Source of the DNA: Bryobacteraceae bacterium
GTDB lineage: Bacteria > Acidobacteriota > Terriglobia > Bryobacterales > Bryobacteraceae
Length of the DNA stretch: 64,000 nt
Reading direction: 5' to 3'
NCBI GenBank assembly: GCA_046155405.1
Contig: JBJXFL010000014.1
Location: 18,119 to 82,118, forward strand
Shown here: piece after piece, positions 1-64,000 of the stretch
Numbering within the stretch: the first letter of the stretch is position 1
Layout of the letters: each line of letters begins with the position of its first letter
Program-made: the position numbers and the translations under genes
The notes under the pieces: generated by a model
The model's database searches: none
Told to the model about the DNA's origin: nothing
What the model saw: the letters and a program-made list of their open reading frames with translations, nothing else

Positions 1-235
1 CCGGACCGTGCACATGGTCCGCCCCGTGTCCCCGGCATTCGTGCCCAGCGGTGCAATCTTCCGGGTTCGATTTGCCGACCGCAATCGCATGTTCGTCGTA
101 GTGGTCGCTGTGATGATGGTGCAAGTGGCCGTCGTGCAGGTAATCGACGTGATCGTCATGCTGCACGGCGGTATGTCCGCATCCCGGTCCGTGGATGTGG
201 ATGTGGTCGCTATCGGTGTGAATCTGGTGCGACAT
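1..235 (-). CDS. His-rich putative metal-binding protein (N-terminal part only; the gene runs off the left edge)
   Basis: Absent from the ORF track because it has no in-window stop. The reverse-strand ATG at 235-233 is preceded by AAGGAAG. My translation: MSHQIHTDSDHIHIHGPGCGHTAVQHDDHVDYLHDGHLHHHHSDHYDEHAIAVGKSNPEDCTAGHECRGHGADHVHGP... (20 His and 3 Cys in 78 aa). It lies directly downstream of the ArsR/SmtB gene, with a 26-nt overlap. The + strand ORF 8..268 is its antisense shadow. Confidence 0.5.
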   Translation of the reverse strand, partial: MSHQIHTDSDHIHIHGPGCGHTAVQHDDHVDYLHDGHLHHHHSDHYDEHAIAVGKSNPEDCTAGHECRGHGADHVHGP

Positions 236-626
236 AGGCTGTTACTTCTTCCTTTCGTCCCAAAATAAAAACCTGCCGGGGCTCGTTGGCATGCTCCAGG
301 GCATTGAAAATCAGGTCCGCCACATGTTGATCGGCCAAGCCATACAGAATGTGCTTCCCCTGGCGGCGCCGCGAGACCAGCCCTTCGTTTCGCAAAATCC
401 GAAGCCGCTGCGAAATCGTGGAGATCTCCTCGCCTTCCGCCTCCGAAACCTCGGTGACGCAGGCTTCCCCGCGCGCCAACAGAGCCAAAAGCCGTAGTCG
501 CGAAGGGTCTCCCAACGCCCGGAAAATTCGCGACGCCCGCACCAGCGCCACTTCGTCGACATTCATCTCCGGGCGCGACGCGGAGTGCTCTTCGGGATGG
601 CAGGTGGGGTCGGCGATGCGCGGCAT
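210..626 (-). CDS. ArsR/SmtB-family metal-sensing repressor (CzrA/SmtB-like alpha5 site)
   Basis: Winged-HTH signature ALGDPSRLRLLALLARGEACVTEVSEAEGEEISTISQRLRILRNEGLV. An alpha5 metal-site pattern D99-x-H101-x10-H112-x2-E115 (LADQHVADLIFNALEHANE) is present. The N-terminus carries Cys/His (PTCHPEEH). An alternative start is M21 at 566. Confidence 0.85.
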   Translation of the reverse strand: MPRIADPTCHPEEHSASRPEMNVDEVALVRASRIFRALGDPSRLRLLALLARGEACVTEVSEAEGEEISTISQRLRILRNEGLVSRRRQGKHILYGLADQHVADLIFNALEHANEPRQVFILGRKEEVTAYVAPDSHR

Positions 627-632
627 TAACTA

Positions 633-658
633 AACATTTGAACAACTGTTCAAATGTT
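633..658. promoter_or_regulatory. Perfect 12-2-12 inverted repeat, candidate ArsR/SmtB operator
   Basis: AACATTTGAACA-AC-TGTTCAAATGTT; the arms are exact reverse complements. It contains the TGAACA..TGTTCA core typical of SmtB/CzrA 12-2-12 operators and sits 7 nt upstream of the arsR-like start codon. Confidence 0.6.
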
Positions 659-687
659 AGAATACTATGGCCCTCATGGGTTGTCAA
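659..687 (-). promoter_or_regulatory. Candidate sigma70-type promoter of the ArsR-like gene
   Basis: On the minus strand: TTGACA (687-682), a 17-nt spacer, then TATTCT (664-659). The -10 directly abuts the 12-2-12 palindrome, which is classic repressor-occlusion geometry. Confidence 0.45.
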
Positions 688-714
688 CGTGATAACCTTG
701 TAAAGTCACCGCAC

Positions 715-1734
715 ATGAAAAAGGCACTAATCACTGGGGTAACGGGCCAAGACGGCTCCTATTTGGCCGAATTCCTCTTGCACAAAGGGTACGAAGTACA
801 TGGGATCAAGCGCCGCTCGAGCAGCTTCAATACCGGACGTGTAGATAGCATCTACACCGATTTGCATGAGCACAATAAGCGCTTCTACCTTCACTTCGGC
901 GACCTGTCCGATACGAGTAGCCTTTGGACGTTGCTTTACGATATTCGCCCGGACGAAGTTTACAATCTTGCCGCCCAGAGCCATGTCCGGGTAAGTTTCG
1001 ACATCCCGGAAAGCACCGGCGATATCACGGGAATGGGCGCCCTTCGCCTGTTGGAAGGTCTTCGCAAGACGGGCGTGAAGGCGCGGTTTTATCAGGCGTC
1101 ATCCAGCGAAATGTTTGGCTCCACGCCCCCGCCGCAGCATGAGAATACTCCGTTTCACCCCCGCAGCCCCTATGCCTGCGCCAAGTTGTTCGCCCACGCG
1201 ATGACGGTCAACTATCGCGAAAGCTACAACATGTTCGCCGTCAGCGGCATCCTCTTTAATCACGAGTCGCCGCGGCGCGGCGAAACGTTCGTTACCCGGA
1301 AAATCGCCCGCGCCGTCGCCCACATTCAGGCGGGCCTGCAGGAGAAACTCTATCTCGGCAATCTTGACGCCAAGCGCGATTGGGGCTTCGCCAAGGAATA
1401 CGTGGAAGCCATGTGGATGATGCTACAGCAGGACACGCCGGCCGATTATGCGATCGGCACGGGAGAGACCCATAGCGTCCGTGAGTTTGTGGAAGTGTCG
1501 TTCGGCCACGTCAATCTCGATTGGAAGAAATATGTCGATTTCGACGCCCGTTACAACCGGCCCGCCGAAGTCGACGCACTGATGGCGGACCCGGCGAAAG
1601 CACGGGAGCAACTGGGGTGGCGACATCGGACAGGTTTCGCCGAATTGGTCCGGCTGATGGTCGATGCCGAGATTGACGCCATTGAACGGCAGCGGTCCGG
1701 TGTTGTATCGGTGGCGGCGGCTTACAACGCATAG
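715..1734 (+). CDS. gmd: GDP-mannose 4,6-dehydratase
   Basis: [22 protein letters not shown] Rossmann N-terminus, plus the [19 protein letters not shown] and [20 protein letters not shown] signatures. I moved the start from 667 to the ATG at 715 because 667-714 overlaps the arsR promoter and adds a non-homologous extension. Confidence 0.93.
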
Positions 1735-1741
1735 GAGCAGG

Positions 1742-2698
1742 ATGTTGGACTTAAGCGGAAAAAGAATCGTCGTTACCGGCGGCGGCGGCTTTCTCGGTTC
1801 GTTTGTGGTGGAACGTCTGCGCGAGCGGAATTGCGAGCGGGTTATGGTCCCTCGCCGCCGGGAATTCGACCTGACGACGATGGATGGCATTGAGAAGATG
1901 TTTGCGGCCTATCGGCCGGAGGTGATTTTCCACCTTGCGGCGGTGGTTGGCGGAATTGGCGCCAACAAGCTAAATCCCGGCTCGTTCTTCTACCAGAACG
2001 CGATCATGGGTATTCAACTTATTGAGGCCGCCCGCGTTCACGGGGTCGAAAAGACCATTGTGGCGGGCTCCATCTGTTCTTATCCGAAGTTTACGCCGGT
2101 ACCGTTCAAGGAAGAAGATCTTTGGAACGGCTACCCGGAGGAGACGAACGCCGCTTATGGAATCGCGAAGAAATCGCTGCTGGTGATGTGCCAGGCCTAT
2201 CGCCAGCAGTACGGCATGAATGCCATCTTTTTGATGCCGGTCAACCTCTATGGACCCCGGGATAACTTCGATCTCGAGTCCTCGCACGTCATTCCCGCGC
2301 TTATTCGAAAGGCTATTGAGGCCCGCGACGGCGGCGTGAAGGAACTGCATTGCTGGGGTGACGGCTCTCCGACGCGGGAATTTCTGTATGTCGAGGATGC
2401 GGCCGAGGGATTGATCTCCGGCGCCGAGAGTTACGACGGCGAAGAACCGGTGAACCTGGGCAGCGGCTTCGAGGTTTCCATTAAGGATTTGACGCACAAG
2501 ATTACCCGCCTGTCCGGCTTTGAAGGCTCGCTGGTTTGGGACACGTCCCGTCCCAATGGGCAACCACGCCGCATGCTCGACACGACCCGCGCCGCCGCAT
2601 TGTTCGGATTTCGGGCCAAGGTGAACTTAGACGAAGGCATCGCGAAGACAATCGCCTGGTACGAAACGAACCCGGTAGGCGCGGCCGTTACGGTCTAG
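1742..2698 (+). CDS. fcl: GDP-L-fucose synthase (GDP-4-keto-6-deoxymannose 3,5-epimerase/4-reductase)
   Basis: SDR fold with [13 protein letters not shown]; typical Fcl motifs [14 protein letters not shown] (YxxxK) and [13 protein letters not shown]. It lies 7 nt after gmd. Start moved to the ATG at 1742. Confidence 0.9.
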
Positions 2699-2704
2699 CG
2701 CAAC

Positions 2705-3115
2705 ATGCTCCCTTCGGAATCCCCAGCCGCCGTCCAAAACCTGCGGGAACAAGTGAGTAATTTGGAGTTGGCGCTGCTGCGGCAGCGGTCACTTCTGGAG
2801 CAGTGCCGGCAGCGACAGGCACTATTCGAAAATGCCGCCGCCGAGCGACTGGTAGTGATCGAGCGGGGAGACAGGCTCTTGAAGGAGCGGGCGGATGAAA
2901 TCGACCGTCTGCGCCGCCAGATTGAAGAACTAACCCAAGCTATCGCGGGCCACGCCGAAGAAAGGAATCGGCTTGAGGGGGCTTACCGCGAATCGAGCCG
3001 CGGGATGGCGGAACTCGCCAGCCGTGAGCGCACGCTGACCCGGGAGATTCTTGAACTACGGAATGAGGGGCTGTTACACTCAATCGTCCGCCGATTAAGC
3101 GGAATTTTCTCGTAA
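2705..3115 (+). CDS. Coiled-coil hypothetical protein
   Basis: Heptad-like, charged and Leu-rich sequence (LREQVSNLELALLRQRSLLEQ..., IDRLRRQIEELTQAI). Its stop overlaps the next start (TAATG at 3113-3117). Confidence 0.6.
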   Translation: MLPSESPAAVQNLREQVSNLELALLRQRSLLEQCRQRQALFENAAAERLVVIERGDRLLKERADEIDRLRRQIEELTQAIAGHAEERNRLEGAYRESSRGMAELASRERTLTREILELRNEGLLHSIVRRLSGIFS

Positions 3116-5457
3116 TGCCCCCCCTCTCCACCATGCGAATTGCCGTCAACTTGCGCCAATATTACAAGGGCAAGATCGGCGGTATGGAAAATTACGTACG
3201 CAACGTATTGGCGGGCCTGGGGAACCACGCGCTGACCATTTGGGTGCACGAAGATGAAGTGGAGAACGTGCGGGATTTCGCGCCCAGTGCGGACATCATC
3301 GGCATTACGCACCAACAGGGCGCGGACGCCATCGAGAAGGGCTTGCAGGCGGGTTCGTTTGACGTGTTCTTCTGTCCCTTGCTCGTGCTCGAACCGCTGG
3401 TTGTAGGGCTGCCATCCGCCGTGATGATGCCCGACGTGCAGCATGAGTTTTTCCCGGAGTTCTTTGAGCAACAGGTTCTGCAATGGCGACGGCAAACGTA
3501 CGGCCCCAGCGCCCTGAACGCCGACGTACTCTTCACGCTGAGCGAGCATGCCGAAGCGACCATCGTCGAGAAATTCCGCATCGATCCCGAGAAGATCGTG
3601 GTCATTCACCTCGACGCCGACCCAGAGTTCCGCAAACCTTTGCCGGACAGGCCGTCGCGCGCTTTTCAGGACCTGAAACTCCCGGCGAAATACCTCTATT
3701 TTCCGGCGAATTTCTGGCCTCATAAAAATCACGGCAACGTCGTGCGGGCCCTTCAAATCGCCATCGAAAGAGGCGAGGACCTGCACCTGGTCTTGAGCGG
3801 CTCCCCAGCGGGCGGCGAAAAGCTGCAGGAAGAAGTGAAACGGCTCGGTCTTCGGGACCGGGTCCATTTCAAGGGGTACCTCGACAAGCGGATTATCCCG
3901 GAGGTTTATCGCAACTCGATGGCCCTGCTGTTCGCCACCAAGTTTGAAGGCTTCGGTATTCCTCTGCTCGAGGCGTTCTATTGCGGCACGCCAGCCATCA
4001 CTTCCCACTCCGGCAGTTGCGTGGAGGTCGCCGGGGAGGCCGCCGTTCCGGTTGATCCGCTTTCCTCCGAGAGCATCGCGGAAGGAATCCTCCAAGTGGC
4101 CCGCGATCCCGCGCTGCGCCAGCGTCTAATCGCCAGGGGCGCCGAGCGGGTCAAACAGTTCTCCTGGCAGCGCGCCGTCTCTCTTACCGAGCGGGCGTTT
4201 CAAAAAATCGCCAGTCCGTCCTACCGGCGCCCATCCCGTATTTCCGTCGAGGAGTGGCCGCGCATCGGCATCGTAACGCCCACCTACAACATGGCCGAAT
4301 TCCTGGAGGAGACCATCGTCAGCGTGCTCTCCCAGGACTACCCGAGTCTCGACTATATCGTCATGGATGGCGGGTCGAAGGACGGAACCACGGAGATCCT
4401 GCGCAAATACGAAGGCAAGCTGCGCTGGCGCTCCGAACGCGACAAGGGACAGGGCGACGCCATCAACAAAGGCTGGCACGCGCTTACCGGCGACATCTTC
4501 GCCTATTTGAACGCCGACGACACCTATCTGCCCAACGCCCTTGCCACCGTCGCCGGCCATTTCAAGCGAAATCCAGGCGTTGGCATGATCTATGGCGAAG
4601 CCTATCATGTCGACGTGAGGGGGAAGATCCTTGAGCGCTATCCCACGCGGGCATTTGACTTCAAGACCCTTAATACGCACTGTTACGTCTGCCAGCCCTC
4701 CGCCTTTCTGCTCCGCGAAGCGTACGCCAACGCGGGCATGATCGACGTTAATATGCATTTCGCGCTCGACTACGACCTATGGATCCGCGTCGCCAAAATG
4801 TATGGCGTGCGTAAGGTCGACGAGTACCTGGCCACTTCCCGAATGCACATGGACAATAAGACTCTATCCAGTCGCCGCCAGGTTTACCAGGAGATCATCG
4901 GGACAGTGAAGAGGGAGTACAGCTATGTCCCATATGAGTGGATCAATGGCTACGCCTGTTACCTGTTGGACAGGAAGGATCAGTACTTCGACCGGTCCAA
5001 ACCGTCGCTACGCTCTTACGCCCTCAGCCTGCTGCTTGGCGGTTATCACAACCCTCACAACCTGAAGCGCTACTGGGCCGATTGGCGCCGCATGACCGGC
5101 TTCGGCGGTCAGTTCACCGGACGCTGGGAGGACGGCTGGATTTCCCGCCGCTATGAAAGCGAACTCCACGTGGGCGCCAACAGCCGTCTGCTTCGCATCG
5201 CCGGTAAACACTTCGCGCCTATCGATAATCTCCGGCTGATCGTCCGTCTTAACGGCCGCACGCTGGAAGAAAAGCGCCTGCCCGCGCGCGGGCCTTTCGT
5301 GCTGGAACTTGCGCTCCCGGAAGACCTCCGCGGCAAGCAGTGCCGGCTGTCGATCGAAACCGACCGCACCTGGCGTCCCAAGGAGAACGGGGATTTCCGC
5401 CAACTTTCGTGCATCATCGACACAATGGAACAGGCGGCGGCGAGAGCCCAATCGTGA
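3115..5457 (+). CDS. Bifunctional glycosyltransferase: N-terminal GT4 (group 1) plus central GT2, with a C-terminal paralogous module
   Basis: GT4 E-x7-E region FEGFGIPLLEAFYCGTP. GT2 signature IGIVTPTYNMAEFLEETIVSVLSQDYPSLDYIVMDGGSKDGT ... YLNADD. The C-terminal ~120 aa (DGW...) is shared with the next gene. Confidence 0.88.
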   Translation: MPPLSTMRIAVNLRQYYKGKIGGMENYVRNVLAGLGNHALTIWVHEDEVENVRDFAPSADIIGITHQQGADAIEKGLQAGSFDVFFCPLLVLEPLVVGLPSAVMMPDVQHEFFPEFFEQQVLQWRRQTYGPSALNADVLFTLSEHAEATIVEKFRIDPEKIVVIHLDADPEFRKPLPDRPSRAFQDLKLPAKYLYFPANFWPHKNHGNVVRALQIAIERGEDLHLVLSGSPAGGEKLQEEVKRLGLRDRVHFKGYLDKRIIPEVYRNSMALLFATKFEGFGIPLLEAFYCGTPAITSHSGSCVEVAGEAAVPVDPLSSESIAEGILQVARDPALRQRLIARGAERVKQFSWQRAVSLTERAFQKIASPSYRRPSRISVEEWPRIGIVTPTYNMAEFLEETIVSVLSQDYPSLDYIVMDGGSKDGTTEILRKYEGKLRWRSERDKGQGDAINKGWHALTGDIFAYLNADDTYLPNALATVAGHFKRNPGVGMIYGEAYHVDVRGKILERYPTRAFDFKTLNTHCYVCQPSAFLLREAYANAGMIDVNMHFALDYDLWIRVAKMYGVRKVDEYLATSRMHMDNKTLSSRRQVYQEIIGTVKREYSYVPYEWINGYACYLLDRKDQYFDRSKPSLRSYALSLLLGGYHNPHNLKRYWADWRRMTGFGGQFTGRWEDGWISRRYESELHVGANSRLLRIAGKHFAPIDNLRLIVRLNGRTLEEKRLPARGPFVLELALPEDLRGKQCRLSIETDRTWRPKENGDFRQLSCIIDTMEQAAARAQS

Positions 5458-6632
5458 GCGGGCCTCTTGTTACGATAGTCACTCCGTCGTATAACCAGGG
5501 ACACTTCATTACCGCCACCATTGAAAGCGTGCTGTCACAGGATTATCCGCGCATCGAATACATCATTATGGATGGCGGTTCCACCGACTTTACCGCCGAA
5601 GCGGTCCGCCCCTTTCTTGACCGCCTCACGTTCATATCGGAAAAGGACCGCGGCCAGACCCACGCTATTAACAAAGGCCTTCGCATGGCCAAGGGCGAAG
5701 TTGTGGCGTACCTTAACTCGGACGATACACTTCTTCCCAACGCCGTCACCCGCGCCGTCGCCGCGCTGGACCGCCATCCGGATGTGGGAGCCATTTACGG
5801 CGACGGCTATCAAATCGATTACCACGGCAATGTCAAGGGACAGTTTCCTTTCACGGAACCGTTCAACCTGTGGAAACTGACCTTCGCGCTCGACTATATT
5901 CTGCAACAGTCGGTGTTCTTCCGGCGCTCGTGCGTCGAGGAAATCGGCGGGTTCAACGAAGACCTGCATTTCGGCATGGACTGGGACATTCTGGTTCGCC
6001 TCGGTAAACGATACGGGCTCGCCTACGTGCCCGAAACATTGGGTTGCCTGCGCGAATACGACGAGGCCAAATCGTTCTCCGGAGGTACCCGCCGCTTTGA
6101 CGAACTCGCGCGCTTGCTTCGCTCCCAGACCGGTGAAAGGTACCCGCCCGGCTGGTGGTTTTACGGTCTCGACACCTACGACAAAATTTGGAGCGAGCAC
6201 ATCCGCCGCTGGATTCCCGGACGGCTCGGCCGCTATCTGGCGATGCGTTTCGTCCACTTCTGCCGGGCTGGTATCGACCGCGTCCAGTTCCATTCCCAGG
6301 GCATTTTTCCCGATGGTTGGGCCGCGGAGACACTGCACTGGATGATGCCCGCTTGTTATTCCCACGCGGTCATTCGGGGCGGGCTTCCCGCCTGGGCAAA
6401 GCCGCTTGAACGCCAACGGCTGCGGATTTACGTGAACGAAATCCTGGCGGCGGAGGAGTGGCCCGGCTATGGCGAATTTGCGATTACCATCCCGCTACAA
6501 AATATGGCGGAGCCAAAAGCTTCGGTTCTGCGCATTGAGTCGGCCTGTGTCGTGGTACCGTCCAGGGAACGGCTCGGCGCCGACTCCCGCCGGCTGGCTT
6601 GGCAGATCCTGGGTTTTGACGGGAAGCGCTAA
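5454..6632 (+). CDS. GT2-family glycosyltransferase
   Basis: VTIVTPSYNQGHFITATIESVLSQDYPRIEYIIMDGGSTDFT ... YLNSDD. I prefer the GTG at 5454 (a GTGA overlap with the upstream stop) over the track start at 5340, which overlaps the previous gene by 118 nt. Confidence 0.85.
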   Translation: MSGPLVTIVTPSYNQGHFITATIESVLSQDYPRIEYIIMDGGSTDFTAEAVRPFLDRLTFISEKDRGQTHAINKGLRMAKGEVVAYLNSDDTLLPNAVTRAVAALDRHPDVGAIYGDGYQIDYHGNVKGQFPFTEPFNLWKLTFALDYILQQSVFFRRSCVEEIGGFNEDLHFGMDWDILVRLGKRYGLAYVPETLGCLREYDEAKSFSGGTRRFDELARLLRSQTGERYPPGWWFYGLDTYDKIWSEHIRRWIPGRLGRYLAMRFVHFCRAGIDRVQFHSQGIFPDGWAAETLHWMMPACYSHAVIRGGLPAWAKPLERQRLRIYVNEILAAEEWPGYGEFAITIPLQNMAEPKASVLRIESACVVVPSRERLGADSRRLAWQILGFDGKR

Positions 6633-6647
6633 GACACCGGTGAGAGA

Positions 6648-6941
6648 CTACTGGAATGGAATTTCTACTTCGGTGTAACTGCCGGATGTGGCGGCGTTTA
6701 CGGCCAACGCACCTCGGTCAAGGTAAAGCCGCACCAGTCGATCGAATCCAGCGGCCTCGGCTACCCTGAGCAGTTCACCGTTAGAAATCCTGTCCCATCC
6801 TCGTTCTATCGCCTCAGTGACTTCGTGACCCGAAAGCGACCCGGCGATGCCGCTTGGGGTACCGTGGTCAAAAAGAATGCGCGTCAGTCGAAGATGCCGC
6901 ACCGACAATAACCGGCGGCACGTCAAGGCTGCGGGCGGCAA
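6648..6941 (-). CDS. DUF5615-like (PIN-like) toxin homolog, apparently shortened or degenerate
   Basis: RILFDHGTPSGIAGSLSGHEVTEAIERGWDRISNGELLRVAEAAGFD and the terminal GSYTEVEIP resemble the two ends of the DUF5615 partners of DUF433 antitoxins. The central part of the family as I recall it seems to be missing, and there is no canonical start next to the domain start. Confidence 0.45.
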   Translation of the reverse strand: MPPAALTCRRLLSVRHLRLTRILFDHGTPSGIAGSLSGHEVTEAIERGWDRISNGELLRVAEAAGFDRLVRLYLDRGALAVNAATSGSYTEVEIPFQ

Positions 6942-7134
6942 ATTCGAGCACGGCCTGAATCTGTTCCCGCGTCACATGAAACTGTTCGATGATTTCTTCG
7001 ATGCTCGAACCCGCTTAAAGATTTTCAAAAACCGTAGCGACGGGCATCCGGGTATCGCGGAACACCCATGCGCCGCCGCGTCTGTCCGCCACGCTCTCCA
7101 CGGCGGGGCATTGTGACCAGTCGAGATTTGCCAT
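6868..7134 (-). pseudogene. DUF433-family antitoxin-like gene interrupted by an in-frame TAA
   Basis: ATG at 7134 preceded by AAGGAGG. Translation: MANLDWSQCPAVESVADRRGGAWVFRDTRMPVATVFENL-TAA(7017-7015)-AGSSIEEIIEQFHVTREQIQAVLEFAARSL...-TGA(6870-6868). The DUF433 pattern (GTR.PV..v...l.aG.s.eeI...f) runs straight through the stop, and the uninterrupted length would be a typical 88 aa. Confidence 0.6.
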
Positions 7135-7254
7135 ATTCCCGCCCTCCTTACAATCGTAGCTTTTTATCGCGGTTCGGCGGCGGTGTTCTTGGGATCGCTT
7201 TCGAACCAAACCTCGCCCGTTGGAGCCGTGCCTGCGCGGCCTGTGCGCTCTTCA

Positions 7255-7367
7255 ATCACCGTCCCCGTGCAAAACACGCGAGAGCAAATGGCCGCCGCGC
7301 CGGCCTTGAGAGATGGCATCGGCGCCGACTGGCTTGCCAAATCCTCGGTTTCGATGGGAAGCGCTAA
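7255..7367 (+). pseudogene. Relic 3' end of a paralog of the 5454..6632 GT2 gene (frameshifted)
   Basis: ITVPVQN...GIGAD (frame of ORF 7183) followed by RRLACQILGFDGKR-stop (frame of ORF 7068) mirrors ITIPLQN...LGADSRRLAWQILGFDGKR-stop of the intact gene. Bases 7321-7370 align to 6576-6635 with a 10-nt deletion; the 41 bases after the deletion match at 36/41. Confidence 0.55.
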
Positions 7368-8371
7368 GACCCTTCGGCCACACGCGCCGGCGGAGTGACA
7401 CCAATCGCCTGGCAATCCGCTTCCACCATCTCCCGGACCATCTCTTCAAAGTTTTTCCGCGGTTCCCATCCCAGAATTCGGCGCGCCTTGCTCGTATCGC
7501 CACAGAGCGCCACCGATTCGCCCGACCGGAAGAAATTCGGGTCCGTCACCACGTATTTCTCCCAGTCCAATCCGCCGCACTCAAAAGCGATCCGCACAAA
7601 ATCGCGGACCGAATGCAGCCTGCCGGTGGCGATCACATAATCGTCCGGCACCGGTTGTTGCAGCATCAGCCACATCGCTTCCACATATTCCTTCGCGTAG
7701 CCCCAATCGCGCTCGGCATCGAGATTGCCCAACCGCAAATCGTGCGCTTGTCCAGCCAAAATGCGGGCCACGCCGGAGGTGATCTTGCGCGTTACGAACT
7801 CGTGACCGCGCCGCGGCGATTCGTGGTTGAACAGAATTCCGCTAGAGGCGTGCATGCCGTAACGTTCCCGGTAGTTCCGGACGAGTTCGAACCCCGCGAC
7901 TTTGCTGATGCCATAGACGGAACGCGGCCGGAAGCGCGTCTGCTCGTTCTGTGGCGCCGCCGCCGCGCTGCCGAACATTTCCGAAGTGCCGGCAAAATAA
8001 AACCGGCATTGCGGCGCCAAATCCTTCAGGGACGCGAGCAAATAATGCGTGCCGTTAATGTTCGTTGTCAGCGTCGAAAATTCATCGTCGAATTCGTAGC
8101 TGACGAAACTCGCCGCCGCCAGGTGATAGCACTCGTCGGGACGAATTTTGCTCACCGCGTTGAAGATGGCCGGGTAGCTCTCGATCGATGCGGGCTGCAA
8201 CTGGATCCGATCCAGCAACGGCAACAGACGCTCCAACCGGTGCTCCGGCGCTTCCAGACCTACGCGCCGGACCAGACCGAATACCTCGTAGTCTTTCGCC
8301 AATAACTTTTCGGCCAGATACGATCCGTCCTGGCCGTTCACCCCGGTGATAAGCGCGCGTTTCTTCTGCAT
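7364..8371 (-). CDS. gmd: GDP-mannose 4,6-dehydratase, second diverged paralog
   Basis: [63 protein letters not shown]. By eye it is only about half identical to the first gmd. Start moved to the ATG at 8371, 2 nt after the upstream stop. Confidence 0.9.
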   Translation of the reverse strand: MQKKRALITGVNGQDGSYLAEKLLAKDYEVFGLVRRVGLEAPEHRLERLLPLLDRIQLQPASIESYPAIFNAVSKIRPDECYHLAAASFVSYEFDDEFSTLTTNINGTHYLLASLKDLAPQCRFYFAGTSEMFGSAAAAPQNEQTRFRPRSVYGISKVAGFELVRNYRERYGMHASSGILFNHESPRRGHEFVTRKITSGVARILAGQAHDLRLGNLDAERDWGYAKEYVEAMWLMLQQPVPDDYVIATGRLHSVRDFVRIAFECGGLDWEKYVVTDPNFFRSGESVALCGDTSKARRILGWEPRKNFEEMVREMVEADCQAIGVTPPARVAEGS

Positions 8372-8373
8372 AG

Positions 8374-9312
8374 CTACCGAATCAGTTTGCTCAAACGCCG
8401 CCCCACCCAAGTGTCATTCCAACGGCGTACGAAAGCATTCAGATTCATAACTCCAAACCATTCCTTCCAGAAACGGACCGGCGACGGCCAATTCAAAAGG
8501 GTACCAACAATCAGGCTGAAAAAGAACTTGGTGAACGATGGACGAAGCGGCTCAAAAAACTGGTCTCGCCGGTCCAGCAGGAACGACGCATAGCTGTGCG
8601 CCCATCGGAACGGCACATACCCATGATATTTCCGCAGCGCGCGGCTGGCTTCTTCAAATCCAACGGTTCGCTGTCGCAGCGTCTTGTTGTCGCGATGCAT
8701 TCGCGAGTTGGCTAGCAGCGCGTCGACCTTCATCAATTCGTGGCTTTGGGCTAAACGCAGCCATAGTTCATAGTCGAAGGCAACTCCGTAATCGATGTTA
8801 AACCCGCCAACCTCACGCAAGATCCCGGTACGTACAAAGCAGGCGGGCTGGCATATATAACAGGAATTCCCGAGCGTTTCTTTCCGGAATGGCTCCACCG
8901 GATAGTTGTCGATCCGCCGGTCGTCTTCATCGATCCAGTACGCGTTGCCGTAGACGCCAGCCATTTTCGGATGAATTTGCAACCAATGCACCGCGGTTCG
9001 CACGGCGCCGGGAAAATACGTATCGTCGGCGTTAAGGTAGGCGAAAATCTCGCCCTTCGCCGCCGCCAAACCCTTCCCCAAGGCCTCCGCCACGCCCCCA
9101 TCCGGCTCCATAATCAAACGCATCCGATCCGGGTGCTTCGCCACAAAATCGCAGACAATCTCGGCCGTTCCATCCGTGGAACCGCCGTCGACCACGATGT
9201 ATTCCAGATTTGGATAATCTTGCGCTAACACGCTCTCGATCGTACTCGCTACAAAAGCCGCGGTGTTAAGGCAAGGCGTCACGATCGTTACTAGGGGGAA
9301 GTTCGTCTCCAT
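8374..9312 (-). CDS. GT2-family glycosyltransferase
   Basis: VTIVTPCLNTAAFVASTIESVLAQDYPNLEYIVVDGGSTDGT ... YLNADD ... CYICQPACF. It is clearly paralogous to the GT2 part of 3115..5457. Confidence 0.88.
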   Translation of the reverse strand: METNFPLVTIVTPCLNTAAFVASTIESVLAQDYPNLEYIVVDGGSTDGTAEIVCDFVAKHPDRMRLIMEPDGGVAEALGKGLAAAKGEIFAYLNADDTYFPGAVRTAVHWLQIHPKMAGVYGNAYWIDEDDRRIDNYPVEPFRKETLGNSCYICQPACFVRTGILREVGGFNIDYGVAFDYELWLRLAQSHELMKVDALLANSRMHRDNKTLRQRTVGFEEASRALRKYHGYVPFRWAHSYASFLLDRRDQFFEPLRPSFTKFFFSLIVGTLLNWPSPVRFWKEWFGVMNLNAFVRRWNDTWVGRRLSKLIR

Positions 9313-9347
9313 CTTCCACGGAAACCCACTATAGCATTCGGGTTTGA

Positions 9348-10478
9348 CTATTCAGACGGAGCTAGAATCTTAGATCGGTGCCGGCGCCACCATGTCCGCC
9401 AGAACGCGAGATTCGCCGCCCGTCCGCCCTTGAATTTGTCGACATCAAGAGTAAAGCGTTGAATCGTTTCCTCCGAGCGGTAGGGTCCGGGATGGCTCGA
9501 CGGCGGAGAATGCGCCGGCGCACCATTTGAAATTACACCCACGCCGTTTGCGAACATGGCCAAACCGCCTGTGCCGAGTGTCTCCAAATCCACATCTCCC
9601 GACTCCATAAGGCCGACGAGAAAGGGAGCGCTTCGTTGGTTGTGAATGAACGCCAAAACTTGTGCGGCGGCTTTGCGGAGAGCGCGGTTGGTGGAGGCGC
9701 CGGTAGCCAGCTTGCCTAACACGGCAACGGACAAGGCATCGCCATTGCGATAGTACGCGCCAATGCTGAATGAAAGCTGGTCGAGATAGGGCGTAAGCGT
9801 GTGAGCTTTACGTTCAACCGTCACGAGCGCGTCCGAGCGCCCGAGCCGGATTAGACCCGCCAATGCCGGGCCATTCTTCAGAGGAGAATTACTCGCAAGA
9901 AGACGTCGATAGAACCGCTCCATGATTGCGGGATTTTGTTCGTCGAACGCTCCCCAATAGACGTACGAGTAACGAGAACCCACATCGCCATTGGCGGCAC
10001 TGAGCAATTCAAGAAGGGCTTTGTCCGCGAGCGATGCATCCCTTCGGTACTCGTATCCAGGACTGAGTTGCCATCGACTCAGCGGAACACGGACATCATC
10101 CAAGAACCGCGCCGGAGTTGCGACGAACGGAAGCACGGACCATGAGTTGGAGCCATCGCGCTTTAGAAACCAAAGCCCAATGTCGCCTTTCAACAGTTCG
10201 GAAGCGACCCGCGTGGCGGTACCGGACTGCGCCCAGGTCAGCCTGACCCGCCGCGCCGGCGGCAGGATTCCCGCCAGTGACCGAATAACCCGCGCGTCAA
10301 CCGAGACCAATGCCGTTGGCACCGGTTGGGTGGTGGATTGCGTTACGTTCATGGACGCGATGGTTCCGACGATCACGTCGCTAGACTGAGAACCAATTTG
10401 GCGCAAATTTGGGACGGCCACGACGACCGAGAAACACAAGGTTGCGTTCACCAATACAAGAAGAATCGTTCTTGCCAT
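9348..10478 (-). CDS. Hypothetical protein with an N-terminal signal or anchor
   Basis: Long ORF. I prefer the ATG at 10478 (MARTILLVLVNATLCFSVVVAVP) because the track start at 10631 overlaps the divergent TonB-receptor gene. No recognisable catalytic motif. Confidence 0.65.
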   Translation of the reverse strand: MARTILLVLVNATLCFSVVVAVPNLRQIGSQSSDVIVGTIASMNVTQSTTQPVPTALVSVDARVIRSLAGILPPARRVRLTWAQSGTATRVASELLKGDIGLWFLKRDGSNSWSVLPFVATPARFLDDVRVPLSRWQLSPGYEYRRDASLADKALLELLSAANGDVGSRYSYVYWGAFDEQNPAIMERFYRRLLASNSPLKNGPALAGLIRLGRSDALVTVERKAHTLTPYLDQLSFSIGAYYRNGDALSVAVLGKLATGASTNRALRKAAAQVLAFIHNQRSAPFLVGLMESGDVDLETLGTGGLAMFANGVGVISNGAPAHSPPSSHPGPYRSEETIQRFTLDVDKFKGGRAANLAFWRTWWRRHRSKILAPSE

Positions 10479-10622
10479 GATTTCGTGGATCGTAGTATGA
10501 CGCTCCACCATATCACGCAAGCCGCTTACGATCAGGCCATGCGGCTTAATTCGCAGCCCGGCAAGTCCTTGAACGCCGTAGTATAATCCGCACCAGTTCG
10601 TCCTGAACTCCGGAGGCGCTGT

Positions 10623-13600
10623 ATGACTCACCCGACGATGCGAATCATCGCGGTCCTACTCTCCTGCTTCGTTGTTCCGCTCATTGGGCAGGTGACGACG
10701 GCAACCCTATACATTATCATCACCGACTCGACGGGAGCGGTGATTCCCGGCGCCTCGGTCATCCTGCGGGACGACGCGACTGGATCGGTCCGGCGGCAGA
10801 CCTGCGATAACCTCGGCGAATGCGGCTTCCAGTTCCTTCGGCCCAGTACGTATTCCGGCTCAATTAGCGTCTCCGGATTCAAGACCCTCGAAATATCCGG
10901 ACTGACGATCGAGACCGCGCAGAACGTCCGGCGTAAGTTCACGCTGAGCGTGGGTGACATCGTGGAAAAAGTCTCGGTCTCCGGAGAGGCGCCCATCGTG
11001 AACGCGGTTTCGCCGGAGCAACTGGAGAGTCTGGCCGGCGCCACACTGGAACAACTTCCCGTCGCGCGGCGCCGCGCATCGGAGTTGTTCCAACTGGGAA
11101 CCTCCGTGTCGCGAACGCCGGGAACGACCAACAACTCGGGTAGTTTCCGGCTGAACGGACTGGGGGCGGGGGCCACTACCATCACCATGGATGGCATTCC
11201 AGCGAGCGCCCATCCGGGGTCTCCGCAGGGCGGCTTCCGCGGCGGCTTCAACTACATTGAGGTCGCGAGCATGGAAGCGATCGAAGAAGTGGCCGTATCC
11301 AAGGGCGTGTTTTCGGCCGAGTATGGGCGGGCGATGAGCGGCAACATCAATGTGATCACGAAGTCCGGTACGAACCAGTTGCATGGCAGCCTGTTCCACC
11401 TCTTCAACGCCGCGCAATTGAACGCGCGCCAGTTCTTCCTTGCAACGCGCCCCGCCAGCACCTTCAATCAGTTTGGCGGATCAATGGGCGGCCCCGTCAT
11501 TCGCAATCGCCTTTTCCTGTTCGGGGTATATGAAGGCTACCGCGACCGGCGTACGACGACGATCAACGCGCTGGTGCCGACGCCGCGCCTTCGCGATGCG
11601 ATGCTGACGCGGTTTCCCGGCTACAAGCTTCTGCTCGACGAGTTCTATCTACCCAATCAGCCGTTCGCGGCGGCGGCGGCCACCGGGGCTTACATCGCTC
11701 CGGGACTGATTCGGGCGACCACCGATCACTTCGTCTTGAAACCCGACGCGTGGCTGTCGAGCAATCACCGGCTGAGTTCCACTTGGACCAGAGACCGGCC
11801 GGATCTGTTCACGCCGAACGGACCGGGCCGCAATATCTCGCGCACATTCGTCGGGGTGCTCGACCGCTTCAACGCCACCTACTTCACATTCGGCGCGGCC
11901 TGGAGCGCCGAGACGCGCTTCGGCTGGAACCGCGTGGACAACACGCGGCGCGACAACTATTTCGATGTGCAAGACCCCAGTAAGCCGGAGGCGGCGCTGG
12001 GCGGCCGACGCGCGCCCGCCATCTCGGCGCTCGGAATCGGCATCGGCGGCGAAGACAATTTTATCGGCAACGCTCCCAGTTGGAATGTCGAGCAAAAGCT
12101 GAGCCGGCAGTTCGGCAAACACTCTCTCAAGTGGGGCGGAATACTCAGCAAACGCGCCTTCGGTATCGGCAATGTCGGAAGCCCCCTGTTCACTTACAAT
12201 ACCGAGCAGGACCTGATCGAAAACTCGCCCGTCGCGGCTCAGTTCTCGTTCGGCTTTCGGCCCTGGGTGGGCCGCCAGCTCGACTTCGGATTCTTCATTC
12301 AGGACGACTGGCGCATCAGCCGCAAGCTGGTGTTGAATCTCGGTCTCCGGTATGACTTCTTCGACAACATGACAGCCGAAGGATTGAGCGGTGGACCGCC
12401 GCACTTCGCCAACGCCTCGTTCACCAACTTCGCCGCGTTCACGCTAGGTCCGTTCCGCGCTTTCGACAATGCATACGACCGCGATCCGGTCAGCTTCGGC
12501 CCCCGCTTCGGCTTCGCCTACAACCCGGACGGCGTCGCGAAGACGGTTATTCGCGGCGGCGCGGGCTTTATGCACGCCCCGGTAAATACCAGCATCTTCG
12601 AGCAGACGGCGATTAACTCCATCGATCAGCCTTTCCGCATCGATCTCTCCCGGAGCGAGGTGCAGCGAATCGGCATCCGATTCCCCGCCTACAACGAAGA
12701 CGTGTTGCCGCTCATCCGGGCGGGAACGGCCGCGCCCGCCTATCAACTCGTCGATCCCCGCATAAATACGCCCTACGCGATCAATTTTACGCTTGGCGTG
12801 GAACACGCGCTGACGAATACCCTCATGCTCGAGACCGCGTTCGTCGGAACGCGCGGCGTCAAGTTTATCCTCCCGCGCATCTACAACCAGCCCGACCCCA
12901 TTTCCGGAATCCGGCCGAATCCCAATTTGGGCCAGTCGCGTTATTGGGACAACTCCGACAGCTCCATTTTCGTTTCCTGGCAGACCTCGCTGCGGAAGAG
13001 ATACAGCCGGAATCTGAGCGGAGCGGTGCACTACACATGGGGTAAGACTATGTCATATCTTTACGGCGACCTGACCTATGCGGTGCCGACGTTTATCCAA
13101 GACTTTTTCGACGTACGGTCGAATCGCGGCCGCCCGCCCCAGGATATTCAGCACGCGGTGACCGGTAGCTTCGTCTACGACGTCCCGCTGTTTGCGAGTG
13201 CGGGCCGCGTGCTGAAACATACGCTTGGCGGATGGCAGGGGAGCGGAGTGTTCCGCGCTCAATCCGGCAATCCGCTAACTATTACCCAGGCCAGCGGCCG
13301 CGTATTCGGAAGACCCGACCTGATCGACTTCGACAATGCGGTGAGCGATAACGGGCTGCAATATTTGAACCCCGCCGCTTTTGCGCGCGTGCCAGTCAGC
13401 GCCATGACGGGACAACAGATCCGCGCGGGCACGACGGGCAACGGCGCCCTGGTCAGTCCCGGCTTCTGGAACCTCGATTTCTCTTTTGGCAAGAATTTCC
13501 GTATCACCGAGCGGGTTCAGTTCCAGCTCCGCGCCGACATGCTGAATGCGTTTAACCACGCGAATCTGAACGTCGTCGAGACCAACATTGTAAACGCCCG

Positions 13601-13667
13601 GTTCGGGCGTCTTATCGGCGCGACGGATCCGCGCTTCGTACAATTCCACCTGCGGCTGGCCTTCTAA
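10623..13667 (+). CDS. TonB-dependent receptor-like outer-membrane protein with a CarboxypepD_reg N-terminal domain
   Basis: Signal peptide, then the Ig-like domain TDSTGAVIPGASVILRDDATG...TYSGSISVSGFKT, a plug-like region, a ~1000-aa beta-rich body and a terminal aromatic residue (HLRLAF). This is the Acidobacteria-style TBDR architecture. Confidence 0.85.
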   Translation: MTHPTMRIIAVLLSCFVVPLIGQVTTATLYIIITDSTGAVIPGASVILRDDATGSVRRQTCDNLGECGFQFLRPSTYSGSISVSGFKTLEISGLTIETAQNVRRKFTLSVGDIVEKVSVSGEAPIVNAVSPEQLESLAGATLEQLPVARRRASELFQLGTSVSRTPGTTNNSGSFRLNGLGAGATTITMDGIPASAHPGSPQGGFRGGFNYIEVASMEAIEEVAVSKGVFSAEYGRAMSGNINVITKSGTNQLHGSLFHLFNAAQLNARQFFLATRPASTFNQFGGSMGGPVIRNRLFLFGVYEGYRDRRTTTINALVPTPRLRDAMLTRFPGYKLLLDEFYLPNQPFAAAAATGAYIAPGLIRATTDHFVLKPDAWLSSNHRLSSTWTRDRPDLFTPNGPGRNISRTFVGVLDRFNATYFTFGAAWSAETRFGWNRVDNTRRDNYFDVQDPSKPEAALGGRRAPAISALGIGIGGEDNFIGNAPSWNVEQKLSRQFGKHSLKWGGILSKRAFGIGNVGSPLFTYNTEQDLIENSPVAAQFSFGFRPWVGRQLDFGFFIQDDWRISRKLVLNLGLRYDFFDNMTAEGLSGGPPHFANASFTNFAAFTLGPFRAFDNAYDRDPVSFGPRFGFAYNPDGVAKTVIRGGAGFMHAPVNTSIFEQTAINSIDQPFRIDLSRSEVQRIGIRFPAYNEDVLPLIRAGTAAPAYQLVDPRINTPYAINFTLGVEHALTNTLMLETAFVGTRGVKFILPRIYNQPDPISGIRPNPNLGQSRYWDNSDSSIFVSWQTSLRKRYSRNLSGAVHYTWGKTMSYLYGDLTYAVPTFIQDFFDVRSNRGRPPQDIQHAVTGSFVYDVPLFASAGRVLKHTLGGWQGSGVFRAQSGNPLTITQASGRVFGRPDLIDFDNAVSDNGLQYLNPAAFARVPVSAMTGQQIRAGTTGNGALVSPGFWNLDFSFGKNFRITERVQFQLRADMLNAFNHANLNVVETNIVNARFGRLIGATDPRFVQFHLRLAF

Positions 13668-13668
13668 C

Positions 13669-16530
13669 ATGCGGCGACGCTACGCGTTTCTTATTTTGTC
13701 GCTCTTCGTGGACCACGCGGCCGCCGCTGTTATTGAGGGCGCCGCCTTGACCAAAGGCCCGTCGAGAATTGCCTTGCCGGCTCTCGAGTCCATCCTCGCC
13801 CGCACGAGCCCGGCTATCCGGTCCGTTCGGCTGGAACTCGGTAACGGCGCGGCCGAGTCCTTCTCGATCCGAAAAGTGGGAGACGCGGCCGTCGTCACCG
13901 GCGCCGATCACACCGGACTCGGCTACGGCATATATGAACTGGCCGCTCAACTGGCGGCTGGCGGCGAGGCGCGAGACGTGGCGCGCTCGGCCGAAGTGGA
14001 GATCCGCTCCGTCGCCCTTTTTCTTTACAATCGCGATCTGGAGCGGGAGTGGTTTTACTCCGAGGATTTCTGGCGGCGCTACTTCGCATTGCTCGCGCGC
14101 GCCCGCTTCAACCGGATCTCGCTGATTTTCGGCCACCAGACATCGTACTTCGCTCCGCTCTTTCCATTCCTGGTCGAGGTTCCCGGCTACGAACGGGTGA
14201 AGGTGCCCTCGTTCACGCCGGAAGAACGCCGCCGAAATCTGGAGATGCTGCGGACCATCACGGAACTCGCCGATGAGCATGGAATCCGGTTTGTGTTGGG
14301 AGTTTGGCAGCAGCACGCGCATCTGTACGGCAAGAACCTCGTGGACAATCTTCCCTACGAGGACCTGTTCGACTATTGCCCCAAAGCGCTTGCGCTCATT
14401 CTAAGAGCCGTGCCCAAAATTCACGGCGTCCAGTTCCGGATGAATATCGAATCCGGAATCGAAGAGGACGATCAAAACCGTTTCTATACGGCGATGTCGA
14501 AGGCGATTCTGTCCGTGGGGCGCCCAATTGCCATCGATTACCGGGCGAAGGGTTTGCGCCCCGAAACCATTGAGTCCGCCGTGGCGCTCGGGATCCGTCC
14601 CACGGTGTCGAACAAATACTGGCGGGAACATATGGGGCTTCCTTATCAAAGCACGCGGATCGACGCTCCAGACAAGGCTCGCAGCTATCGGCGATACGGT
14701 TACTGGGACACGCTCTATCAGAATCGCCCTTATGATGTGCTTCACCGCATGTGGACTCTCGGGTCGCACAAGATTCTCCTTTGGGGCAGTCTCGACTACG
14801 CCAGGCAGTTCGCCGAGAGTTCTCACCTGGGAGATGGGCGCGGTCTGGAGATCTGCGCATCGCTCTCGCAGAAGGGTTTCGGAAACTTTCCGGGAGGGAA
14901 CTGGCGCATCTTCGCCAAACCCGAACTTGAGTATTTCCGATGGGAGTTCGAGCGCTACTGGGCATACTATCTCACGTTCGGACTGGCCGCTTATTCACGG
15001 GATTCCAGCCAGCCTGTTCTCGACGCGGAGTTCCAACGGCGGTTTGGAAAAGCGTCGGGCTCGATTCGCAAGGCTTACGATGCGGCGAGTTGGGTGATTC
15101 CTTATTTGACGGCCGTCCGCGCCGTTTCGAATTCGAACTTCGGATACTGGCCCGAGATGGAGGCCGGGGGTCTGATGGATCGTTACATAGAAACCGGCAC
15201 CGGCGACGACAACCGCTTTTACTCGATCGGCGAATACGTCACCGACTCGCTCGCTCGCCGCTTTTCCGCCAAGACGTCACCGGAAGAGATGGCCTCCCAA
15301 CTCGAGCGGTGGGCGGTAGCCGCCGGCGAGGCTATGAAATCCGCGGGTGATGTGCCATCCGAGTCGGGCAAGGAACTTGCCTCTACCCGGGTGGATATCG
15401 GCGTGCTGGCAGCGCTGGCGCGGTACCACGCCGCGCGCCTCCGGGCCGGCGTCGAGTATGAGTTTTTCACGCGCGGCGGACAGCGGCAAAGGCTTACCTC
15501 CGCCGTCTCGCAGTTCCGTCACGCCGTCGGCCACTGGAAGGAGATTGCCCGCCTCACCGATGGATATTACTACGCCAACATGGTATTCAACCGGCCCCCG
15601 GAGCAGATCGGACATTGGAAAGACGAGCTTCCGTTTCTCGAAAACGAACTCACACGGCTCACCGAAATAGACCGGTTGTACCGGTTGACAGCCGCCGACC
15701 CCGCCAAAGCCCTGGAATGGAAAATCGAGCAACCACGGCACAAGCTCACGATGCGCGCGAAAGAGACCGCCGGCACGTGGTCGCGATGGGCGGATCTGAC
15801 TCCCGTCGCCGAACCCGCCGGCGCACCCGCGGACCGTTACACCCAGATGGATCCGGCGGCCGCCGTCCAGGACGTGCTCCGCCGCCAGCGCTATGCGCGA
15901 ATACTTCACACGCCCGTCCGATTCGCGACCGAGCGCGAACCGCTACACATCCACGCATCTTTGCTCGGCAAGCGCGAGGGCACTTCCTTGACTGTAAATT
16001 ATCGCCTTTCCGGTAATGGTTTTTCGTTCCAGACCGTGGAAATGAAGGCCGATTCCACCGGCAACGAATACTCCGCGGCAATCCCGGCCGCCCGCGCCGG
16101 CGACACAATCCTGTACTTCATTCAGGCGCGGGATGGAACGACGCACACGCACGGATCGAGGAAGGAACCACACACCGTCGCCCTCCGCGCCGCGGTGCCC
16201 GTTCAGCCGGTGATTCAACACGCGGATGTGACTTCGGCGCTGGTGGGCAAGAGCCTTCCGGTTGTGGCAAAAGTCCGAACCGGGTTGCCGCCGGCGTCGG
16301 TGCGCTTGCACTATCGGCATCTGGACCAGGCCGAAGATTGGATCGTCCGGGACATGCAGGCTACCGGTTCGTCCGGCTATAACGCCGAGATCCCCGGCGA
16401 ATTCATTGTTCCCGGTTGGGACTTGATGTACACGATCGAAGTGGTCGATTCAGGAGGAACGGGTGAGTTCTACCCCAATGCGCGTGAGCGAAACCCGTTT
16501 GTTGTCGTGTCGGTAAAGGGCGGTCACTGA
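13669..16530 (+). CDS. Large secreted protein; possible glycoside-hydrolase-like fold (weak call)
   Basis: Starts 1 nt after the TBDR stop, so it is probably co-transcribed. Signal peptide MRRRYAFLILSLFVDHAAAA. The N-terminal AAVVTGADHTGLGYGIYELAAQL resembles GH20b/GH67N-type N-domains. The functional call is low confidence. Confidence 0.7.
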   Translation: MRRRYAFLILSLFVDHAAAAVIEGAALTKGPSRIALPALESILARTSPAIRSVRLELGNGAAESFSIRKVGDAAVVTGADHTGLGYGIYELAAQLAAGGEARDVARSAEVEIRSVALFLYNRDLEREWFYSEDFWRRYFALLARARFNRISLIFGHQTSYFAPLFPFLVEVPGYERVKVPSFTPEERRRNLEMLRTITELADEHGIRFVLGVWQQHAHLYGKNLVDNLPYEDLFDYCPKALALILRAVPKIHGVQFRMNIESGIEEDDQNRFYTAMSKAILSVGRPIAIDYRAKGLRPETIESAVALGIRPTVSNKYWREHMGLPYQSTRIDAPDKARSYRRYGYWDTLYQNRPYDVLHRMWTLGSHKILLWGSLDYARQFAESSHLGDGRGLEICASLSQKGFGNFPGGNWRIFAKPELEYFRWEFERYWAYYLTFGLAAYSRDSSQPVLDAEFQRRFGKASGSIRKAYDAASWVIPYLTAVRAVSNSNFGYWPEMEAGGLMDRYIETGTGDDNRFYSIGEYVTDSLARRFSAKTSPEEMASQLERWAVAAGEAMKSAGDVPSESGKELASTRVDIGVLAALARYHAARLRAGVEYEFFTRGGQRQRLTSAVSQFRHAVGHWKEIARLTDGYYYANMVFNRPPEQIGHWKDELPFLENELTRLTEIDRLYRLTAADPAKALEWKIEQPRHKLTMRAKETAGTWSRWADLTPVAEPAGAPADRYTQMDPAAAVQDVLRRQRYARILHTPVRFATEREPLHIHASLLGKREGTSLTVNYRLSGNGFSFQTVEMKADSTGNEYSAAIPAARAGDTILYFIQARDGTTHTHGSRKEPHTVALRAAVPVQPVIQHADVTSALVGKSLPVVAKVRTGLPPASVRLHYRHLDQAEDWIVRDMQATGSSGYNAEIPGEFIVPGWDLMYTIEVVDSGGTGEFYPNARERNPFVVVSVKGGH

Positions 16531-16595
16531 GGACGATGCGCGGTGCCGCGCGTAATCGCGGGGCCGAATCGATTAGCCGCTGCCCGCACTTCTCC

Positions 16596-16625
16596 TTGAC
16601 AGCGCCCCCCGGCACTTCCTATCCT
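16596..16625 (+). promoter_or_regulatory. Candidate promoter upstream of feoAB
   Basis: TTGACA (16596-16601), an 18-nt spacer, then TATCCT (16620-16625), about 30 nt upstream of the feoA ATG. Confidence 0.3.
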
Positions 16626-16655
16626 GGTAGTTCAGTGCAACTCACTTTCAACAAG

Positions 16656-16976
16656 ATGATCGCTGCCCCGGACGAAACTCCGGCGGACACGCGGAGCTCG
16701 CTCGTTGATCTTCGCTGCGGCCAAGCGGCTATTCTTGAATCCCTCGATGTCTCCGAAGATCTGGGACGGCGTCTGATGGAACTGGGTTTCTTTCCCGGCG
16801 GCGACATCGTCGCAGCGGGCTGCGCGCCCGGCGGCGATCCCCGTGTCTACCGCGTCGATGGCTCCGAAATCGCCCTGCGCACCGAAACCGCCCGGTTGTT
16901 GAAACTCCGGTCAAACTCCATTCGCACCGTCGTTCCGCCAAAGGGCACAGCAAAGAGTGCATCGAGCCGGCCATGA
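16656..16976 (+). CDS. feoA: FeoA-domain protein
   Basis: SH3-like FeoA pattern CGQAAILESLDVSEDLGRRLMELGFFPGGDIVAAGCAPGGDPRVYRVDGSEIALR. ATGA overlap with feoB. Start moved to the ATG at 16656. Confidence 0.8.
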   Translation: MIAAPDETPADTRSSLVDLRCGQAAILESLDVSEDLGRRLMELGFFPGGDIVAAGCAPGGDPRVYRVDGSEIALRTETARLLKLRSNSIRTVVPPKGTAKSASSRP

Positions 16977-18889
16977 GCGCGGGAGACTCCTGCCACGACC
17001 TCGCCGCGGAGCCCGCCTCCACTGCGACGATTGACCCGGCAGTCCGCTCCCTTCGCCATTACGTCGCACTCGTCGGCCCTCCGAATGCCGGTAAAACCAC
17101 GCTTTTCAATCGGCTGACCGGTCTCCGCCAGAAAGTCGCGAATTTCCCCGGCGTTACCGTTGAACACCATGTCGGCAAAGCCCGGACCACGGCCGGCCGC
17201 CAAGTCTTTCTCATCGATCTTCCCGGTATTTACAGCCTCCATCCCCGCTCGGAGGACGAGGAAGTTACCCGCGATGTACTGACGGGAGCGAAGGCCGACA
17301 TTGGCTTGCCCGATGCCGTGGTTTTGATACTCGATGCCACCAATTTGCATCGGCATCTCCTCCTCGCCGCCCCCATTCTCAGTCTCGGCCTCCCCACACT
17401 GGTCGTACTGAATATGGCGGACGATCTCGCCGCCCGCGGCGGCAGCGTCGATCCCGCCGCGCTCGCCGCCCAACTCGGTTGCCCCGTCGCGCTGATCAGC
17501 GCCACCTCCGGCGCGGGCGTTGAAAAGGTGGCCCAGTTCCTGGAAGGAAGCAGCGCCCGGCCTCCGGCAACCGCCAAACGCGTCGAACTCCCCATTCTGC
17601 AGGACCTCCCCGGATGCCGCCGCTGGGCCGGCCAGATCGGCAAGCAAAGCGACTATCAGGCGCCCGCGCCCCCAATGTGGACCCGCCGGCTTGACGCTGT
17701 CTTTTTGCATCCCACTATTGGCCCGCTTACATTTCTGGCGGTTGTCGTCGCCGTCTTTCAGTCGATATTCAGCGGCGCCAAGCCACTCATGGACGGGGTG
17801 GAAACGTTGATCGCAGTCTCCGGCAACTGGATCGGCGCGGCCCTGCCCGACGGACTTTTCCGTGGTTTCCTTATCGATGGCCTATGGGCGGGCGTCGGCT
17901 CGGTGGTTATTTTCCTGCCGCAAATCCTTCTACTCTTCCTGTTCATCGGTATACTCGAAGACTCCGGCTACCTGGCGCGGGCGGCCCTGATCGCGGATCG
18001 CACCATGGCCCTGGTCGGCCTCCAAGGCAAAGCGTTTATCCCGCTCCTCTCCGCGTATGCCTGCGCGGTCCCCGCGATACTCGCCACTAGAACCATTGAG
18101 AACAAGCGCGACCGGCTAGCTACCATCCTTATTGCGCCGTTTATGACCTGCTCGGCCCGCTTGCCGGTCTACTTGCTGATCATCGCGGCTTTCATTCCCG
18201 ATCAACCGCTTCTCGGCCCGCTTCTAGGAACTCAGACGGCAGCCATGCTCGGGCTATATGTCCTCGGATTCCTTGCCGCCGTCGGGACCGCTCAACTCCT
18301 GCGCTCCACCGTTCTTCGCCGCCAGCAAAGCGTCTTTGTCCTGGAGTTGCCCCCGTACCGGATGCCGAACATCCGCTCGCTTGGTCTGCGCCTTTATGAC
18401 CGCGCCGTCGTTTTCCTCAAACGTGCCGGAACTGTTATCCTCGCCGTCTCCGCCTGCCTTTGGATCCTCGCCCATCTGCCGTACGAAAACGGGCACCCGC
18501 CAAAGTTGGAGCAAAGCTATGCCGGCCAAATCGGTCACCTGGTGGAACCGGCCATTCGTCCTTTGGGTTTCAACTGGAAGATCGGCGTCGGCCTGGTCAC
18601 CTCCCTCGCCGCTCGCGAGGTAATCATCGGCACGCTCGGGACAATTTACGGCATTGAGAACGCCGACAAGGATTCTGTCAGCCTCCAGGAGGCCTTGCGG
18701 CAAGACCTTTCCCCCGCCGGCGCCGCCGCCCTACTCGTCTTTTTCGCCTTCGCAATGCAGTGTTTTTCCACGATTGCCGTCGTTCGAAGGGAAACCGGAA
18801 GCTGGCTTTGGCCTTCCGTACAATTTATTTATATGAGCGCATTCGCCTATATATCCGCCTGGGGTACTTACTTACTCCTGAATCGTTAG
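16973..18889 (+). CDS. feoB: Ferrous iron transporter FeoB
   Basis: G-domain VALVGPPNAGKTTLFNRLTG...NFPGVTVE...DLPG, followed by a polytopic membrane domain. Confidence 0.93.
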   Translation: MSAGDSCHDLAAEPASTATIDPAVRSLRHYVALVGPPNAGKTTLFNRLTGLRQKVANFPGVTVEHHVGKARTTAGRQVFLIDLPGIYSLHPRSEDEEVTRDVLTGAKADIGLPDAVVLILDATNLHRHLLLAAPILSLGLPTLVVLNMADDLAARGGSVDPAALAAQLGCPVALISATSGAGVEKVAQFLEGSSARPPATAKRVELPILQDLPGCRRWAGQIGKQSDYQAPAPPMWTRRLDAVFLHPTIGPLTFLAVVVAVFQSIFSGAKPLMDGVETLIAVSGNWIGAALPDGLFRGFLIDGLWAGVGSVVIFLPQILLLFLFIGILEDSGYLARAALIADRTMALVGLQGKAFIPLLSAYACAVPAILATRTIENKRDRLATILIAPFMTCSARLPVYLLIIAAFIPDQPLLGPLLGTQTAAMLGLYVLGFLAAVGTAQLLRSTVLRRQQSVFVLELPPYRMPNIRSLGLRLYDRAVVFLKRAGTVILAVSACLWILAHLPYENGHPPKLEQSYAGQIGHLVEPAIRPLGFNWKIGVGLVTSLAAREVIIGTLGTIYGIENADKDSVSLQEALRQDLSPAGAAALLVFFAFAMQCFSTIAVVRRETGSWLWPSVQFIYMSAFAYISAWGTYLLLNR

Positions 18890-19086
18890 TGGCAGCCGGT
18901 ACTAGCGCGTTAATCGGATCACTATCGTCGCTAGCCCTTGTTATCAATGACTTAGACCGATTGGGAGCAGGTACTAAGCCCGCAGGGCATAGGCCATGGC
19001 CCGGCAGGGTGCGTACCAGTTGGTAGTTCCTCCGCGTAATCATTCGTCCCATTTTGGGCTTCGGAAGTATTATTCAAAATCCGGGT

Positions 19087-19797
19087 ATGCGCTTACTGCA
19101 CCCCCTGCCAATCGCCCTTCTCCTGTCCTCCGCAACCTGGGCACTACCGAGTTTCCCGGTCACTTTTCAGGATCAATTGGATTCGCAAAACGGCGCCGAT
19201 GTCATCGGCAACCCCGACCTTTTCGAAATCGATTACCTCAAGCTGGCCGGCATGAACGGCAACACATTGCAAGTCGACATTCGCTTCAACTACGGCGGCG
19301 GCGCCAGTTTGTCCCCCTTCAACATCAGTGGCTTCGCCCCCACCCTCAACGTCGGCGATCTGTTCTTCCGGACGCCCGCCAACACATACGCCTTCATCCT
19401 CAACACTCACAACGGCCTTACCACCAATGGTTTGTATAAAATCACCGGCACTCAGACGGCCCAATCCGTTCTCGGTAACCCTTCGTCGGGCACCTACCGC
19501 AATACCGCCCAAGTCTGGGCCAGCCCGGCCGGGGCGCAACTCCTTTCCACGGGAAGTAGCAGCGTCTCCATCGTGAATAACAACAGCACTAATCTTCTGG
19601 CTAGCCTCTACATGCCGTTGACCAATACCATGATGGCCGATCTCGACAATGGCTTCAGTGTCTACTTTGCCTCCGCCACTTGCGGTAACGACGAAATCAC
19701 CGGCACTGTTCCGCCTTCCGCCGTCCCCGAGCCCGGAACCTGGGCGACGCTCGGCGCTGGGCTTGCGGCCATTGGCCTCTACCGGCGAAAGCGATAA
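19087..19797 (+). CDS. PEP-CTERM-anchored secreted protein
   Basis: Signal peptide MRLLHPLPIALLLSSATWA. C-terminal VPEPGTWATLGAGLAAIGLYRRKR (PEP motif, TM helix and basic tail). Confidence 0.8.
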   Translation: MRLLHPLPIALLLSSATWALPSFPVTFQDQLDSQNGADVIGNPDLFEIDYLKLAGMNGNTLQVDIRFNYGGGASLSPFNISGFAPTLNVGDLFFRTPANTYAFILNTHNGLTTNGLYKITGTQTAQSVLGNPSSGTYRNTAQVWASPAGAQLLSTGSSSVSIVNNNSTNLLASLYMPLTNTMMADLDNGFSVYFASATCGNDEITGTVPPSAVPEPGTWATLGAGLAAIGLYRRKR

Positions 19798-19871
19798 GTA
19801 GCCCAACTCAATCCGCATGATAAAATTGGGGTTGCGTCTATTGGGCGTAACCCTAATTTCCTCGTCTTATC

Positions 19872-20795
19872 ATGCATAACGTCATAATCATCGGCTCCGG
19901 CTGCGCCGGGAACACGGCCGCCATCTACGCCGCTCGCGCCTCTTTGAAGCCACTAGTCATCGGTGGCCTTGAACCGGGCGGGCAGCTCTCGATCACTTCC
20001 GAAGTGGAAAATTTCCCCGGCTTTCCCGAAAGCATTCTCGGCCCGGAGTTGGTCGAGAACATGAAGGTTCAGGCCCAGAAATTCGGCGCCGAGTATCGCC
20101 ACGGCACGGTGGATGAGGCCGTACTGACAGAGCGTCCGTTTCGCCTGAAAATCGATGGCGTCTGGGAGGAAACCCGTACCCTCATCGTCGCCTCCGGCGC
20201 CTCCGCCCGCTGGCTCGGCCTGCCTAACGAGCAGAAGCTAATCGGCAAAGGCGTCAGTTCTTGCGCCACCTGCGACGGCTTCTTCTACCGCGAAAAAGAG
20301 ATCATGGTTATCGGCGGCGGCGATTCCGCCATGGAAGAGGCCAACTTCCTCACCCGCTTCGGCAAACGCGTCACGCTCGTACACCGCCGCGAACAGTTCC
20401 GCGCCTCTAAGATCATGCTTGACCGCGCGCAAGCCAACCCCAAGATCGAGATGATTCTGAATACCGTCGTCGACGATGTATACGACGTGTCTAAAGGCTC
20501 TGTCACCGGCGTGCGTCTCCGCAACCTCGTCACCGGCGAGGCCTATGATCGCCAAGTCGATGGCTTCTTCGTGGCCATCGGCCATATCCCGAATACTAAG
20601 TTTCTAAACAACCAGATCACCCTCGATGAAGAGGGGTATATCATCTCCCAGGGCGGCGCCCGTACCAATATCACCGGCGTCTATCACGCCGGCGACGTGC
20701 AGGACCGGACTTACCGTCAGGCTATCACCGCGGCCGGCGCCGGGTGCATGGCCGCCATGGAAGCGGAGCGGTTTCTGGAAGCCGAAGGGCACTGA
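19872..20795 (+). CDS. trxB: Thioredoxin-disulfide reductase
   Basis: IIIGSGCAGNTAAIYAARA FAD motif, redox CATCDGFFY, and the GGGDSAMEEA NADPH motif. Confidence 0.93.
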   Translation: MHNVIIIGSGCAGNTAAIYAARASLKPLVIGGLEPGGQLSITSEVENFPGFPESILGPELVENMKVQAQKFGAEYRHGTVDEAVLTERPFRLKIDGVWEETRTLIVASGASARWLGLPNEQKLIGKGVSSCATCDGFFYREKEIMVIGGGDSAMEEANFLTRFGKRVTLVHRREQFRASKIMLDRAQANPKIEMILNTVVDDVYDVSKGSVTGVRLRNLVTGEAYDRQVDGFFVAIGHIPNTKFLNNQITLDEEGYIISQGGARTNITGVYHAGDVQDRTYRQAITAAGAGCMAAMEAERFLEAEGH

Positions 20796-21178
20796 GGGCG
20801 ACACGAGCCGTGAATGTGCCTCATGGTGAAGCGGTAGCGCCCGCTCAACAATCCGCTAAACGCATCGACCGGCGCGCAAAGTTGCAACGTTAGCGCGGTC
20901 ATTTACGCGGAAGCTGTAAGTGCCGCCATTAGAGCGGATGGATAGCGGCATCACGCTTTCCAATCGGCAGTCACTTTCGCAGGCCGCGCAGATTTGTTTT
21001 AGAAGCTCCGAACTATTGACTTCGGAAATGGCCGGGAGCAACGTATATTTCAGTACCGTTGGCCAAGGCTATCTTAACGCTCCGGTGGACGAGAGCCAGA
21101 AGCATGGAAGGTAGACGAGGGGGTAACCGGTTTGACGGCGCGACCGGATTTAGTCGTGAAGTGATTTCCCGTGACCAT

Positions 21179-23170
21179 CTAATTCGACGCCGTCCGCTGC
21201 CGCTTATAACCCTCCTTCAAATACTTCGCCGCCTCCTCCTGCGCGCCCTGCGTATTGTCGCGGGTCCGCACGGCCAGGTTATACTCATTAACCGCGCGAT
21301 CCCGCTGCCCGGTAATGTCGAAAATCTTGCCCAGATTGATATGAGCCCAGACTTCCGTCCACTTCGGCTCCAGATCGCCGTCGAGCACCGCGCGAAACTC
21401 ATTCGCCGCCGCCTGATAGTTATTCTGCAGGAAGAAAATATCGGCCACCCGGTAGTGCGCCAGCGAACTGTTCCGGCTTACTTCCATGGCCTTCTGGAAC
21501 TCTTTCAACGCTTCGCCGTACTCGCCGATATCGGAATACATTTCGCCGCGGCGAATCGCCACCGCCACGCGCATCGTGCTGGACATGCGCAGCACCCGAA
21601 GGTTCGGATCTATTTCCACTTTTTTCGGCTTGCCGAATGTCTCCACAACAAACTCCGACGATGGCCCCGCCACTTCCACCCGCTTGAACTCCGGATTGCC
21701 TTCGGTCTCAATCTTCAAATCGACCGGCATACGGAAAGTGTCCAGATCCTGTTGGATCTTACCCATGATACGGAAACCCTTGCTCGTCCGATATACCGTG
21801 TACTCCAGCTTGAACTGCGGCGCGCCGCTCGATTCGATCCATTGAATGAAGAAATAGCCCAGGTCTTGTCCGGCCAGATCGGACACCAGCTTACTAACAT
21901 CGTCCGTGCTGACGCTCTTATTCGCGAACTGCTCCGGAATCGCCTTCAAAAGTTTCTTGAAATTATCTTCACCCAAAACGTTTCGCAGCATTTGATACAC
22001 AGCCGCGCCCTTGGCCGCCGTCGTCGCCCAATATTCCGGCGAGTAATCCTCCAGCCGGGCCGATTGAATCAATGGTGGATTGTCAATCGTCAGCGCTTCC
22101 ACATAGGTCTCCCGGATGTCGTTCTCCACCGCGCCCGCCGCGGCCGTCTGTTCGGTATGCAACAACTCCGCATACCGCGCCATTCCGTTCGTGATCCACA
22201 AGTGATTCCGGCTCGCGGGCGAGGTCAACAGCCCATACCAATGCCGTGCCAATTGGTTGGCCAGCAGTTTCGGATTCGCCTCTTTCCCAATCGCCCGCGG
22301 GGAGAGAAACAACATTCCCGGCGCCGCATATCCGTTTGGCGCGCCCTCTCCGGTTTCGACGAGTATCAAATTCGACGACGGCGCTAAACCGAACTGCGTC
22401 GTCAACAAGCCCAGCACCTTCCCCGTCTCTTCTCCCCACGCATCCGCGGATGCCGCCAATTCACCCCGGAAATACACCAGCGAATTCACGCCGCCGGAAG
22501 AAACCCGCTTCGCTTCTCCCTGCACAATGGCGAGACTCCCGCCGAATCCCGGCGAGTTAAAACTGCATGTGGTTGTCACTTTCCCATCGCCGCTTTTCGT
22601 CGATTCCAGTCCGCCGCTCACAACCTTGTACCCTTCCGGCACCGTGATCGCAAACTCCGATTTATAGCGGTCCGCCGTGTATCCCGCCATCGGGAACCAC
22701 CGCGACGGATACATCAGGAACGATCCTTCCGGGCGTAACGCCGCAAATTGAATCCCATACACCGGGGACTCTTCCTGCCCCGTCAATTTGCCTTCGTACT
22801 GCATGACGATTTCACGGGTCGACCCCTTCACCATCGGCGGATCCAGCGTCACGCGCACGGTAAAGTCCTGCGAATTCCGGCTCGAGTCCACCCGCGAATC
22901 GTCCAGATACTTCACGCCCGTAACTGTCATTGCGTTGTGCAACTCGAACGTGGCCGTGCCGATCTTGTCATCCACCGCCAGAAAGCGCACGCGCGCTTTC
23001 GCCGCAATCGATTGCGTTCGCGGATTTACATCCGCCGTCACCTGGATCTCTTCGACATCGATCCGGCCCGCCGAGACTCGTGTCTGCGCTTCCGCCCGTA
23101 GCGGCAGCAAAGCCGCTCCCGCTAATACCAACGCCACCGTTACATTCATCTGCATCCATCCACTCTTCAA
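21179..23170 (-). CDS. M1-aminopeptidase-fold protein lacking the catalytic motifs, with C-terminal TPR repeats
   Basis: Signal peptide and an M1-type N-domain. At the expected positions, GAMEN is APGMLFL, HExxH is NQLAR (LLANQLARHWYG) and WLNEG is WITNG. The C-terminal ~130 aa are TPR-like (GEYGEALKEFQKAMEV...YQAAANEFRAVL...). Confidence 0.85.
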   Translation of the reverse strand: MKSGWMQMNVTVALVLAGAALLPLRAEAQTRVSAGRIDVEEIQVTADVNPRTQSIAAKARVRFLAVDDKIGTATFELHNAMTVTGVKYLDDSRVDSSRNSQDFTVRVTLDPPMVKGSTREIVMQYEGKLTGQEESPVYGIQFAALRPEGSFLMYPSRWFPMAGYTADRYKSEFAITVPEGYKVVSGGLESTKSGDGKVTTTCSFNSPGFGGSLAIVQGEAKRVSSGGVNSLVYFRGELAASADAWGEETGKVLGLLTTQFGLAPSSNLILVETGEGAPNGYAAPGMLFLSPRAIGKEANPKLLANQLARHWYGLLTSPASRNHLWITNGMARYAELLHTEQTAAAGAVENDIRETYVEALTIDNPPLIQSARLEDYSPEYWATTAAKGAAVYQMLRNVLGEDNFKKLLKAIPEQFANKSVSTDDVSKLVSDLAGQDLGYFFIQWIESSGAPQFKLEYTVYRTSKGFRIMGKIQQDLDTFRMPVDLKIETEGNPEFKRVEVAGPSSEFVVETFGKPKKVEIDPNLRVLRMSSTMRVAVAIRRGEMYSDIGEYGEALKEFQKAMEVSRNSSLAHYRVADIFFLQNNYQAAANEFRAVLDGDLEPKWTEVWAHINLGKIFDITGQRDRAVNEYNLAVRTRDNTQGAQEEAAKYLKEGYKRQRTASN

Positions 23171-23179
23171 TCTCGAGGT

Positions 23180-24358
23180 TTACAATTCCGGGAAAAATCG
23201 GGCCGCCAGTAACTCCGCCGCGCGGGCCAAAGGGTCCCCTTCTCCGCGCAACTTCGTTCGAATGCCGGCCAGCTCATTTCGCATAGCCGTCTGCGCGGCC
23301 TTGTCCTTTAATAGTCGCAAAGCTGCAAGCGCCAGCCCCGGACCATCCCCTTCATTCTGCATTAGTTCGGGCACAATCCGGCGCCCTGCCACCAGGTTCA
23401 CCATTGTGAAATAGGGTACATCCACCAGCCACCGGCCCAGTTTCCAGGAAACCGGTGAAACCTTGTAGAAAGTTACCATCGGTGTCCCCATCAACGCGGC
23501 TTCCATCGCAACCGTGCCGCTGGCGGCGAGCGCCAGGGTCCCATGGGCAATTGCGTCCCATGTTTCCCCTTCAATTATTTGGATGGATGCGCCGGAAATC
23601 CGTTCCCGAAAAGTTGACCCGGGAAACATCCCGTCGTAATTGTTTCCCACCCGGTTCATAAATCCGGCCGGCGCCGCCCATACGACGACGACATCCATCT
23701 CCGCCCGAATCCTCTCTACCGCGTCCATAACGGCCGGCAGATGCCGCCGCACTTCGCCTATCCGGCTTCCCGGCAGCAGCGTAAGCAACGGCTTCGAATA
23801 ATCCAACCCGTGCCGCGCGAAGAACGCTTCCCGCGATAGCGCCGGCTTTGCCCACCACGCCAGCGGATGGCCAATATAGGTGGCCTGCGGCATCCCCTGC
23901 CCGTGAAAAAAGGCTGGCTCAAATGGAAAAATGCAGAGCAACTCATCAATGACTTTCTTCATTGTTTTCACCCGCCCCTTCCGCCAGGCCCACGCCTGCG
24001 GCGCCACTAGATACGCTACCGATATGCTCCGCTTCTTCGCCTGCGCCGCCACCCGGAAGTGGAAGTCCGGACTGTCGGTCAATATCGCCAGCCGCGGCCG
24101 CCGCTCTTCCATCGCCCGGACCAATTTCCGATACTCACCGTAAATGCGCGGCAGATGTTCCAGTACTTCCACCAATCCCACCACCGCCAAGCTCTCGGAC
24201 TCGACAATCGCCTCCACCCCCGCCGCGCGCATGCGCGGCCCCGCGCAGCCAAAGAACCGCGTCTCCGGCAATCGCTCGCGCAACTCTTCCACCAGTTTCG
24301 CCGCGTATAGATCCCCCGACGCTTCCCCCGCGGAGATCAGAATTTCCAGGTGTGCCAA
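23180..24358 (-). CDS. lpxB: Lipid-A-disaccharide synthase
   Basis: ILISAGEASGDLYAAKLVEEL N-terminus and overall GT19 pattern (DSPDFHFRVA, GTVAMEAALMGTPMV). Confidence 0.9.
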   Translation of the reverse strand: MAHLEILISAGEASGDLYAAKLVEELRERLPETRFFGCAGPRMRAAGVEAIVESESLAVVGLVEVLEHLPRIYGEYRKLVRAMEERRPRLAILTDSPDFHFRVAAQAKKRSISVAYLVAPQAWAWRKGRVKTMKKVIDELLCIFPFEPAFFHGQGMPQATYIGHPLAWWAKPALSREAFFARHGLDYSKPLLTLLPGSRIGEVRRHLPAVMDAVERIRAEMDVVVVWAAPAGFMNRVGNNYDGMFPGSTFRERISGASIQIIEGETWDAIAHGTLALAASGTVAMEAALMGTPMVTFYKVSPVSWKLGRWLVDVPYFTMVNLVAGRRIVPELMQNEGDGPGLALAALRLLKDKAAQTAMRNELAGIRTKLRGEGDPLARAAELLAARFFPEL

Positions 24359-24395
24359 AGGCTCAGTCTACAATGGGCGGGATTCCGGGCTGTAA

Positions 24396-25262
24396 TTGAT
24401 AGAATTGAAAGAGGTCTTGATGCCCTCACCTACCGATCTCGCCGACTCTAACCAAATCCTAGCCAAAACCAAGTCACACCTCGGCGATTTCGCCCAACGT
24501 TCCCACCGCGACGCGACTCCGTTCGGTCCCGTCTTCTCCTATCACGCCGCCGCCGTTCCACTCGCCGCCGAAGATCTGCGCGATTTTGTCGACGAACCCA
24601 TCGCCGCCCTCCCGCCGCGGATCCTCACCGGGCTCGGCAAGGTTGTCATTCTGTTCGTCCCCTTCCTCGAACGTCCCGCCGCCGACACCCAATCGCCGCG
24701 AGGCAATAAGCGGCTCTCCGAAAAACTCACGGAGTTCGACCATCGCGACAGCCTCGTCGTCACTGACCCGCCCATCCCGGCCAATCGCCTTCCCTCCGCC
24801 TACATCCCGCCCGCCACTTCGAAGGAGCCTCACATCCTCGCCTTCGGCGTCCAGGATGTCGATTCCAGCGACTATCACTACAACTTTTTCCACGCCGTTT
24901 CCCTGCTCGTCTACCTCACCCAACCCGATTCCGTCCTCGCCGGGTACCGCAACATCCTTCGCGAGGAGTTGAAGAGCCGCGCCCATGGCGAGGTTGACGA
25001 TTCCTCCTGGAAAGCCAAGCTCGAACTCCTCAAAAAAGAATCCGGCGTCCGCGGCGAATCCAAACTGTTCCTCGAATACGCCCAGCACAGCTTCGTCGAT
25101 AGCCTGACGCTATTCCTTCACGGCATATGCTGTGACATCGACGTCGAACCCGGCCCGCGCCAGATCGCGAGCCGCCATCTTCGCAAGCGTCTCCAGTTTC
25201 TTCAACTTGAGTATCCTCAGCCGGCGGGGTATGCTGTCTTCCCGGAAGAACTTAAGAATTAA
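24396..25262 (+). CDS. Hypothetical protein
   Basis: ORF with coding-like composition, divergent from lpxB. TTG start at 24396 or ATG at 24420. No motif recognised. Confidence 0.55.
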   Translation: MIELKEVLMPSPTDLADSNQILAKTKSHLGDFAQRSHRDATPFGPVFSYHAAAVPLAAEDLRDFVDEPIAALPPRILTGLGKVVILFVPFLERPAADTQSPRGNKRLSEKLTEFDHRDSLVVTDPPIPANRLPSAYIPPATSKEPHILAFGVQDVDSSDYHYNFFHAVSLLVYLTQPDSVLAGYRNILREELKSRAHGEVDDSSWKAKLELLKKESGVRGESKLFLEYAQHSFVDSLTLFLHGICCDIDVEPGPRQIASRHLRKRLQFLQLEYPQPAGYAVFPEELKN

Positions 25263-25301
25263 CTGAGGGAAAGACCCGCGCACTTCTGCCGATAAGACAA
25301 T

Positions 25302-26990
25302 GTGCAGTCTTTGCGGATCTCATTGTTGGTATCGCTCGCGTGGGCGGCTCCACTCGCCGCCGCGCCATCCGTCAAAGTCTCTCCAGCGGCCTTGGTCTTT
25401 ACCTTCCAGGAGGGTGCGGCAACGCTGCCGGCCGCCCAGACCCTGGCTGTCTCGGCCGCCTCCAGTGGCGCGGTTGCGACAGTTCAAGTCAGTTCCGGTG
25501 GAAGCCTTTGGTTGGCGTTTACACCTCTTTCCGGCAAGACCGCTTTATCCGTTAAGGTCAGCGTGAACCCCACCAGCCTTCCCGTGGGGCAATACGCCGG
25601 CACAATCACGCTCTCGACGCCCGAGACCGGGGGCGACCCCGTCACAGTTCCCGTCACACTCAATATAAAATCTCCGCCGTCGGATCTGAAAGTCGCGCCG
25701 GCAACGCTTTCTGTCACTTATCGGCTGGGGGACGCGGCGCCGCCGCCCGCGTTCATCTATCTTACGACCACCGGCGGTCTGCTATCCTTCACCGCCGCCG
25801 TGACCGGCGCCAAGTGGATGCGCGTTACTCCCGCCAGTGGCGCTGTCTTCCCCGGATTCCGAACCGGCGTCGCCGTCGCCGTGGATGTCGCGGACCTCAC
25901 CCCAGGAACGCAAAAAGGGACCGTTACCCTCAGCGCGCCGGACGCCGTCACCAAAACGACGAGCGTTGCCGTGAATCTTACGGTTCAACCTGGCCAAGCC
26001 GTTGCAACCACGCTCTGGCCGCCCAGGATCATCCGCGGCGCAGTGGACAGTACGGTAACCATCACCGGTCAGCGCTTTTTCAGCGGGACCACGGTTAAGT
26101 CCGGCAATACCGCGCTCAAAACCACCATCCTCGGCCCCAATGTGCTCACTGCCGTCGTGCCGTCGTCTCTTCTCGCCAACCCGGGCACGGTGCCAATCGT
26201 CGCGGCCAATCCCGATCCCGGTGGCGGCGCGGCGCAGGTGTTGAACCTCGAAGTCCTGCCGCCCGGCCCGCTGCTACTCGCGGTGGTAAATGCCGCGTCG
26301 CAGCGTCCCGCGCCCATCGCTCCGGGCTCGGTTTTTACACTCTACGGCTCAGGCCTCGGGCCAGATACGCTCACCGCATTCGATGGCTCGACGCCGTCCG
26401 TGCCGGCCGCCATGAGCGGAACCCGTGTCCTTCTGAACGGCAGTCCCATGCCAGTCATCTATAGCTCCGCCCGTCAGGTTTCCGCCGCCGGGCCAAACGA
26501 TTTAGTTCCGGACCGCCCATTCATGCTGGAGGTCGAATACAACGGCGTCAAGTCTCTTCCATTCCCCGTACTCTCCGCCGCGTCCGCACCGGCGCTATTC
26601 ACCACGAACGGCGCTGGAACCGGCAACGCCGCCGCCTTCCAGATAGACCCCGTTAAGGGCGATTTCACACTCAATTCCGACAAAACGCCCGCCACCAAGG
26701 GAGCCATCCTTGTCCTCTACGCCACGGGTGTAGGCCCGCCGCTGCCCATCCCATTGGATGGCCTAGTCGCAACCGAAGCCTCCACCATTTCCATCGCGAA
26801 CGTCTCGGTCCTGCTCGGCGACGTCGTCGCCGAAGTCCTCTACGCCGGCGCCGCCCCCGGTCTTATCACCGGCATCGTCCAGATCAACGCCCGGGTTCCG
26901 GAAGGTACCCCCACTGGCAAGGCCGTCCCTATCACTCTAAAGGTAGATAACGCCGCAAGCCCGGCGGGCGTGACCCTAAATATCAAGTAG
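25302..26990 (+). CDS. Secreted protein with Ig-like repeats and a Solibacter-type C-terminal domain (TIGR03437-like)
   Basis: Signal peptide. Repeated 'V.P..L.F....' Ig-like modules. C-terminal APALFT...GAILVLYATGVG...AEVLYAGAAPGLITGIVQINARVP...VTLNIK. Confidence 0.8.
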   Translation: MQSLRISLLVSLAWAAPLAAAPSVKVSPAALVFTFQEGAATLPAAQTLAVSAASSGAVATVQVSSGGSLWLAFTPLSGKTALSVKVSVNPTSLPVGQYAGTITLSTPETGGDPVTVPVTLNIKSPPSDLKVAPATLSVTYRLGDAAPPPAFIYLTTTGGLLSFTAAVTGAKWMRVTPASGAVFPGFRTGVAVAVDVADLTPGTQKGTVTLSAPDAVTKTTSVAVNLTVQPGQAVATTLWPPRIIRGAVDSTVTITGQRFFSGTTVKSGNTALKTTILGPNVLTAVVPSSLLANPGTVPIVAANPDPGGGAAQVLNLEVLPPGPLLLAVVNAASQRPAPIAPGSVFTLYGSGLGPDTLTAFDGSTPSVPAAMSGTRVLLNGSPMPVIYSSARQVSAAGPNDLVPDRPFMLEVEYNGVKSLPFPVLSAASAPALFTTNGAGTGNAAAFQIDPVKGDFTLNSDKTPATKGAILVLYATGVGPPLPIPLDGLVATEASTISIANVSVLLGDVVAEVLYAGAAPGLITGIVQINARVPEGTPTGKAVPITLKVDNAASPAGVTLNIK

Positions 26991-27174
26991 GATTTCTCGC
27001 ACCCCGCGGAAAGGCCGGGAAGTTGGCGAAGTATCGGTAATCTCCGGGGCGCATGGCACAGGAATAACCGGCGTTTCATCTCTCGCTATGTCATCTTTCG
27101 CCGACCTCCATTGCCGGTGGACTTTTCGCCGGTGAAGTAGAATCGTGCGGAGGAAATTCCGCGCCGTACCGCGT

Positions 27175-27291
27175 AAACATGATGGCTATACTTTGTTTAA
27201 GCTACCCCGATGCCCATCGACTCGTTCCCCCTCTGGCTGAGTTTGCGCGGGGCCGTGATCGCGACGCTTGCGCGGCGTTGATTGGCATTCG
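27175..27291. repeat. Direct repeat copy 1 (duplicated modB leader plus first codons)
   Basis: About 117 nt aligning to 27512-27629 at roughly 85-88% identity by hand alignment (offset 337 nt). Confidence 0.85.
27210..27281 (+). pseudogene. Truncated duplicate of the modB 5' end
   Basis: ATG at 27210 gives MPIDSFPLWLSLRGAVIATLARR-stop, versus MPIDWFPLWLSLRVAVIATACAALIG... in the real ModB. Confidence 0.6.
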
Positions 27292-27511
27292 CACGCGCCG
27301 CGGGGTGTCAAGTTCGAGATACTGGCCAAGTACTCGCCGCGCTGCCTCAATTCGTGGGGGAGAAGTCAAGGCTTGAGGCGGATTGGGGTGGACAGCCGCC
27401 TTGGGCGGATATCGTATGGGCGGCTATCAAGGTGACAAGATCAGCCGGGTGGGCGACTCGCGGGGCGGACGCTGAGCGCATCGAAATCCGGCGACGATTC
27501 GTAATGCAATA

Positions 27512-27629
27512 AAACATAATCGCTATACTTTGTCTAAGCGATCCCGATGCCCATCGACTGGTTTCCCCTCTGGCTGAGTTTGCGCGTGGCCGTGATCGCG
27601 ACGGCGTGCGCCGCGCTGATCGGCATTCC
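27512..27629. repeat. Direct repeat copy 2 (authentic modB leader plus first codons)
   Basis: See copy 1. It includes the shared GCTATACTTTGT(C/T)TAAGC element 12-31 nt upstream of the ATG. Confidence 0.85.
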
Positions 27630-28215
27630 GGCCGCTTACTGGCTGGCCAATCGCGAGTTTAGGGGGAAAGAGATGCTGGACGCGGCGGTGACACTGCCGC
27701 TGGTGCTCCCGCCGACGGTGGTCGGGTATTATCTTTTGGTCGTGCTGGGGCGGGAGAGCTGGGTGGGCCGGGTGTACGAAAGCGTCTTTGGCGAGCCACT
27801 GGTGTTCACGTGGCAGGCGGCGGTGGTGGCGGCGGTGCTACATTCGGCGCCGTTGCTGGTGAAGTCGACACGGGCGGCGCTCGAAAGCGTGGACCACGCC
27901 TACGAGCGCGCGGCGCGGACGCTGGGCGCGCCGGAGTGGAAGGTGTTCTGGAGGGTGACGCTTCCGCTGGCCCTGCGCCCGGTGCTGGCGGCGGCGGCGC
28001 TGGCGTTCGCGCGGTCGCTGGGCGATTTCGGCGTGACTATTATGGTAGCGGGCAATATTCCGGGCCGGACGCAGACGGTGGCGGTGGCGATCTACGACGC
28101 CGTGGAGGGCGGCAACGGCGACGCGGCGCGGTGGATGGTGATCGTGGTGAGCGCGGTGTCGTTGGCGCTGTTGACATTGGCCAACCGGCTGACGCCGCGA
28201 AGGCTTCCGGGATGA
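27547..28215 (+). CDS. modB: Molybdate ABC transporter permease
   Basis: Typical ModB N-terminus, WLSLRVA...TLPLVLPPTVVGYYLL, and the EAA-loop region ARTLGAPEWKVFWRVTLPLALRP. Confidence 0.9.
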   Translation: MPIDWFPLWLSLRVAVIATACAALIGIPAAYWLANREFRGKEMLDAAVTLPLVLPPTVVGYYLLVVLGRESWVGRVYESVFGEPLVFTWQAAVVAAVLHSAPLLVKSTRAALESVDHAYERAARTLGAPEWKVFWRVTLPLALRPVLAAAALAFARSLGDFGVTIMVAGNIPGRTQTVAVAIYDAVEGGNGDAARWMVIVVSAVSLALLTLANRLTPRRLPG

Positions 28216-29288
28216 TGACCGCGCGCCTGCGCAAGACCTTTGCGGCGGGACCGGACTCGCGCGCTTTTACGCTCGACGCGCAGTTCGAAGCGGGCGTGGG
28301 CGTGACCGTGCTGTTCGGACCGAGCGGGTCCGGCAAGACGTTGACGCTCGATTGCATCGCGGGATTTGAGCGGCCGGACGAGGGCCGCATTCTGCTCGAC
28401 GACGCGATTCTGTTCGATGGCGCGGCGCGCGTGTTTCTGGCTCCCCAAGCGCGCCACTGCGGCTATGTATTTCAAAACTACGCGCTGTTCCCGCATATGA
28501 CGCTGCGCGAGAACCTGGAGTTCGCGGCGGCGGCGCTGAAAAAGCTGGAGCGGCATAAGCGGGTGAGCGAAACGCTGGAACGTTTCCAACTGCACGAGGT
28601 GGGCGGGCGGCGGCCGCATGAGTTGTCGGGGGGCCAGAAGCAGCGCGGGTCCATTGCGCGGGCGCTGCTGGCGAGGCCGCGCGCGCTGCTGCTGGACGAA
28701 CCGGCGCAGGGGCTGGACGCGGTGCTGCGGCAGGAGTTGTACGCCATTCTGCGGGACGTGCAGAACGACTTCCCCATGCCCGCGTTGCTGGTGACGCACG
28801 ACCTGGAGGAGGCGCTGGAGCTGGGCGACCAGATGCATGTTTTCCGCGAAGGGCGGATTGTGCAGAGCGGCACGCCGCAGGCCGTGCTGGACACGCCCGC
28901 GTCGGCCGACATCGCCCGGCTGCTGGGCATTTATAATTTGCTGCCGGCGGAAATTCTTTCGCTCGATCCGGGGCGGAATGTGAGCCGGCTGCGGGTAGGC
29001 GAATGGGAGATCAACGGGGTTTATTATCCGGGCCACTTGAAGGGCGACCGGGTGACGCTGTGCGTGATGCCCGGGCAGGTTCGCGTGGAAGCGCGGGAGG
29101 GCCATCCGCCCGCGAACACGATGGGCCTGGAACTAAAACACGCGGCGGCCGGACCGGACCGCGCGCGATTGCTATTCGCCGACGGTTTCCGGGCGGAAGT
29201 GAACCGCGCCGATTGGGAGCGGATTTCACGGGCCCGTCAATTCGCGGTGGAAATACCGGCGGCGGCGCTGCGTCTAATTAAGGGATGA
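28212..29288 (+). CDS. modC: Molybdate ABC transporter ATP-binding protein with a C-terminal TOBE/Mop-like domain
   Basis: Walker A GPSGSGKT, signature LSGGQKQR, Walker B LLLDEP. The ATG at 28212 overlaps the modB stop (ATGATGA). The track's 27810 start is a spurious Gly/Ala-rich extension inside modB. Confidence 0.9.
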   Translation: MMTARLRKTFAAGPDSRAFTLDAQFEAGVGVTVLFGPSGSGKTLTLDCIAGFERPDEGRILLDDAILFDGAARVFLAPQARHCGYVFQNYALFPHMTLRENLEFAAAALKKLERHKRVSETLERFQLHEVGGRRPHELSGGQKQRGSIARALLARPRALLLDEPAQGLDAVLRQELYAILRDVQNDFPMPALLVTHDLEEALELGDQMHVFREGRIVQSGTPQAVLDTPASADIARLLGIYNLLPAEILSLDPGRNVSRLRVGEWEINGVYYPGHLKGDRVTLCVMPGQVRVEAREGHPPANTMGLELKHAAAGPDRARLLFADGFRAEVNRADWERISRARQFAVEIPAAALRLIKG

Positions 29289-29812
29289 TCCGCTGCGCGA
29301 TTACGGATGGCCGGGGCGTCGCCGATTCGGTGGTACGGCGGGTCGACTGGATCCAGGTGCGAGAGAAAGACATGCCGGCGCGGGCGCTGACGGAACTTGT
29401 ACAACGGCTGTCGGGATTGGGGCCGAAGATCATCGTCAATACGCGTTTGGACGTGGCGCTGGCGGCCGGGGCGCATGGCGTGCACTTGCCGGCGCGGTCC
29501 GTGGCGCCATCGCGATTGCGGGCGTTGACCGGCGCGGGTTTTCTGATCGGCGTATCGTGCCATTCAATTTTGGAGACGGAGTGGGCGGAAGCGGAGGGCG
29601 CCGACTACGTATATCTTGGCCCGATCTTCCCGTCACCGTCAAAGCCGGGTTATGGTCCGGCGCTGGGTGTTGAAGCGCTGCGCGAGGCTTGCGGGCGGGT
29701 GCGGATTCCCGTGCTGGCGCTGGGGGGGGTCGACGAATCCCGCGCGGCCGAGTGCGTGGCGGCCGGTGCCGCCGGGTTTGCATCTATCTCGGCATTCCGC
29801 GCGTCAGAATAG
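29285..29812 (+). CDS. Thiamine-phosphate synthase (ThiE/TenI) family protein
   Basis: WIQVREKD...GAHGVHL...GVSCHS...GADYVYLGPIFPSPSKPG...PVLALGGV pattern. ATGA overlap with the modC stop. Confidence 0.75.
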   Translation: MIRCAITDGRGVADSVVRRVDWIQVREKDMPARALTELVQRLSGLGPKIIVNTRLDVALAAGAHGVHLPARSVAPSRLRALTGAGFLIGVSCHSILETEWAEAEGADYVYLGPIFPSPSKPGYGPALGVEALREACGRVRIPVLALGGVDESRAAECVAAGAAGFASISAFRASE

Positions 29813-29816
29813 TCAT

Positions 29817-32237
29817 ATGCGATTCGTGTCGATCATGGCGTTGGCGTGTTGCGCCTGGGCGCAGGCCGATTGGCGGGAAACCGAAATCGATGGACGGAAG
29901 ATTCGCTACCAAGCGGTGCAAGGCGAGGCCGTCTGGCAGGGCGACATTGTCCTTGGCCCGGTGGAGAGCGTCGGCAAGGGTAGCCGCGCGTCGGCGGTCG
30001 TCAACGGGCAGCGGCTCCGATGGACGAACAATTCGATGCCGTACGTAATCGACGACCAAGTGCCGGAGAAGGAACGCGTGGAAGGCGCGATACGGCACTG
30101 GAACGAGAATACGCCGATGCGGCTGACACCGCGCCAGAATGAAACGAACTACGTGCAGTTCCGGCAGCGGAACGGGGCGGCATGCAGTTCGAACGTCGGT
30201 ATGATCGGCGGACGGCAGTTTATCAACCTGCCGGACGACTGTACCTTGGGATCGATCATTCACGAAATCGGTCATGCGGCGGGCCTGTTTCATACGCAGT
30301 CGCGGGGGGACCGGGATCTCTTTATCCGCGTGAATGAAGACGGAATTGAGCGGGACAGTTTGAGCCAGTACGCACAGCAGATCGCCGGCACCGACGACGT
30401 TGGCGCGTATCCGTACGACTCGATCATGCATTACAGCGTGGGCGGTTTCGCACTGGCCGGCAACGTGGCGATGGAGACGATTCCGGCCGGCATTCCGTTG
30501 GGCCAGCGGGATGGGCTGACCGCGTCGGATATCGACACGGTGATTCGGATTCAGGGCGGGCAGCCGGCAAGAACGGTGATCGCGTCGAACCCGAGCGGGC
30601 TGGAAGCGACGGTGGATGGCGAGCGCGTGCGGACGCCGGCGGCGTTCGATTGGCCGGTGGGCTCGCGCCATACGCTGAGCGTGGCCGACGTGACAATCGA
30701 CAACGCCGAGCTGCGCTTCGGCCGTTGGAGCGACTTCGGCGATCGCACGCATACGGTGGTTGCGTCGGCGGACGCGACGGTGTTCACGGCGCATATGCGG
30801 CGGCTGTTTCGATTGCCGGTGGCGGCGAATCCGGCGGCGGGCGGACGAGTGGCGGTTCGTCCGGAAACGGAGGACGGGCTGATCCCGGACGGGCGGCGCA
30901 CGGAGTTGCAAGCGGAGCCGGCCGAGGGCTTTGCGTTCACCAACTGGAGCGGGTTCGGATTCTTTTCCACACACGGAAGCGCGAACCCGATTCGATTCCC
31001 GATGAGCTCGCCGCAATTGACCTATACGGCGAGCTTTTCGCGCAGCGCATTGACGACGGTGACAACCGCCCCGCCTGGGCTGCGCATCGTGGTGGACGGG
31101 ACCGCGTCCACGTCTCCGCGGCAGTTCGTCTGGACCGCCGGCACGCGGCACGATATCAGCATCGAGACGGTGAACCAGACGACGCTGGGCGGCGCGGCGA
31201 CGCACGCTTTTCGCGCCTGGAGCGACGGCGGCGGGCAGCGCCATTCGGTTACCGCGGCCGCCGATGGCGGGACAGTGACGGCGGAATTCGACACGCAGTA
31301 CCAGGTGCTGACCGCCGCTTCGCCCATGGCCGGCGGGAGCGTCGTTATCGACCCGCCGCCAGTGAATGGATTTCTGCCGGCGGGGGCGGCGGTGACGATA
31401 ACGGCGGCGCCGAACAATGGCTTTGCATTCGCCGGATGGGGCGGCAATTTGCCCGGCGGCGAGGCGCGAAAAAGCGTCACCGTGGAAGGCGTGCTGGATG
31501 TGCAGGCGCGCTTCGCGCAGCCGGCTACCCTGACGGCGGCTGGCCTGGTGAATGGCGCGACTTTCATTTCCGGGCCTATCGCGCCGGGGCAGATTGTGAC
31601 CTTGTTTGGACTCGACCTGGGTCCGGACGAATTGGCCGGGCTGACGCTGACCGCGCAGGGGCGCGTGGCGACTATAGCGGGCGGCGTGCGCGTGCTGTTC
31701 GATGGGACGCCGGCGCCGGCGCTCTACGCCAGCGCGCGGCAAGTAGGGGTGATCGTTCCGTTCAATGTGGCGGGAAAATCCGTCGTCCGCGTGCAGTTGG
31801 ACAATGGCGGGAGGCTGACGAATCCGCTAACGATGAGCGTCGCCGCGGCCGCGCCGGGATTCTTCACGGCCAACTCAGCGGGGCGTGGGGGCGGGGCGTT
31901 TTTGAATAGTGACGGGTCGCTGAATACGGAGGCGAATGCGGCGGAGCGCGGATCGATTGTGGTGCTCTATGCGACGGGGCTGGGCACGATGCGGCCCGCT
32001 GTAAACGATGGCGAATTGGCGGCGCCGCCATACGCGCAGCCGGCGGCGCCTTACACAGTGCGGATCGCGGACCGGGAGTGCGAGGTGTTGTATGGCGGGG
32101 CGGCGCCGGGGCTGGTGGCCGGGTTAGTGCAGTTGAATGTGCGCGTGCCCGCGGATATCGCGCCGGGCGTCGTGCCGGTATCGCTCGAAGTGGACGGGAT
32201 TCGCAGCCCGCGGACCGTGAGTGTCGCGGTACGGTAG
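29817..32237 (+). CDS. Secreted astacin-type (M12A) zinc metalloprotease with a duplicated beta-rich module pair and a TIGR03437-like C-terminal domain
   Basis: HEIGHAAGLFHTQSRGDRD (HExxHxxGxxH) and a Met-turn SIMHY. Two internal repeats (...FGRWSDFGD.../...FRAWSDGGG... and ...GFAFTNWSG.../...GFAFAGWGG...). C-terminal APGFFT...VVLYATGLG...EVLYGGAAPGLVAGLVQLNVRVP. Start moved to the ATG at 29817 (signal peptide MRFVSIMALACCAWAQ). Confidence 0.85.
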   Translation: MRFVSIMALACCAWAQADWRETEIDGRKIRYQAVQGEAVWQGDIVLGPVESVGKGSRASAVVNGQRLRWTNNSMPYVIDDQVPEKERVEGAIRHWNENTPMRLTPRQNETNYVQFRQRNGAACSSNVGMIGGRQFINLPDDCTLGSIIHEIGHAAGLFHTQSRGDRDLFIRVNEDGIERDSLSQYAQQIAGTDDVGAYPYDSIMHYSVGGFALAGNVAMETIPAGIPLGQRDGLTASDIDTVIRIQGGQPARTVIASNPSGLEATVDGERVRTPAAFDWPVGSRHTLSVADVTIDNAELRFGRWSDFGDRTHTVVASADATVFTAHMRRLFRLPVAANPAAGGRVAVRPETEDGLIPDGRRTELQAEPAEGFAFTNWSGFGFFSTHGSANPIRFPMSSPQLTYTASFSRSALTTVTTAPPGLRIVVDGTASTSPRQFVWTAGTRHDISIETVNQTTLGGAATHAFRAWSDGGGQRHSVTAAADGGTVTAEFDTQYQVLTAASPMAGGSVVIDPPPVNGFLPAGAAVTITAAPNNGFAFAGWGGNLPGGEARKSVTVEGVLDVQARFAQPATLTAAGLVNGATFISGPIAPGQIVTLFGLDLGPDELAGLTLTAQGRVATIAGGVRVLFDGTPAPALYASARQVGVIVPFNVAGKSVVRVQLDNGGRLTNPLTMSVAAAAPGFFTANSAGRGGGAFLNSDGSLNTEANAAERGSIVVLYATGLGTMRPAVNDGELAAPPYAQPAAPYTVRIADRECEVLYGGAAPGLVAGLVQLNVRVPADIAPGVVPVSLEVDGIRSPRTVSVAVR

Positions 32238-32244
32238 TAGGTTC

Positions 32245-33438
32245 GTGAAAACTATCGGAATTATCGGCGGTGGGATTATCGGATTGGCCACGGCGTATCG
32301 TTTCGGGCAGAGGATGCCGGAGCGGCGGGTGGTGGTGTTTGAGAAAGAGAGCGGCGTTGGCCGGCATCAGACGGGCCACAATAGCGGCGTGCTGCATGCC
32401 GGGCTGTACTATAAGCCCGGCTCGAACAAAGCGCGGCTGGCGGTGGAGGGCATCCGGCAAATGGTGGCTTTTTGCGCGGAAAACAGCGTGAAACATGAGA
32501 TCTGCGGAAAGCTGGTGGTGGCGGCTTCCGATGAGGAAGTGCCGCGGATGATGGATCTGTTCGAGCGCGGGAAGGCGAACGGGTTGCAGGGTTTGCGCGT
32601 GTTGGATCGCGACGGGATGTTGGAAATTGAACCGCATGTCGGCGGCGTCCGGGCGTTGCGCGTGCCGGAGGAAGGGATTGTCGATTACGCCGGCGTGTGC
32701 GCGGCGCTGGTGCGGAAGATTCAAGAGCAAGGCGGCGAGGTGCGGACGTCGTCGGGCGTCACGGCCCTGCGCGAGACGAGTTCCGGATGGGTGGTTGAGA
32801 CCGCGGCCGGGGCGTGCGAAGTGGACTTCATCGTCAACTGCGCGGGGCTCCATTGCGACCGCGTGGCGGAACTGGGCGGGGTGGCGCGCGAGATGCGAAT
32901 CATACCATTTCGCGGCGAGTATTACCTGCTGCGGCCGGAGCGGCGGCATCTGGTGCGGCATCTCATTTACCCGGTGCCCGACCCTTCCTTCCCCTTCCTC
33001 GGCGTACACTTCACGCGCCTGATTCATGGCGGCGTGGAAGCGGGGCCGAACGCGGTGTTGGCATTCGCGCGCGAGGGGTACACGAAGCGCGATTTCGTAG
33101 CCGCGGATTTGTGGGATGCGTTGACGTTCCCGGGCCTTTGGAGATTCCTGCGGCGGTATCCGGCCGTGAGTTGGTATGAAGTGAAACGCTCGTTCAGCCG
33201 GCGACTGTTTTGCGAGTCGCTGCAGCGGCTGGTGCCGGAGATCGGGGTTGACGACATAAGCCCCGGCGGAGCCGGAGTGCGGGCGCAATCCATGATGCCG
33301 AACGGGGATCTGGTGCAGGATTTTCTGTTCGCCGACCGGCGGCGAGCGCTGCACCTGTTGAACGCGCCGAGCCCCGGAGCGACGGCGTCGCTGGCGATCG
33401 GCGACGAAGTGGCGGCGCGGGTTGAAAAATTCATTTAA
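32245..33438 (+). CDS. lhgO: L-2-hydroxyglutarate oxidase/dehydrogenase (FAD-dependent)
   Basis: IGIIGGGIIGLATAY dinucleotide fold and QTGHNSGVLHAGLYYKPGSNKARL, characteristic of LhgO/YgaF. The GTG at 32245 avoids overlap with the upstream gene. Confidence 0.82.
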   Translation: MKTIGIIGGGIIGLATAYRFGQRMPERRVVVFEKESGVGRHQTGHNSGVLHAGLYYKPGSNKARLAVEGIRQMVAFCAENSVKHEICGKLVVAASDEEVPRMMDLFERGKANGLQGLRVLDRDGMLEIEPHVGGVRALRVPEEGIVDYAGVCAALVRKIQEQGGEVRTSSGVTALRETSSGWVVETAAGACEVDFIVNCAGLHCDRVAELGGVAREMRIIPFRGEYYLLRPERRHLVRHLIYPVPDPSFPFLGVHFTRLIHGGVEAGPNAVLAFAREGYTKRDFVAADLWDALTFPGLWRFLRRYPAVSWYEVKRSFSRRLFCESLQRLVPEIGVDDISPGGAGVRAQSMMPNGDLVQDFLFADRRRALHLLNAPSPGATASLAIGDEVAARVEKFI

Positions 33439-34319
33439 ATCGCGAGCATCTTTCCCAGCGCGTTGAATACGAGGATGACGGCCGGCCCGAGCGTGACCAG
33501 CAGGATGGCCGGGAAAATGAGAAAGAAGATGGGGAACACCAGCTTCACGCTGACCTTTCGCGCCTGCTCCTGCGCCGACTGCCGCATGCGGGTGCGCAGA
33601 AAACGGAGCTGATTGCGCAGAGCGGCGGCGAGGCCGGTGCCGAAGCGATCGCCGTCGATGAGGACCTGCGCGATGCGCTTTACCTCCGGTTCCGTATTAC
33701 GTTCCACTAGTCCGCGCAACGCTTCCTGGCGACTGCGGCTGGCGAGCATTTCCATCAGAACCAGATTCAATTCCTCGGCGAGCTCGGGATGGCTCTCGTC
33801 CAGTTCCCGGGCGGTTTCCGAGATCACGGAGTCAAGCGACTGGCCGGCTTCCAGGCCCAGAATCATTAGCTCCAGCGCGATGGGAAGCGAACTGCGAATG
33901 TAGTTGTCGCGGCGTTTGTGCGTGGAGCGCAGGATGCGGTCCGGCAGCAAGTGCCCGATGCCCGCCCCGGCCATGATGGCCATGACGACGCCGGTGGAAT
34001 CGCCGGCGGCGATGAGCGAGATCAGCGTCATCAAACAGACGGAAACAAGAATCGTGGCGGCCTTGATTCCGAAGAAAGTGGTGAGCGCATCGGGATGTCG
34101 ATATCCGGCGTGGCTTAGCAGTTGGCGATAGTGATCGACGTGCCGGGACTGTTTGGGCACCAAAGCGCCGAAGTTCTTGAGCGATTCCTTGAACGAATCC
34201 GACGGGGGCGTATCGATAGCGGCCGTTCCGTCGCCACGAGTCATGAAGACATAGCCCAGGCCCGTGATGCAGCCCATGACGACAACGAAGAACCCAATCA
34301 GGATCGGCAGTTCACTCAT
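33435..34319 (-). CDS. tadC: Type II secretion system F-family protein (TadC-like)
   Basis: T2SSF domain: SLPIALELMILGLEAGQSLDSVISETAREL...; C-terminal TM FPIFFLIFPAILLVTLGP. Confidence 0.78.
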   Translation of the reverse strand: MSELPILIGFFVVVMGCITGLGYVFMTRGDGTAAIDTPPSDSFKESLKNFGALVPKQSRHVDHYRQLLSHAGYRHPDALTTFFGIKAATILVSVCLMTLISLIAAGDSTGVVMAIMAGAGIGHLLPDRILRSTHKRRDNYIRSSLPIALELMILGLEAGQSLDSVISETARELDESHPELAEELNLVLMEMLASRSRQEALRGLVERNTEPEVKRIAQVLIDGDRFGTGLAAALRNQLRFLRTRMRQSAQEQARKVSVKLVFPIFFLIFPAILLVTLGPAVILVFNALGKMLAI

Positions 34320-34326
34320 GATTTCC

Positions 34327-35286
34327 TCACACGCGGATCCGGACGATACGCTGAATCACGAAGTGTCCGGCGACGACGAACACAATCGCGGCACCGATCA
34401 TTATAGGGCCGAAAGGATGGTCGACCAGGGTTAGGAGGTAATCCGGACTCGTCACGTAGAGCATGATTGCGATGCCGAACGGGAGTATCGTCAACACGCC
34501 GCCGGTCAACCGGCCGTGGGCCGAAACGGCGCGCACTTCGCCGCGCAGCGAAACGCCTTCGCGCACCGTCTCCGCGAGATTTTCGAGCACTTCGGTGAAC
34601 CGGCCGCCGGATCGACTGCTGATCAGCGCCGCGGCGACGAACAGCCGGACCTCCAGAATCGGAACGCGCCCGGAGAATTTTTCGAGCGTAACTTTCCAAG
34701 GCATTCCCAGACTTCGCTCGTCGCGAATTCGACGGAACTCCAACCCCAGCGGCGCCGTCAGATCGTTGGCCAGAATTTCAATAGCACCCTGCAACGGGTG
34801 GCCGGCGCGCATGGCCCGGGCCAGACTTTCGAGCGCATCGGGGAACTGCGCCTCGAACTGGTCCATTCGCTTTTGCCTTTGACGCGAAAGGTAAAGATAC
34901 GGCAAGCTGACGCCAGCCGCGAAGGCTGCCAGCGACGAGCCCGGCGGAAGCCAACGCACGTCCATTACCAGCGCCGCGCCGATCGATCCGAGCAGCAGCA
35001 TCATGGCCGCCACGCGTCCAACCGACCAGCGCAGCCCCGCGTCATCCAGCATTCCGCGCAGATGCCGAATCACGTTTAACCGCTTAAGCAGCAGTTCCAT
35101 TACAGTAATGGAGCTATGCTTAGGATCGCTCAATAACACGGACTCTTCCGTGTCATCCTGCCGGGGATCCGGCTGCGCATCCATACGGGCGCGCAATCGG
35201 CTCTGAACGAATGCCGCAATCAGAACGGCCGTCGCCGCCGCCAGGAACGTCGTAATGAAGAAGAGAATCGCGATTGTCGCCGCCAC
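34327..35286 (-). CDS. tadB: Type II secretion system F-family protein (TadB-like)
   Basis: FPDALESLARAMRAGHPLQGAIEILA...; TM segments at both ends. It lies 7 nt upstream of the tadC-like gene. Confidence 0.78.
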   Translation of the reverse strand: MAATIAILFFITTFLAAATAVLIAAFVQSRLRARMDAQPDPRQDDTEESVLLSDPKHSSITVMELLLKRLNVIRHLRGMLDDAGLRWSVGRVAAMMLLLGSIGAALVMDVRWLPPGSSLAAFAAGVSLPYLYLSRQRQKRMDQFEAQFPDALESLARAMRAGHPLQGAIEILANDLTAPLGLEFRRIRDERSLGMPWKVTLEKFSGRVPILEVRLFVAAALISSRSGGRFTEVLENLAETVREGVSLRGEVRAVSAHGRLTGGVLTILPFGIAIMLYVTSPDYLLTLVDHPFGPIMIGAAIVFVVAGHFVIQRIVRIRV

Positions 35287-35301
35287 GCCTGCCGCCTATC
35301 C

Positions 35302-36459
35302 CTACCGGGCCGCCGCAACCCGCGGGGTCACGAGCAGCAGCAACTCCGTACCGGCCGGCTGCGATTGGAAGAGTCTTTCGACGAGTTCCGGCGCGGACGC
35401 GTCCCGTTCGAATCCAGCCACCACGAACGATTGGCCCTCGGCGACATTCAGATCCGCCGAAAATCGCCTGCTGGTCACGCCACCCCGCTCCGGCATCGTC
35501 AATTCCGGCCGCACTTGTACGCGAAGCATCCCTTTAGCCGCGGCCCGCGCCGTCAGCCGCAGTCGCAGACTATATTCGCCCCGCCGCGTCCCTCCGGCCT
35601 GCACTGAGACCTCCTGCCATTGCGGCGAGTCGGCACTTTCGGTCGATAGCATCCGCAACGCGGCCTCTGGCTTCCAATCCATTGGCAACAGACCGATGCG
35701 CAGCGCGCCGTTGCCGCCTGTTGAAAGGGATGCGATCTCGCCGACCGTTGCCGCCGGCGCGGCCGCCATCCGCACCTGGAAATTTACTCGCGGAACAGCC
35801 GCCGCGGTCACCGCGGACGCAGTCGGCAACTCATCGCTATCTTCCGCATTCCGCAACACAATGCGCACTTTCGCGGCCGAATCCGCCAGCGCCACGCGCT
35901 CCACGTCGCGCGCGGGCACCAGCAGGTTCAACACCGTGCCCGGTTGGGGAGTGGGATCGACGTGTACATTCAACACTTCCACGCTTGAGAGCAGCGTCCG
36001 CACCTGCCGTTCGCCCGAATTCAACGTATGAATCGACTGCACGTCGATTTTGTCCCCCGCGCGCAAGTATGGCACCAGCCCGGCGGAATCCGCTACGTGA
36101 ACGGAGATCGCCCGCATTCCCTTCGGAATCGCCAATTGAGCGGCTCCTTTCGCGCCCACGAGTCCCGGCGCGGTCACCGGTTCGTTCGACGCCAATGGCT
36201 TAGCGGCCGTGCGCCCCACCACCTCTTCCACACTCCCAAAAGCCCCTTCAGGACGCTCCGGCCCCGCCGGTTTCAACTTAACATCGGCCGCGGTCAGAAC
36301 CATCCCGCGTTCAACGGCGTGGGACACCACCACGTACCCAGCCGGATTCACCGGCGCCGCGCCGCTAATTTTGCCCACAAATAGCCCGTAAAACACGCCT
36401 GTCGCCGCAATCGCGACCACAAACGCAATGCCCAGAAATGGAAATAAGTTGCGCTTCAT
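35302..36459 (-). CDS. CpaB/RcpC-like protein fused to a short secretin-like C-terminal region
   Basis: N-terminal TM plus SAF/RcpC pattern (VVVSHAVERGMVLTAADV..., IPKGMRAISVHVADSAGLVPYLRAGDKIDV). The last ~160 aa (35305-35787) resemble a secretin C-domain: EYSLRLRLTARAAAKGMLRVQVRPELT...RRFSADLNVAEGQSFVVAGF...ELLLLVTPRV. Confidence 0.72.
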   Translation of the reverse strand: MKRNLFPFLGIAFVVAIAATGVFYGLFVGKISGAAPVNPAGYVVVSHAVERGMVLTAADVKLKPAGPERPEGAFGSVEEVVGRTAAKPLASNEPVTAPGLVGAKGAAQLAIPKGMRAISVHVADSAGLVPYLRAGDKIDVQSIHTLNSGERQVRTLLSSVEVLNVHVDPTPQPGTVLNLLVPARDVERVALADSAAKVRIVLRNAEDSDELPTASAVTAAAVPRVNFQVRMAAAPAATVGEIASLSTGGNGALRIGLLPMDWKPEAALRMLSTESADSPQWQEVSVQAGGTRRGEYSLRLRLTARAAAKGMLRVQVRPELTMPERGGVTSRRFSADLNVAEGQSFVVAGFERDASAPELVERLFQSQPAGTELLLLVTPRVAAAR

Positions 36460-36540
36460 TTGGAATCAGCAACTTCATTCAAACATGTAACTTCGTCAGG
36501 ACGAATCCAGCGTAGACACTAACATCGAGAGGTAAACACC

Positions 36541-37011
36541 TTAGGGCTTCGCTAAGTGCTTTTCGTAAACGAACCGCTGCTCGATATCCCCGTCCGGCGT
36601 CGTCGCGGTCCGATAGACGGTAAGTGTCCGTCCACTCTCGTCCAATTGCCATTGGTCGACAGTCTTAACCTCCTTTCCCTGCACCACTGTCTTCGCCTTC
36701 ACATGGAGTGTCCGCCCCCGCCAGCTAGATATCGAAGCGATCTTATTGCCGCGAATCACATTTGCCGCCTCTTTGCCGGATAGGTCGAGAGTGTAGGTGC
36801 TGGTCGACGGCCCGCGCGCGTCGATCAGCCTGGACTCCACCGCCAACCGCGCGTCGTTCTGCCGAACCGTCATCGACAAGGACTGTGGCGGCTTGGCCCG
36901 CCCGAAATCGCTCTTACCGACGACCACTTCCCAGGATCCGGAGAAATCGATCGCGGGAAGCGGCGCGCCGCTTCCCGCGATTACGGCCGCAAAAACCAGT
37001 CGGTTCAACAT
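36541..37011 (-). CDS. Small secreted hypothetical protein
   Basis: Signal peptide MLNRLVFAAVIAGSGAPLPA followed by a beta-rich sequence. It lies upstream of, and on the same strand as, the tad-like genes. Confidence 0.62.
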   Translation of the reverse strand: MLNRLVFAAVIAGSGAPLPAIDFSGSWEVVVGKSDFGRAKPPQSLSMTVRQNDARLAVESRLIDARGPSTSTYTLDLSGKEAANVIRGNKIASISSWRGRTLHVKAKTVVQGKEVKTVDQWQLDESGRTLTVYRTATTPDGDIEQRFVYEKHLAKP

Positions 37012-37319
37012 GCCCCGAGGGTAGCAATAACCGCGGCGCGTGTCTCTCCGGCTTACACCTTAGTAAACAGTTCAAAAGTTCACCGGCGTATTTATTTGCA
37101 ATGTTAGTGGGTGGCACGCACGTTACGCCGTTGATCGTGGGTGTGAGGGCCAGTAGAGCGCAACGCCTTCCCCGTCCGCGCAGCACTGTCGCATTACGTC
37201 CACACGGTGAAACTGATCCCAGACCCCGAATTGGGTGGATGCACGGCCCGCGTGCCGGACACCCCCGCGCCAAAGTTAGCGCGTTGAGATCCCGGACTAG
37301 GCGCGCCGAAAGCCCGGTT

Positions 37320-38093
37320 TTAGATCGGGATCAACTTAAAGCCGGTCGCGAAAAGGACTACGCCTAACCCGACGCGTACACCTCGGGCGGGCAATCGCGG
37401 GGCCAGATAAGACCCCAGCATGACGCCGGGAATGGAGCCGAGGAGCAGATGCGGGATCGGCTCCCAGTTCACGTTGCCCGCTTGGACATAAAGGCAGGCC
37501 GTGGAAGTTACCAGGATAGCGGCGTGGAAGACATCGGTTCCCACAATCTTTGATGGCGGATCGTCCTTCATCACCATGATGAGGAAGGGAATCAGGAGCG
37601 AACCGCTCCCCACCGACGTAAGCCCGACCGCGGTTCCGATCAGGAAGCCCCAGATCACCGTCCAGCGTTCCGGATTTCTTTCGAGCCACGCCGGAGCGCG
37701 CTCTGGAATCAAGTCGAACGTGCGGGCCAGAATCAGCAGCGACACGAGCATCAGAACAACACCTAATACCGGGCGCAGGAAATCATCGACCGGGATGCCC
37801 GCCTTTTGCAACTGCCGAATGGCCAGCACGCCGGTAAGTCCTCCGGGAATGCTGCCCATTGCCAAGCGCCTGACCACGGCCATGTTGACCGTTCCCTGTT
37901 TCCAGTGCATGTAGGCGCCAACGATTTTGGTGATGGCTCCATAGACAAGATCGGTCCCAATGGCGAGGACCGGCCGGACCCCGAGAACAAGGACAAGGAA
38001 GGGCGTGATGATCGCCGCTCCGCCCATGCTAGTTAACCCGACGAGTATACCCGCCAGAAAACTGACGAGCAATAGAGACACATCTGAACTCAT
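37320..38093 (-). CDS. TauE/SafE-family anion exporter (sulfite-exporter family membrane protein)
   Basis: Polytopic membrane protein with duplicated G(L/I)TS(M/V)G(G/S) motifs (GLTSMGGAAI, GLTSVGSGSL). Start moved to the ATG at 38093. Confidence 0.83.
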   Translation of the reverse strand: MSSDVSLLLVSFLAGILVGLTSMGGAAIITPFLVLVLGVRPVLAIGTDLVYGAITKIVGAYMHWKQGTVNMAVVRRLAMGSIPGGLTGVLAIRQLQKAGIPVDDFLRPVLGVVLMLVSLLILARTFDLIPERAPAWLERNPERWTVIWGFLIGTAVGLTSVGSGSLLIPFLIMVMKDDPPSKIVGTDVFHAAILVTSTACLYVQAGNVNWEPIPHLLLGSIPGVMLGSYLAPRLPARGVRVGLGVVLFATGFKLIPI

Positions 38094-38360
38094 AGTTATT
38101 TCTGCCGACGCAGTTTCCCGGCCTCGTTCCGCCCTGTTCCGCTGCAACTCTGCGCGGTACGTTCTTCTTGGTTTAGGGGGAGATGGACGAGCCGTCAGTG
38201 GAATCTGATCCGGCGCCTCCGAAAATCAATGTACTTCACAAATGCCCTAGGGCGATACTGTAGTATTCGCCAATACAGACGGCCGGGTCAAGAGAAAGTC
38301 GTATGACAGGTACTACACGGCGTCTATATTAAGAAATTTTTTTGATGGAGTCCCCCAACG

Positions 38361-39209
38361 CTAGCGGATTTTCCCTTCGACGAGCGGGACTTCGAAAACC
38401 TTCTCGTGCATGATGGGGCCGTGGCCGAAGTAGCCGGCTTCGCCGAATAATTCTCCGTGGTCGGCCGTAATGGTGATGTAGGTGTTTTCGGGCACGATGT
38501 CGAAGAGCTCTTCAACGACCCGATCCAGATATTCGACGGCCTTCACTTGCCGGTCCTGGAGTTCATCCAACTTCTTTTGATCGAAGAACTTGCCTTCTCC
38601 TTCGGTGGTGCCGGCGGTTACATCCTCATCAAGGTGCTTGAAGACGCCATGCACGCCGGAAACGCGGGGCCAAAGGTCGGGCGATTCATCGGGCAAGGCA
38701 TAAGGGTAGTGAGTTTCGCCCACATTTAACAAATGAAACGACGGGCGCTCTTCGGAGAATGTCATTTCCTTGACCATGGCGCGCATGTCGTTATGTTTCG
38801 GCATGAGTTTGTAGGAATCGAAGCCGTGATTGAGCAGCGTCTTGGGGTTCAGTACGGGTAACGAGACTTTAGCGTGGGTGGTGTAGCCGAGCGAATCCCT
38901 TAAATATGAAGGAAGATTCATTTTAGGAATTAGAGATTTGAATTCCAGTTTTTCCTGGCCGAGGCGCTCGGCGAATTTCAGGAAATCCTGCTTGTAGTAC
39001 TCGGACGCATAGACGTTTTGCGGGCTGGCATGGGGCAGCAGGCCCATCATGAGATTGTAGTGGGACGGGGCGGTCCAAGAGGCATACGACCAGCGTCTTT
39101 CGGTCTGTCCCAATTTCTGCATTACCTTCGGATTCGCCTTCATAAACGAATCAAAACGGCAACTGTCAAGAATGACCAGGACGTAATTGTTCCCCTTCGG
39201 CGTTGGCAT
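38361..39209 (-). CDS. Alkaline-phosphatase-superfamily (sulfatase/phosphodiesterase-like) hydrolase
   Basis: VLVILDSCRFDSF metal-ligand region, SWTAPSHYN nucleophile region, ITADHGELFGEAGYFGHG. The DNA is visibly AT-richer than its flanks. It is divergent from the synthase operon. Confidence 0.78.
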   Translation of the reverse strand: MPTPKGNNYVLVILDSCRFDSFMKANPKVMQKLGQTERRWSYASWTAPSHYNLMMGLLPHASPQNVYASEYYKQDFLKFAERLGQEKLEFKSLIPKMNLPSYLRDSLGYTTHAKVSLPVLNPKTLLNHGFDSYKLMPKHNDMRAMVKEMTFSEERPSFHLLNVGETHYPYALPDESPDLWPRVSGVHGVFKHLDEDVTAGTTEGEGKFFDQKKLDELQDRQVKAVEYLDRVVEELFDIVPENTYITITADHGELFGEAGYFGHGPIMHEKVFEVPLVEGKIR

Positions 39210-39384
39210 AGGCGCCTAGTATAGCGGATGTGCCGCGGATAGCCAATCGAATCCGCCGGAATCGCGAAACTAGCGTTTAATCGGGGGAAAAATACGCTTC
39301 GGCCGCGGCTCAGGCAGGCCTTTTGGAGCGACCAGGACCATTGGTACTGTACCGCCTATTCCGCTCGACCCCCATAGTGAGGAG

Positions 39385-39413
39385 TTGACAGACGGAGAAT
39401 TCACCCGTATAAC
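39385..39413 (+). promoter_or_regulatory. Candidate sigma70-type promoter of the synthase operon
   Basis: TTGACA (39385-39390), a 17-nt spacer, then TATAAC (39408-39413). This would give a ~240-nt leader before GGTGGAGGAG-N8-ATG (39659). Confidence 0.45.
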
Positions 39414-39658
39414 AGATGAGAGCGCCTATCTCTTTCAAGTAGATCCGGGGAGAAGCGTCACCCTGTTGGGGATCTGGGGCACAGCATCAGCCTCACACCG
39501 CTCTGACAGGCCTGAAAAACCAAGTATTAATCGCACCGCGTAGAGTGCTCACCGGGCAGCGATCCGGTAGACAGTTTCTAATTTTCGGCAATCTCAGTAA
39601 TTTGCAATGAAACTGCAACACTGGGACGCTCTGTAGTTTTTGGTGGAGGAGAATTTAA

Positions 39659-40558
39659 ATGAACTTCGGGATAGTTGTCCTATCTCCCGCCGGATTTCCT
39701 AACCCACGACTAGCCGCCGCGGCGGCGGTCGCGGGCTTCAATGGTGGAATTTCGCTTGAATGCCTGAATGCGGCACAAGCGGAGGGACTTGAGAAACAAC
39801 TGCTGGCGAGCGGTCATCCGTTCACGCTGGCGATGGAGTCGCTAGCGGGCTGGCAGGGCGAGTTCGCGGCCCGGTTGGCGGGCAAGGGGTTGGAGCGGAT
39901 TGTCCTAACGTCGGGACAGGCGAGCGCGGTGGAAATCGCGGCCGGGAAGGCGCTGCCGGCGATAGTATTGGTGGAGGTGGTGACGGCCGACGAATCGGCG
40001 GAAGCGGTGGTGGCGGGCGCGGATGGGCTGATAGTCAAAGGCAACGAGAGCGGCGGCCGGGTAGGGGAAGAAACGACGTTTCTGCTGTTGCAGCGAATCA
40101 TCGGAAAAGTACCGGTTCCGGTTTGGGCGCGGGGCGGGATTGGGCTGCACACAAGCGCGGCTTGTCTGGCCGCGGGAGCGGCGGGCGTGGTGGTGGACTG
40201 GCAATTGGGATTGGTGGAAGAATCCAACCTGCCGGAGGCGGTAAAGGCGAAGCTGGCGAGAATGGACGGCAGCGAAACGTCGATTCTGGGTCAGGAATGT
40301 ACGGCGCGGTTTCGCGCCTATGCGCGGCCGAGCGAAACCGCGTTTCACGAGCTGCGAAAGTACGAAGAAACCCAAGGCCTCTATAGCGGCACCGCGCCGG
40401 AACAACTGGCCGCGTGGCGCGGCAAAGTGGGTGAGCGGGCCGGACGCGGAGAACTTCTGCTGGTGGGTCAGGACGGGGCGTTCGCACCGGTTTTCGCGGA
40501 AAACCATCGGACCGTGAAGAGCGTTTGCCAGGCGCTGTTGCGCAATGCCAGCCGGCAG
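39659..40558 (+). other. Domain: NMO/FabK-like TIM-barrel domain 1 (ER-like, atypical)
   Basis: aa 1-300: ...GLIVKGNESGGRVGEE...VPVWARGGIGLHTSAACLAAGAAGVVVDWQL. It has GGR where domain 2 and FabK/PfaD-type reductases have GGH. Boundaries are approximate. Confidence 0.6.
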
Positions 40559-43500
40559 GTGCGGGTGGCGGCAAGGCAAGACGCGTTCCGGGAAGGCGGA
40601 CCGCTGACCGAGTCCCAGGGGACGCGATATCCGATTCTGCAGGGCCCGATGACGCGGGTGAGCGACCGGGCCGATTTTGCGCTGGCGGTCGCCGATGGCG
40701 GCGGATTGCCGTTTTTGGCGCTCGCCCTGATGCGAGGTCCGGCGGTCGGAAAGCTACTAGCCGAAACGAAGGAAAAACTGGGTACGAAGCCGTGGGGAGT
40801 GGGTATCCTGGGATTCGTGCCGAAAGAGTTGCGGGACGAGCAGTTGGCCGAGGTGAAGAAGTGTTTGCCGCCTTTCGCGGTGATCGCCGGCGGCCGGCCG
40901 GACATGGCCAAGGAATTTGAGAAAGACGGCGTACAGACGTATCTGCACGTTCCGTCGCCCGAATTGCTGCGAAACTTTCTCGAGTCCGGCGCCCGGCGAA
41001 TCATTTTCGAAGGCCGGGAGTGCGGCGGGCACGTTGGACCGCGGTCGAGTTTCGTGCTGTGGGATCAGATGGTCCGGGTGATTCTGGCGCATCTGGCGGG
41101 TCCGAAGGCGAGCAAGCCCGAGGATTACAATTTCGTTTTCGCGGGCGGCATTCACGATGCGCTGTCGACGGCGATGACGGCGGCGATAACGGCGCCGTTG
41201 GCCGAGCGCGGCGTGAAGACGGGCGTACTGCTGGGCACGGGGTATCTCTTCACCCACGAAGCGGTCACTTCGGGCGCGATCAGCCGGACATTTCAGCAGG
41301 AAGCCGTCCGGTGCAGCCAGACGATTCTGGTGGAGAGCGGCGTCGGGCACGCCACGCGCTGCGCGAATACGCCGTTTGGCGATCTGTTCAACGGGGAGAA
41401 GCGCCGCCTTTCCAAGGAAGGCGCTCCGAAGGAAGAGATCCGGGAGAAGCTGGAAGGCTTGAATCTGGGCCGGTTGCGCATCGCCTCGAAGGGCGTGGAG
41501 CGCCGGAAACGCCCCGACGGCACCTCATTCTACGAGGAAGTGAACGCAGAGACGCAGCGGCTGGAAGGGATGTTCATGATCGGCCAGGTGGCCGCCCTGC
41601 GCAACAGCGTGGTGACGGTGGCCGATTTGCATGCCGAGGTCGTGCGCGGCGGCAACATTTTGCGGGCGCGGCTGGAGGAGTTGCTGGCCGAAGCGCGGAA
41701 AATCGCCGGTGAGCACAACGGCAATGACGTGGCGATCGTGGGCCTGTCGGCGGTGTTTCCGCAGGCGAACGACGCGGATACGTTCTGGCAGAACATTCTG
41801 CACAAGCGCAGCGCGATTACCGAGGTGCCGAAAGAGCGCTGGGACCTCGACGTATATTTCGATTCCGATCGCCGGGCCCGCGACAAGGTCTATTCGCGTT
41901 GGGGCGGATTCATGGGCGACTTCGAATTCGACCCGATGCGGTTCGGCATGCCGCCGGCGTCGGTACCGTCGATCGAACCGATGCAGCTCATCATGCTCGA
42001 AATGGTGCGGCGCGCGTTGGCCGACGCCGGCTACGACCAGCGAAAGTTCAATCGCGAACGGACGGCCTGCATTGTGGGTACTGGCGGCGGCGTAGGCGAG
42101 TTGGGTCTGGGATACGGTTTCCGGTCAATGGTTCCGCACTACGTGGATTACGCGGGCGGAACGCTCGAGGATTCGCGGACGCTGATAGAGGCGATCGGCG
42201 GGAACCTGCCGGAGTGGACGGAAGATTCTTTCGCGGGGCTTTTGCTGAACGTCGTTTCGGGCCGGGTAGCGAACCGGTTTGACTTTGGCGGCACGAACTA
42301 CATTGTGGACGCGGCGTGCGCGACGGCGCTGGCGGGCCTGCGGTCGGCGGTGACGGAGTTGCAAACCGGATCGAGCGATGTGGCGGTGGCGGCGTCGGCC
42401 GACATGATGCAGTCGCCTTTCGGCTACCTCTGTTTCAGCAAGACGCAAGCCCTTTCGCCCACGGGGCTATGCCGTACGTTTGACGACAAAGCGGACGGGA
42501 TCGTGATCAGCGAAGGCTTCAGCGTGGCGATTCTGAAGCGGCTGGAAGACGCCATTCTGGATGGCGATCACGTTTATGCGCTGGTGAAGGCGGTGGGCGC
42601 GTCCTCCGACGGCAAGGACAAGGGGCTGACGGCTCCGCGGCCGTTGGGGCAGATGCGGGCGCTTGAGCGCGCCTATGCGAAATCGGGGATTGACCCGGCC
42701 ACGGTGGGTTTGATTGAAGCGCACGGGACGGGAACGGTGGTGGGCGACCGGACCGAGACGGAGGCGTTAACCGCGTTCTTCTCGCGGTCGAGCGCGCCGC
42801 GGCACACGATAGCGCTGGGCTCGGTGAAGAGCCAGATCGGACACACGAAGTGTTCGGCCGGATTCGCCGGACTGGTGAAGGCGGCGTACGCGTTGCGGCA
42901 CAAAGTTTTGCCGCCGACGATCAACGTGACGACGCCGAATGCGAAGGCAAATTGGGATGAGAGCCCGCTGTTCATCAATACGGAACCGCGGCCGTGGATG
43001 GCGCGCCTGGACGGGGCGTCACGTTCGGCCGGCGTAAGCGCGTTCGGGTTCGGCGGAACGAATTTCCATACCGTACTCAGCGAGTATCGCCCGGTCGATG
43101 GGATTGCCGACGACACGTGTCCGTTGCGCGAATGGCCCGCCGAACTGTTCCTGATGCGCGGGAAAACGGCGGCGGATGTCACGGGGACGATCAACCTGCT
43201 GTTGAAAGAAATCGAAGCGGGCGCGCAACCGGCGTTATGGGATCTGGCGGCGGCGGTGTATTGGGATAAGGGCCGGGGGGAAGGCGACGTGCGGCTAGCG
43301 ATCGTGGCCGAATCGTTGACGGACCTGACGGCGAAATTGAAAGCGGCGCGGCCGCACGTGGAAGCGGGGAAGGCCTACAAGGATCCGAAGGGAATTTACT
43401 TCTCGGCGGAGGGTTTGGGGAAAGACGCAAAGGTGGCGTTCCTGTTCCCGGGCCAAGGTTCGCAATCGCCGGACATGCTGCGGGATTTGTCGGTCGCCTG

Positions 43501-46500
43501 GCCGGCGGCGCGCCGCGTGTTCGAACGGGCGGATGCGGCGTTGGGCATGCAGTTGGGGCGTCCACTCAGCTCCTACATTTTCCCGGCGCCCGCATTCCGG
43601 GACGAAGTGCGGAAGGCGAACGAGGAAGCGATCAAGGCTACCAACGTGGCGCAGCCGGCGCTGGGCGCGGCGGACCTGGCGATGTTCGGAGTTTTGGAGA
43701 TGTTGGGAATTACACCCGACATGGCCGGCGGCCACAGCTACGGCGAGTTTGCGGCGTTGGCCGCGGCCGGCGCGATGACGGTGGAAGAGTTGACGCGGAT
43801 CAGCGAGTTGCGGGGTCGCGTCATTATTGAAAACGCCAGTGGAGAGCTGGGGACGATGGCCGCCGTGGACGCCGGTGAGGCGGCGACGGTGGAAGGCATC
43901 GCCGGATTGAGCGATGTGTGGCTGGCGAATCTGAACGCGCCGAAGCAGACGGTGATCGCCGGAACGGCGAAGGGCATTGACGATGCCGTGGCGCAATTGA
44001 AGAGCAAGGGCGTCGCGGCGAAGAAAATCGCGGTGGCGTGCGCGTTCCACTCGAAACTGGTGGCGGGCGCGAAAGAGCCGCTTGCGAAGGGCTTGGCCGA
44101 TGTAGCGATGCGTCGCCCGCGTTTCCCGGTTTATTCGAACACGACCGCGCGGCCGCATGGCGACGACGTGGATGCGATACGCGTTTCGCTGGCCGAGCAT
44201 CTGGTACGGCCGGTGCGGTTTGCCGATGAGCTGGCGGCGATGCATGACGCCGGCGCGCGGATCTTTATTGAATGCGGACCGGCCAAGGTGCTGACCGGTC
44301 TGGCGGCGAAAACGTTGGAGGGGCGGCCGTTCCACGCGGTCGCGATGGACCAGTCCGGAAGAAACGGGCTGGTGCAGATGGCGCACGCGCTGGGGCAGTT
44401 ATCCACCGCGGGCGTGCCGTTCTACGCGTACCGGCTTTTTGAAGGCCGCGTGCTGAAGTCGACGACGCTGGCCCGGTTGCTGGCGGAGAGTAAGCCGGAA
44501 CCGATCACCGCCACGGCGTGGGTGGTTCGGGCCGGCCGGTCCTTTCCGGCGGCGGAATACCAGCGTATTTCCGCGAATGGAATTGTTAGAGGCAATGTAG
44601 AAGGCCGCGCGAGCGGTCAACCGAAACTATTGAGCGCCGCGCCCCCGGCGGCGACTCCAATCGAGGTGGCAATGAACTCCCCAAGAATGACCGCGTCTAA
44701 TGGCGCGACCGCTCCGGGCGAGACGGCGGCAGTATCGGCGCCGGTCGCATCCGCAGTGGTAGCAACTCCGCAACCCGCGGCCGTTGCATACACCGAACCC
44801 ATGATGCCGCTCGGAGGCAGCGTTATGGAACAGGTGGTGCAAGGCCATCACCAGTTAATGAGCCGGTTCCTGGACACGCATCGGACCGTCATGATGAGCA
44901 TGATGAGACAGGTCGACTCCATGCCGGCGGCGAGTGTAAGGATGACGGCGGTATCGCAGCCGATGCCGGCGCCTCGTCCCCAATACAGCCAGCCGCCGGC
45001 GGCGGCCCCGGCACCGGCACCGGTCCACGCGCCGGCCGTTCCGGTGGCGGCGCCCGCGCCAGTGACAGTAGCCGTGGTCGCGGCGCCTGTCGCCGTTGCC
45101 GCTCCATTGGCCGCTCCGGCTCCGTCCGTCGCGGCACCTGCCGCTCCGGCCCGGGTTGGGAAGGCGGAAATTACGGAAAAGCTCGTGAATCTGGTCAGCC
45201 AGCGCACCGGTTATCCGCCGGAGATGTTGGGTCTGGATCAGGATCTGGAAGCGGATCTGGGAGTGGATTCCATCAAACGCGTCGAGATCTTCGGCGCACT
45301 CCAGAACGAGTCCCTGCTGCCGGCGTCGGCGGTGGAAGGCGAAATTGAAAGCCTATCCAAGCTGAAGACGTTGCAGGCGATTATCGACTGGGTGGAAGCC
45401 AAGATTATGGAACTGGCCGGAGGTGCCCCGAAGGTCGCGGCATTATCGGTCCCTAATCAGGCGCCGGCTGATGAGTCAACGGCCCAGCCGGCGCCGGTAG
45501 TGAGTGCCGTAACGGAGATTACGCGGTTGCGAGTGGAAGCCGCGGATGCGCCGTTGGGGGAGGAGCGTCGCGCTCCTCTTCCGAAGTTCGTATTGATCAC
45601 CGACGACGGCGGAGGCGTGTCCTCGGCCGTCTCGGCGAAGTTGAATTCGCTTGGCATTCGAAACCAGATTCTGCGCGGAGAGCTGTCCGATCCGGTGGTG
45701 GCGCATTCGATGGCGGTGAGTTTGCGGGAGACTAACGGGGCCGTGGAACATCTGATCCACCTGAAATCGCTGGCGCCCGGAGCGCCCGGCGAGTATCTGG
45801 CGCTGAGTAAACGGCTGGAGAGCGATTTGATGCCGCTCTATCTGTTGACTCGCGAATTCGCTTCCGATATGCGGAAGGCGGAGGGCGGGGGCACCGTCTT
45901 GTCGGTGACCAGGCTAGGCGGAATATTTGGATTCGGCACGACGCCCGGCAAGGCGCATCCCATTGCATCGGGAAGCGTGGCGGGGTTCGCGAAGTCGGTG
46001 GCGCGGGAGTGGCCGGAGACGGCCGTCCGGGCGGTCGACTTCGACGCCGGAACGCCCGAAAGCGAGATTGCCGACCGCGTGGTAGCCGAGCTATTGACCC
46101 GCGACGTTTACTCCGAAGTGGGATACCTGAACGGCAAGCGGCAGCGGTTGCTGACCAAGGCGACGCCGGTGGGCCCGGAGCTCGGACCGGTGCGTTTGAC
46201 CAAAGATTCCATTGTGCTGGTGACGGGCGGCGCGCGCGGGATTACGGCGGAGATTACGTTGGAACTGGCCGAGTATTGCCAGCCGAAATTTATCCTGCTC
46301 GGCCGTTCTCCGCTGCCGCCGGAAAAGCGCGGCGACGAAATCGACAATGTAACCGACGACCGGAAGCTGAAAGCGCTGATTATCGACCGGTTGCAGACGA
46401 TCGGCCAGCGCCCGACGCCGGCGATCGTGGAAGGCGAGTTGCGCCGGATTAAACGGGAACGTGAAATTCTGGCGAATATCGCCGCCATCCGCGCGACCGG

Positions 46501-47962
46501 CGCGACGCTGGAATATCACGCGGTCGATGTGTGCGACACCGTCGGTTTCGGCGCCCTGATCGACCGCATCTACGAAAAACACGGAGCGATCGACGCGGTC
46601 ATCCATGGTGCGGGCGTGATTGAAGATAAGCTGCTGGAAGATAAGACGGCGGAATCCTTCCGGCGCGTGTTGGAGCCGAAGGTGCTGGGCGCCGAGGTTT
46701 TGGCGCGGAAACTGCGGCCGGAATCGCTTCAGTTGCTGGTGTTTTTCTCTTCCGTTTCGGCGCGCTACGGCAACCGCGGACAGAGCGACTATTCGGCGGC
46801 GAACGAAGTACTGAACAAGCTGGCGCACTACTTGAACGCGCATTGGCCGGGCCGCGTGGTTTCCTTCGACTGGGGCCCGTGGAAGACCGAAGGCGGGATG
46901 GTGTCGGCGCAGTTGGCGGAGCGATTCGCCAAGGCCGGCGTGGAGATGATCGATCCTCCAGGCGGGCGGCGCGCTTTCCTGCGGGAAGTGCTGCACGGAA
47001 CGAAAGAAGATTTCGAAGTGGTATTCGGCGGGCCGCTACGCTTGGAACAGCAGTCGCCGGGCACGGCCGTGAAACGCGCCGCGGCCGCTCCGCAGGTTTT
47101 GCTGGGCACGATGAACGCCGGCACGGGCAAGCTGGATTTCACCTTTGAAAGCAGCGCTAAACGGCATATATATCTGTGTGACCACGAGATCGACGGCCGC
47201 CCGGTGATGCCGATGGCGATGATGCTCGAACTGTTCGCCGAGGTGGCCGCGGTGTGCCAGCCGGGAACCAAGCTGCGAACCGTCCGGGACATGAAACTGT
47301 TCCGCGGCATCACGCTCAAGTCCCGCGAAGATTCGGTGGCGGTGCAGGTGTTGGCCGAACCGTCCGGCGGCGCGATTCGGGTGTCGGTGCGCGCCAAGGG
47401 CGGCGCGCCCATACACTATGAAGCGCTGGTGGAAACCGGCTCCGCCGCTCCGGCCGTTCGGGCGCCGAAATTGGAATTGCGCAATGCGCGGCCGCTGCCG
47501 CTGACGGTGGCGGAGGCTTACGAAGCGTGGTTGTTCCACGGACCGCTGTTCGCGGGCATTGTCGATGTCGAAGCCGTGGGCGACAATGGAATTGTGGGAA
47601 CTCTGCGTCCGTCGCTGCCGGCTACATTGTTCGCCGATCCGCGGCAGGGCGAGTGGGCCGCCGACCCGGTGGTGATCGATAGCGGCTTGCAGATGATTAT
47701 TCTCTGGGCGCGCACGATCATCGACCAGACGCCGCTCCCCTCGCGGCTCGGCTGCTATCACGCGTACGCTCCGCTGCACGCCGCGGCCATCCGTTGCGAG
47801 ATCGAAGTGGATCATCGCCCGGGCAGCCCGACGCTGCGCTGCCAACTGCGCTTCTTCAATGAACGCGGCGACTTTTTAGGCTGGATGGAAGATATGGAAG
47901 TAACAGCAAGCAAGGCCCTGAACCGGACGGCGAAAATCAGCCATGCTGGAACCGGACAATAA
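39659..47962 (+). CDS. Iterative type-I PKS / PUFA-synthase-like megasynthase: NMO-like, ER, KS, AT, ACP, KR, DH
   Basis: 2767 aa. The motifs were read directly from the translation; see the domain features below. The stop overlaps the next start (TAATG at 47960-47964). Confidence 0.95.
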   Translation: MNFGIVVLSPAGFPNPRLAAAAAVAGFNGGISLECLNAAQAEGLEKQLLASGHPFTLAMESLAGWQGEFAARLAGKGLERIVLTSGQASAVEIAAGKALPAIVLVEVVTADESAEAVVAGADGLIVKGNESGGRVGEETTFLLLQRIIGKVPVPVWARGGIGLHTSAACLAAGAAGVVVDWQLGLVEESNLPEAVKAKLARMDGSETSILGQECTARFRAYARPSETAFHELRKYEETQGLYSGTAPEQLAAWRGKVGERAGRGELLLVGQDGAFAPVFAENHRTVKSVCQALLRNASRQVRVAARQDAFREGGPLTESQGTRYPILQGPMTRVSDRADFALAVADGGGLPFLALALMRGPAVGKLLAETKEKLGTKPWGVGILGFVPKELRDEQLAEVKKCLPPFAVIAGGRPDMAKEFEKDGVQTYLHVPSPELLRNFLESGARRIIFEGRECGGHVGPRSSFVLWDQMVRVILAHLAGPKASKPEDYNFVFAGGIHDALSTAMTAAITAPLAERGVKTGVLLGTGYLFTHEAVTSGAISRTFQQEAVRCSQTILVESGVGHATRCANTPFGDLFNGEKRRLSKEGAPKEEIREKLEGLNLGRLRIASKGVERRKRPDGTSFYEEVNAETQRLEGMFMIGQVAALRNSVVTVADLHAEVVRGGNILRARLEELLAEARKIAGEHNGNDVAIVGLSAVFPQANDADTFWQNILHKRSAITEVPKERWDLDVYFDSDRRARDKVYSRWGGFMGDFEFDPMRFGMPPASVPSIEPMQLIMLEMVRRALADAGYDQRKFNRERTACIVGTGGGVGELGLGYGFRSMVPHYVDYAGGTLEDSRTLIEAIGGNLPEWTEDSFAGLLLNVVSGRVANRFDFGGTNYIVDAACATALAGLRSAVTELQTGSSDVAVAASADMMQSPFGYLCFSKTQALSPTGLCRTFDDKADGIVISEGFSVAILKRLEDAILDGDHVYALVKAVGASSDGKDKGLTAPRPLGQMRALERAYAKSGIDPATVGLIEAHGTGTVVGDRTETEALTAFFSRSSAPRHTIALGSVKSQIGHTKCSAGFAGLVKAAYALRHKVLPPTINVTTPNAKANWDESPLFINTEPRPWMARLDGASRSAGVSAFGFGGTNFHTVLSEYRPVDGIADDTCPLREWPAELFLMRGKTAADVTGTINLLLKEIEAGAQPALWDLAAAVYWDKGRGEGDVRLAIVAESLTDLTAKLKAARPHVEAGKAYKDPKGIYFSAEGLGKDAKVAFLFPGQGSQSPDMLRDLSVAWPAARRVFERADAALGMQLGRPLSSYIFPAPAFRDEVRKANEEAIKATNVAQPALGAADLAMFGVLEMLGITPDMAGGHSYGEFAALAAAGAMTVEELTRISELRGRVIIENASGELGTMAAVDAGEAATVEGIAGLSDVWLANLNAPKQTVIAGTAKGIDDAVAQLKSKGVAAKKIAVACAFHSKLVAGAKEPLAKGLADVAMRRPRFPVYSNTTARPHGDDVDAIRVSLAEHLVRPVRFADELAAMHDAGARIFIECGPAKVLTGLAAKTLEGRPFHAVAMDQSGRNGLVQMAHALGQLSTAGVPFYAYRLFEGRVLKSTTLARLLAESKPEPITATAWVVRAGRSFPAAEYQRISANGIVRGNVEGRASGQPKLLSAAPPAATPIEVAMNSPRMTASNGATAPGETAAVSAPVASAVVATPQPAAVAYTEPMMPLGGSVMEQVVQGHHQLMSRFLDTHRTVMMSMMRQVDSMPAASVRMTAVSQPMPAPRPQYSQPPAAAPAPAPVHAPAVPVAAPAPVTVAVVAAPVAVAAPLAAPAPSVAAPAAPARVGKAEITEKLVNLVSQRTGYPPEMLGLDQDLEADLGVDSIKRVEIFGALQNESLLPASAVEGEIESLSKLKTLQAIIDWVEAKIMELAGGAPKVAALSVPNQAPADESTAQPAPVVSAVTEITRLRVEAADAPLGEERRAPLPKFVLITDDGGGVSSAVSAKLNSLGIRNQILRGELSDPVVAHSMAVSLRETNGAVEHLIHLKSLAPGAPGEYLALSKRLESDLMPLYLLTREFASDMRKAEGGGTVLSVTRLGGIFGFGTTPGKAHPIASGSVAGFAKSVAREWPETAVRAVDFDAGTPESEIADRVVAELLTRDVYSEVGYLNGKRQRLLTKATPVGPELGPVRLTKDSIVLVTGGARGITAEITLELAEYCQPKFILLGRSPLPPEKRGDEIDNVTDDRKLKALIIDRLQTIGQRPTPAIVEGELRRIKREREILANIAAIRATGATLEYHAVDVCDTVGFGALIDRIYEKHGAIDAVIHGAGVIEDKLLEDKTAESFRRVLEPKVLGAEVLARKLRPESLQLLVFFSSVSARYGNRGQSDYSAANEVLNKLAHYLNAHWPGRVVSFDWGPWKTEGGMVSAQLAERFAKAGVEMIDPPGGRRAFLREVLHGTKEDFEVVFGGPLRLEQQSPGTAVKRAAAAPQVLLGTMNAGTGKLDFTFESSAKRHIYLCDHEIDGRPVMPMAMMLELFAEVAAVCQPGTKLRTVRDMKLFRGITLKSREDSVAVQVLAEPSGGAIRVSVRAKGGAPIHYEALVETGSAAPAVRAPKLELRNARPLPLTVAEAYEAWLFHGPLFAGIVDVEAVGDNGIVGTLRPSLPATLFADPRQGEWAADPVVIDSGLQMIILWARTIIDQTPLPSRLGCYHAYAPLHAAAIRCEIEVDHRPGSPTLRCQLRFFNERGDFLGWMEDMEVTASKALNRTAKISHAGTGQ
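40622..41668 (+). other. Domain: PfaD/FabK-type FMN enoyl reductase
   Basis: aa 322-670: YPILQGPMTRVSD..., IIFEGRECGGHVGPRSS, FVFAGGIHD...GVLLGTGYLFTHEA. Confidence 0.75.
41723..43093 (+). other. Domain: ketosynthase (Cys-His-His intact)
   Basis: aa 689-1145: DVAIVGLSAVFPQA, VDAAC(887)ATALAG, EAH(1022)GTGT, IGH(1062)TKCSAG. Confidence 0.9.
43430..44338 (+). other. Domain: acyltransferase (malonyl-type)
   Basis: aa 1258-1560: FLFPGQGSQ, GGHS(1360)YGE, VACAFHS. Confidence 0.85.
45164..45403 (+). other. Domain: single integrated ACP
   Basis: aa 1836-1915: LGLDQDLEADLGVDS(1871)IKRVEI, preceded by a ~180-aa Ala/Pro/Val-rich linker (aa 1655-1835). Confidence 0.85.
45581..46993 (+). other. Domain: ketoreductase (structural plus catalytic subdomains)
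   Basis: aa ~1975-2445: VLVTGGARGITAEI, HGAGV, SSVSARYGNRGQSDY(2378)SAAN. Confidence 0.8.
47096..47908 (+). other. Domain: PKS-type (double hot-dog) dehydratase
   Basis: aa ~2480-2750: LCDH(2509)EIDGRPVMPMAMMLEL (HxxxGxxxxP) and DPVVIDSGLQ (DxxxQ). Confidence 0.8.
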
Positions 47963-50900
47963 TGAGCGCGAAAGAATCGAGACCCCCTTCCGGGCATTCC
48001 ATTCACGGGGATGTCGCCATTGTCGGCCTGGCTTGTACCTACCCCGGAGCGCGTAACGCCGGCCAGTTCTGGCGGAACATCGTCAACAAACTGAGCGCGA
48101 TCGCCGACGTTCATCCGGACCGCTGGGATCCGGCCGTTTTTTACGATCCCGATCCCGCCAAGGAAGACAAGATCTACTGCAAGCAGGGCGGCTACCTGCC
48201 CAATTCGTTCACGTTCAATCCGGCGAAAGCGGGCGTGCCGCCGTCGGCCATCGAGGGCGCCGAGCCGGACCATTACCTGATGCTCCGGACGATGTACGAA
48301 GCGTTGGACGACGCGGGTTATCTGAAGAAAACCTTCGACCGGGACCGGGTGAGCGTCATGATGGGCAAGGGCAACTACCTGGCGCCCGGCTTGACATGGA
48401 TCATGCACCGGACGGTGGTTTCCGAGATGGTGATGCGTATCGTGGAGTCGTTGCGCCCGGACTTCACCGGAGACGAACTTACGAAGATCAGGCAGTCGAT
48501 TCAGCGGAAGCTGCCGAAGCTCAATACGGAGAACGCGGCGGGGCTGATCCCGAACATCAGCACCGGGCGGGTGGCCAACCGGCTGGACTTCATGGGCGCG
48601 AACTACACGATCGACGCGGCCTGCGCGTCTTCGTTATTAGCGACGGAGAACGCCCTGCACAGCCTGCTGATCGGCAAGGACGATATGGTGCTGGCCGGCG
48701 GGTCGCACCTGTTCGCGCATATTCCGTTTCTGAGCGTTTTCGACAAGACGCGGGCGATGTCGGCGACGTCCACCATTCGCCCCTACGATGCGAACGCCGA
48801 CGGGACGATGTCCGGCGAGGGCATTGGCGTGATGGTGCTGAAACGGCTGGCCGACGCCGAGCGCGACGGCGACCGGATCTATGCGGTGATCAAGGGCGCC
48901 GGATCGGCCTCCGACGGCAAGGCAAAAGGCGTGATGGCGCCGCGCGTGGAGGGAGAAGAACTGGCCCTGCGCCGGGCGTTGTCGATGGCCGGCGTGGCGC
49001 CGGAAACGGTGGAACTGATAGAAGGCCACGGCACGGGGACGCCCGTTGGCGATGCGACCGAGATTGAAGCGCTGCACCGGGCGTACGGCGAAAACAGCGA
49101 GGGCCGGCGCACCATTGCGTTGGGCAGCGTGAAATCGAATATCGGTCATGCGATGCCCGCGGCCGGAGCGGCCGGGCTGATTAAGACGGCGCTTGCGCTT
49201 TATCACAAAGTCCTGCCGCCGACGTTGAATGTAGTTGAACCCAACGCCCTGCTGCAGCGGCCGGAATCGCGTTTTTATTTGAATACGGAAGCGCGGCCCT
49301 GGATCCACCGCAAGGATGGCGCGCCGCGCCGGGCGGGCGTGAACGCTTTCGGATTCGGCGGCATCAACGCCCACGTGGTATTGGAGGAGTACCGGCCCGC
49401 GGCGGAGACCGGCCAGCCGACGCTGCTTCGCGAATGGGACCAGGAACTGTTCGTATTTGAAGGGGCGACGCGGCCGGAGTTGATGGCTTCGCTCGACCGG
49501 GTGCGCGGCTATGTGCTATCCGTCGAAGGCGTATCGACCGCCGATCTGGCCTTTACCCTGAACACGGCGCTGACCGGACAGGCGGAACGGCTGGCGATCA
49601 TAGCGTCTAATTTCGAAGAACTCGCCCAACGCATCGACCGCGCCAAACGCAAGCTGGAAGACCCGGATTGTTCACAGATCCGCGAACGCCAGGGTATCTA
49701 CTATTTCGAGAGCCCGGAACTGCACAACGGCAAAGTCGCCTTCCTGTTCCCGGGCGAAGGGGCGCAGTATGTCAACATGCTGTCGGACCTTTGCATCCAC
49801 TTTCCGGAGGTCCGGAACTGTTTCGATACGGCCGATACGGCGAAGAAGAACGGCGCTCCGGTATCGAGCGTCGTGTTCCCGGCGCCGTCGCTGACGCCGG
49901 AGGACGAAGCCGCGGCCGAAGCCGAACTTTTCTCCATTGAACGCGCCACGGAGACGGTTCTGACGGCCGACGGAGCGATGTTCCGGCTGATGGAAAAGCT
50001 GGGGCTGCGGGCGCACATGATGAGCGGCCATTCGGCCGGCGAGTGGATCGCGATGGCGGCGTCCGGGATGCTGGATGTCGACACGTTCATCGGCTCGATG
50101 GAACGGCTGGAAACGATGTACCGCGATGTCGCGGCGGACTCCGAGATTCCGCGGATGGCGATGCTGGCCGTTGGCGCGGGAAAAGAACGCGTGGCCGAAT
50201 TGGCTTCGCAGGCCGGTGTCAAGATCGACCTGGCGAACGACAACTGCCCCCATCAGACCGTGATTGTGGTGGAGCCGGCGCATACCGACCGCGTGGTGGA
50301 GCACTTCCTGACGAGCGGCGTTTTCATCGAAAAACTGCCCTATGACCGCGGTTACCACACGCCCGCGTTCACCTACATTTGCGATCCGCTACGCAAGTTT
50401 TTCGCCTCCTTGGATTTGAACGCACCGAAGGTGCCGGTGTATTCCTGCACCACCGCCGAACTGATTCCGGAGGATCGCGAGGGCATTCTGGACGTGGTCG
50501 CCAATACCTTCGCCAAGCCGTTGATCTTCCAGGACACAATCCGGAAGATGTACGACGACGGCGCGCGGATCTTCGTTGAACTTGGGCCGCGCGGTAACCT
50601 GACGGCTTTCGCCGACGATATTTTGCGCGGGCGGATGCACCTGTCCGTACCGATGGACCAGTTCCGCCGGCCGGGTTTGCTGGGATTATGCCACGGGCTG
50701 GGCCTGCTGGCCGCGGCCCATGTGCCGTTGGCGCTCGTGGGGTTGTACGAACGGCGCCAGCCGCGCCGCCTCACCCTGGATGCGAAGGCCGATACGGTGC
50801 TGCCGGAAGAGCGGCAGCCGGGCAGTATTCAAGTTTCGCTCTGCTATTCGGTGCTCGAATCTCCGCCGCCGGAGATGATGCGGTCAATGGCCGCCATCGC

Positions 50901-52923
50901 GTTGCAAAAGGAGCCCGCCGTCCGTCCGCCGGCCACCGCGCCGCCGCCGGCGGAGGTGTTGGAAACACCGGCTCCGGTGCCGATCACGCCGCTCGCGGAG
51001 GTCGCGCAGAGCTCGTTCGAAACGCCGTCGTACTACTATGAGCCACAGCAGGCGGAATATGTAGACGCCTCCGCCGGCCTGCCGGTGGAAGCCGGCACGC
51101 TGCTGATGCACGAACATTTCTCGTTGATGGACGATTTTCTGCGCACGCAGGAGACCGTGATGTCCGGCTTTCTGGCCGGTGGCATGTCGTATTCCGGCGG
51201 TCCGTACCTGGAGCCGCGCGAGGAAGAAATGCCCGCGCATGCCGCCGAATGGGAGACGGTCCCGGACGTGAGGGAGGAGCCGATGCTGGCGCATATCGAA
51301 ATCGCCGAGCATACGCCGCTCACGTCGATGTCCATGTTTGTAACGCTGGATCTGGCGCATCACAAGTATCTGGAAGATCACTGCCTGTACTTTGAAGGTT
51401 CCGACGCCGACCAGCAAGGCAATCGCATTCTGGCGATGCCGCTCACGGGAAGCCTGGAACTGATGGCCGAGGCCGCGCTGCATCTGGCGCCGGGTGAGCG
51501 CGTGATCGCCATCCGGAAGGCGCAGGCGCTGCGGCCGGTGAATGTGGAGCGCGGCGCGGCTCCGGCCCGCATTCGTTTGAACATGCGGCGGCAGGGCGCC
51601 GATATCCGGATCGGACTGCACTCGGAGCGGGGCGACCTGTTGACCGAAGCGGTGGTGGTGGTGGCCCCGGACTTTGAACCGGCGCCGGCTCCGGAACCGC
51701 TTACGCTGGAAAATCCGAAGCGTCCGACGTGCCCGCTCAATGAAGTCTATTCGACGCATCGTATGTTCCATGGCCCGCGTTTTCAGGGCATTCAGGATAT
51801 AGAGAAGGTCGGCGGCAACGGGTTGATCGCGCGGCTGCGGATTCTACCGAACACCGATTGTTTCGGCTCCACGGCGGCACCCGGTCTGATTTTGGATCCG
51901 TTTCTGTTTGACGCCGCCGGACAGTTGGTGGGCTACTGGCCGATCGACAATCTACCCGATGGATTCGTGCTATTGCCTATCCGTTTGGGCGACGTGGCCA
52001 TATATGGACCGTCACCCGCGCCCGGCACCGAGCTTGAGTGCCGTTTGTGGGTACGCAATGTTTCCCATCGTCAGTTGTCCGCCGATTTCGACGTATTGCT
52101 GCCGGATGGAACGGTTTGGCTGCGCGTGAAGGGTTGGACCGATTGGCGCTTCCACTGGGAGCGGCGCTTCTATGACTTCTGGCGCTTTCCGAATGAGTAT
52201 TTCAATGGGCGTCAGATTGAATCGCCGGCGCTCACGGCGCGCGGGATACATTGCCGCATTTTGGATCCGATGACGGAAGTGGAGAAAACCGGGCTTTCGG
52301 AGACGGTATGGACGCGGATGATTCTGGAGCGCGGGGAACTCGCCGAGTACCTTGGCATTCAGGACGACGCGCGGCGGCTGCCGTTTCTTTTCCGGCGCGC
52401 GATCGCCAAGGATGCCACGCGCGGCTGGCTGGCCGAGAACGGCCGCAGTCGGGTTTACCCGGCGGATGTCGTTTTGTACGATTTGCCGGGTGAATCGTAT
52501 GACGCCCGGGGCGCCTGGCGCGGCGTGGGCGAGACGCTGCATACGGCCGCCGCCTATGACAGCCTATTCGCGGTCGGCGCCGTTGGCCCGACGCGGCTGA
52601 CTATCGTACTGCGTGAAGTTACGGATGGGGAGCAACCCCTGGAAATGGCGTTCGCACCGGAGGAGCGGGAGTGGATTCAACGGCTCGCCAAACCCGATGA
52701 ATGGACCGCGCGGGCGACCGCCGCGAAAATGGCGGTGGCGAAGTGGCTGCGGCCGGATCTGGCGGACGATGAGTTTTGGACGACCCTGTTGATTCCGCAA
52801 TTGAACGAGAGCACCGGAGTTCTGGCGGTGGCCGATCCGGGATCGGCGGTAAACGCGGAAGACACGGTTTCAGTGATTACGCTGCGCGATGGCAAATTTG
52901 TCATGGCGATCGCGACAAACTAA
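47962..52923 (+). CDS. Second megasynthase: KS, AT, DH, C-terminal PPTase-like (apparently degenerate) domain
   Basis: 1653 aa; see the domain features below. It has no ACP or KR of its own. Confidence 0.95.
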   Translation: MSAKESRPPSGHSIHGDVAIVGLACTYPGARNAGQFWRNIVNKLSAIADVHPDRWDPAVFYDPDPAKEDKIYCKQGGYLPNSFTFNPAKAGVPPSAIEGAEPDHYLMLRTMYEALDDAGYLKKTFDRDRVSVMMGKGNYLAPGLTWIMHRTVVSEMVMRIVESLRPDFTGDELTKIRQSIQRKLPKLNTENAAGLIPNISTGRVANRLDFMGANYTIDAACASSLLATENALHSLLIGKDDMVLAGGSHLFAHIPFLSVFDKTRAMSATSTIRPYDANADGTMSGEGIGVMVLKRLADAERDGDRIYAVIKGAGSASDGKAKGVMAPRVEGEELALRRALSMAGVAPETVELIEGHGTGTPVGDATEIEALHRAYGENSEGRRTIALGSVKSNIGHAMPAAGAAGLIKTALALYHKVLPPTLNVVEPNALLQRPESRFYLNTEARPWIHRKDGAPRRAGVNAFGFGGINAHVVLEEYRPAAETGQPTLLREWDQELFVFEGATRPELMASLDRVRGYVLSVEGVSTADLAFTLNTALTGQAERLAIIASNFEELAQRIDRAKRKLEDPDCSQIRERQGIYYFESPELHNGKVAFLFPGEGAQYVNMLSDLCIHFPEVRNCFDTADTAKKNGAPVSSVVFPAPSLTPEDEAAAEAELFSIERATETVLTADGAMFRLMEKLGLRAHMMSGHSAGEWIAMAASGMLDVDTFIGSMERLETMYRDVAADSEIPRMAMLAVGAGKERVAELASQAGVKIDLANDNCPHQTVIVVEPAHTDRVVEHFLTSGVFIEKLPYDRGYHTPAFTYICDPLRKFFASLDLNAPKVPVYSCTTAELIPEDREGILDVVANTFAKPLIFQDTIRKMYDDGARIFVELGPRGNLTAFADDILRGRMHLSVPMDQFRRPGLLGLCHGLGLLAAAHVPLALVGLYERRQPRRLTLDAKADTVLPEERQPGSIQVSLCYSVLESPPPEMMRSMAAIALQKEPAVRPPATAPPPAEVLETPAPVPITPLAEVAQSSFETPSYYYEPQQAEYVDASAGLPVEAGTLLMHEHFSLMDDFLRTQETVMSGFLAGGMSYSGGPYLEPREEEMPAHAAEWETVPDVREEPMLAHIEIAEHTPLTSMSMFVTLDLAHHKYLEDHCLYFEGSDADQQGNRILAMPLTGSLELMAEAALHLAPGERVIAIRKAQALRPVNVERGAAPARIRLNMRRQGADIRIGLHSERGDLLTEAVVVVAPDFEPAPAPEPLTLENPKRPTCPLNEVYSTHRMFHGPRFQGIQDIEKVGGNGLIARLRILPNTDCFGSTAAPGLILDPFLFDAAGQLVGYWPIDNLPDGFVLLPIRLGDVAIYGPSPAPGTELECRLWVRNVSHRQLSADFDVLLPDGTVWLRVKGWTDWRFHWERRFYDFWRFPNEYFNGRQIESPALTARGIHCRILDPMTEVEKTGLSETVWTRMILERGELAEYLGIQDDARRLPFLFRRAIAKDATRGWLAENGRSRVYPADVVLYDLPGESYDARGAWRGVGETLHTAAAYDSLFAVGAVGPTRLTIVLREVTDGEQPLEMAFAPEEREWIQRLAKPDEWTARATAAKMAVAKWLRPDLADDEFWTTLLIPQLNESTGVLAVADPGSAVNAEDTVSVITLRDGKFVMAIATN
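48007..49389 (+). other. Domain: ketosynthase (Cys-His-His intact, so not a chain-length factor)
   Basis: aa 16-476: DVAIVGLACTYPGA, IDAAC(221)ASSL, EGHGTGT, IGHAMPAAG. Confidence 0.9.
49735..50661 (+). other. Domain: acyltransferase-like (GHSAGE type)
   Basis: aa 592-900: FLFPGEGAQ, SGHS(691)AGEW, YDRGYHTPAF in place of the xAFHS motif of synthase 1. Confidence 0.8.
51283..52161 (+). other. Domain: PKS-type dehydratase with an insertion in the His motif
   Basis: aa ~1108-1400: LEDH(1140)CLYFEGSDADQQGNRILAMP (an 11-residue insertion between His and Pro) and LDPFLFDAAGQ. Confidence 0.7.
52279..52920 (+). other. Domain: 4'-phosphopantetheinyl-transferase-like fold, catalytic residues not conserved
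   Basis: aa ~1440-1653 align segment by segment to the stand-alone PPTase at 57761: LHTAAAYDSLFAVGAV..RLTIVLRE vs LSHTEGIAVLLVAV..VGVDVERP, and EWTARATAAKMAVAKWL vs RIWTVKESLVKAVG. The Asp of the DxE motif and the Glu of the KE motif are replaced. Confidence 0.5.
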
Positions 52924-52946
52924 TTAATCGCGACAAACTAATTAAT
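52911..52946. repeat. Perfect 18-bp tandem duplication spanning the synthase-2 stop codon
   Basis: CGCGACAAACTAATTAAT occurs twice (52911-52928 and 52929-52946); the TAA stop at 52921-52923 lies in copy 1. Confidence 0.9.
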
Positions 52947-52963
52947 AAGGACAAGGCGAACGA

Positions 52964-53263
52964 GTGGAAATTCTTACACGAGATTCGGTTCGAGAACAAT
53001 TGATAGGGATGTTGAAGGACGCCCGGGAAGACTGGGACAGCTCGATCGTGGTGACGGACGCAACCGGCCTGTTTCAGGAGCTGGGTTTTGAGTCCATCGA
53101 CGCGGTGGGCCTCAGTTCCACCCTGGAAATGAACTACGACCAGACGCTCCCCTTCCCGGAGTTTATGAACAAGGCGAAGACGCAGGGATGGAAAGATATC
53201 ACGGTCGGTTCGCTCGTCGATTTCCTGATGGAGAACCTGAAAAACTCACCGGAGAGGAAGTAG
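52964..53263 (+). CDS. Stand-alone acyl carrier protein
   Basis: 99 aa, GTG start after AAGGACAAGG. Contains LGFES(I)DAVGL phosphopantetheine-site-like motif in a four-helix-sized protein. Confidence 0.78.
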   Translation: MEILTRDSVREQLIGMLKDAREDWDSSIVVTDATGLFQELGFESIDAVGLSSTLEMNYDQTLPFPEFMNKAKTQGWKDITVGSLVDFLMENLKNSPERK

Positions 53264-53266
53264 CCG

Positions 53267-54856
53267 ATGGGCGCTCCCACAATTATCTTTGGCCTCGACG
53301 GCGCCACTTATACGGTCCTTGACGATCTGATGCAACGGGGTGTAATGCCCTATCTGCAACAATTCATCAGTGAAGGCGTGAAGGCCACGATGATGTCCGT
53401 AACGCCGCCGTTGACGCCCCCGGCCTGGTCCACGCTGGTGACCGGCCGCACGCCCGGCCATCACGGCATTACCGGATTCTTCCAGTACGACTCGCCGGAA
53501 TCGTCGTCCTTGCAATTGGTATCGAACCGGCAGATGACCGCCGAGACCATCTGGTCCATGGTGAACCGCCAGGGCAAACGGTCGGGTTGTTTGAATTTCG
53601 TCGCGCATCAGCCGGGACCGAAGATCGACGGCTGGGTGATCCCCGGCTGGATTTCGTGGCGCTGGGTAAAACAGCTCAGCCATCCGTCCACCGTAGTGGA
53701 GCGGCTGAAGAAAGAGCTCCCGGGCTTCGACTTGAAGGCGTTGGCGATGGATTTCGAGGAAGAGCGGAAGGCCGTTGTAGGCTCGCCCATCGACGACTAC
53801 AAAGGGTGGATTGGGCTGCACATCGACCGGGAACGCCAGTGGTTCAACGTTATCAAGTACCTGATGGAACACGACACCGTGGACCTGCTTGGAGTGGTGT
53901 TTGACGGCGTGGATAAGATGCAGCACCTCTTGTGGCCATATCTGGATCCGGGGCTGGCCCCGGCGGAACCGTCGGCGGATTTCCTGCGCATCCGGGAGAT
54001 GTGCTGGGACTACTATCGCAACATCGACGACATTCTGCGGGAAACGTCCGAGCTCTACGGTAAGGACGCCAATATTCTCATCTGCTCCGACCATGGCTTC
54101 GCGGGCAGTTGGGAAGTGGTGTTTATCAACACCTGGCTGGAACAAAAGGGCTATCTCACGTGGAAGGAGGATACGGAATCCGTCACCAATATTCAGGAGT
54201 TGGAGCCGGCCTTCTACCGTATGAATACGTTCGACCACGATCGGACCACCGCCTACGCCCTCACCACGTCAAGCAACGGCATTTTCATCAACGTCAAAGG
54301 CAAAAAGGGCGATTTCGGCATCGATCCGGCGGAGTACGATTCGTTCCTGGCCAAGCTGACGGAGGAACTTCTGAACGACTTCCGCGATCCGGCGACCGGC
54401 GAGCCCATCATCACCGCCGCCGTCCCCTCCAGCGTGGCTTTTGCCGGACCGCATGAGGCGCTGGCGCCCGACATCACCGTCTCGCTCCGCGACCACGGTT
54501 TCTTCTCGGTTCGCAAGGGCGACTCGATCATCGCCAAACGCCCGCAGTATCTCGGCACGCATCATCCGGAGGGCATTCTGATTTGCCGTGGACCCGGGAT
54601 CCGCAAGAACCACCACATCGACCCCGTCCATCTTCTGGACGTGGCGCCGACCGCTTTGTATGCGATGGGTCTCGACATTCCCGCCGACCTTCAGGGGCGT
54701 GTTCTCGAAGAGGCTTTCACTTCCGATTTCCTCGCCGATCGCGAACTGCGCCGCGGCGCGTCTACAAAGGCGGTCGAAAAATCGGACTCGGAGGCGCTCG
54801 AAGCCGACGACGAAGACATTTTGGAAAAGATGAAAGCCCTCGGCTACCTTGAGTAG
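53267..54856 (+). CDS. Alkaline-phosphatase-family enzyme (type I phosphodiesterase / nucleotide pyrophosphatase-like)
   Basis: IIFGLDGATYTVLDDL metal-ligand region, VTPPLTPPAWSTLVTG nucleophile-Thr region, ICSDHGF, GTHHPEG. It starts 3 nt after the ACP stop. Confidence 0.83.
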   Translation: MGAPTIIFGLDGATYTVLDDLMQRGVMPYLQQFISEGVKATMMSVTPPLTPPAWSTLVTGRTPGHHGITGFFQYDSPESSSLQLVSNRQMTAETIWSMVNRQGKRSGCLNFVAHQPGPKIDGWVIPGWISWRWVKQLSHPSTVVERLKKELPGFDLKALAMDFEEERKAVVGSPIDDYKGWIGLHIDRERQWFNVIKYLMEHDTVDLLGVVFDGVDKMQHLLWPYLDPGLAPAEPSADFLRIREMCWDYYRNIDDILRETSELYGKDANILICSDHGFAGSWEVVFINTWLEQKGYLTWKEDTESVTNIQELEPAFYRMNTFDHDRTTAYALTTSSNGIFINVKGKKGDFGIDPAEYDSFLAKLTEELLNDFRDPATGEPIITAAVPSSVAFAGPHEALAPDITVSLRDHGFFSVRKGDSIIAKRPQYLGTHHPEGILICRGPGIRKNHHIDPVHLLDVAPTALYAMGLDIPADLQGRVLEEAFTSDFLADRELRRGASTKAVEKSDSEALEADDEDILEKMKALGYLE

Positions 54857-54871
54857 ATAGGAGTAGAAAGC

Positions 54872-55744
54872 ATGCCCAAGGCACCCGTTAACGGTATTGA
54901 TATCCACTACGTTCGCCGTGGTGAAGGCAGGGATGTCATCCTGCTGCACGGAGTCACCTCGTCGCTGGCGATGTGGTACAACGGCATTTACCCGAAGCTG
55001 TCCGAGAACTACCGCGTCACCGCCTATGACCTGCGCGGTCACGGACTGAGCGGGCTCACCCCTACCGGCTATACCTCTGCCGACATGGCCGAGGATCTGC
55101 TCGGGCTTTTGGATAGTCTCAAGATCGAGAAGGCCACCCTGATCGGCCACAGTTTCGGTGGAGCGATCGGCCTCCACATGGCATTGCTGCATCCGGACCG
55201 GGTGCACGGGGTGATCATGCTCGATAGCGGCCTCGCCTGCCTACGCTATCTTCGGATTATCGCCGATTGGCAGGGTTGGAAGGGACGTCCCGAGGAGTTC
55301 CAGAAGAAGGGGCTGAGTTTGGAGCAGTTCCTGGAGCTGGATTCCAAACAGGACGTGACCGCGGTGATTCGCCATGGACTGAATATGCCCCGGGTGGGCG
55401 GATTCAGAAAGGGCCAATCCGGAATGACGCCGCGGCTGCAGCGCTTACTCGATGAAACCAAACTCGGCTATGAGTTCCGGGACGTCGCCGGCATGACCGA
55501 GGAACGCTTGCGCACCGTCCTAACGCCGGTACTAGCCCTTTACGGGGAAACGTCGCCGTATCAAAAGATGGCCAAACACCTGAATGGACTCCTTCCCAAC
55601 TGCCGGCATGAGGTTCTGCCCGGCACCGGCCACTTCTCCGCGATCCATCGGCCGGAACTGGTGGCGCCCGTGATTCAGGAGTTCGTCGCGGATCCGATCG
55701 ACTACGTGAAGAATGCGCCGGATTCCGTGGCGGTCGCACCCTAG
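54872..55744 (+). CDS. Alpha/beta-fold hydrolase (candidate thioesterase or acyl hydrolase)
   Basis: VILLHGVTSS oxyanion region, nucleophile elbow GHSFGG, and a C-terminal GTGHFSAIHRPE catalytic-His region. Confidence 0.85.
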   Translation: MPKAPVNGIDIHYVRRGEGRDVILLHGVTSSLAMWYNGIYPKLSENYRVTAYDLRGHGLSGLTPTGYTSADMAEDLLGLLDSLKIEKATLIGHSFGGAIGLHMALLHPDRVHGVIMLDSGLACLRYLRIIADWQGWKGRPEEFQKKGLSLEQFLELDSKQDVTAVIRHGLNMPRVGGFRKGQSGMTPRLQRLLDETKLGYEFRDVAGMTEERLRTVLTPVLALYGETSPYQKMAKHLNGLLPNCRHEVLPGTGHFSAIHRPELVAPVIQEFVADPIDYVKNAPDSVAVAP

Positions 55745-55886
55745 TTAAGACTAGTACGTATGGCTCGATTGGCCCACGAGAATTGAGTTATCTCTGTGCT
55801 ACACTCATCGCACAACATGAATTTGCCCTTTAAGGGCGGTAATCAAGAATCTGGTCCAATCACCTGGTCCATGTAGGAGGAGGAGT

Positions 55887-57728
55887 ATGGTTATATCGAA
55901 AGCTAAATTTCTGGGAGCGGTCCTATTGGCCGTTACCGCGTTGAGTGGTCAGGAGAAAATTCCGCCGCCGCGAACCCCTGGGAACACCTTTGTAACGAAC
56001 AATTTTTCTGGTGTTGTGAAGGCGAAGGCGTCTCCGGACGAGTGCTACCTGTCGCTCGGCAACAATATCCAATACGATTTCATCGATCAATTGAACCCCG
56101 GCTTGCCCTGCGGTCCCGGCAAGCGGCCGAAAGTTAACCAAGGGTACGTGTGGGGCACCGCCGTTGTCGGAACCACTATCTATTTCGGCACGACGCCGAA
56201 TGGCCAGTGCATCACCCAGGGCGGCGTTGTCAGCGATCCCGCGAACTTGACTCCGCTCGAAACGGCGGCGTATGCCTGCGAATTCGCGGAAAGTCCCTAT
56301 TACCCGACCCCGATTACGGCCGCGCAGATCGGCGACTTCCGGCCGCCTCGTATTTACAAGTTTGAAACCACGACGGGCGCCATCACCGATATCACTCCCA
56401 AGGCCCCGGTTGGCGTCTGCCTGACGACGAATCCTCTGTGCGTCGAGCCGTTAATTCTCAACACGCGCGGCATTCGCGCCGTTGCCGCTAATCCGGCTAA
56501 TCCCGACATCGTGATGTTCGCCGGGCCGGCGCTCACCTCCACCGGCGGAATTAACTTCTTTGCGTACCGGATCAGCACGAACAGTTGGATCGCCAAGGGC
56601 GTTACAACCCTGTATGACAATATCCGCCGCTTTACGCTGCTTAACTCCGGCGGCGGGAGCGTTCTTTACACCGCCGTGGGCAACACGGCCAGCAATACCG
56701 CTAACCCCAACGCCGGTTCGGCGTTGCGCTACGCCGGTTCGTTCACAACAATCCCCCCCCCTCCGCCGCCGACGTCGGGATCCAATATTCCGGTTTGCGC
56801 GGCTTGCTTCACCTTTCAAGCGGTCGGCAATTTAGACGGGGAAGGCGCCTATCTCACCAGCCACGCCGGCCGTTTGTACGTATCCACCTGGCCGAAGCCC
56901 GGTCTCGCCGGCCTGCACATGAGCCCGGCCATTCCTCCCACCGGTTTAACCACCGCCAACGCGACGCAGTGGACGAAGGTGTGGAGTGTGGCTAATTATG
57001 AGCCCGATACCACCATCCAGACTTCCTATGCGAACGGCGCGCTTATGTCGTTCGGGGGATATCTGTACTGGGGTACGATGAATGTGCCGTGGGCCTCCAC
57101 TGGGGTCATCACGCAACAGTATGGCGTCCCTACGACACAGCCTGAAATTCAGACACTCATTGTGAATAGTTTCCGGACGATCAGCATCTGGCGCGGCAAG
57201 GACTTTGACACCGTCCCGGCGATCGACCTCCTCTACGGCGAAACCACCCTGCCGAAATATGTTCCAGCCAATGGCGGACCTGGAAATCCCGCCGCCTGGG
57301 TCCAGACTCCCACCGGGAAGACGCCATTGTACGGCAAATCCGGCTTCGACAACCCGTATAACAACTACACCTGGAACATGAACGTGTTCAACAATAAGTT
57401 GTATGTCGGCACAATGGACTGGAGTTATCTGGCCGTAACGGCCTATGGGGCGATTATCGGTAACGCCCTGAGTCAGATTCCGACTCAGAGCTACGGCGCC
57501 GACCTATGGGTATTCAACAATACAACTTCGGCCGCGGTGGCGGAGAACACGAACGGCGTTGGCAACTACACCAACTACGGCGTTCGCAATATTGTGCCGG
57601 TCGGAACTAAACTCTACCTCGGCACGGCAAACCCGATGAACCTGTTGACTAACTATACCGACTCGGTACCCGACGGCGGCTGGGAACTCCTCCAGATGAC
57701 CCCTCGCGGCGGGACCGTGGTTCGTTAG
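55887..57728 (+). CDS. Secreted repeat protein, possibly a beta-propeller
   Basis: AGGAGGAGGAG RBS and a signal peptide. A recurring (K/R/T)(L/I)Y(V/L/F/W)(G/S)T motif appears five times: TIYFGT, RLYVST, YLYWGT, KLYVGT, KLYLGT. Confidence 0.7.
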   Translation: MVISKAKFLGAVLLAVTALSGQEKIPPPRTPGNTFVTNNFSGVVKAKASPDECYLSLGNNIQYDFIDQLNPGLPCGPGKRPKVNQGYVWGTAVVGTTIYFGTTPNGQCITQGGVVSDPANLTPLETAAYACEFAESPYYPTPITAAQIGDFRPPRIYKFETTTGAITDITPKAPVGVCLTTNPLCVEPLILNTRGIRAVAANPANPDIVMFAGPALTSTGGINFFAYRISTNSWIAKGVTTLYDNIRRFTLLNSGGGSVLYTAVGNTASNTANPNAGSALRYAGSFTTIPPPPPPTSGSNIPVCAACFTFQAVGNLDGEGAYLTSHAGRLYVSTWPKPGLAGLHMSPAIPPTGLTTANATQWTKVWSVANYEPDTTIQTSYANGALMSFGGYLYWGTMNVPWASTGVITQQYGVPTTQPEIQTLIVNSFRTISIWRGKDFDTVPAIDLLYGETTLPKYVPANGGPGNPAAWVQTPTGKTPLYGKSGFDNPYNNYTWNMNVFNNKLYVGTMDWSYLAVTAYGAIIGNALSQIPTQSYGADLWVFNNTTSAAVAENTNGVGNYTNYGVRNIVPVGTKLYLGTANPMNLLTNYTDSVPDGGWELLQMTPRGGTVVR

Positions 57729-57760
57729 TCGTTGGTTCGTTCGTTAATTAGGTACGGTAG

Positions 57761-58516
57761 TTGATTGCATCCTTACAGCAAGGGCAAGCGCACCTGTGGC
57801 GTCTGCCCTTGGCTGAATTTGAAGAAGGCCGGCTTCTGGAAGCCGGCCTTCCGCTTTTGAGCGGTGAGGAGCGGGAGCGCTATGCGCGAGCGCTACATCC
57901 GCGGTTTCGCGCACTGCTTCTGGCCGGCCGGTTGCTGATGCGGTGCGCGCTGTCGTCGTACGGTTCTCGCGGGCCGGCGGAATGGCGGATCGAAGTGGGC
58001 GAGAACGGTAAGCCATTCGTTTCCAACAGCCCCCAGGGCTTGACCGTGAATCTCTCGCATACGGAGGGGATCGCGGTCCTGCTGGTCGCCGTCGCCGCTT
58101 CCGTGGGGGTGGATGTGGAACGGCCCTGGCGCATATTGGACCCCCTCGCCACCGGCCGGCCGGTGTTCTCCGACCGGGAGATGACGATGCTCCGTCAGAT
58201 GACCGATGAACGGGAGAGGCGTGAGCGCTTTTACCGGATCTGGACCGTTAAGGAATCCCTGGTGAAAGCCGTCGGCGCCGGGATAACCGGCGATCTTCGC
58301 CATGTCACCTTCGATGTTTCAAACCCTTCGCCCCGGCTGCTGGAAACCGTACCGGCGTTGGCCGCTCCCGCCGACGCCTTTTTCTTTGCAAAGACGCTGC
58401 CGGAAGGTTTTCTTGTGTCCGGGACCATCTTCCCGTTTCAACCGGTTTCGGCTATTCTGGACATTGACGCTATCGCCCCGATACGCGGAATGATACGCGA
58501 AGCGATTGGTAGTTGA
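57761..58516 (+). CDS. Sfp-type 4'-phosphopantetheinyl transferase
   Basis: NLSHTEGIAVLLVA, VGVDVERP, FYRIWTVKESLVKAVG. A TTG start is inferred because there is no nearby ATG. Confidence 0.82.
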   Translation: MIASLQQGQAHLWRLPLAEFEEGRLLEAGLPLLSGEERERYARALHPRFRALLLAGRLLMRCALSSYGSRGPAEWRIEVGENGKPFVSNSPQGLTVNLSHTEGIAVLLVAVAASVGVDVERPWRILDPLATGRPVFSDREMTMLRQMTDERERRERFYRIWTVKESLVKAVGAGITGDLRHVTFDVSNPSPRLLETVPALAAPADAFFFAKTLPEGFLVSGTIFPFQPVSAILDIDAIAPIRGMIREAIGS

Positions 58517-58563
58517 ATTGCAACCTCTTCTCACGTAAAGCGGGTTTTTAGGAGTTGGCGATA

Positions 58564-59655
58564 ATGCGTTCTTGGCGGATAATAGCGGCCGGTTTGGCAC
58601 TGCTCGTGGTGAGCGTTCCGATCCATGGACAGTTGTTTCCGCGATTGAAGGAAATGCGGGAGCGCCGAAAGCAGAAGTCGAATGGACCCGCCGAAGCCAA
58701 CACCGCCGCCGTAACCGCGCGCCAATCGGTCGCCTGCGGCGATAATTTGAACGTCGGCTATCGCGTGGTTTCGTTTTCCAGCGGACTGCGGGCGGCCGTC
58801 TGGTTCCCTTCCACGGAAGCGGAGGCTCCGTTCGGCTATGCCAACGGATTGGCCTCTTCGGTGGGAACCGATGCCGCTATCGCCAATTGCGGCGACCGCT
58901 ATCCTGTCGCCGTTTTCTCTCATGGATTCGGCGGCTGTGGGACCCAATCGGCCTTTTTTACGGAGTCGCTCGCCAGACGGGGCTACATCGTCGTCGCGCC
59001 GGACCATAAAGATGCCAAATGTAAAGTGGATCAACCGCGCGAAGGCAGCGTTTTCGGCCGGGCCGAAGAACCTTTCAGGAAGCCCAAGGAGTGGTCGGAT
59101 AAAACGTACATCGACCGGCGCGACGATATAAGAACGATCCTTGACGAACTCGCCAGCCTGCCGCTTCTCCAAGGTCGTGTCGACATGGGCCGTGTCGCCG
59201 GCGTCGGTCACTCGCTGGGCGGATACACCATGATTGGCATGGCGGGAGGTTGGAACTCCTGGCGCGACGAGCGCATCAAAGTATTGCTGCTGTTTTCGCC
59301 CTATGCCGCTCCTTATCTGGTCCAGAAGCGCCTGCCGTCCGTTCGCGTCCCCGTCATGTATCAGGGCGGCACGCGCGACCGCGGAATTACACCGGAACTT
59401 CGGAAGGCGGGCGGGGTTTACGATATGTCGAACTCGCCTAAGTACTTTGTCGAGTTGAAGGATCACGGACATTTTGATTGGACCGTGAGAGTTTGCGGAG
59501 TCGGCGGGACCATAGCCTCTTGCACGGGCTCCGGTAACGCTAAATTGATTAACCAATTCGGCATCCAGTTTCTGAATCGGTACGTTAAGGGGGATGGTCC
59601 GGGTCCGGATTCCTCCGGCCGGTCGGCGCTGGCTGATTTTCGTTCCAAGGAGTAA
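58564..59655 (+). CDS. Secreted PAF-acetylhydrolase-family lipase/esterase
   Basis: Signal peptide. VAVFSHGFGGCGTQSAFFTESLARRGYIVVAPDHKD (PAF-AH signature), GHSLGGYT nucleophile elbow, GGTRD, DHGHF. I prefer the ATG at 58564 (AGGAG 9 nt upstream) over the TTG at 58555. Confidence 0.8.
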   Translation: MRSWRIIAAGLALLVVSVPIHGQLFPRLKEMRERRKQKSNGPAEANTAAVTARQSVACGDNLNVGYRVVSFSSGLRAAVWFPSTEAEAPFGYANGLASSVGTDAAIANCGDRYPVAVFSHGFGGCGTQSAFFTESLARRGYIVVAPDHKDAKCKVDQPREGSVFGRAEEPFRKPKEWSDKTYIDRRDDIRTILDELASLPLLQGRVDMGRVAGVGHSLGGYTMIGMAGGWNSWRDERIKVLLLFSPYAAPYLVQKRLPSVRVPVMYQGGTRDRGITPELRKAGGVYDMSNSPKYFVELKDHGHFDWTVRVCGVGGTIASCTGSGNAKLINQFGIQFLNRYVKGDGPGPDSSGRSALADFRSKE

Positions 59656-59657
59656 TC

Positions 59658-61313
59658 ATGCATAAGCTGATTTTGTGGGGAATTCTAATTGTGGGCACCG
59701 GCGTTGCATCGTACGCGCAGTGCCCGGCGACGTTGCAGGTTGGCTACCGGACCGTGACGGCTAATGGGCGGTCGACGGTTATCTGGTACCCGACGACGGC
59801 GCCTGAATCTACCGTCAGCTATGGCAGATTGAACGGTTCGGCGGCCCAAGACGCCGCCGCGGCCACATGCGCCCGCTTTCCCGTGGTGATGTTCTCCCAC
59901 GGCTTTTCCGGCTGCAACACGCAGTCCGTTCACATCACGGAAACGCTCGCGCGCCGGGGCTATATCGTAGTCGCGCCCAACCACAGGGACGCAAGTTGCA
60001 ACGCCGATGGCGGCACTGGCATTCAACTTCCTTTCACGCAACCCGAAACCTGGACGGACGGTACCTACTCCGATCGCCGGGATGATATCAAGGCCACTTT
60101 GGATTGGCTCCTGGCCAGTCCGGAATTTAGCGGGTCCGCCGACCCAACTCGTATCGCGGCCGCCGGTCACTCGCTCGGAGGCTATACCTCCATCGGGTTG
60201 ACGGGCGGTTGGCCTTCCTGGAAAGATCCCCGGTTTAAGGCGGCCCTTCTCCTCTCACCGTACCTGGAACCCTATCTCATCCAGAACCGTTTGGCGGGCA
60301 TGAGCGTTCCCGCCTTGTATCAGGGCGGAACGCTGGATATCACCATTACGCCGTATATCGACGGCAGCAAGGGAAACGCGTACGCCATGTCGGGCGCTCC
60401 GAAACTGTACCTTTCGCTCTCCCGAGCCACTCATTTTGAGTGGACGAATTCGACGTGTACCAGGGTCGCATCCACTATCGCCTCTTGTCTGAGCGCGGAC
60501 GCGAACGCCCGGCTGGCCGTCGATTACTCCAGCAATTTCCTCGATCGTTTCCTTAGCGGCACGGACCGGACCGCCCTCTGGTCCGCGCAGCCCGGACTCG
60601 CCGAGTTCCGGCGGCTTTCCCTGGCCTCGCCCGTTTCCGCGGCGAGCTACCTTGATTCCACCGTCGCCACCGACTCGATTGTCGCCGCCTTTGGCGACGC
60701 CATGGCCGCCGGCGCGACCTCGGCTAGCAGCGTGCCTCTTCCCACCACTTTGGGTGGCGTGACTGTTTCACTCGAGGATTCCAACCGCCGTGTGCATGCG
60801 GCGCAGATCTTCTTCGTTTCGCCGCGCCAAGTGAATTTCCTCCTGCCCGCCGATGTGGCCCCTGGCGCGGTCAACGTCACCGTCCGCAACGGTACCGAAA
60901 TCGTCTCCACCGGTAAACTTAACGCGCTTCCCGTCGTCCCGGCGCTCTTCTCCGCGGCCGGCGATGGAAAAGGGGTTCCGGCCGCCCAGTCCCTGCTTGT
61001 GAAGCCCGATGGGTCCCGCTCGCTGGATCTGATTTTCACCCCTTCCACGCTCGCGCCTATCGCCCTCGATCACCGCGCCGGCGAATTGTACATTATCCTC
61101 TATGGGACGGGATTCCGCCGCGGTGCCGCCGCCGAAGCGAAGATCGGCTCCGTCACCGTTCCAGTTTTCGGGATTTCTTCCACGCCTGGCTTCTTTGGGC
61201 TGGACCAAATCGCCATTGGACCCATTCCGGCCGGGGTTCCGGCCGGCGTTTCCGATCTTGTAATTACCGTTGAGGGACGCGCCGCCAATACGGTCAAATT
61301 GACGTTTAAATGA
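59658..61313 (+). CDS. Secreted PAF-acetylhydrolase-family lipase paralog fused to a TIGR03437-like C-terminal domain
   Basis: VVMFSHGFSGCNTQSVHITETLARRGYIVVAPNHRD, GHSLGGYTS. C-terminal VPALFSAAGDGKG...ILYGTGF...GFFGLDQIAIGPIP...VKLTFK. It starts 2 nt after the previous stop. Confidence 0.8.
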   Translation: MHKLILWGILIVGTGVASYAQCPATLQVGYRTVTANGRSTVIWYPTTAPESTVSYGRLNGSAAQDAAAATCARFPVVMFSHGFSGCNTQSVHITETLARRGYIVVAPNHRDASCNADGGTGIQLPFTQPETWTDGTYSDRRDDIKATLDWLLASPEFSGSADPTRIAAAGHSLGGYTSIGLTGGWPSWKDPRFKAALLLSPYLEPYLIQNRLAGMSVPALYQGGTLDITITPYIDGSKGNAYAMSGAPKLYLSLSRATHFEWTNSTCTRVASTIASCLSADANARLAVDYSSNFLDRFLSGTDRTALWSAQPGLAEFRRLSLASPVSAASYLDSTVATDSIVAAFGDAMAAGATSASSVPLPTTLGGVTVSLEDSNRRVHAAQIFFVSPRQVNFLLPADVAPGAVNVTVRNGTEIVSTGKLNALPVVPALFSAAGDGKGVPAAQSLLVKPDGSRSLDLIFTPSTLAPIALDHRAGELYIILYGTGFRRGAAAEAKIGSVTVPVFGISSTPGFFGLDQIAIGPIPAGVPAGVSDLVITVEGRAANTVKLTFK

Positions 61314-61687
61314 GTGAATCCAACGAAAACCTCCTTCGGCGGTACCTTGCCTGTTTGAACAATAAGGATCTAGCCGGATGCATGGCATGCTTCGCCGATG
61401 GATCGCTGATCCGCATCCGGGACAAGGAGCATGCCGGTCTGAAGGCGATAGAAGCATGGCATACGGAGCGCTTTGGCGCCAATCTTCGCGCTCTGGAGCC
61501 GGAAAACTATCGCCTTAGCGATGGCGAAGCGTCCATCGATTTCCAACTCACCTCGGACCGGCTGGCTGGCCGGAGATTGGAAAAGCTGCCCGCCACGCTG
61601 ATTGCCGCTGTCGAAGGAACCCAGTTTTCGCAGGCCCAGATCAAAATCCGGCTAGGCGCCGGATTGCTAAATTTGTTCGGTTTCTAG
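61310..61687 (+). CDS. SnoaL-like / NTF2-fold protein
   Basis: N-terminal LLRRYLACLNNKDLAGCMACFADG, typical of SnoaL/NTF2-like domains. ATGA overlap with the upstream stop. Confidence 0.68.
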   Translation: MSESNENLLRRYLACLNNKDLAGCMACFADGSLIRIRDKEHAGLKAIEAWHTERFGANLRALEPENYRLSDGEASIDFQLTSDRLAGRRLEKLPATLIAAVEGTQFSQAQIKIRLGAGLLNLFGF

Positions 61688-61702
61688 CCGAAAAAGGCAA
61701 AA

Positions 61703-61747
61703 GACAAGGCCCCGGCGGAAGCTGGGGCCTTGTCTTTTTTTGTTTTT
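61703..61747. terminator. Bidirectional intrinsic terminator
   Basis: Perfect 11-bp stem GACAAGGCCCC / GGGGCCTTGTC (61703-61713 and 61724-61734) with a 10-nt loop. It is followed by TTTTTTTGTTTTT and preceded by an A-rich tract. It lies between convergent genes. Confidence 0.78.
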
Positions 61748-61755
61748 GATTCTTA

Positions 61756-62589
61756 CTATTGCTTAATCCGTCGGCGACCCGCCAAGGCAAGGCCAGCCAG
61801 TCCGAGGCTCATCAGCGCCCAGGTGCCCGGTTCCGGAATCCTATTGACCACGTCCACGTCCATGACGATGTTCAGATCCGCCGTCTTGTCCCACAGACCG
61901 GCGGACTCCGGATTGGTCAGCCCGGAAGCCGCGGTTGGGTCCGTGACGTTGAAAACACGGAAACGGCCGTCCGCCTGATTCTGGAAGCTGCCGCTCAAAA
62001 GCGCGTTCGACCCGTGATTGAACCAGTAGCCGTAGAAGCTCTGCGCATCCGGGGCCGTGCCGACGCCCTGAACGGCGTATTCGTAGAGCGTCCCGCCGTA
62101 TATAGTCCAATTCAGGTTGGAGAACGTGGTCGCCCACAGCGGGAAGAAGGCGCCGGCGAACCCTACCGCTTCATAGTCTTCCGCATTGGCATACTGAATC
62201 AATTCGTGCTGAATGTCGGGATTGCTGTTCGCCACCAGCGTGCCGCTAAAAGTCGTGTCGGGCGCGCCTGCGGCCAACTGCAAAAGCGCCTCGCCCGGGG
62301 TGCGGCCCCACAATGCCACCGAACTGAACTCGTTGCCAAGGGGGTCGTTCAAATTGCTTGCCACGGAGTAAACGGTGATGCTGTTGATCCGGTAGATAAA
62401 GCCCGCCGCCAGCGTAAAGTCATCCCCATTCATGAAGCCAAGATCGCTCTCCGCAAAAGAGATGTTGCTCCGATTCGCGCCGGCAGATTCGTTCAGGTTG
62501 ATCCCGGGCAGCGCGCGATAGTTGATGCTTGCAGCCGAGAGTGCGCTTGATAGCGTGATAGCCACCAGCGCCCCTTGTAATATTTTCAT
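61756..62589 (-). CDS. PEP-CTERM-anchored secreted protein
   Basis: ATG at 62589 preceded by GGAGGA. Signal peptide MKILQGALVAITLSSALSAAS. C-terminal IPEPGTWALMSLGLAGLALAGRRRIKQ. Confidence 0.8.
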   Translation of the reverse strand: MKILQGALVAITLSSALSAASINYRALPGINLNESAGANRSNISFAESDLGFMNGDDFTLAAGFIYRINSITVYSVASNLNDPLGNEFSSVALWGRTPGEALLQLAAGAPDTTFSGTLVANSNPDIQHELIQYANAEDYEAVGFAGAFFPLWATTFSNLNWTIYGGTLYEYAVQGVGTAPDAQSFYGYWFNHGSNALLSGSFQNQADGRFRVFNVTDPTAASGLTNPESAGLWDKTADLNIVMDVDVVNRIPEPGTWALMSLGLAGLALAGRRRIKQ

Positions 62590-62847
62590 AATGAACACTC
62601 CTCCGTAATTGTCTACAAAGCGAACAAACATACAACTAACAAACGGCATACCGTATATCTAAGCCTCAGCCCGTAGTGCTAATGTAATGTCTCCGATTCT
62701 CTCACGCTTTTGGGGTGTGATCAAGACCTATCGACGGCGGCAAAGACGGGTGGTTTTGCTACATCTAGTACCATTGGGAAGAATACCCCCGCCTCCGTTA
62801 GGGAGTAGGAAAATCGGATGGAAAGACCCATGCGTTAGAGTAAGAGA

Positions 62848-63594
62848 ATGTCCGAATCCCAGGCACGGCGTTTGACTGGATTGGTGCTGCTGCTCGGTTC
62901 GCTGGCCCTGGCGGTTCCTCTGTTGCCGGGCCTGCCCGCGGGTTCCGGTTTTTTGCTGTTCCATGTCGCTTGGCCGCTCCTGTTCTTCTCGGCCGGATTG
63001 ACCGGGCGAACTCCGTGGGTCGTGTTCGTCGCCGGCGGTGCGCTCGGCGTGCATGGATTAACCGCCGGTTGGTCCGTAAGTAATTGGATCGCAACAGTTG
63101 CGGCCGGGATGTCGCTCGCGCTTTGGGGCCTGGACCGGGCGCTGGATCAAGTTCTGCGCCAAGCTTCAAATACCGGATTTGCCGCCTTCCTGGCGAGGAA
63201 ACGCGGGAATGTGCTGCTTCTGGCCCTTCCCGTGGCGGCCGTCCTTTTCAACGCCGATAGCCTGGACGGCTATGCCGGCGGCCAACTGCCGATTCTGGCC
63301 TGCGGAGCTCTTTACTTCCTGGTCGCGGCCGTTTTCAGACGCCGAACCGAGTTGATGGAGGCGCTCGCCGAGCGTTGGCGCATCAAGCTCGGGATCACGT
63401 TCGTGTTCTCCCTCATTCTCGCGATCGCCCACTATCGACTCAATTTCGGGACTGACGTACTAGTACCAATGCAAGACTGGCGTCGCGGAATATTCTGCCT
63501 CAGCTACGCTTTCCTGGGCTGGCGCTGGTGCTACGCGTTGTATGGATGGGCCGTTGGCGCGGCTGGATTTGGGGGGCGGGGCGTGCCGCGGTAA
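62848..63594 (+). CDS. Hypothetical polytopic membrane protein
   Basis: Several hydrophobic segments (LVLLLGSLALAVPLLPGL, VVFVAGGALGVHGL, ILACGALYFLVAAVF, ITFVFSLILAIAHY). Confidence 0.6.
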   Translation: MSESQARRLTGLVLLLGSLALAVPLLPGLPAGSGFLLFHVAWPLLFFSAGLTGRTPWVVFVAGGALGVHGLTAGWSVSNWIATVAAGMSLALWGLDRALDQVLRQASNTGFAAFLARKRGNVLLLALPVAAVLFNADSLDGYAGGQLPILACGALYFLVAAVFRRRTELMEALAERWRIKLGITFVFSLILAIAHYRLNFGTDVLVPMQDWRRGIFCLSYAFLGWRWCYALYGWAVGAAGFGGRGVPR

Positions 63595-63734
63595 TTTTGT
63601 ACGGCTGCGGGGGAGATTCGGGAGCGGCCGGGATGGGCGTCCCACGGCAACATCGCCGATCCCGATTCGACACCCCAATCAGCTATACTCCCCAATGGCG
63701 GGACACTACCACACCGTGCCGCCCAGGAGCAGTC

Positions 63735-64000
63735 ATGAGTCGTTTCCTTGCCCTCGCCGCGAGCGCCTTTTTCCTCGCCGCTTCCTCCCTCGCCGGCCCC
63801 ATCGACGGCAAGTGGGTTTCCGAACGAAAAATGGAGCGCGACGGCCAGTCGATGACCATCGTCCAAACCTTCGAACTCAAAGCCGAAGGCGCCAAGCTCA
63901 CCGGCAAATTCTCCATGAAATTCGGCGAGATGGAGCCACCGCCCGGCGAAATCAAGGACGGCAAAATCGATGGCGATAAATTCTCCTTCACCACCATGAT
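63735..64000 (+). CDS. Secreted hypothetical protein (N-terminal part; runs off the right edge)
   Basis: The ATG at 63735 gives MSRFLALAASAFFLAASSLAGPIDGKWVSERKMERDGQSMTIVQTFELKAEGAKLTGKFS.... It has a signal peptide and no stop before the window ends. Confidence 0.55.
   Translation, partial: MSRFLALAASAFFLAASSLAGPIDGKWVSERKMERDGQSMTIVQTFELKAEGAKLTGKFSMKFGEMEPPPGEIKDGKIDGDKFSFTTM

Follow-up and report, generated by a model that had tools for sequence, protein, structure and literature searches.

The ArsA/ArsD type I fatty acid synthases ("Type P" of Shulse and Allen) are reported to make saturated acyl chains of C22 to C26 (PMC3098273), or C23 to C25 (PMC4824345). By sequence comparison, a synthase of this ars type is the closest characterised relative of two large proteins, g1 and g2, encoded in a 64,000-nucleotide stretch of the MAG of a soil acidobacterium from the Bryobacteraceae (hereafter the window; Table 1). 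The comparison was made with Beijerinckia homologues, not with the characterised Azotobacter proteins. From its residue 5, g1 is collinear with the Beijerinckia ArsA-like protein (41% identity over 2013 aa; 53% between KS1 and the ArsA-like KS), and the C-terminal third of g2 (aa 1091 to 1653) aligns with an ArsD-like DH-PPTase protein (E = 5e-46). On these alignments, g1 and the DH-PPTase end of g2 together rebuild the ars-type fatty acid synthase scaffold. However, the ArsA-like protein stops after KR, whereas a further DH is found in g1, and g2 has a KS-AT that is absent from the ArsD-like scaffold. In place of the type III PKSs of the ars cluster, the locus encodes a small ACP, an NPP-type phosphodiesterase and an alpha/beta-hydrolase. 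Since ArsA/ArsD lack equivalents of this KS-AT and of the second DH, the chain chemistry may differ.

Genes g1 to g10 are all located on the forward strand, and g0 diverges upstream. Checks of ORFs and hairpins upheld the coordinates and strands of the first-pass annotation, as well as the TAATG junction between g1 and g2, the ATGA overlap between g9 and g10, the divergent AlkP-superfamily gene and the strong hairpin terminator at the end of the string. Gene spacing and the presence of a single strong terminator, after g10, suggest that g1 to g10 are co-transcribed. The proposed promoter fared less well. The TTGACA-N17-TATAAC motif is present, but the promoter scanner makes no call there, since the last base of the -10 box is C rather than T, and the candidate is barely conserved in locus L003, with a partial -35 match only.

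Table 1. Features of the synthase locus, numbered from the first nucleotide of the window.
Feature	Coordinates	Strand	Basis
g0, 282-aa sulfatase-like AlkP-superfamily protein	38361-39209	-	PF00884 Sulfatase, 36.7 bits; peripheral, clade-specific
Candidate sigma-70-like promoter, weak	39385-39413	+	TTGACA-N17-TATAAC
g1, synthase, 2767 aa	39659-47962	+	
g1 pseudo-ER, aa 1-300	39659-40558	+	NMO and FabK matches; FabK/NMO-like TIM-barrel half; motif III ESGGR
g1 predicted active FMN-type ER, aa 316-640	40604-41578	+	TIGR03151 FabK match, 316-610; motif III ECGGH
g1 KS1	41723-42928	+	PF00109/PF02801; DAACATA, EAHGTG, KSQIGH; Cys-His-His intact
g1 AT1	43439-44344	+	PF00698, 146.6 bits; GHSYG, AFHS
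g1 ACP, single	45176-45310	+	PF00550; LGVDSI, one DS motif
g1 KR	46211-46885	+	PF08659, 128.8 bits
g1 DH1, PKS-type	47117-47917	+	PF21089 (PKS_DH_N) and PF14765 (PS-DH); HxxxGxxxxP
g2, synthase, 1653 aa	47962-52923	+	
g2 KS2	48010-49233	+	PF00109/PF02801; DAACASS, EGHGTG, KSNIGH
g2 AT2, divergent	49741-50628	+	PF00698, 58.3 bits; GHSAG; weak TIGR02816 PfaB-family match
g2 DH2, PKS-type, ArsD-like	51304-52134	+	PF14765, 50.9 bits; aligns with ArsD-like DH
g2 degenerate C-terminal PPTase domain, ArsD-like	52279-52920	+	ACPS, 17.4 bits (cutoff 25)
g3, free ACP, ~100 aa, conserved C-terminal extension	52964-53263	+	PF00550, 24.3 bits
g4, cytoplasmic NPP-type AlkP-superfamily phosphodiesterase or phosphotransferase	53267-54856	+	PF01663, 144.5 bits
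g5, Ser-nucleophile alpha/beta-hydrolase	54872-55744	+	PF00561 Abhydrolase_1, 107.4 bits
g6, secreted beta-propeller, 613 aa	55887-57728	+	Signal peptide; no Pfam match; AF2 pLDDT 92.7
g7, free Sfp/HetI-type PPTase	57761-58516	+	PF01648, 51 bits; NF042922 HetI, 90 bits (below cutoff 370)
g8, secreted PAF-AH/cutinase-like alpha/beta-hydrolase	58555-59655	+	PF03403, 48.8 bits (cutoff 20); clade-specific
g9, secreted PAF-AH-like hydrolase, C-terminal Solibacter domain	59658-61313	+	PF03403 (PAF-AH_p_II), 49.2 bits (cutoff 20); TIGR03437, 106 bits
g10, small SnoaL/NTF2-like protein, 125 aa	61310-61687	+	Sub-threshold SnoaL_2 and SnoaL_4 matches
Hairpin terminator	61699-61738		18-bp stem, 10 GC pairs, T-run; shared with convergent PEP-CTERM gene

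The domain order of g1 is pseudo-ER, ER, KS, AT, ACP, KR, DH. Its N-terminal part does contain two NMO stretches, as initially annotated, but they do not represent two equivalent ERs. The catalytic His of motif III (defined as in PMC13311796, section 2.5) is never found in the first half among 110 homologues, whereas 117 of 120 keep it in the second, making a pseudo-ER followed by one active ER. The number of ACPs in g1 homologues ranges from 1 to 3. The AFHS motif of AT1 presumably denotes a malonyl-type AT, going by general AT specificity motifs. In g2, KS2 is 46% identical to KS1 and retains the Cys-His-His residues, showing that it is not a CLF; g2 thereby adds a second KS-AT that is predicted to be active. 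The g2 protein of the window has neither a KR nor an embedded ACP, and some of its homologues carry an ACP of their own. Its "PPTase-like" end aligns with the ArsD-like PPTase, but the ACPS match is below threshold and the catalytic motifs have been lost, with TIVLREV and AAKMAVAKW in place of G[IV]DL..E and W.AKEA..KA. Nearly all other domain calls of the first-pass annotation, for g1, g2 and the accessory genes, were reproduced by profile matches.

The g1 protein exceeds the TIGR02813 PfaA cutoff (1225.9 vs 1010.1), in line with the original description of the operon as coding for an iterative "secondary lipid" synthase of the PfaA type. We consider it reasonably likely that g1 and g2 form an iterative type I FAS/PKS from the PfaA/ArsA lineage, encoded in a widespread conserved cassette and with a long, mostly saturated acyl product. 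The same score would also suit a PUFA or polyene synthase, in which the ER would be used in selected cycles only, as in Pfa, and the two PKS-type DHs would leave several double bonds, yielding a polyunsaturated or conjugated chain. PUFA synthases have an ER too, yet yield polyenes, which counts against taking saturation of the cassette product as certain. The two KS and two DH domains are also reminiscent of PUFA synthases, and over 92% of the pfaA-type KS domains from the environment have no known product (PMC10308959). Nevertheless, domain and motif scans agreed with the first-pass annotation that tandem ACP arrays, a CLF, FabA-type DHs and a free PfaD are missing here, and no isomerase is present. 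The best characterised homologue is a saturated-chain ars FAS, and the 60 PDB matches listed include no PKSE. A polyene product thus appears improbable.

The earlier leaning towards an enediyne PKSE-type polyene synthase is effectively refuted by the architecture. The KS-AT-ACP-KR-DH order is common to both and the system includes a PPTase-like domain, but here the domains are distributed over two proteins, with an N-terminal ER pair and a second KS-AT, and g1 is collinear with the ER-containing ArsA-like FAS. No hot-dog thioesterase or enediyne cassette gene was found in the ORFs scanned, from 25 to 64 kb, and of the 60 PDB matches listed for KS1-AT1, none is named as a DynE8- or CalE8-type protein.

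The locus had been called an orphan with a non-canonical gene set, but the same five-gene core, g1 to g5, is conserved over at least 10 phyla. Both synthases are present in 47 of the 56 adequately sampled genomes or loci, the hydrolase adjoins the NPP gene in 67 of 75 loci, and g3 is found in essentially all. Cultured carriers include Pseudomonas, Aquipseudomonas (for instance A. alcaligenes), Paludisphaera, Solibacter (S. usitatus) and Rubrivivax gelatinosus. Our search found no literature on the cassette or its product. The Ser of g3 is invariant (60/60), as are nine active-site positions of g4, Thr nucleophile included (D11, T50, N110, D213, D216, H220, D275, H276 and H432; 81/81), and the Ser and His of g5 (73/73). 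The small ACP, the NPP-type phosphodiesterase and the Ser hydrolase are tightly linked and catalytically intact family-wide. NPP relatives occur in at least 548 species; a fusion search and structure prediction yielded no clue to the role of this enzyme.

The hydrolase g5, which has C-C (meta-cleavage product) hydrolases and esterases among its PDB relatives, is presumably the release enzyme. Those relatives, and the absence of a KR and, in the window, of an embedded ACP from g2, would also fit a decarboxylative release, for which plant MKS1 is a precedent. KS2-AT2 would then extend the chain once more on the free ACP, leaving this final unit unreduced. The resulting beta-ketoacyl thioester would be hydrolysed by g5, perhaps with decarboxylation, giving a long-chain methyl ketone, which an SDR, a glycosyltransferase or a sulfotransferase would turn into a secondary alcohol, glycoside or sulfate. 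An SDR directly follows the hydrolase in 32 loci and a GT1 in 14, and some 10 loci have sulfotransferase, PAPS-synthesis or sulfatase genes; other loci also encode a radical SAM enzyme, as well as transporters of the HlyD or MFS type. However, the window has no SDR, glycosyltransferase or sulfotransferase, some g2 homologues have their own ACP, and the NPP enzyme is left unexplained. We find this scheme rather unlikely.

Beyond the core, several accessory genes recur alongside the synthases in other genomes, supporting the link that was first proposed, but the gene set is not a single fixed unit. The free PPTase gene co-varies with the loss of the g2 PPTase motifs (window and L003); on motif evidence, it occurs where the fused domain has decayed, and g7 presumably makes up for it. 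The g6 family, whose structural neighbours are generic propellers, is a frequent sixth cassette member (53 loci). It is fused to the hydrolase in Pseudomonas (L064), and hydrolase ORFs of similar length occur in other phyla. A g6 paralogue lies elsewhere in the same MAG. The SnoaL-like assignment of g10 is sub-threshold (20.9 vs a cutoff of 27), although the family does recur, in 8 loci from several phyla. The lipase genes are common only to close Bryobacterales/Acidobacteria relatives, g8 (PDB matches: PAF-AH and PETase) in L005 and L006, and g9 in these and L015. A g0 homologue (70% identity) occupies the same divergent position in L003 and L008, and another (48%) lies downstream in L078.

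The functional unit might therefore consist of g1 to g5 only, with the propeller, PPTase, lipase and SnoaL-like genes as co-inherited Bryobacteraceae neighbours without a pathway role. The differing downstream genes of L001, L002 and L003, the restricted lipases, the g6 paralogue and the secreted members of the close g6 family in organisms considered without their PKS context all favour this possibility. Conversely, the propeller fusion and the spread of the propeller and SnoaL-like families, the decay of the fused PPTase domain, which would make a free PPTase necessary, the short gaps and the position of the terminator speak for a larger unit, and we regard a role for the core alone as somewhat unlikely.

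In the favoured reading, of an ars-related synthase with a mostly saturated product, malonyl units would be assembled into a mostly saturated or partly hydroxylated acyl chain with a length of roughly C20 or more, and the two KS domains would divide the work by chain length or final extension. The chain would be handed to the free ACP, g3, and released or transferred by g5. More speculatively, g4 would act on a phosphodiester in this hand-over, its most economical target being the bond that joins phosphopantetheine to the Ser of the free ACP, for recycling or release. Clade-specific genes would then tailor and export the lipid. In the window, the secreted beta-propeller, the two lipase-like hydrolases and the SnoaL-like and sulfatase-like proteins point to processing at the cell envelope. 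The exported, head-group-modified lipid first suggested would be a plausible product.

ORF calling reproduced the gene map of the first-pass annotation base for base, including its junctions: the TAATG overlap of the two large synthase genes (g1 and g2), the gaps of 40, 3 and 15 nt that follow, the 2 nt between the lipase genes g8 and g9, and the ATGA overlap before g10. The five core genes g1 to g5, which we call the cassette, lie on the same strand, in cassette order and with tight spacing. Pfam searches recovered in g1 the expected NMO (two stretches), KS, AT, single PP-binding, KR and PKS_DH_N/PS-DH domains, and downstream a small PP-binding protein (g3), a PF01663 Phosphodiest enzyme of the NPP type (g4), an Abhydrolase_1 protein (g5), an ACPS/Sfp-type PPTase (g7) and two PAF-AH_p_II-like hydrolases (g8 and g9). 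The divergent AlkP-superfamily gene upstream was also found, and is sulfatase-like (g0). The KS, AT and DH proposed for g2 were detected as KS, AT and PS-DH, but its PPTase-like end scored only 17.4 bits, and the match of g10 to SnoaL-like proteins was sub-threshold. The 100% identity of g1 to a protein from a Bryobacteraceae MAG, together with the TIGR03437 "Solibacter C-terminal domain" on one lipase, bears on the source of the window. The TIGR03437 domain is an Acidobacteria-specific module of obscure role, appended here to a secreted PAF-AH-like hydrolase.

Positions of cluster genes, signals, flanking genes and variant loci
Sequence	Feature	Position	Strand	Detail
Window	Astacin-family metalloprotease gene	29616-32237	+	873 aa; InlB B-repeat and TIG domains
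Window	Flp/Tad-type pilus genes	33435-36459	-	Two T2SSF-domain proteins and an RcpC/CpaB-like protein; upstream of the cluster
Window	TauE/SafE-family gene	37320-38147	-	Sulfite/sulfo-compound exporter family; immediately beyond g0
Window	g1, large synthase	39659-47962	+	
Window	g2, large synthase	47962-52923	+	
Window	g3, free ACP	52964-53263	+	
Window	g4, NPP-type enzyme	53267-54856	+	PF01663
Window	g5, alpha/beta-hydrolase	54872-55744	+	
Window	TIGR03437, "Solibacter uncharacterized C-terminal domain"	60633-61313		g9 residues 326-549; 106 bits
Window	Hairpin terminator	61699-61738		18-bp stem
Window	PEP-CTERM protein gene	61756-62649	-	Convergent on the hairpin terminator of the operon
L059 (Desulfobacula MAG)	Minimal variant of the cassette	2044-12438		
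L060, L065, L070 (Bryobacteraceae SPRUCE MAGs)	Trio variant	~2.5-20 kb		
L084 (Beijerinckia indica pBIND02)	ars-type cluster	11979-29728		

The hairpin proposed to end the operon is a strong terminator candidate. The proposed promoter fared less well: its -10 box ends in C, the scanner did not call it, and it has not been preserved in a relative that shares the divergent layout. Between the window and the related locus L003, essentially only the ribosome-binding site was kept. A tRNA and Rfam scan of the window gave no match.

The anatomy of the synthases set apart an active and an inactive half in the ER region. The first-pass annotation had counted two ER-like domains in g1; both halves are present, but only the second is predicted to be active, the first being a pseudo-ER. 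The His of motif III (xEAGGH) is the proposed catalytic residue in FabK, PfaD and the ERs of PUFA synthases (PMC13311796). The second half of g1 reads ECGGH, and His occupies this position in 117 of 120 homologues; the first half reads ESGGR, and none of the homologues has His there. As dimers are the working form of ER domains (PMC13311796), it is a reasonable inference that the pseudo-ER and the ER would form an intramolecular pseudo-dimer. The KS domains of g1 and g2 (KS1 and KS2) both retain Cys-His-His and so are not a KS-CLF pair, and both AT domains (AT1 and AT2) retain GHSxG, so that g2 supplies a second KS-AT with intact active-site motifs. In g1, we found one PP-binding domain with one DS motif; of its homologues, 75 carry a single ACP, 37 carry two and 4 carry three, and none has a long array. 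By these domain calls, the condensation and reduction set (KS, AT, ACP, KR, DH and ER) is complete on an ars-type scaffold.

The C terminus of g2 differs from that of relatives with a recognized ACPS domain. These retain the motifs G[IV]DL..E and W.AKEA..KA in their g2-type proteins, and both motifs are gone in the window and in L003. These two motif-less loci are also the two with a free downstream Sfp-type PPTase gene. Judged by its motifs, the PPTase domain of g2 in the window is thus degenerate, and the co-variation of motif loss with the free gene ties g7 to the pathway.

A tblastn search of annotated plasmids identified pBIND02 of Beijerinckia indica ATCC 9039. This species and Azotobacter vinelandii are listed by Shulse and Allen as carriers of the "Type P" ars cluster (PMC3098273). 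The plasmid record contains genes for a type I PKS of 2674 aa, two type III PKS-like proteins, a PPTase-superfamily protein of 629 aa, a glycosyltransferase and transporters. According to Pfam, the 2674-aa protein consists of NMO x2, KS, AT, PP-binding and KR domains, and the 629-aa protein of PS-DH and ACPS. This ArsA-like protein has no DH and shows two PP-binding stretches, and the ArsD-like protein is a DH-PPTase alone. Further along, the cluster has glycosyltransferase and ABC transporter genes and an RND/HlyD-type adaptor, which echo the export genes found around the cassette elsewhere.

The g1 protein aligned with the ArsA-like protein at 41% identity over 2013 aa, collinearly from residue 5 and including the double ER region, and residues 1091-1653 of g2 matched the ArsD-like DH-PPTase (E = 5e-46). 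With the ArsA-like KS, KS1 shares 53% identity, more than it shares with KS2 (46%). These alignments argue that the synthase of the window is an ars-type FAS scaffold to which a DH (g1) and a KS-AT (g2) have been added. The two systems share the order pseudo-ER, ER, KS, AT, ACP, KR, the DH-PPTase didomain (fused in the window behind KS-AT as the C terminus of g2), one or two ACPs in place of an array and, in relatives, a glycosyltransferase or transporter theme downstream. They differ by the extra C-terminal DH of g1, the extra N-terminal KS-AT of g2 and the degenerate fused PPTase domain. In addition, a type III PKS accepts the chain in the ars system, whereas the cassette has the trio of ACP, NPP-type enzyme and alpha/beta-hydrolase (g3 to g5). 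No type III PKS (ArsB/ArsC, Chal_sti_synt-type) was present in the scanned part of the window, and no homologue in 83 loci. The Azotobacter enzymes are reported to make C22-C26 fatty acyl chains for their type III PKSs (PMC3098273), or C23-C25 according to PMC4824345; these lengths refer to Azotobacter, whereas our comparison was made with the Beijerinckia homologues. On the strength of the alignments, the cassette is anchored by direct homology to its only characterized relative, the ars-type FAS.

Other synthases of this kind resemble the cassette in part. The g1 protein passed the PfaA-subfamily model TIGR02813 (1225.9 bits; cutoff, 1010.1), and with the Pfa PUFA synthases (pfaABCDE; Types A/B) the window shares a PfaA-subfamily KS-AT-ACP-KR-DH protein, an FMN-type (PfaD/FabK-like) ER, a second KS-bearing subunit and an Sfp-type PPTase. 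However, g1 has a single ACP instead of a tandem array, its ER is fused in tandem with the pseudo-ER at the N terminus, PfaB is absent, and the window has neither the KS-CLF pair nor the FabA-type DH pair of PfaC. Pfam gave no FabA-type DH match in g1 or g2, only PS-DH and PKS_DH_N. Enediyne PKSEs have the same KS-AT-ACP-KR-DH order and an associated PPTase domain, but a PKSE is a single, ER-less protein; the window instead divides its domains between two proteins and has a second KS-AT as well as the ER pair. The hot-dog thioesterase and the enediyne cassette that accompany PKSE were not found among the ORFs scanned between 25 and 64 kb, and the 60 PDB matches listed for KS1-AT1 name no PKSE structure. 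The first-pass annotation had leaned toward a PUFA/enediyne-like secondary-lipid synthase. The cluster does encode a secondary-lipid synthase and linked accessory genes, but the synthase is nearer to a saturated-chain FAS than to PUFA or enediyne synthases.

With the heterocyst glycolipid synthases (hgl; Type F), the window shares a PfaA-like iterative synthase, presumably for a very long chain, and a HetI-like PPTase (90 bits against the HetI model; cutoff, 370); many related loci also have glycosyltransferase and HlyD/DevB-like export genes. In contrast, the window lacks a KS-CLF (HglC), a thioester reductase (HglB/HetM) and tandem ACPs, and has the ER pair and the trio instead; Pfam detected no thioester reductase (NAD_binding_4-type) domain in the cluster. 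A region of Pseudomonas alcaligenes Med1 labeled "T1PKS, hglE-KS" by antiSMASH, with no product assigned, may or may not be the cassette (PMC11500355). The swf genes, for the sponge-symbiont widespread FAS, also represent a widespread, uncharacterized, iterative FAS-like PKS, with sulfotransferase and B12-radical-SAM tailoring as in some of our related loci (PMC3908369). SwfA, however, is a KS-AT-DH-ER-KR-ACP protein with a single KS, and the trio is absent; we rejected identity with this family because the domain order differs. "Type R" of Shulse and Allen, their Solibacter type, was also rejected, as KS-MAT-CLF-ACP3-6-KR is a different architecture.

The cluster had been called an orphan. 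Instead, its five-gene core occurs in the same order in many other genomes. Nearly all of the best 120 relatives of g1, from Acidobacteriota (including Solibacter usitatus Ellin6076), Planctomycetota and Alphaproteobacteria, have the Pfam set of g1, and the five genes are in identical order at three distant loci, in Solibacter, a Phycisphaerae MAG and a Terriglobia MAG. Using the most cluster-specific gene, that of the Phosphodiest enzyme, as a probe and one genome per species, we found relatives in at least 548 species. In the best 80 loci, g1-like and g2-like genes lie directly upstream in 47 of the 56 with enough upstream DNA, and the hydrolase gene adjoins the Phosphodiest gene in 67 of 75. 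The hosts comprise Bryobacterales, Vicinamibacterales, Phycisphaerae, Paludisphaera soli, Poribacteria, Chloroflexota, Desulfobacterota, Nitrospira, Myxococcota, Verrucomicrobiota, Entotheonellaceae, Thermoleophilaceae, and cultured Pseudomonas and Aquipseudomonas. Proteins of the g2 type (KS-AT-DH-PPTase) are also encoded by Rubrivivax gelatinosus, Ideonella, Aquabacterium, Paraglaciecola and Ca. Scalindua japonica; Azotobacter was absent from the top 120 matches to a Pseudomonas g2 query. Our literature search found nothing on the cassette or on DUF6316. We therefore regard the cassette as a widespread, recognizable and uncharacterized branch of the PfaA/ArsA secondary-lipid synthases, set apart by its module of ACP, NPP-type enzyme and hydrolase. 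A minimal variant occurs in L059, where a gene for an ER-KS-AT-KR, g1-like protein is followed directly by those for the ACP, the NPP-type enzyme and the hydrolase; neither g2 nor an ArsD-like DH-PPTase was detected up to 10 kb upstream.

The trio is conserved down to its catalytic residues. In essentially all loci, an ACP-like gene of about 100 codons separates g2 from the Phosphodiest gene, and the Ser of this ACP is invariant in 60 of 60 sequences. The NPP-type enzyme has nine invariant positions (D11, T50, N110, D213, D216, H220, D275, H276 and H432; 81 of 81), T50 being the Thr nucleophile, and the Ser and His of the hydrolase are invariant in 73 of 73; the window is included in all three counts. 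Beyond the Ser motif, the free ACPs (that of the window and those of L025-L082) carry an unusual, conserved C-terminal extension with the consensus LLM.DG.YV.DL.V..[IV]..F, which could be a docking element for the NPP-type enzyme or the hydrolase. Two approaches to the NPP-type enzyme gave no functional clue: a search for fusions returned two longer proteins with Phosphodiest/AlkP-family matches alone, and a single-sequence AF2 model reached a pLDDT of 35. Given the order PPTase domain, ACP, NPP in nearly all loci, the most economical guess is that its substrate would be the phosphopantetheine-Ser phosphodiester of the free ACP. It is conceivable, at rather long odds in our judgment, that the universally linked PPTase, small ACP, NPP-type enzyme and alpha/beta-hydrolase form an undescribed module by which type I FAS/PKS hand over or release their chains, with the AlkP-superfamily enzyme acting on the phosphopantetheine phosphodiester of the carrier protein or transferring a phospho-group to the lipid. 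Such a module would either set acyl-phosphopantetheine free or restore apo-ACP, the latter as part of a stoichiometric loading cycle. If so, there would be a new class of envelope lipids in hundreds of species, including Nitrospira, anammox bacteria, Acidobacteria and Pseudomonas.

Downstream of the trio, g6 encodes a 613-aa protein with no Pfam match and a predicted large beta-propeller fold (pLDDT, 92.7), for which a fold search returned generic beta-propeller neighbors and no functional lead. Its family is present in 53 loci, in a cytoplasmic form or, as in the window, with a signal peptide. The cytoplasmic form directly follows the hydrolase and is fused to it in the Pseudomonas locus L064, where the fusion protein has 860 aa; hydrolase ORFs of similar length (848-1531 aa) were seen in Chondromyces, Phycisphaerae and other loci. 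We thus count the g6 family as a frequent sixth member of the cassette. A paralogue with 43% identity to g6 (P0259) is found on another contig of the same MAG. Many close members of the family are secreted, some of them fused to dockerin, T9SS, PKD or FG-GAP modules.

Two Bryobacterales relatives, L005 and L006, have the full order of the window (propeller, PPTase, two lipases, SnoaL-like protein). The SnoaL-like family occurs in eight loci from several phyla, and the sulfatase-like g0 also in L003/L008 and L078. The tailoring genes of other clades differ: 32 loci have an SDR immediately behind the hydrolase, 14 a GT1 glycosyltransferase, 16-20 an M50/HlyD-like membrane protein, 8 MFS_2, 11 a B12-radical SAM enzyme, 11 a CoA-transferase and 10-12 secreted esterases. 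At some Bryobacterales loci the large synthases are missing, and the trio is accompanied by PAPS-synthesis genes, a free KS and a PPTase-ACP fusion. The sulfo-genes of variant loci, with the sulfatase-like and TauE genes of the window, had raised the idea of a sulfur-lipid core. We rejected it, since genes of this kind (sulfotransferase, PAPS synthase or sulfatase) are confined to about 10 of 83 loci, which points to clade-specific tailoring. The pattern is one of a conserved lipid-building core with lineage-specific decoration and export.

The trio variant of L060, L065 and L070, which has no large synthases, comprises a second AlkP-family enzyme, a bifunctional ATP-sulfurylase/APS-kinase, a stand-alone KS, an ACP, a PPTase-ACP fusion, the NPP-type enzyme, the hydrolase, MFS_2 and an FAD-dependent halogenase-like gene. 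It may represent a type II-style pathway for a sulfated, perhaps halogenated, lipid built on the same trio. The TauE/SafE-family gene was seen in the window only; sulfotransferase, PAPS synthase or sulfatase genes adjoin the trio in some related loci. As for the other flanking genes, those for the Flp/Tad-type pilus appear unrelated to the cluster. The astacin-family gene lies in the most GC-rich stretch of the window (~0.66) and is followed by one for a DAO-family FAD oxidoreductase. PEP-CTERM genes adjoin the cluster in L003 and L006 as in the window, a recurrence that hints at a conserved neighborhood or an exosortase-sorted partner.

We propose that the synthases would build a long, mainly saturated or partly hydroxylated chain iteratively and pass it to the free ACP, from which the hydrolase would release or transfer it. 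In this lineage, the secreted propeller and the lipase-like enzymes would then process the product on the envelope side. Alternatively, KS2 might make a final, unreduced extension on the free ACP, and hydrolytic and decarboxylative release would yield a methyl ketone to be decorated by an SDR, a GT or a sulfotransferase. This route fits the accessory genes found elsewhere but not the window's own set.

Taken alone, the cluster is an ordinary member of its family; the family as a whole is a large "known unknown" that spans phyla. In metagenomes, PfaA-type KS genes rank among the PKS signatures of highest abundance, yet most are without a known product, and in one survey more than 92% of pfaA-type KS domains fell outside the clades of known product (PMC10308959). 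The present analysis ties one large block of these genes to a concrete, conserved cassette of five to six genes. As the cassette occurs in cultured bacteria, some of them genetically tractable (Aquipseudomonas/Pseudomonas, Rubrivivax, Paludisphaera and Solibacter), its product and the odd NPP/ACP/hydrolase step can be put to a direct test. Should the product be a structural envelope lipid, it would bear on the reading of lipid biomarkers in soils and sediments and on the biology of Acidobacteria, Planctomycetota and Nitrospirota.

Follow-up and report, generated by a model that had tools for sequence, protein, structure and literature searches.

A putative pseudo-enoyl-reductase/enoyl-reductase didomain at the N-terminus of an ArsA-like lipid synthase

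Based on our analysis, we propose that the first 672 residues of a large synthase encoded in a 64,000-nucleotide stretch of Bryobacteraceae DNA (contig JBJXFL010000014.1; the whole stretch is called the window) form a pseudo-enoyl-reductase/enoyl-reductase didomain. Of two tandem FabK-fold domains, the second (D2) would be the working enoyl reductase (ER), and the first (D1) a non-catalytic, flavin-free domain that substitutes in cis for the second subunit of a FabK dimer; we consider this reading moderately probable. The wider proposal, that the "ER" of ArsA-type and type M, N, O and P synthases is an obligate didomain of this kind, with a flavin-free dead FabK paralogue replacing the second FabK subunit in cis, is more tentative, and we put it forward as a serious possibility. 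The features on which these proposals are built are collected in Table 1.

Table 1. Coordinates in the window of the two N-terminal domains, their motifs and the surrounding genes
Feature	Residues	Position (nt)	Strand	Basis or remark
D1, FabK-fold pseudo-enoyl-reductase (putative): TIM barrel + lid	1-310	39659..40588	+	
D1 motif I remnant LSPAGF; P-M-T with FMN-contacting Met deleted		39680..39697	+	hhalign, D1 vs D2
D1 motif III KGNESGGRVG	127-136	40037..40066	+	quoted string confirmed in place
D1 ARGGIGLH; phosphate-loop glycines G159-G160 kept	157 onward	40127..40150	+	
D1 VVVDWQL; D180-W-Q182 in place of FMN-phosphate-binding G-T-x		40187..40207	+	aligned to FabK VQMGTRF
D1 lid segment LLLVGQDGAFA; Leu268 in tmFabK Met276 column		40454..40486	+	profile alignment
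D1-D2 junction; short, conserved, ordered, no flexible linker	308-322	40580..40624	+	AF2; conserved PL..SHGTRYPI
D2, intact FMN-dependent enoyl-ACP reductase domain (predicted)	313-672	40595..41674	+	
D2 motif I QGPMTRVSD; Met331	328-336	40640..40666	+	M331 255/256
D2 motif III EGRECGGHVG; catalytic His458 (CAC, 41030-41032)	451-460	41009..41038	+	
D2 AGGIHD; FMN phosphate loop	495-500	41141..41158	+	G497 256/256
D2 LLGTGYLF; G526-T527, FMN phosphate	524-531	41228..41251	+	
D2 lid segment GMFMIGQ; Met640 in tmFabK Met276 column		41567..41587	+	M640 251/256
Synthase 1 (2767 aa): putative psiER(D1)-ER(D2)-KS-AT-ACP-KR-DH		39659..47962	+	ORF + Pfam
KS domain of synthase 1	689-1090	41723..42928	+	Pfam ketoacyl-synt N + C
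Synthase 2 (1653 aa): KS-AT-DH, then C-terminal tail without Pfam match		47962..52923	+	
Free-standing ACP		52964..53263	+	Pfam PP-binding
Alpha/beta hydrolase, operon member		54872..55744	+	position matches Streptomyces plasmid cluster
Sfp-type PPTase		57761..58516	+	Pfam ACPS + AASDHPPT_N

Fold and active-site residues of the two domains

The original prediction had placed two tandem domains of the nitronate monooxygenase (NMO)/FabK type ahead of the ketosynthase (KS), and both halves of the region bear this out, each with a full barrel and lid. The Pfam NMO model (PF03060) scores 62.6 bits on aa 1-320 and 42.1 bits on aa 321-690, above its gathering cut-off of 28, and phmmer matches the same segments to Thermotoga maritima FabK (tmFabK; 5gvh) with E values of 2e-12 and 3e-13. 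The D1 family profile aligns to residues 26-306 of 5gvh (E 5e-30); the AF2 model of D1 alone is a FabK-like barrel plus lid (pLDDT 96.6), whose best Foldseek matches are FabK structures (5gvh and 2z6i; TM 0.78-0.80, E 3e-17). Orthology to FabK itself was rejected, as TIGR03151 gives 59.9 bits for D1 and 69.4 bits for D2 against a cut-off of 453.1. The PfaD-like pattern that had also been seen in the two domains did not survive: no PfaD-family model is among their NCBIfam matches, the AF2 models have no extra N-terminal subdomain of the PfaD type, and structures of PfaD and trans-AT ERs (4yx6, 6lkc and 4cw5) match the didomain at a TMt of 0.42-0.61, whereas FabK matches it at 0.84-0.87 over about 370 columns. 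We therefore call D1 and D2 FabK/NMO-like and reject a PfaD-type identity.

For the roles of tmFabK Met276 and the other catalytic and FMN-contacting residues, we relied on published work (PMC13311796). D2 carries the complete set of a competent FabK-type ER, namely M331, E454, H458, G496-G497, G526-T527 and M640, each in at least 244 of 256 homologues. H458, E454 and G526 each occur in 255 of the 256, and position 527 is T or S in all of them; ECGGHVG occurs in 118 of the 120 best-listed matches, the remaining two having ESGGHVG. D2 is thus best read as a working FMN enoyl reductase.

The corresponding set (motif III His, motif I Met, GGI and GT loops, lid Met) is not found in D1, where E130, G132-G133 and G159-G160 are the only determinants left. 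HMMER aligns ESGGRVGE of D1 with ESGGHIGE of FabK column for column, which makes Arg134 (CGG, nt 40058-40060) the homologue of the catalytic His, in agreement with the earlier remark that D1 has GGR in place of GGH; all the strings quoted with that remark were located where they had been placed. Among 339 D1 homologues, this column holds R in 178, W in 80, L in 22 and F in 17, with S, K, Y, Q, V, P and A among the others, and H in 2. Met is nearly absent at positions 9-13 in the same homologues, and the lid Met column has L in 127, P in 86, A in 49 and M in 11. By contrast with these losses, G159 and G160 are kept in 337 of the 339, and the residues standing in for G-T-x are themselves well conserved (D180 in 320, Q182 in 322). 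Because the His column is non-His in 337 of 339 homologues and three further FMN determinants are lost, D1 is very probably non-catalytic. This agrees with one half of the original suggestion, which was that the N-terminal copy may be non-catalytic or differently specific; the oxygenase-like role also offered there is unlikely, because D1 appears to have no flavin site left. We infer that D1 binds no FMN. Since E130 and four phosphate-loop glycines survive, weak or altered binding of a flavin or nucleotide may nevertheless be conceivable.

Packing, distribution and descent of the tandem

AF2 models aa 1-690 as one rigid unit (pLDDT 95.9, pTM 0.95), with block pLDDT values of 94-98 through the D1-D2 junction; the rigid packing predicted here is read from summary statistics (pLDDT and pTM) of a monomer model, and pTM is no proof of physiological assembly. 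The whole synthase is dimeric anyway through its KS. D1 and D2 are 16% identical (hhalign probability 98.4%), and BLASTP aligns them in a 30-aa stretch around GGH alone; as they also form separate clades, a recent tandem duplication was rejected.

The original prediction regarded an ER-ER-KS N-terminus as unfamiliar among described synthases, which turned out not to hold. The D1-D2-KS N-terminus is found in thousands of proteins from at least 10 phyla, and all relatives inspected, among them the best 120 protein matches, carry the tandem. Clustered at 50% identity, the sequences with D1-like domains (E <= 1e-10) have 840 representatives. At the genome level, 80 loci were collected; two are truncated at a contig end, and the other 78 all have D1. 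Some loci match only from query residue 81-124, and absence of D1 there was rejected, since an open frame of at least 94 aa lies upstream at each non-edge locus. Carriers of the synthase class include soil Acidobacteriota, Planctomycetota, Obscuribacterales, Actinomycetota and Nevskiaceae, among others. With the tandem widespread in proteins and loci, and with the ER-first order in cis already listed for types M, N, O and P (PMC3098273), a rare architecture was rejected. The architecture is common, then, while its characterisation is loose and comes through the activity of ArsA. ArsA is reported to have fatty-acid synthase activity, the primary papers reportedly being Miyanaga 2008 and Funa 2006.

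Across the family, D1 is full-length without frameshifts or stops, save for a single in-frame stop among 62 genome loci, and 12 of its columns are invariant in 46 sequences. The D1 and D2 subtrees are congruent, with D1 tips about 3-4 times longer, which together points to a tandem of ancestral origin and to a constraint on D1 that is loosened but still real. A tree of D1, D2 and FabK/NMO gives a three-way split only, with neither domain placed nearer FabK.

Proposed role of the first domain and its alternatives

In the mechanism we propose, synthase 1 would work iteratively as a fully reducing type I fatty-acid/polyketide synthase of secondary lipid synthase types M/O, the class to which ArsA belongs, and D2 would be its working enoyl-ACP reductase, dependent on FMN and NAD(P)H. 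D1 would be an ancient, very divergent paralogue that kept the FabK fold and lost flavin binding and catalysis. The functional form of FabK is a dimer, whose two active sites operate independently and point in opposite directions (PMC12921513). By packing rigidly on D2, D1 would give D2 an in-cis counterpart of the partner that free FabK, PfaD and related ERs gain through homodimerisation, and we infer that this packing reproduces the FabK dimer. Because the FabK active sites are independent and face away from each other, one half of such an ER pair could die without harm to the other. The design would be the same as that of psiKR/KR and KS/CLF in related synthases.

The pattern of conservation in D1 has to be weighed against this proposal. 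Conservation is high over aa 120-280 and low in the N-terminal third, and the best-conserved part is the former active-site face (K127-G-x-E130-x-G-G, G159-G160, D180-x-Q182, E188-S189, D203-G-S-E206, R219 and Q271-D272), which could equally mark a new ligand or catalytic site. D1 might accordingly be an active enzyme or ligand module with a new function on the old face, which might, for instance, isomerise or hydrate the enoyl intermediate or form a regulatory site that binds NAD(P)H or acyl groups. The peaks lie at the C-terminal ends of strands beta5-beta7 and in the lid (E130, D180, Q182, E188, S189, E206, R219 and Q271), the nearly invariant D-x-Q replacement looks like a gained feature and not mere decay, and FabX, among the fold matches, shows that other chemistry is possible on the same fold. 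We nevertheless judge a new function unlikely, if worth keeping in mind: the column that holds the catalytic residue in every characterised relative varies freely in D1, no flavin site appears to be left, conservation is lowest in the N-terminal barrel half, where ring-binding motifs I and II lie, and the KS-AT-ACP-KR-DH-ER set is complete without D1.

Two synthases and a free-standing ACP must meet in this system, and D1 could instead serve mainly as a docking platform for the second synthase, the free ACP or another partner at the ER/KS end, and not as a dimer surrogate for D2. Other subunits have been suggested to contact PfaD-type ERs at their extra N-terminal subdomain (PMC13311796), and the D1 surface evolves fast, as partner-specific surfaces do. 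We find this role rather doubtful, since the predicted rigid packing on D2 already accounts for the retention of D1, and type P operons with different partners (type III PKSs and a DH-PPTase protein) still keep D1. That D1 is simply a decaying relic of a duplicated ER, now without function, is very improbable. Its lost catalytic and cofactor residues and a rate about 3-4 times that of D2 would fit such decay; its intact length across at least 10 phyla with the single in-frame stop noted above, its invariant columns, the confidence of its model and a divergence that has run parallel to that of D2 from the family's origin would not.

If D1 is indeed the in-cis partner of D2, it would represent a pseudoenzyme module that has so far gone undescribed, kept in thousands of synthases from at least 10 phyla, and the third case, after psiKR/KR and KS/CLF, of a megasynthase fixing a dimer by domain duplication and inactivation of one copy. 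The synthase class in which the D1-D2-KS arrangement is standard is already catalogued, and the pair reveals no new kind of system; a description of a family-wide dead first domain was not found. Literature searches returned no described tandem ER or pseudo-ER, and we found no mention of a dead first ER copy in Shulse and Allen (2011; PMC3098273). The annotation would be corrected: the single cis-ER listed in a widespread lipid synthase class is a dead/live pair, which automated BGC annotation might otherwise score as two reductases. This would be of practical use in choosing construct boundaries, in structure solution and in the engineering of ArsA-like fatty-acid synthases, and it offers a simple, testable example of a dimeric stand-alone enzyme built into a megasynthase.

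Comparison with known systems

Shulse and Allen (2011) describe types M, N, O and P, including ArsA of A. vinelandii, with an N-terminal cis ER on KS-MAT-ACP-KR; for types M/O the order is ER-KS-MAT-ACP(1-3)-KR, then KS-AT-PPTase, then ACP (PMC3098273 File S1). Types M/O are hosted by Frankia, Streptomyces avermitilis, Dinoroseobacter, Parvularcula and Gloeobacter, and type P comprises ArsA/ArsD of Azotobacter vinelandii and a synthase of Beijerinckia indica (PMC3098273). By gene and domain order, the window cluster matches types M/O: the three-gene core order is shared, with one integrated ACP in gene 1 where one to three are listed, and with a tail lacking a Pfam match in gene 2 where a PPTase is listed. 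Genes of the alkaline-phosphatase superfamily adjoin the core of the cluster. No member of the type III PKS/chalcone-synthase family is encoded among the neighbouring ORFs of the window, whereas Beijerinckia has them; without these genes (ArsB/ArsC of the type P, or ars, phenolic lipid clusters, where they separate the synthase gene from that of the PPTase protein), the window is therefore not type P. Where Shulse and Allen list a single "ER" (PMC3098273), we see the D1 and D2 pair. The same tandem is present in the Streptomyces plasmid cluster and in the type P synthase of Beijerinckia indica, type P having been examined through the Beijerinckia operon.

Synthase 1 also matches the PfaA subfamily model TIGR02813 (NCBIfam; 1225.9 bits, cut-off 1010.1). 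The canonical Pfa PUFA synthase (pfaABCD) has a tandem ACP array, a KS-CLF and two DH/I domains in PfaC, and a stand-alone PfaD; the window differs in its one integrated ACP, its second synthase of KS-AT-DH organisation and its ER in cis. PfaD and the trans-AT PKS ERs share superfamily and reaction with D2, and PfaD likewise serves PfaA-like synthases, but it stands alone and has an additional subdomain of about 80 aa at its N-terminus, and D1 and D2 have no PfaD-family match.

Paralogous TIM-barrel ERs of one synthase are also paired in the thraustochytrid PUFA synthase (PDB 9SDD; PMC13311796), where ERb depends on heterodimerisation with ERc in order to fold and to bind FMN. These two domains are of the PfaD type, share 75-80% identity and lie on separate polypeptides, with His and FMN in both (PMC13311796); D1 and D2 are FabK-type, joined in one chain with 16% identity, and D1 is catalytically dead by its residues. 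The FabK homodimer resembles the didomain in the barrel-plus-lid fold of D1 and D2, in being the best match by sequence and structure, and in the motifs kept in D2, but it is built of two identical subunits, whereas here two unlike copies lie in one chain fused to a megasynthase. In psiKR/KR and in the KS/CLF of type II PKS and Pfa systems, an active and a degenerate copy keep the dimer-like architecture of a dimeric ancestor. The psiKR/KR ketoreductase subdomains of PKS and FAS were reportedly described by Keatinge-Clay and Stroud in 2006. These pairs have other folds and a solved geometry; the likeness of D1 and D2 to them is purely mechanistic, with a pseudo-dimer geometry that would follow theirs.

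Fold of the two N-terminal domains

The 2767-aa protein (synthase 1) was originally predicted to begin with two tandem domains of the NMO/FabK/PfaD type, and all sequence strings quoted in that prediction were confirmed at their coordinates. Separate Pfam scans bore out the tandem, with aa 1-320 scoring 62.6 bits and aa 321-690 scoring 42.1 bits (cut-off 28). The best solved relative of either half is Thermotoga maritima FabK (5gvh; E 2e-12 and 3e-13, respectively), and a 62-sequence family profile matches the first domain (D1, aa 1-310) to FabK residues 26-306, comprising barrel and lid (E 5e-30). The NMO/FabK fold of D1 is further supported by an AlphaFold2 model of D1 alone (pLDDT 96.6, pTM 0.93), whose best Foldseek matches are all FabK (TM 0.78-0.80, E about 3e-17). 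The PfaD-like part of the prediction did not hold: D1 and the second domain (D2, aa 313-672) are both FabK/NMO-like, and neither matched a PfaD-family model in NCBIfam. Assignment to the PfaD/trans-AT ER type was rejected, TMt being 0.42-0.61 to such structures versus 0.84-0.87 to FabK.

D1 and D2 share only 16% identity (hhalign probability 98.4%), which argues that their duplication or fusion is ancient. Relative to D1, D2 carries two insertions of ~9 residues each, one after the GGH motif and the other between GGI and GT.

Catalytic and flavin-binding residues

The Met of motif I touches the flavin, the proposed catalytic His sits in motif III (xEAGGH), ribitol/phosphate is bound by the motif III Glu and by Gly residues of motif III, GGI and G-T, and FMN binding needs a lid Met, M276 in tmFabK (PMC13311796). 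Among 256 full D2 domains, M331, E454, H458 and G526 are each kept in 255, G497 in 256 and M640 in 251, and position 527 is T or S in 256.

In the HMMER alignment, D1 AGADGLIVKGNESGGRVGEETTFLLLQ lies gap-free on FabK AGADAVIAEGMESGGHIGEVTTFVLVN, which places Arg134 in the catalytic His column; the Arg noticed in place of the GGH His is thus homologous to it. Residue counts in this column for 339 D1 domains are R 178, W 80, L 22, F 17, S 7, K 7, Y 5 and Q 5, plus further residues. Two of the domains have His there, from a Phycisphaerae MAG (OFTM182, L038:10001-10945; RGNESGGHVG) and a fragment, P0162 (KGHEAGGHVG). Both still have D-x-Q at the G-T position and no Met in motif I, so each looks like a chance reversion rather than a working copy. 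In motif I of D1 the P-M-T tripeptide is deleted; the G-T pair is replaced (D180 in 320/339, Q182 in 322/339); and the lid Met column holds L, P or A, Met surviving in 11 of the 339. Kept in the same set are E130 (335), G133 (335) and G159/G160 (337). With an invariant Asp at the phosphate-binding Gly and both flavin-contacting Met lost, FMN binding by D1 appears unlikely. The suggestion that the N-terminal copy is a non-catalytic duplicate is therefore well supported by the residue losses in D1 and the intact D2, and D1 is probably not an enoyl reductase.

History, spread and gene neighbourhood

A maximum-likelihood tree resolved three clades: D1 (100/100), D2 (100/99) and FabK/NMO (99/96). 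The groupings L044+L069, L010+L036, L031+L039+L074 and window+L005+L038 (L numbers being genome loci) recur in both the D1 and the D2 subtree. Such matching subtrees indicate that the tandem already existed in the family ancestor, since when D1 and D2 have travelled together. D1 tips are ~3-4 times longer than D2 tips. D1 sequences from the sampled phyla are 32-47% identical to the window D1, with 12 invariant columns among 46 sequences and uneven conservation, poor in the N-terminal third and good from strand beta5 to the lid; judged from these comparisons, the constraint on D1 is weaker but real. An ordinary stand-alone NMO-family protein of the window's genome (L081, G000:C21:20194-21198, minus strand; 358-aa open frame, 246.7 bits to PF03060) is very divergent from both domains and sits on a long branch of the tree.

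A search of a protein collection with aa 1-690 gave 5507 significant matches (8000 candidates scored); the best 120 of these cover 76-100% of the query, and nearly all have 1900-3200 aa and a Pfam set identical to that of synthase 1. D1 by itself retrieved 840 cluster representatives (50% identity) at E <= 1e-10. When one genome per species was scanned, at least 582 relatives turned up, and the 80 loci retained come from Acidobacteriota, Planctomycetota (including Gemmata, Paludisphaera and Brocadia), Obscuribacterales/Melainabacteria, Chloroflexota, Entotheonellaceae/Tectomicrobia, Desulfobacterota, Nevskiaceae (Solimonas, Panacagrimonas), Actinomycetota, Elusimicrobia and Poribacteria. Where the match begins near residue 100, at least 94 more in-frame residues lie upstream, except in loci cut by a contig end, so D1 is there too. 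The ER-ER-KS arrangement, which had seemed unfamiliar from described synthases, is in fact the norm of a large, catalogued class and no peculiarity of the window protein.

Features of synthase 1 and its neighbourhood (window nucleotides, or residues of synthase 1 where marked aa)
Feature	Position	Strand	Basis or remark
Alkaline-phosphatase-superfamily gene	38361-39209	-	upstream flank of synthase genes
Synthase 1 ORF, 2767 aa	39659..47962	+	ORF translation
NMO x2, N-terminal	within aa 1-320 and within aa 321-690	+	Pfam
KS	aa 689-1090	+	Pfam
AT	aa 1261-1562	+	Pfam
ACP, single	aa 1840-1884	+	Pfam
KR	aa 2185-2409	+	Pfam
DH, PKS-type	aa 2487-2753	+	Pfam
Synthase 2, KS-AT-DH + tail	47962..52923		Pfam; 1-base overlap with synthase 1 ORF
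Free ACP	52964-53263		downstream of synthase 2
Alkaline-phosphatase-superfamily phosphodiesterase	53267-54856	+	3-nt gap after free ACP
Alpha/beta hydrolase			downstream of free ACP and phosphodiesterase gene
ORF of 613 aa	55887-57728	+	between alpha/beta hydrolase and PPTase
Sfp-type PPTase	57761-58516		5 kb downstream of synthase 2 tail

Synthase 1 belongs to the PfaA subfamily (NCBIfam, 1225.9 bits versus a cut-off of 1010.1), and its nearest homologues are in MAGs of Bryobacteraceae and Terriglobia, which makes an acidobacterial source probable; the window's own genome comprises 256 contigs and 7.84 Mb. The 613-aa ORF matched no Pfam family at E <= 0.001. Of the alkaline-phosphatase-superfamily pair flanking the synthase genes, one is sulfatase-like and the other type I phosphodiesterase-like, and positions 37320-38147 hold a gene of the TauE/SafE sulfite-exporter family; these three genes may hint at a lipid whose head group carries a sulfo or phospho modification.

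Proposed role of the pair and described relatives

We propose that D2 performs enoyl reduction, which would make the synthase fully reducing, and that D1 would be its built-in non-catalytic partner subunit (psiER), a psiER/ER pair that could be likened to psiKR/KR and KS/CLF. Enoyl reduction by D2 is very probable; for the whole reading, working ER plus partner subunit, we put the chances slightly above even. In an AlphaFold2 model of aa 1-690 (pLDDT 95.9, pTM 0.95) the 15-residue junction is ordered, and such a pTM for two ~330-aa domains means that their mutual arrangement is confidently predicted to be fixed. FabK "functions biologically as a dimer" whose active sites are independent and face opposite ways (PMC12921513); PfaD and trans-AT ERs are homodimers, and thraustochytrid ERb without its ERc partner is insoluble and FMN-free (PMC13311796). 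The main rival holds that D1 uses its former active-site face for a new ligand or reaction; this face is conserved and its D-x-Q invariant, but we consider this reading unlikely. A docking role, compatible with the partner-subunit and new-ligand readings alike, is quite unlikely, and pure decay of D1 very unlikely.

Types M, N and O of Shulse and Allen (2011, File S1, PMC3098273), from Frankia, S. avermitilis, Actinosynnema, Dinoroseobacter, Parvularcula, Gloeobacter and Chitinophaga, list the genes "ER-KS-MAT-ACP(1-3)-KR", "KS-AT-PPTase" and "ACP". The three core genes of the window correspond to types M/O, so a cis N-terminal ER fused to KS is a described architecture. The last ~300 aa of synthase 2 (window ~52000-52920) matched no family in the Pfam scan, whereas M/O list a PPTase in that gene. 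In the literature, of which our coverage is incomplete, we found no mention of a paired or a degenerate ER-like domain, which is absence of evidence only. Recognition of the catalogued "ER" as a dead/live pair may be new, a useful point for annotation and enzymology and not a novel kind of system.

Type P is represented by A. vinelandii ArsA, listed as "ER-KS-MAT-ACP-KR" (PMC3098273 File S1) and reported as the fatty-acid synthase providing C22-C26 acyl chains for phenolic lipids (PMC3098273, PMC4824345). Beijerinckia indica ATCC 9039 (also type P) carries a complete ars-like operon on the 66.7-kb plasmid pBIND02 (L091:13707-26701), with a 2674-aa synthase bearing 2 ACPs, a pair of type III PKS genes and a DH-PPTase protein of 629 aa, trailed by a glycosyltransferase and an ABC transporter. 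Its synthase begins with the same D1/D2 pair (D1 "KGHEAGGQVG", D2 "FEGSECGGHTG"), and both N-terminal halves pass the NMO threshold. On a linear plasmid of Streptomyces sp. NBC_01243 (L092:13674-28648), synthase 1, synthase 2, ACP and alpha/beta hydrolase follow the window's order, with D1 present. This type M-like cluster continues with a glycosyltransferase and a SAM methyltransferase, which suggests that the lipid made in that lineage is decorated.

What the first reader, a model, noticed from the sequence alone, without database searches (positions are those of the whole stretch)
52279..52920. C-terminal PPTase-like domain on synthase 2 appears catalytically dead, while a bona fide Sfp-type PPTase sits 5 kb downstream
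Seen: the last ~210 aa of the 1653-aa synthase align block by block with the operon's own PPTase (57761-58516):
- MILERGELAEYLGIQDDARRLPFLFRRAIAKDA vs LLSGEERERYARALHPRFRALLLAGRLLMRCA
- LHTAAAYDSLFAVGAV..RLTIVLRE vs LSHTEGIAVLLVAV..VGVDVERP
- FAPEEREWI vs FSDREMTML
- EWTARATAAKMAVAKWL vs RIWTVKESLVKAVG

The Mg-binding Asp of (V/I)D(V/I)E is Val/Leu, and the Glu of the W..KE(A/S) motif is Met.

Established: enediyne PKSE carries an active C-terminal PPTase domain, and these Asp/Glu residues are needed for catalysis in Sfp/AcpS enzymes.

Inference: this looks like a PKSE-like ancestor whose integrated PPTase decayed into a pseudo-enzyme, possibly an ACP- or CoA-binding scaffold. The phosphopantetheinylation function would then have been taken over by the discrete PPTase.
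Basis: partly seen in the sequence, partly recalled or inferred. Interest (0 to 1): 0.65.

Follow-up and report, generated by a model that had tools for sequence, protein, structure and literature searches.

The report
Dead PPTase domain on lipid synthase
The tail of a large fatty-acid/polyketide-type synthase has the fold of the enzyme that normally switches carrier proteins on, but every catalytic and cofactor-binding residue is gone; evolution still conserves it, it carries a new invariant loop, and an ordinary stand-alone activating enzyme is encoded in the same operon.

Summary
The last ~256 aa of the 1653-aa synthase (window 52153-52920) are a two-lobed Sfp-type PPTase fold: AlphaFold pLDDT 84, and the top Foldseek hits are all Sfp-type PPTases. 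The domain belongs to a large family (964 representatives) of PPTase domains fused to the C-terminus of KS-AT-(ACP)-DH subunits of PUFA-synthase-like "secondary lipid" synthases.

- **Canonical members.** Most keep the motifs G(R/K)P, S..H, G.D.E and W..KE...K.
- **The window.** It has ESY, A..Y, T.V.R and T..KM...K, so all Mg2+, CoA and catalytic-base residues are lost.
- **One loss event.** A single clade of at least 28 non-redundant sequences shares the loss. It includes the window and Acidobacteriota MAGs.
- **A gain as well.** The same clade acquired an invariant loop, (V/I)ADPxxA(V/I)NAED.
- **Still under selection.** dN/dS is about 0.10-0.17, so this is a conserved pseudo-enzyme, not debris.
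- **Discrete PPTases.** Operon-encoded ones occur in 6 of 17 degenerate loci and 0 of 14 canonical loci.

"PKSE-like ancestor" is not: the ancestor is a pfaBC-PPTase subunit, as in Type M clusters. "CoA-binding scaffold" is unlikely. What the domain does now is unknown. This is a new variant of a known kind, of moderate interest.

The parts
39659..47962 (+). Synthase 1 (2767 aa): ER(NMO)-KS-AT-ACP-KR-DH, a fused pfaD-pfaA-like subunit. It has a single ACP with Ser at aa 1871 (LGVDSIKR).
   Evidence: Pfam and NCBIfam PfaA hits; ACP motif scan; KS Cys and His residues present.
47962..52923 (+). Synthase 2 (1653 aa): KS-AT-linker-DH-pseudoPPTase, a pfaBC-like subunit. KS Cys (DAACASS) and AT Ser (GHSAGE) are intact. 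It has no internal ACP; that ACP is deleted relative to most relatives.
   Evidence: Pfam; motif scan; ACP deletion seen in the alignment with relatives.
52153..52920 (+). Pseudo-PPTase domain (aa 1398-1653): an Sfp-type two-lobe fold. It is preceded by the conserved DH/PPT junction GWTDWRF (52132-52152).
   Evidence: AlphaFold plus Foldseek; profile searches.
52492..52500 (+). ESY in place of the G(R/K)P CoA-binding motif (Pro is 95 % conserved in canonical members).
52546..52557 (+). AAAY in place of S(I/L)(A/S)H, the P1b' motif hShxH (His is 99 % conserved in canonical members).
   Evidence: motif definition from PMC3098273.
52600..52614 (+). TIVLR in place of G(I/V)D(I/V/L)E; both Mg2+ ligands are lost (Asp->Val, Glu->Arg).
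52717..52743 (+). TAAKMAVAK in place of WxAKEAxxK. The catalytic-base and Mg2+ Glu is Met and the Trp is Thr; both Lys residues are retained.
52828..52863 (+). VADPGSAVNAED: a clade-specific loop. A, D, P, A, N, E and D are invariant in 28 of 28 non-redundant degenerate-clade members, and each of these residues occurs in under 20 % of the 86 canonical ones.
52964..53263 (+). Stand-alone ACP (99 aa, GFESID), conserved directly downstream of synthase 2 in nearly all related loci with enough downstream sequence.
   Evidence: Pfam PP-binding E 3.9e-5; synteny.
53267..54856 (+). Type I phosphodiesterase / nucleotide pyrophosphatase family protein (529 aa), a conserved operon member.
   Evidence: PF01663 E 7.7e-42; PDB hits to NPP and phosphonoacetate hydrolase; synteny.
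54872..55744 (+). Alpha/beta hydrolase (290 aa), a conserved operon member and possibly the thioesterase.
   Evidence: PF00561 E 1.2e-30, weak Thioesterase hit; synteny.
55887..57728 (+). 613-aa protein of unknown family, a conserved operon member.
   Evidence: No Pfam or NCBIfam hit and no meaningful PDB hit; synteny.
57761..58516 (+). Discrete Sfp/HetI-type PPTase (251 aa, TTG start) with all canonical motifs. It is the presumed activator of the synthase 1 ACP and the stand-alone ACP.
   Evidence: PF01648 E 1.7e-13; best NCBIfam match HetI at 1.4e-25, below that model's cut-off; motif alignment.
58555..61313 (+). Two PAF-acetylhydrolase-like / PETase-like serine hydrolases (366 and 551 aa) at the end of the operon.
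   Evidence: also present in L002, L012 and L015.

Best explanation
The C-terminal 256 aa of synthase 2 are a pseudo-PPTase. The domain descends from the active, integrated Sfp-type PPTase that most members of this PUFA-synthase-like family carry after the DH of the KS-AT-(ACP)-DH subunit. It keeps the fold but has lost the whole Mg2+/CoA/catalytic-base apparatus, so it can no longer transfer phosphopantetheine. This much is shown by sequence and by comparison with relatives; it has not been tested biochemically.

By inference, the two carrier proteins of the system (the ACP of synthase 1 and the stand-alone ACP) are primed in trans by a discrete HetI/Sfp-type PPTase, which in this genome is the operon gene at 57761-58516.

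The dead domain is kept under strong purifying selection for a non-PPTase role. The most likely role is structural or docking: it packs against the DH through the conserved GWxDWRF...FYDFWRFP junction and presents the clade-specific ADPxxAxNAED loop as an interaction surface. That last step is inference only.
For: **Fold**
- Two AlphaFold models, the second with all five predictions at pLDDT 81-84.
- The Foldseek top hits are exclusively Sfp-type PPTases: AASDHPPT, PcpS, Sfp, PptT, PptAb.

**Descent from an active domain**
- 964 relatives in the profile search.
- 86 non-redundant canonical members keep G(R/K)P, S..H, G.D.E and W..KE..K at 95-100 %.
- The four canonical-motif members scanned hit PF01648 at about 1e-14 to 1e-17.
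- hhalign of degenerate against canonical gives E 3e-54.
- The same operon (S1-S2-ACP-phosphodiesterase-hydrolase) carries either type of domain.
- A KS+AT tree places all degenerate ADP-motif sequences in one clade nested among canonical ones.

**Loss of function**
- Ten family-invariant positions are lost together: G90, P125, H144, G159, D161, E163, W198, E202, G209, G211.

**Retention under selection**
- The domain is full length in all 28 clade members.
- dN/dS is 0.10 (L014/L015, dS 0.75), 0.17 and 0.15, within or near the low end of the 0.09-0.38 range of canonical pairs.
- Seven positions became invariant.

**Priming in trans**
- The operon PPTase is canonical.
- Discrete PPTases in cis occur in 6 of 17 degenerate loci and 0 of 14 canonical loci with at least 5 kb downstream. 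Fisher p = 0.021.
Against: - There is no biochemical test.
- 11 of 17 degenerate loci show no PPTase within 5-10 kb downstream, so the in-operon PPTase is not an obligatory partner.
- The association test ignores phylogeny. All six positive loci lie in one clade, so they may reflect few independent events.
- The new loop contains three invariant acidic residues and an Asn. It could form a new metal or ligand site rather than a passive surface.
- At matched KS divergence the domain changes faster than canonical PPT domains (46 % against 65 % identity at KS 70-80 %).
- The window's closest full-length relative, L010, has lost the loop, and the sister lineages L031 and L046 are truncated. Constraint is therefore not uniform.
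Confidence: 0.68

Rival explanations
1. Neofunctionalised enzyme or ligand-binding module. The PPTase fold has been re-used for a new chemistry or a new ligand, with the invariant D237/N243/E245/D246 loop (ADPxxAxNAED) forming a new metal or substrate site. It might, for example, act on the stand-alone ACP or its acyl-phosphopantetheine together with the adjacent phosphodiesterase or hydrolases.
For: - The loop is invariant in 28 of 28 sequences that are otherwise only 32-45 % identical.
- dN/dS is 0.10-0.17.
- Loss of the old site together with gain of a new acidic motif is the classic signature of repurposing.
- Residues shared with active members (E71, K95, R99, P112, D114, E180, R196, K201) remain invariant.
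Against: - No known catalytic motif matches the loop, and there are no Pfam, NCBIfam or PDB sequence hits.
- L010, the closest full-length relative, with the same operon and a discrete PPTase, has replaced the loop without a frameshift.
- The phosphodiesterase, hydrolase and ACP genes are equally conserved next to canonical PPTase domains, so they do not depend on the new loop.
Confidence: 0.18
2. Still an active PPTase with an unconventional or relocated active site, with the new acidic loop replacing the lost Asp and Glu metal ligands.
For: - The fold is intact.
- K201 and K206 of the W..KE...K helix are retained in the window.
- New invariant acidic residues exist in the C-terminal lobe.
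- 11 of 17 degenerate loci have no PPTase gene nearby.
Against: - The metal ligands are not the only loss. The CoA-contacting GKP and S..H motifs of the other lobe, and the helix-capping glycines, are gone too.
- Pfam ACPS scores 13.8 bits against 52-62 bits for canonical relatives.
- Discrete PPTases appear in cis only where the domain is degenerate.
Confidence: 0.07
3. Neutral relic. The domain is functionless debris that has not yet been deleted.
For: - Amino-acid divergence is faster than in canonical domains at equal KS divergence.
- The sister lineages L031-L033 and L046 have truncated versions, and L010 lost the clade motif.
Against: - dN/dS is 0.10-0.17 with unsaturated dS.
- There are no frameshifts, stops or truncations in 28 non-redundant clade members, which include Acidobacteriota MAGs and contigs carrying Planctomycetota-type marker genes.
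- Seven positions are newly invariant.
Confidence: 0.05

Closest known systems
Integrated-type PPTase domain at the C-terminus of bacterial type I PKS / Pfa-like secondary lipid synthases. Examples from the literature, not tested here: SAV_7361 of Streptomyces avermitilis; SACE_2343 of Saccharopolyspora erythraea; the pfaBC-PPTase subunit of the Renibacterium salmoninarum cluster (Shulse & Allen Type M).
   Same: - Same position: after the DH of a KS-AT-(ACP)-DH subunit that follows a fused ER-KS-AT-ACP-KR-DH subunit.
- Same fold.
- Unambiguous profile homology to canonical members of the family recovered here (E 3e-54).
- Same operon core in metagenomic relatives that keep the hShxH-type P1b' motif.
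   Different: - All catalytic and CoA motifs are lost and a new invariant ADPxxAxNAED loop has been gained.
- Synthase 2 has also lost its internal ACP.
- A discrete PPTase is present in the operon.
- I could not fetch SAV_7361 or the Renibacterium protein, so the link to those named proteins rests on the published domain architectures (PMC6042109, PMC3098273, bioRxiv 10.1101/2025.10.24.682833), not on an alignment.
Enediyne PKSE (SgcE, CalE8, DynE8) C-terminal PPTase domain
   Same: An iterative type I synthase related to PUFA synthases, with a PPTase domain fused after the DH; self-phosphopantetheinylating (own knowledge).
   Different: - PKSE is one polypeptide, KS-AT-ACP-KR-DH-PPT. Here KR, ER and the ACP are on a separate subunit, and synthase 2 has neither ACP nor KR.
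- None of the five long relatives scanned has a KR.
- No PKSE-like gene set was noticed nearby: the annotated neighbours are an ACP, a phosphodiesterase, hydrolases and a PPTase.
- The PKSE PPTase is active; this one is not expected to be.
Sfp / HetI / PfaE discrete group II PPTases
   Same: - The 57761-58516 product is an ordinary member, with all motifs.
- The pseudo-domain shares their two-lobe fold, with TM about 0.5-0.56 to AASDHPPT, PcpS, Sfp and PptT.
   Different: The pseudo-domain fails every sequence criterion of the family (see the membership test).
Inactive ('0' or pseudo) domains kept in megasynthases: KS-Q/CLF, KR0, DH0, ER0 (own knowledge)
   Same: A catalytic domain that has lost its active-site residues but is retained under selection inside a multidomain synthase, presumably for architecture or partner recognition.
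   Different: No phrase for a dead PPTase domain was found in the searchable literature. Here the loss is coupled to the gain of a new invariant motif.

Membership tests
Sfp-type (group II) 4'-phosphopantetheinyl transferase, PF01648 superfamily | Pseudo-dimeric fold of two AcpS-like alpha/beta lobes | tested here: met
   AlphaFold pLDDT 81-84, pTM 0.82-0.85. The top 25-31 Foldseek PDB hits are all Sfp-type PPTases (E 1e-6 to 1e-3, probability 1.00); single lobes match AcpS at TMt 0.7-0.8.
Sfp-type (group II) 4'-phosphopantetheinyl transferase, PF01648 superfamily | Mg2+ ligands Asp and Glu of (V/I)G(I/V)D(x)E | tested here: not met
   The window has T-I-V-L-R (52600-52614), while canonical family members have G 100 %, D 100 %, E 100 %. 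Glu1552 follows immediately, but most clade members have a deletion at these positions.
Sfp-type (group II) 4'-phosphopantetheinyl transferase, PF01648 superfamily | Catalytic-base and Mg2+ Glu in (W/F)xxKE(A/S)xxK | tested here: not met
   The window has T-A-A-K-M-A-V-A-K (52717-52743): Glu->Met and Trp->Thr, with both Lys kept.
Sfp-type (group II) 4'-phosphopantetheinyl transferase, PF01648 superfamily | CoA-binding motifs G(K/R)P and (F/S)NxSH / hShxH | tested here: not met
   ESY (52492-52500) and AAAY (52546-52557) occupy these positions. Motif definitions are from PMC3098273.
Sfp-type (group II) 4'-phosphopantetheinyl transferase, PF01648 superfamily | Pfam gathering threshold for PF01648 | tested here: not met
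   13.8 bits (E 0.061) against a cut-off of 25. There is no NCBIfam hit and no PDB sequence hit.
Sfp-type (group II) 4'-phosphopantetheinyl transferase, PF01648 superfamily | Apo-to-holo conversion of a carrier protein with CoA and Mg2+ | not testable with these tools
   Needs an in vitro assay.
Integrated C-terminal PPTase domain of Pfa-like (pfaDA + pfaBC-PPTase) secondary lipid synthases | Location directly after the DH at the C-terminus of a KS-AT-(ACP)-DH subunit that follows an ER-KS-AT-ACP-KR-DH subunit | tested here: met
   Pfam architectures of the window and relatives; 106 of the 111 family domains that span most of the profile end within 20 aa of the protein C-terminus.
Integrated C-terminal PPTase domain of Pfa-like (pfaDA + pfaBC-PPTase) secondary lipid synthases | Sequence homology to canonical members over the whole domain | tested here: met
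   The profile search gives canonical members at 1e-37 to 1e-40. hhalign gives probability 100 %, E 3.3e-54 over 258 columns.
Integrated C-terminal PPTase domain of Pfa-like (pfaDA + pfaBC-PPTase) secondary lipid synthases | Intact PPTase motifs (self-priming capacity) | tested here: not met
   Ten positions that are at least 95 % conserved in canonical members are lost in the window's clade.
Enediyne PKSE | Single polypeptide KS-AT-ACP-KR-DH-PPTase | tested here: not met
   Synthase 2 has no ACP and no KR; these are on synthase 1.
Enediyne PKSE | Neighbouring enediyne cassette genes (TE E10, E3, E4, E5; from own knowledge) | tested here: inconclusive
   No specific models for these genes were run. 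The operon neighbours are an ACP, a phosphodiesterase, alpha/beta hydrolases, an unknown protein and a PPTase, which does not resemble the cassette.

The most novel reading that the evidence does not exclude
The pseudo-PPTase is not merely a scaffold. It may be a repurposed module whose invariant ADPxxAxNAED loop forms a new metal- or ligand-binding site. It could recognise holo- or acyl-ACP, or the phosphopantetheine arm, and hand it to the conserved neighbouring phosphodiesterase or hydrolases. That would make it a new, PPTase-derived function in chain handling or release in an uncharacterised family of lipid synthases.
Probability: 0.15. Interest if true: 0.75.

Novelty: new variant of a known kind. 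Interest (0 to 1): 0.48.

Why it matters
Integrated PPTase domains on bacterial type I synthases are described in the literature as rarely reported and poorly studied (PMC6042109). This result shows three things.

- They form a large family, with about a thousand 50 %-identity representatives.
- Within that family, a whole clade has turned the domain into a selected pseudo-enzyme. The clade includes Acidobacteriota MAGs and contigs carrying Planctomycetota-type marker genes.
- A trans-acting PPTase is encoded in cis only where the integrated domain is degenerate. That is a natural experiment on the replacement of an in-cis priming function.

In practice, anyone expressing these uncharacterised lipid clusters heterologously would need to co-express a PPTase for this clade, and probably not for the canonical one. 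Conceptually, I found no report of a dead PPTase domain, so this would add PPTase to the list of megasynthase domains known to persist as non-catalytic modules. It also points to a specific 12-residue loop for mutagenesis.

Tried and rejected
- **phmmer against PDB sequences** gave no hit, and **NCBIfam** gave no family for the domain.
- **The first AlphaFold run**, with a 4-sequence alignment, gave only one confident model of five. It was repeated with 14 sequences and all five models agreed.
- **The word-indexed homologue search** found only 3 relatives, which wrongly suggested a tiny family. The exhaustive HMM search found 964.
- **A 225-aa ORF in L009**, at the position where L008 has its PPTase, proved to be a spurious ORF with no PPTase similarity.
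- **My first iterative search for discrete PPTases** was contaminated by contig-edge fragments of synthase 2 and was redone excluding them.
- **Miyanaga et al. 2008** (ArsA/ArsD of Azotobacter) could not be read. My recollection that ArsD is KS-AT-DH-PPT is therefore not used as evidence.
- **Literature searches** for pseudo-, inactive or degenerate PPTase domains returned nothing.
- **A PDB search with the 613-aa operon protein** gave nothing meaningful.
- **The PKSE-ancestor reading** was rejected on architecture.
- **The neutral-relic reading** was rejected on dN/dS.


Full report
**1. What is at the coordinates**

The window carries a co-directional, tightly packed operon with gaps of -1 to 142 bp:
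- Synthase 1: 39659-47962, 2767 aa, ER-KS-AT-ACP-KR-DH.
- Synthase 2: 47962-52923, 1653 aa, KS-AT-linker-DH plus a 256-aa tail.
- A 99-aa ACP: 52964-53263.
- A type I phosphodiesterase / NPP family protein: 53267-54856.
- An alpha/beta hydrolase: 54872-55744.
- A 613-aa protein with no family match: 55887-57728.
- A 251-aa PPTase: 57761-58516.
- Two PAF-AH-like hydrolases: 58555-61313.

Both KS domains have the active-site Cys and His residues, and the synthase 2 AT has GHSAGE. The carrier proteins number two: one ACP in synthase 1 (Ser1871) and the stand-alone ACP. Synthase 2 has none.

**2. Checking the observation**

The discrete protein is an ordinary Sfp/HetI-type PPTase. It scores PF01648 at 1.7e-13, and its best NCBIfam match is HetI at 1.4e-25, though at 90 bits that is far below the model's 370-bit cut-off. 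It has the motifs GKP, NLSH, GVDVE and WTVKESLVK.

Direct methods fail on the synthase tail:
- BLASTP against the operon PPTase gives E 0.86.
- Pfam ACPS gives 13.8 bits, below the cut-off of 25.
- There is no PDB sequence hit and no NCBIfam hit.

Indirect evidence is decisive:
- A profile of the tail and its three close homologues, searched against 1.84 billion representatives, returned 964 proteins at E <= 1e-3 and 300 at E <= 1e-10. Nearly all have the match at the extreme C-terminus of 1100-1900-aa proteins.
- In an alignment of 111 domains that span most of the profile, the consensus carries the textbook PPTase motifs: G(R/K)P, S(I/L)(A/S)H, G(I/V)D(x)E and WxAKEAxxK.
- The four canonical-motif long members scanned hit PF01648 at 1e-14 to 1e-17.
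- Their profile hits Sfp and AcpS structures at about 4e-10, and also the fungal FAS PPT domain.
- hhalign of the degenerate clade against canonical members gives probability 100 %, E 3.3e-54 over 258 columns.
- Two AlphaFold models of the window's domain have only Sfp-type PPTases among their top 25-31 Foldseek PDB matches, at E about 1e-6 and probability 1.00. These include AASDHPPT, PcpS, Sfp, PptT and PptAb. Single lobes match AcpS. The second model had all five predictions at pLDDT 81-84 and pTM 0.85.

Block 2 is slightly shifted.

The substitutions are real:

| Canonical motif | Window sequence | Window coordinates |
|---|---|---|
| G(R/K)P | ESY | 52492-52500 |
| S..H | AAAY | 52546-52557 |
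| G.D.E | TIVLR | 52600-52614 |
| W..KE...K | TAAKMAVAK | 52717-52743 |

**3. What the family is**

The five long relatives scanned are KS-AT-(ACP)-DH-PPT, and none has a KR. Their gene neighbourhoods show the same operon core: synthase 1, synthase 2, a stand-alone ACP, usually the phosphodiesterase, the alpha/beta hydrolase, and often the unknown ~610-700-aa protein. This holds in about 60 loci from metagenomes and from Acidobacteriota MAGs (Bryobacterales/Terriglobia), whether the PPT domain is canonical or degenerate.

[quoted passage not shown] That source likens it to the uncharacterised Renibacterium cluster (bioRxiv 10.1101/2025.10.24.682833), which Shulse & Allen list under Type M. Shulse & Allen also report that the PPTases of Types M-T have the hShxH motif seen here (PMC3098273). 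Integrated-type PPTases on actinomycete type I PKSs (SAV_7361, SACE_2343) are noted as rarely reported and of unknown product (PMC6042109).

It is not the PKSE architecture, which is KS-AT-ACP-KR-DH-PPT on one chain.

**4. Pattern of loss and gain**

I compared 28 non-redundant sequences of the window's clade with 86 canonical ones.
- **Lost together:** ten positions that are 95-100 % conserved in canonical domains (G90, P125, H144, G159, D161, E163, W198, E202, G209, G211).
- **Invariant in both groups:** ten positions (E71, K95, R99, P112, D114, E180, W193, R196, K201, A203).
- **Invariant only in the degenerate clade:** nine positions became at least 96 % conserved. Seven of them lie in one loop, (V/I)ADPxxA(V/I)NAED (window 52828-52863), between the third and fourth strands of the C-terminal lobe.

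The ADP motif and loss of the catalytic triad coincide in every locus where the motif occurs. Degenerate domains without the motif also exist.

A neighbour-joining tree of the KS+AT region puts all ADP-motif sequences in one clade. That clade also contains L010, and the truncated L046 and L031 are its sister lineages. The whole group is nested among canonical lineages, so the loss happened essentially once here. A second, independent degeneration occurs in L050/L059/L063 and L064.

Within the window's own sub-clade (WIN, L010, L012), the internal ACP of synthase 2 (LGIDSIKR in relatives) has also been deleted.

**5. Is the dead domain under selection?**

At equal KS divergence the degenerate domain is less conserved than canonical PPT domains: 46 % against 65 % identity at KS 70-80 %. 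Codon-level analysis nevertheless shows strong purifying selection:
- L014/L015: dN/dS 0.10 (dS 0.75).
- L015/L016: 0.17.
- L008/L019: 0.15.
- Canonical pairs: 0.09-0.38.

No member of the 28-sequence clade is truncated or frameshifted. The domain is therefore functional in some sense.

There are counter-signals. The window's closest full-length relative, L010 (KS 74 % identical), has replaced the loop with VVDQRTSGDR without a frameshift. L031-L033 and L046 have lost most of the C-terminal lobe.

**6. Who primes the ACPs?**

An HMM built from the discrete PPTases, and the family HMM run with filters off, found discrete PPTase genes only in WIN, L008, L010, L011, L012 and L046. All six carry a degenerate integrated domain. 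All six discrete proteins have the canonical motifs where sequence is available; L011 is cut by the end of the locus.

Among loci with at least 5 kb of sequence downstream of synthase 2, this is 6 of 17 degenerate against 0 of 14 canonical. Fisher two-sided p is 0.021. The test ignores shared ancestry, so it is suggestive only. Only about 10 kb on each side was visible, so PPTases elsewhere in these genomes cannot be excluded. 11 degenerate loci have none nearby.

**7. Explanation**

Best supported (about 0.68): a pseudo-PPTase derived from the family's active integrated PPTase. It is catalytically dead as a PPTase and is retained under selection for a structural or docking role. Priming is supplied in trans, here by the operon's HetI-like enzyme.

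- **Shown:** the fold, the homology, the loss of motifs, the single origin, the purifying selection, and the cis PPTases restricted to degenerate loci.
- **Inferred:** the loss of activity, the identity of the priming enzyme, and the nature of the retained role.

Rivals:
- A repurposed enzyme or ligand-binding module using the new acidic loop (0.18).
- A still-active PPTase with a relocated site (0.07). This is disfavoured because the CoA-binding motifs of the other lobe are lost too.
- A neutral relic (0.05). This is contradicted by dN/dS.

**8.

- Right: the dead integrated PPTase plus a bona fide discrete one, and replacement in trans as a plausible reading.
- Not right: the "PKSE-like ancestor" label. 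The ancestor is a pfaBC-PPTase subunit of a Pfa-like secondary lipid synthase.
- Unlikely: the "CoA-binding scaffold".
- Understated: "decayed" does not convey that the domain is conserved and has acquired a new invariant motif.

**9. Novelty and interest**

Integrated bacterial PPTase domains and dead domains in megasynthases are both known concepts. I found no report of a dead PPTase domain.

I rate this a new variant of a known kind, with interest about 0.48. It is a clean, testable case of a pseudo-enzyme with a gained motif, in an uncharacterised but widespread lipid-synthase operon. It is not a new kind of system.

Noticed in passing
window 52964-57728; L002-L064: The operon core is conserved across about 60 loci, independent of the state of the PPT domain. 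It comprises synthase 1, synthase 2, a stand-alone ACP, an NPP-type phosphodiesterase (PF01663), an alpha/beta hydrolase and a ~610-700-aa protein with no Pfam, NCBIfam or PDB match. An ACP immediately followed by a phosphodiesterase is unusual for a lipid or PKS cluster. The product and the release chemistry are unknown.
   Followed up: partly
window 47962-52923 (linker aa ~940-1240), compared with P0006, P0018, L008, L022 and others: Most relatives carry an internal ACP (LGIDSIKR) between the AT and DH of synthase 2. It is cleanly deleted in the window, L010 and L012, and it is also absent in some distant canonical lineages (P0038, P0080, L053).
   Followed up: partly
L010:10001-10786: The window's closest full-length relative (KS 74 % identical, with its own discrete PPTase) has a degenerate PPT domain but has replaced the otherwise invariant ADPxxAxNAED loop with VVDQRTSGDR. 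There is no frameshift.
   Followed up: yes
L050, L059, L063, L064; L031-L033, L046: The integrated PPTase has degenerated independently elsewhere. In L050, L059, L063 and L064 the Asp is Ala and the catalytic Glu is Gln, Val or Leu, in a distant KS clade. L031-L033 and L046, sister lineages to the window's clade, have lost most of the C-terminal lobe. Only L046 has a cis PPTase.
   Followed up: partly
window 58555-61313: Two tandem PAF-acetylhydrolase-like / PETase-like serine hydrolases close the operon. They are also present in L002, L012 and L015.
   Followed up: no
window 10623-13667 and 61756-62649; L002 and the P0006 contig: Taxonomic hints point in different directions. The window has a TonB-dependent receptor with a CarboxypepD_reg N-domain and a PEP-CTERM protein, and the relatives in the genome collection are all Acidobacteriota MAGs. 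Two metagenomic relatives, however, sit next to PSCyt/PSD1 genes, which I know as typical of Planctomycetota (own knowledge, not tested here). The window's organism was not identified.
   Followed up: no
window 37320-39209 (- strand): A sulfatase-family protein and a TauE/SafE sulfite exporter are divergently placed just upstream of synthase 1. A sulfatase-like gene also flanks the P0006 locus.
   Followed up: no
window 13669-16530: A 953-aa ORF directly after the TonB-dependent receptor has no Pfam hit at E <= 1e-5.
   Followed up: no
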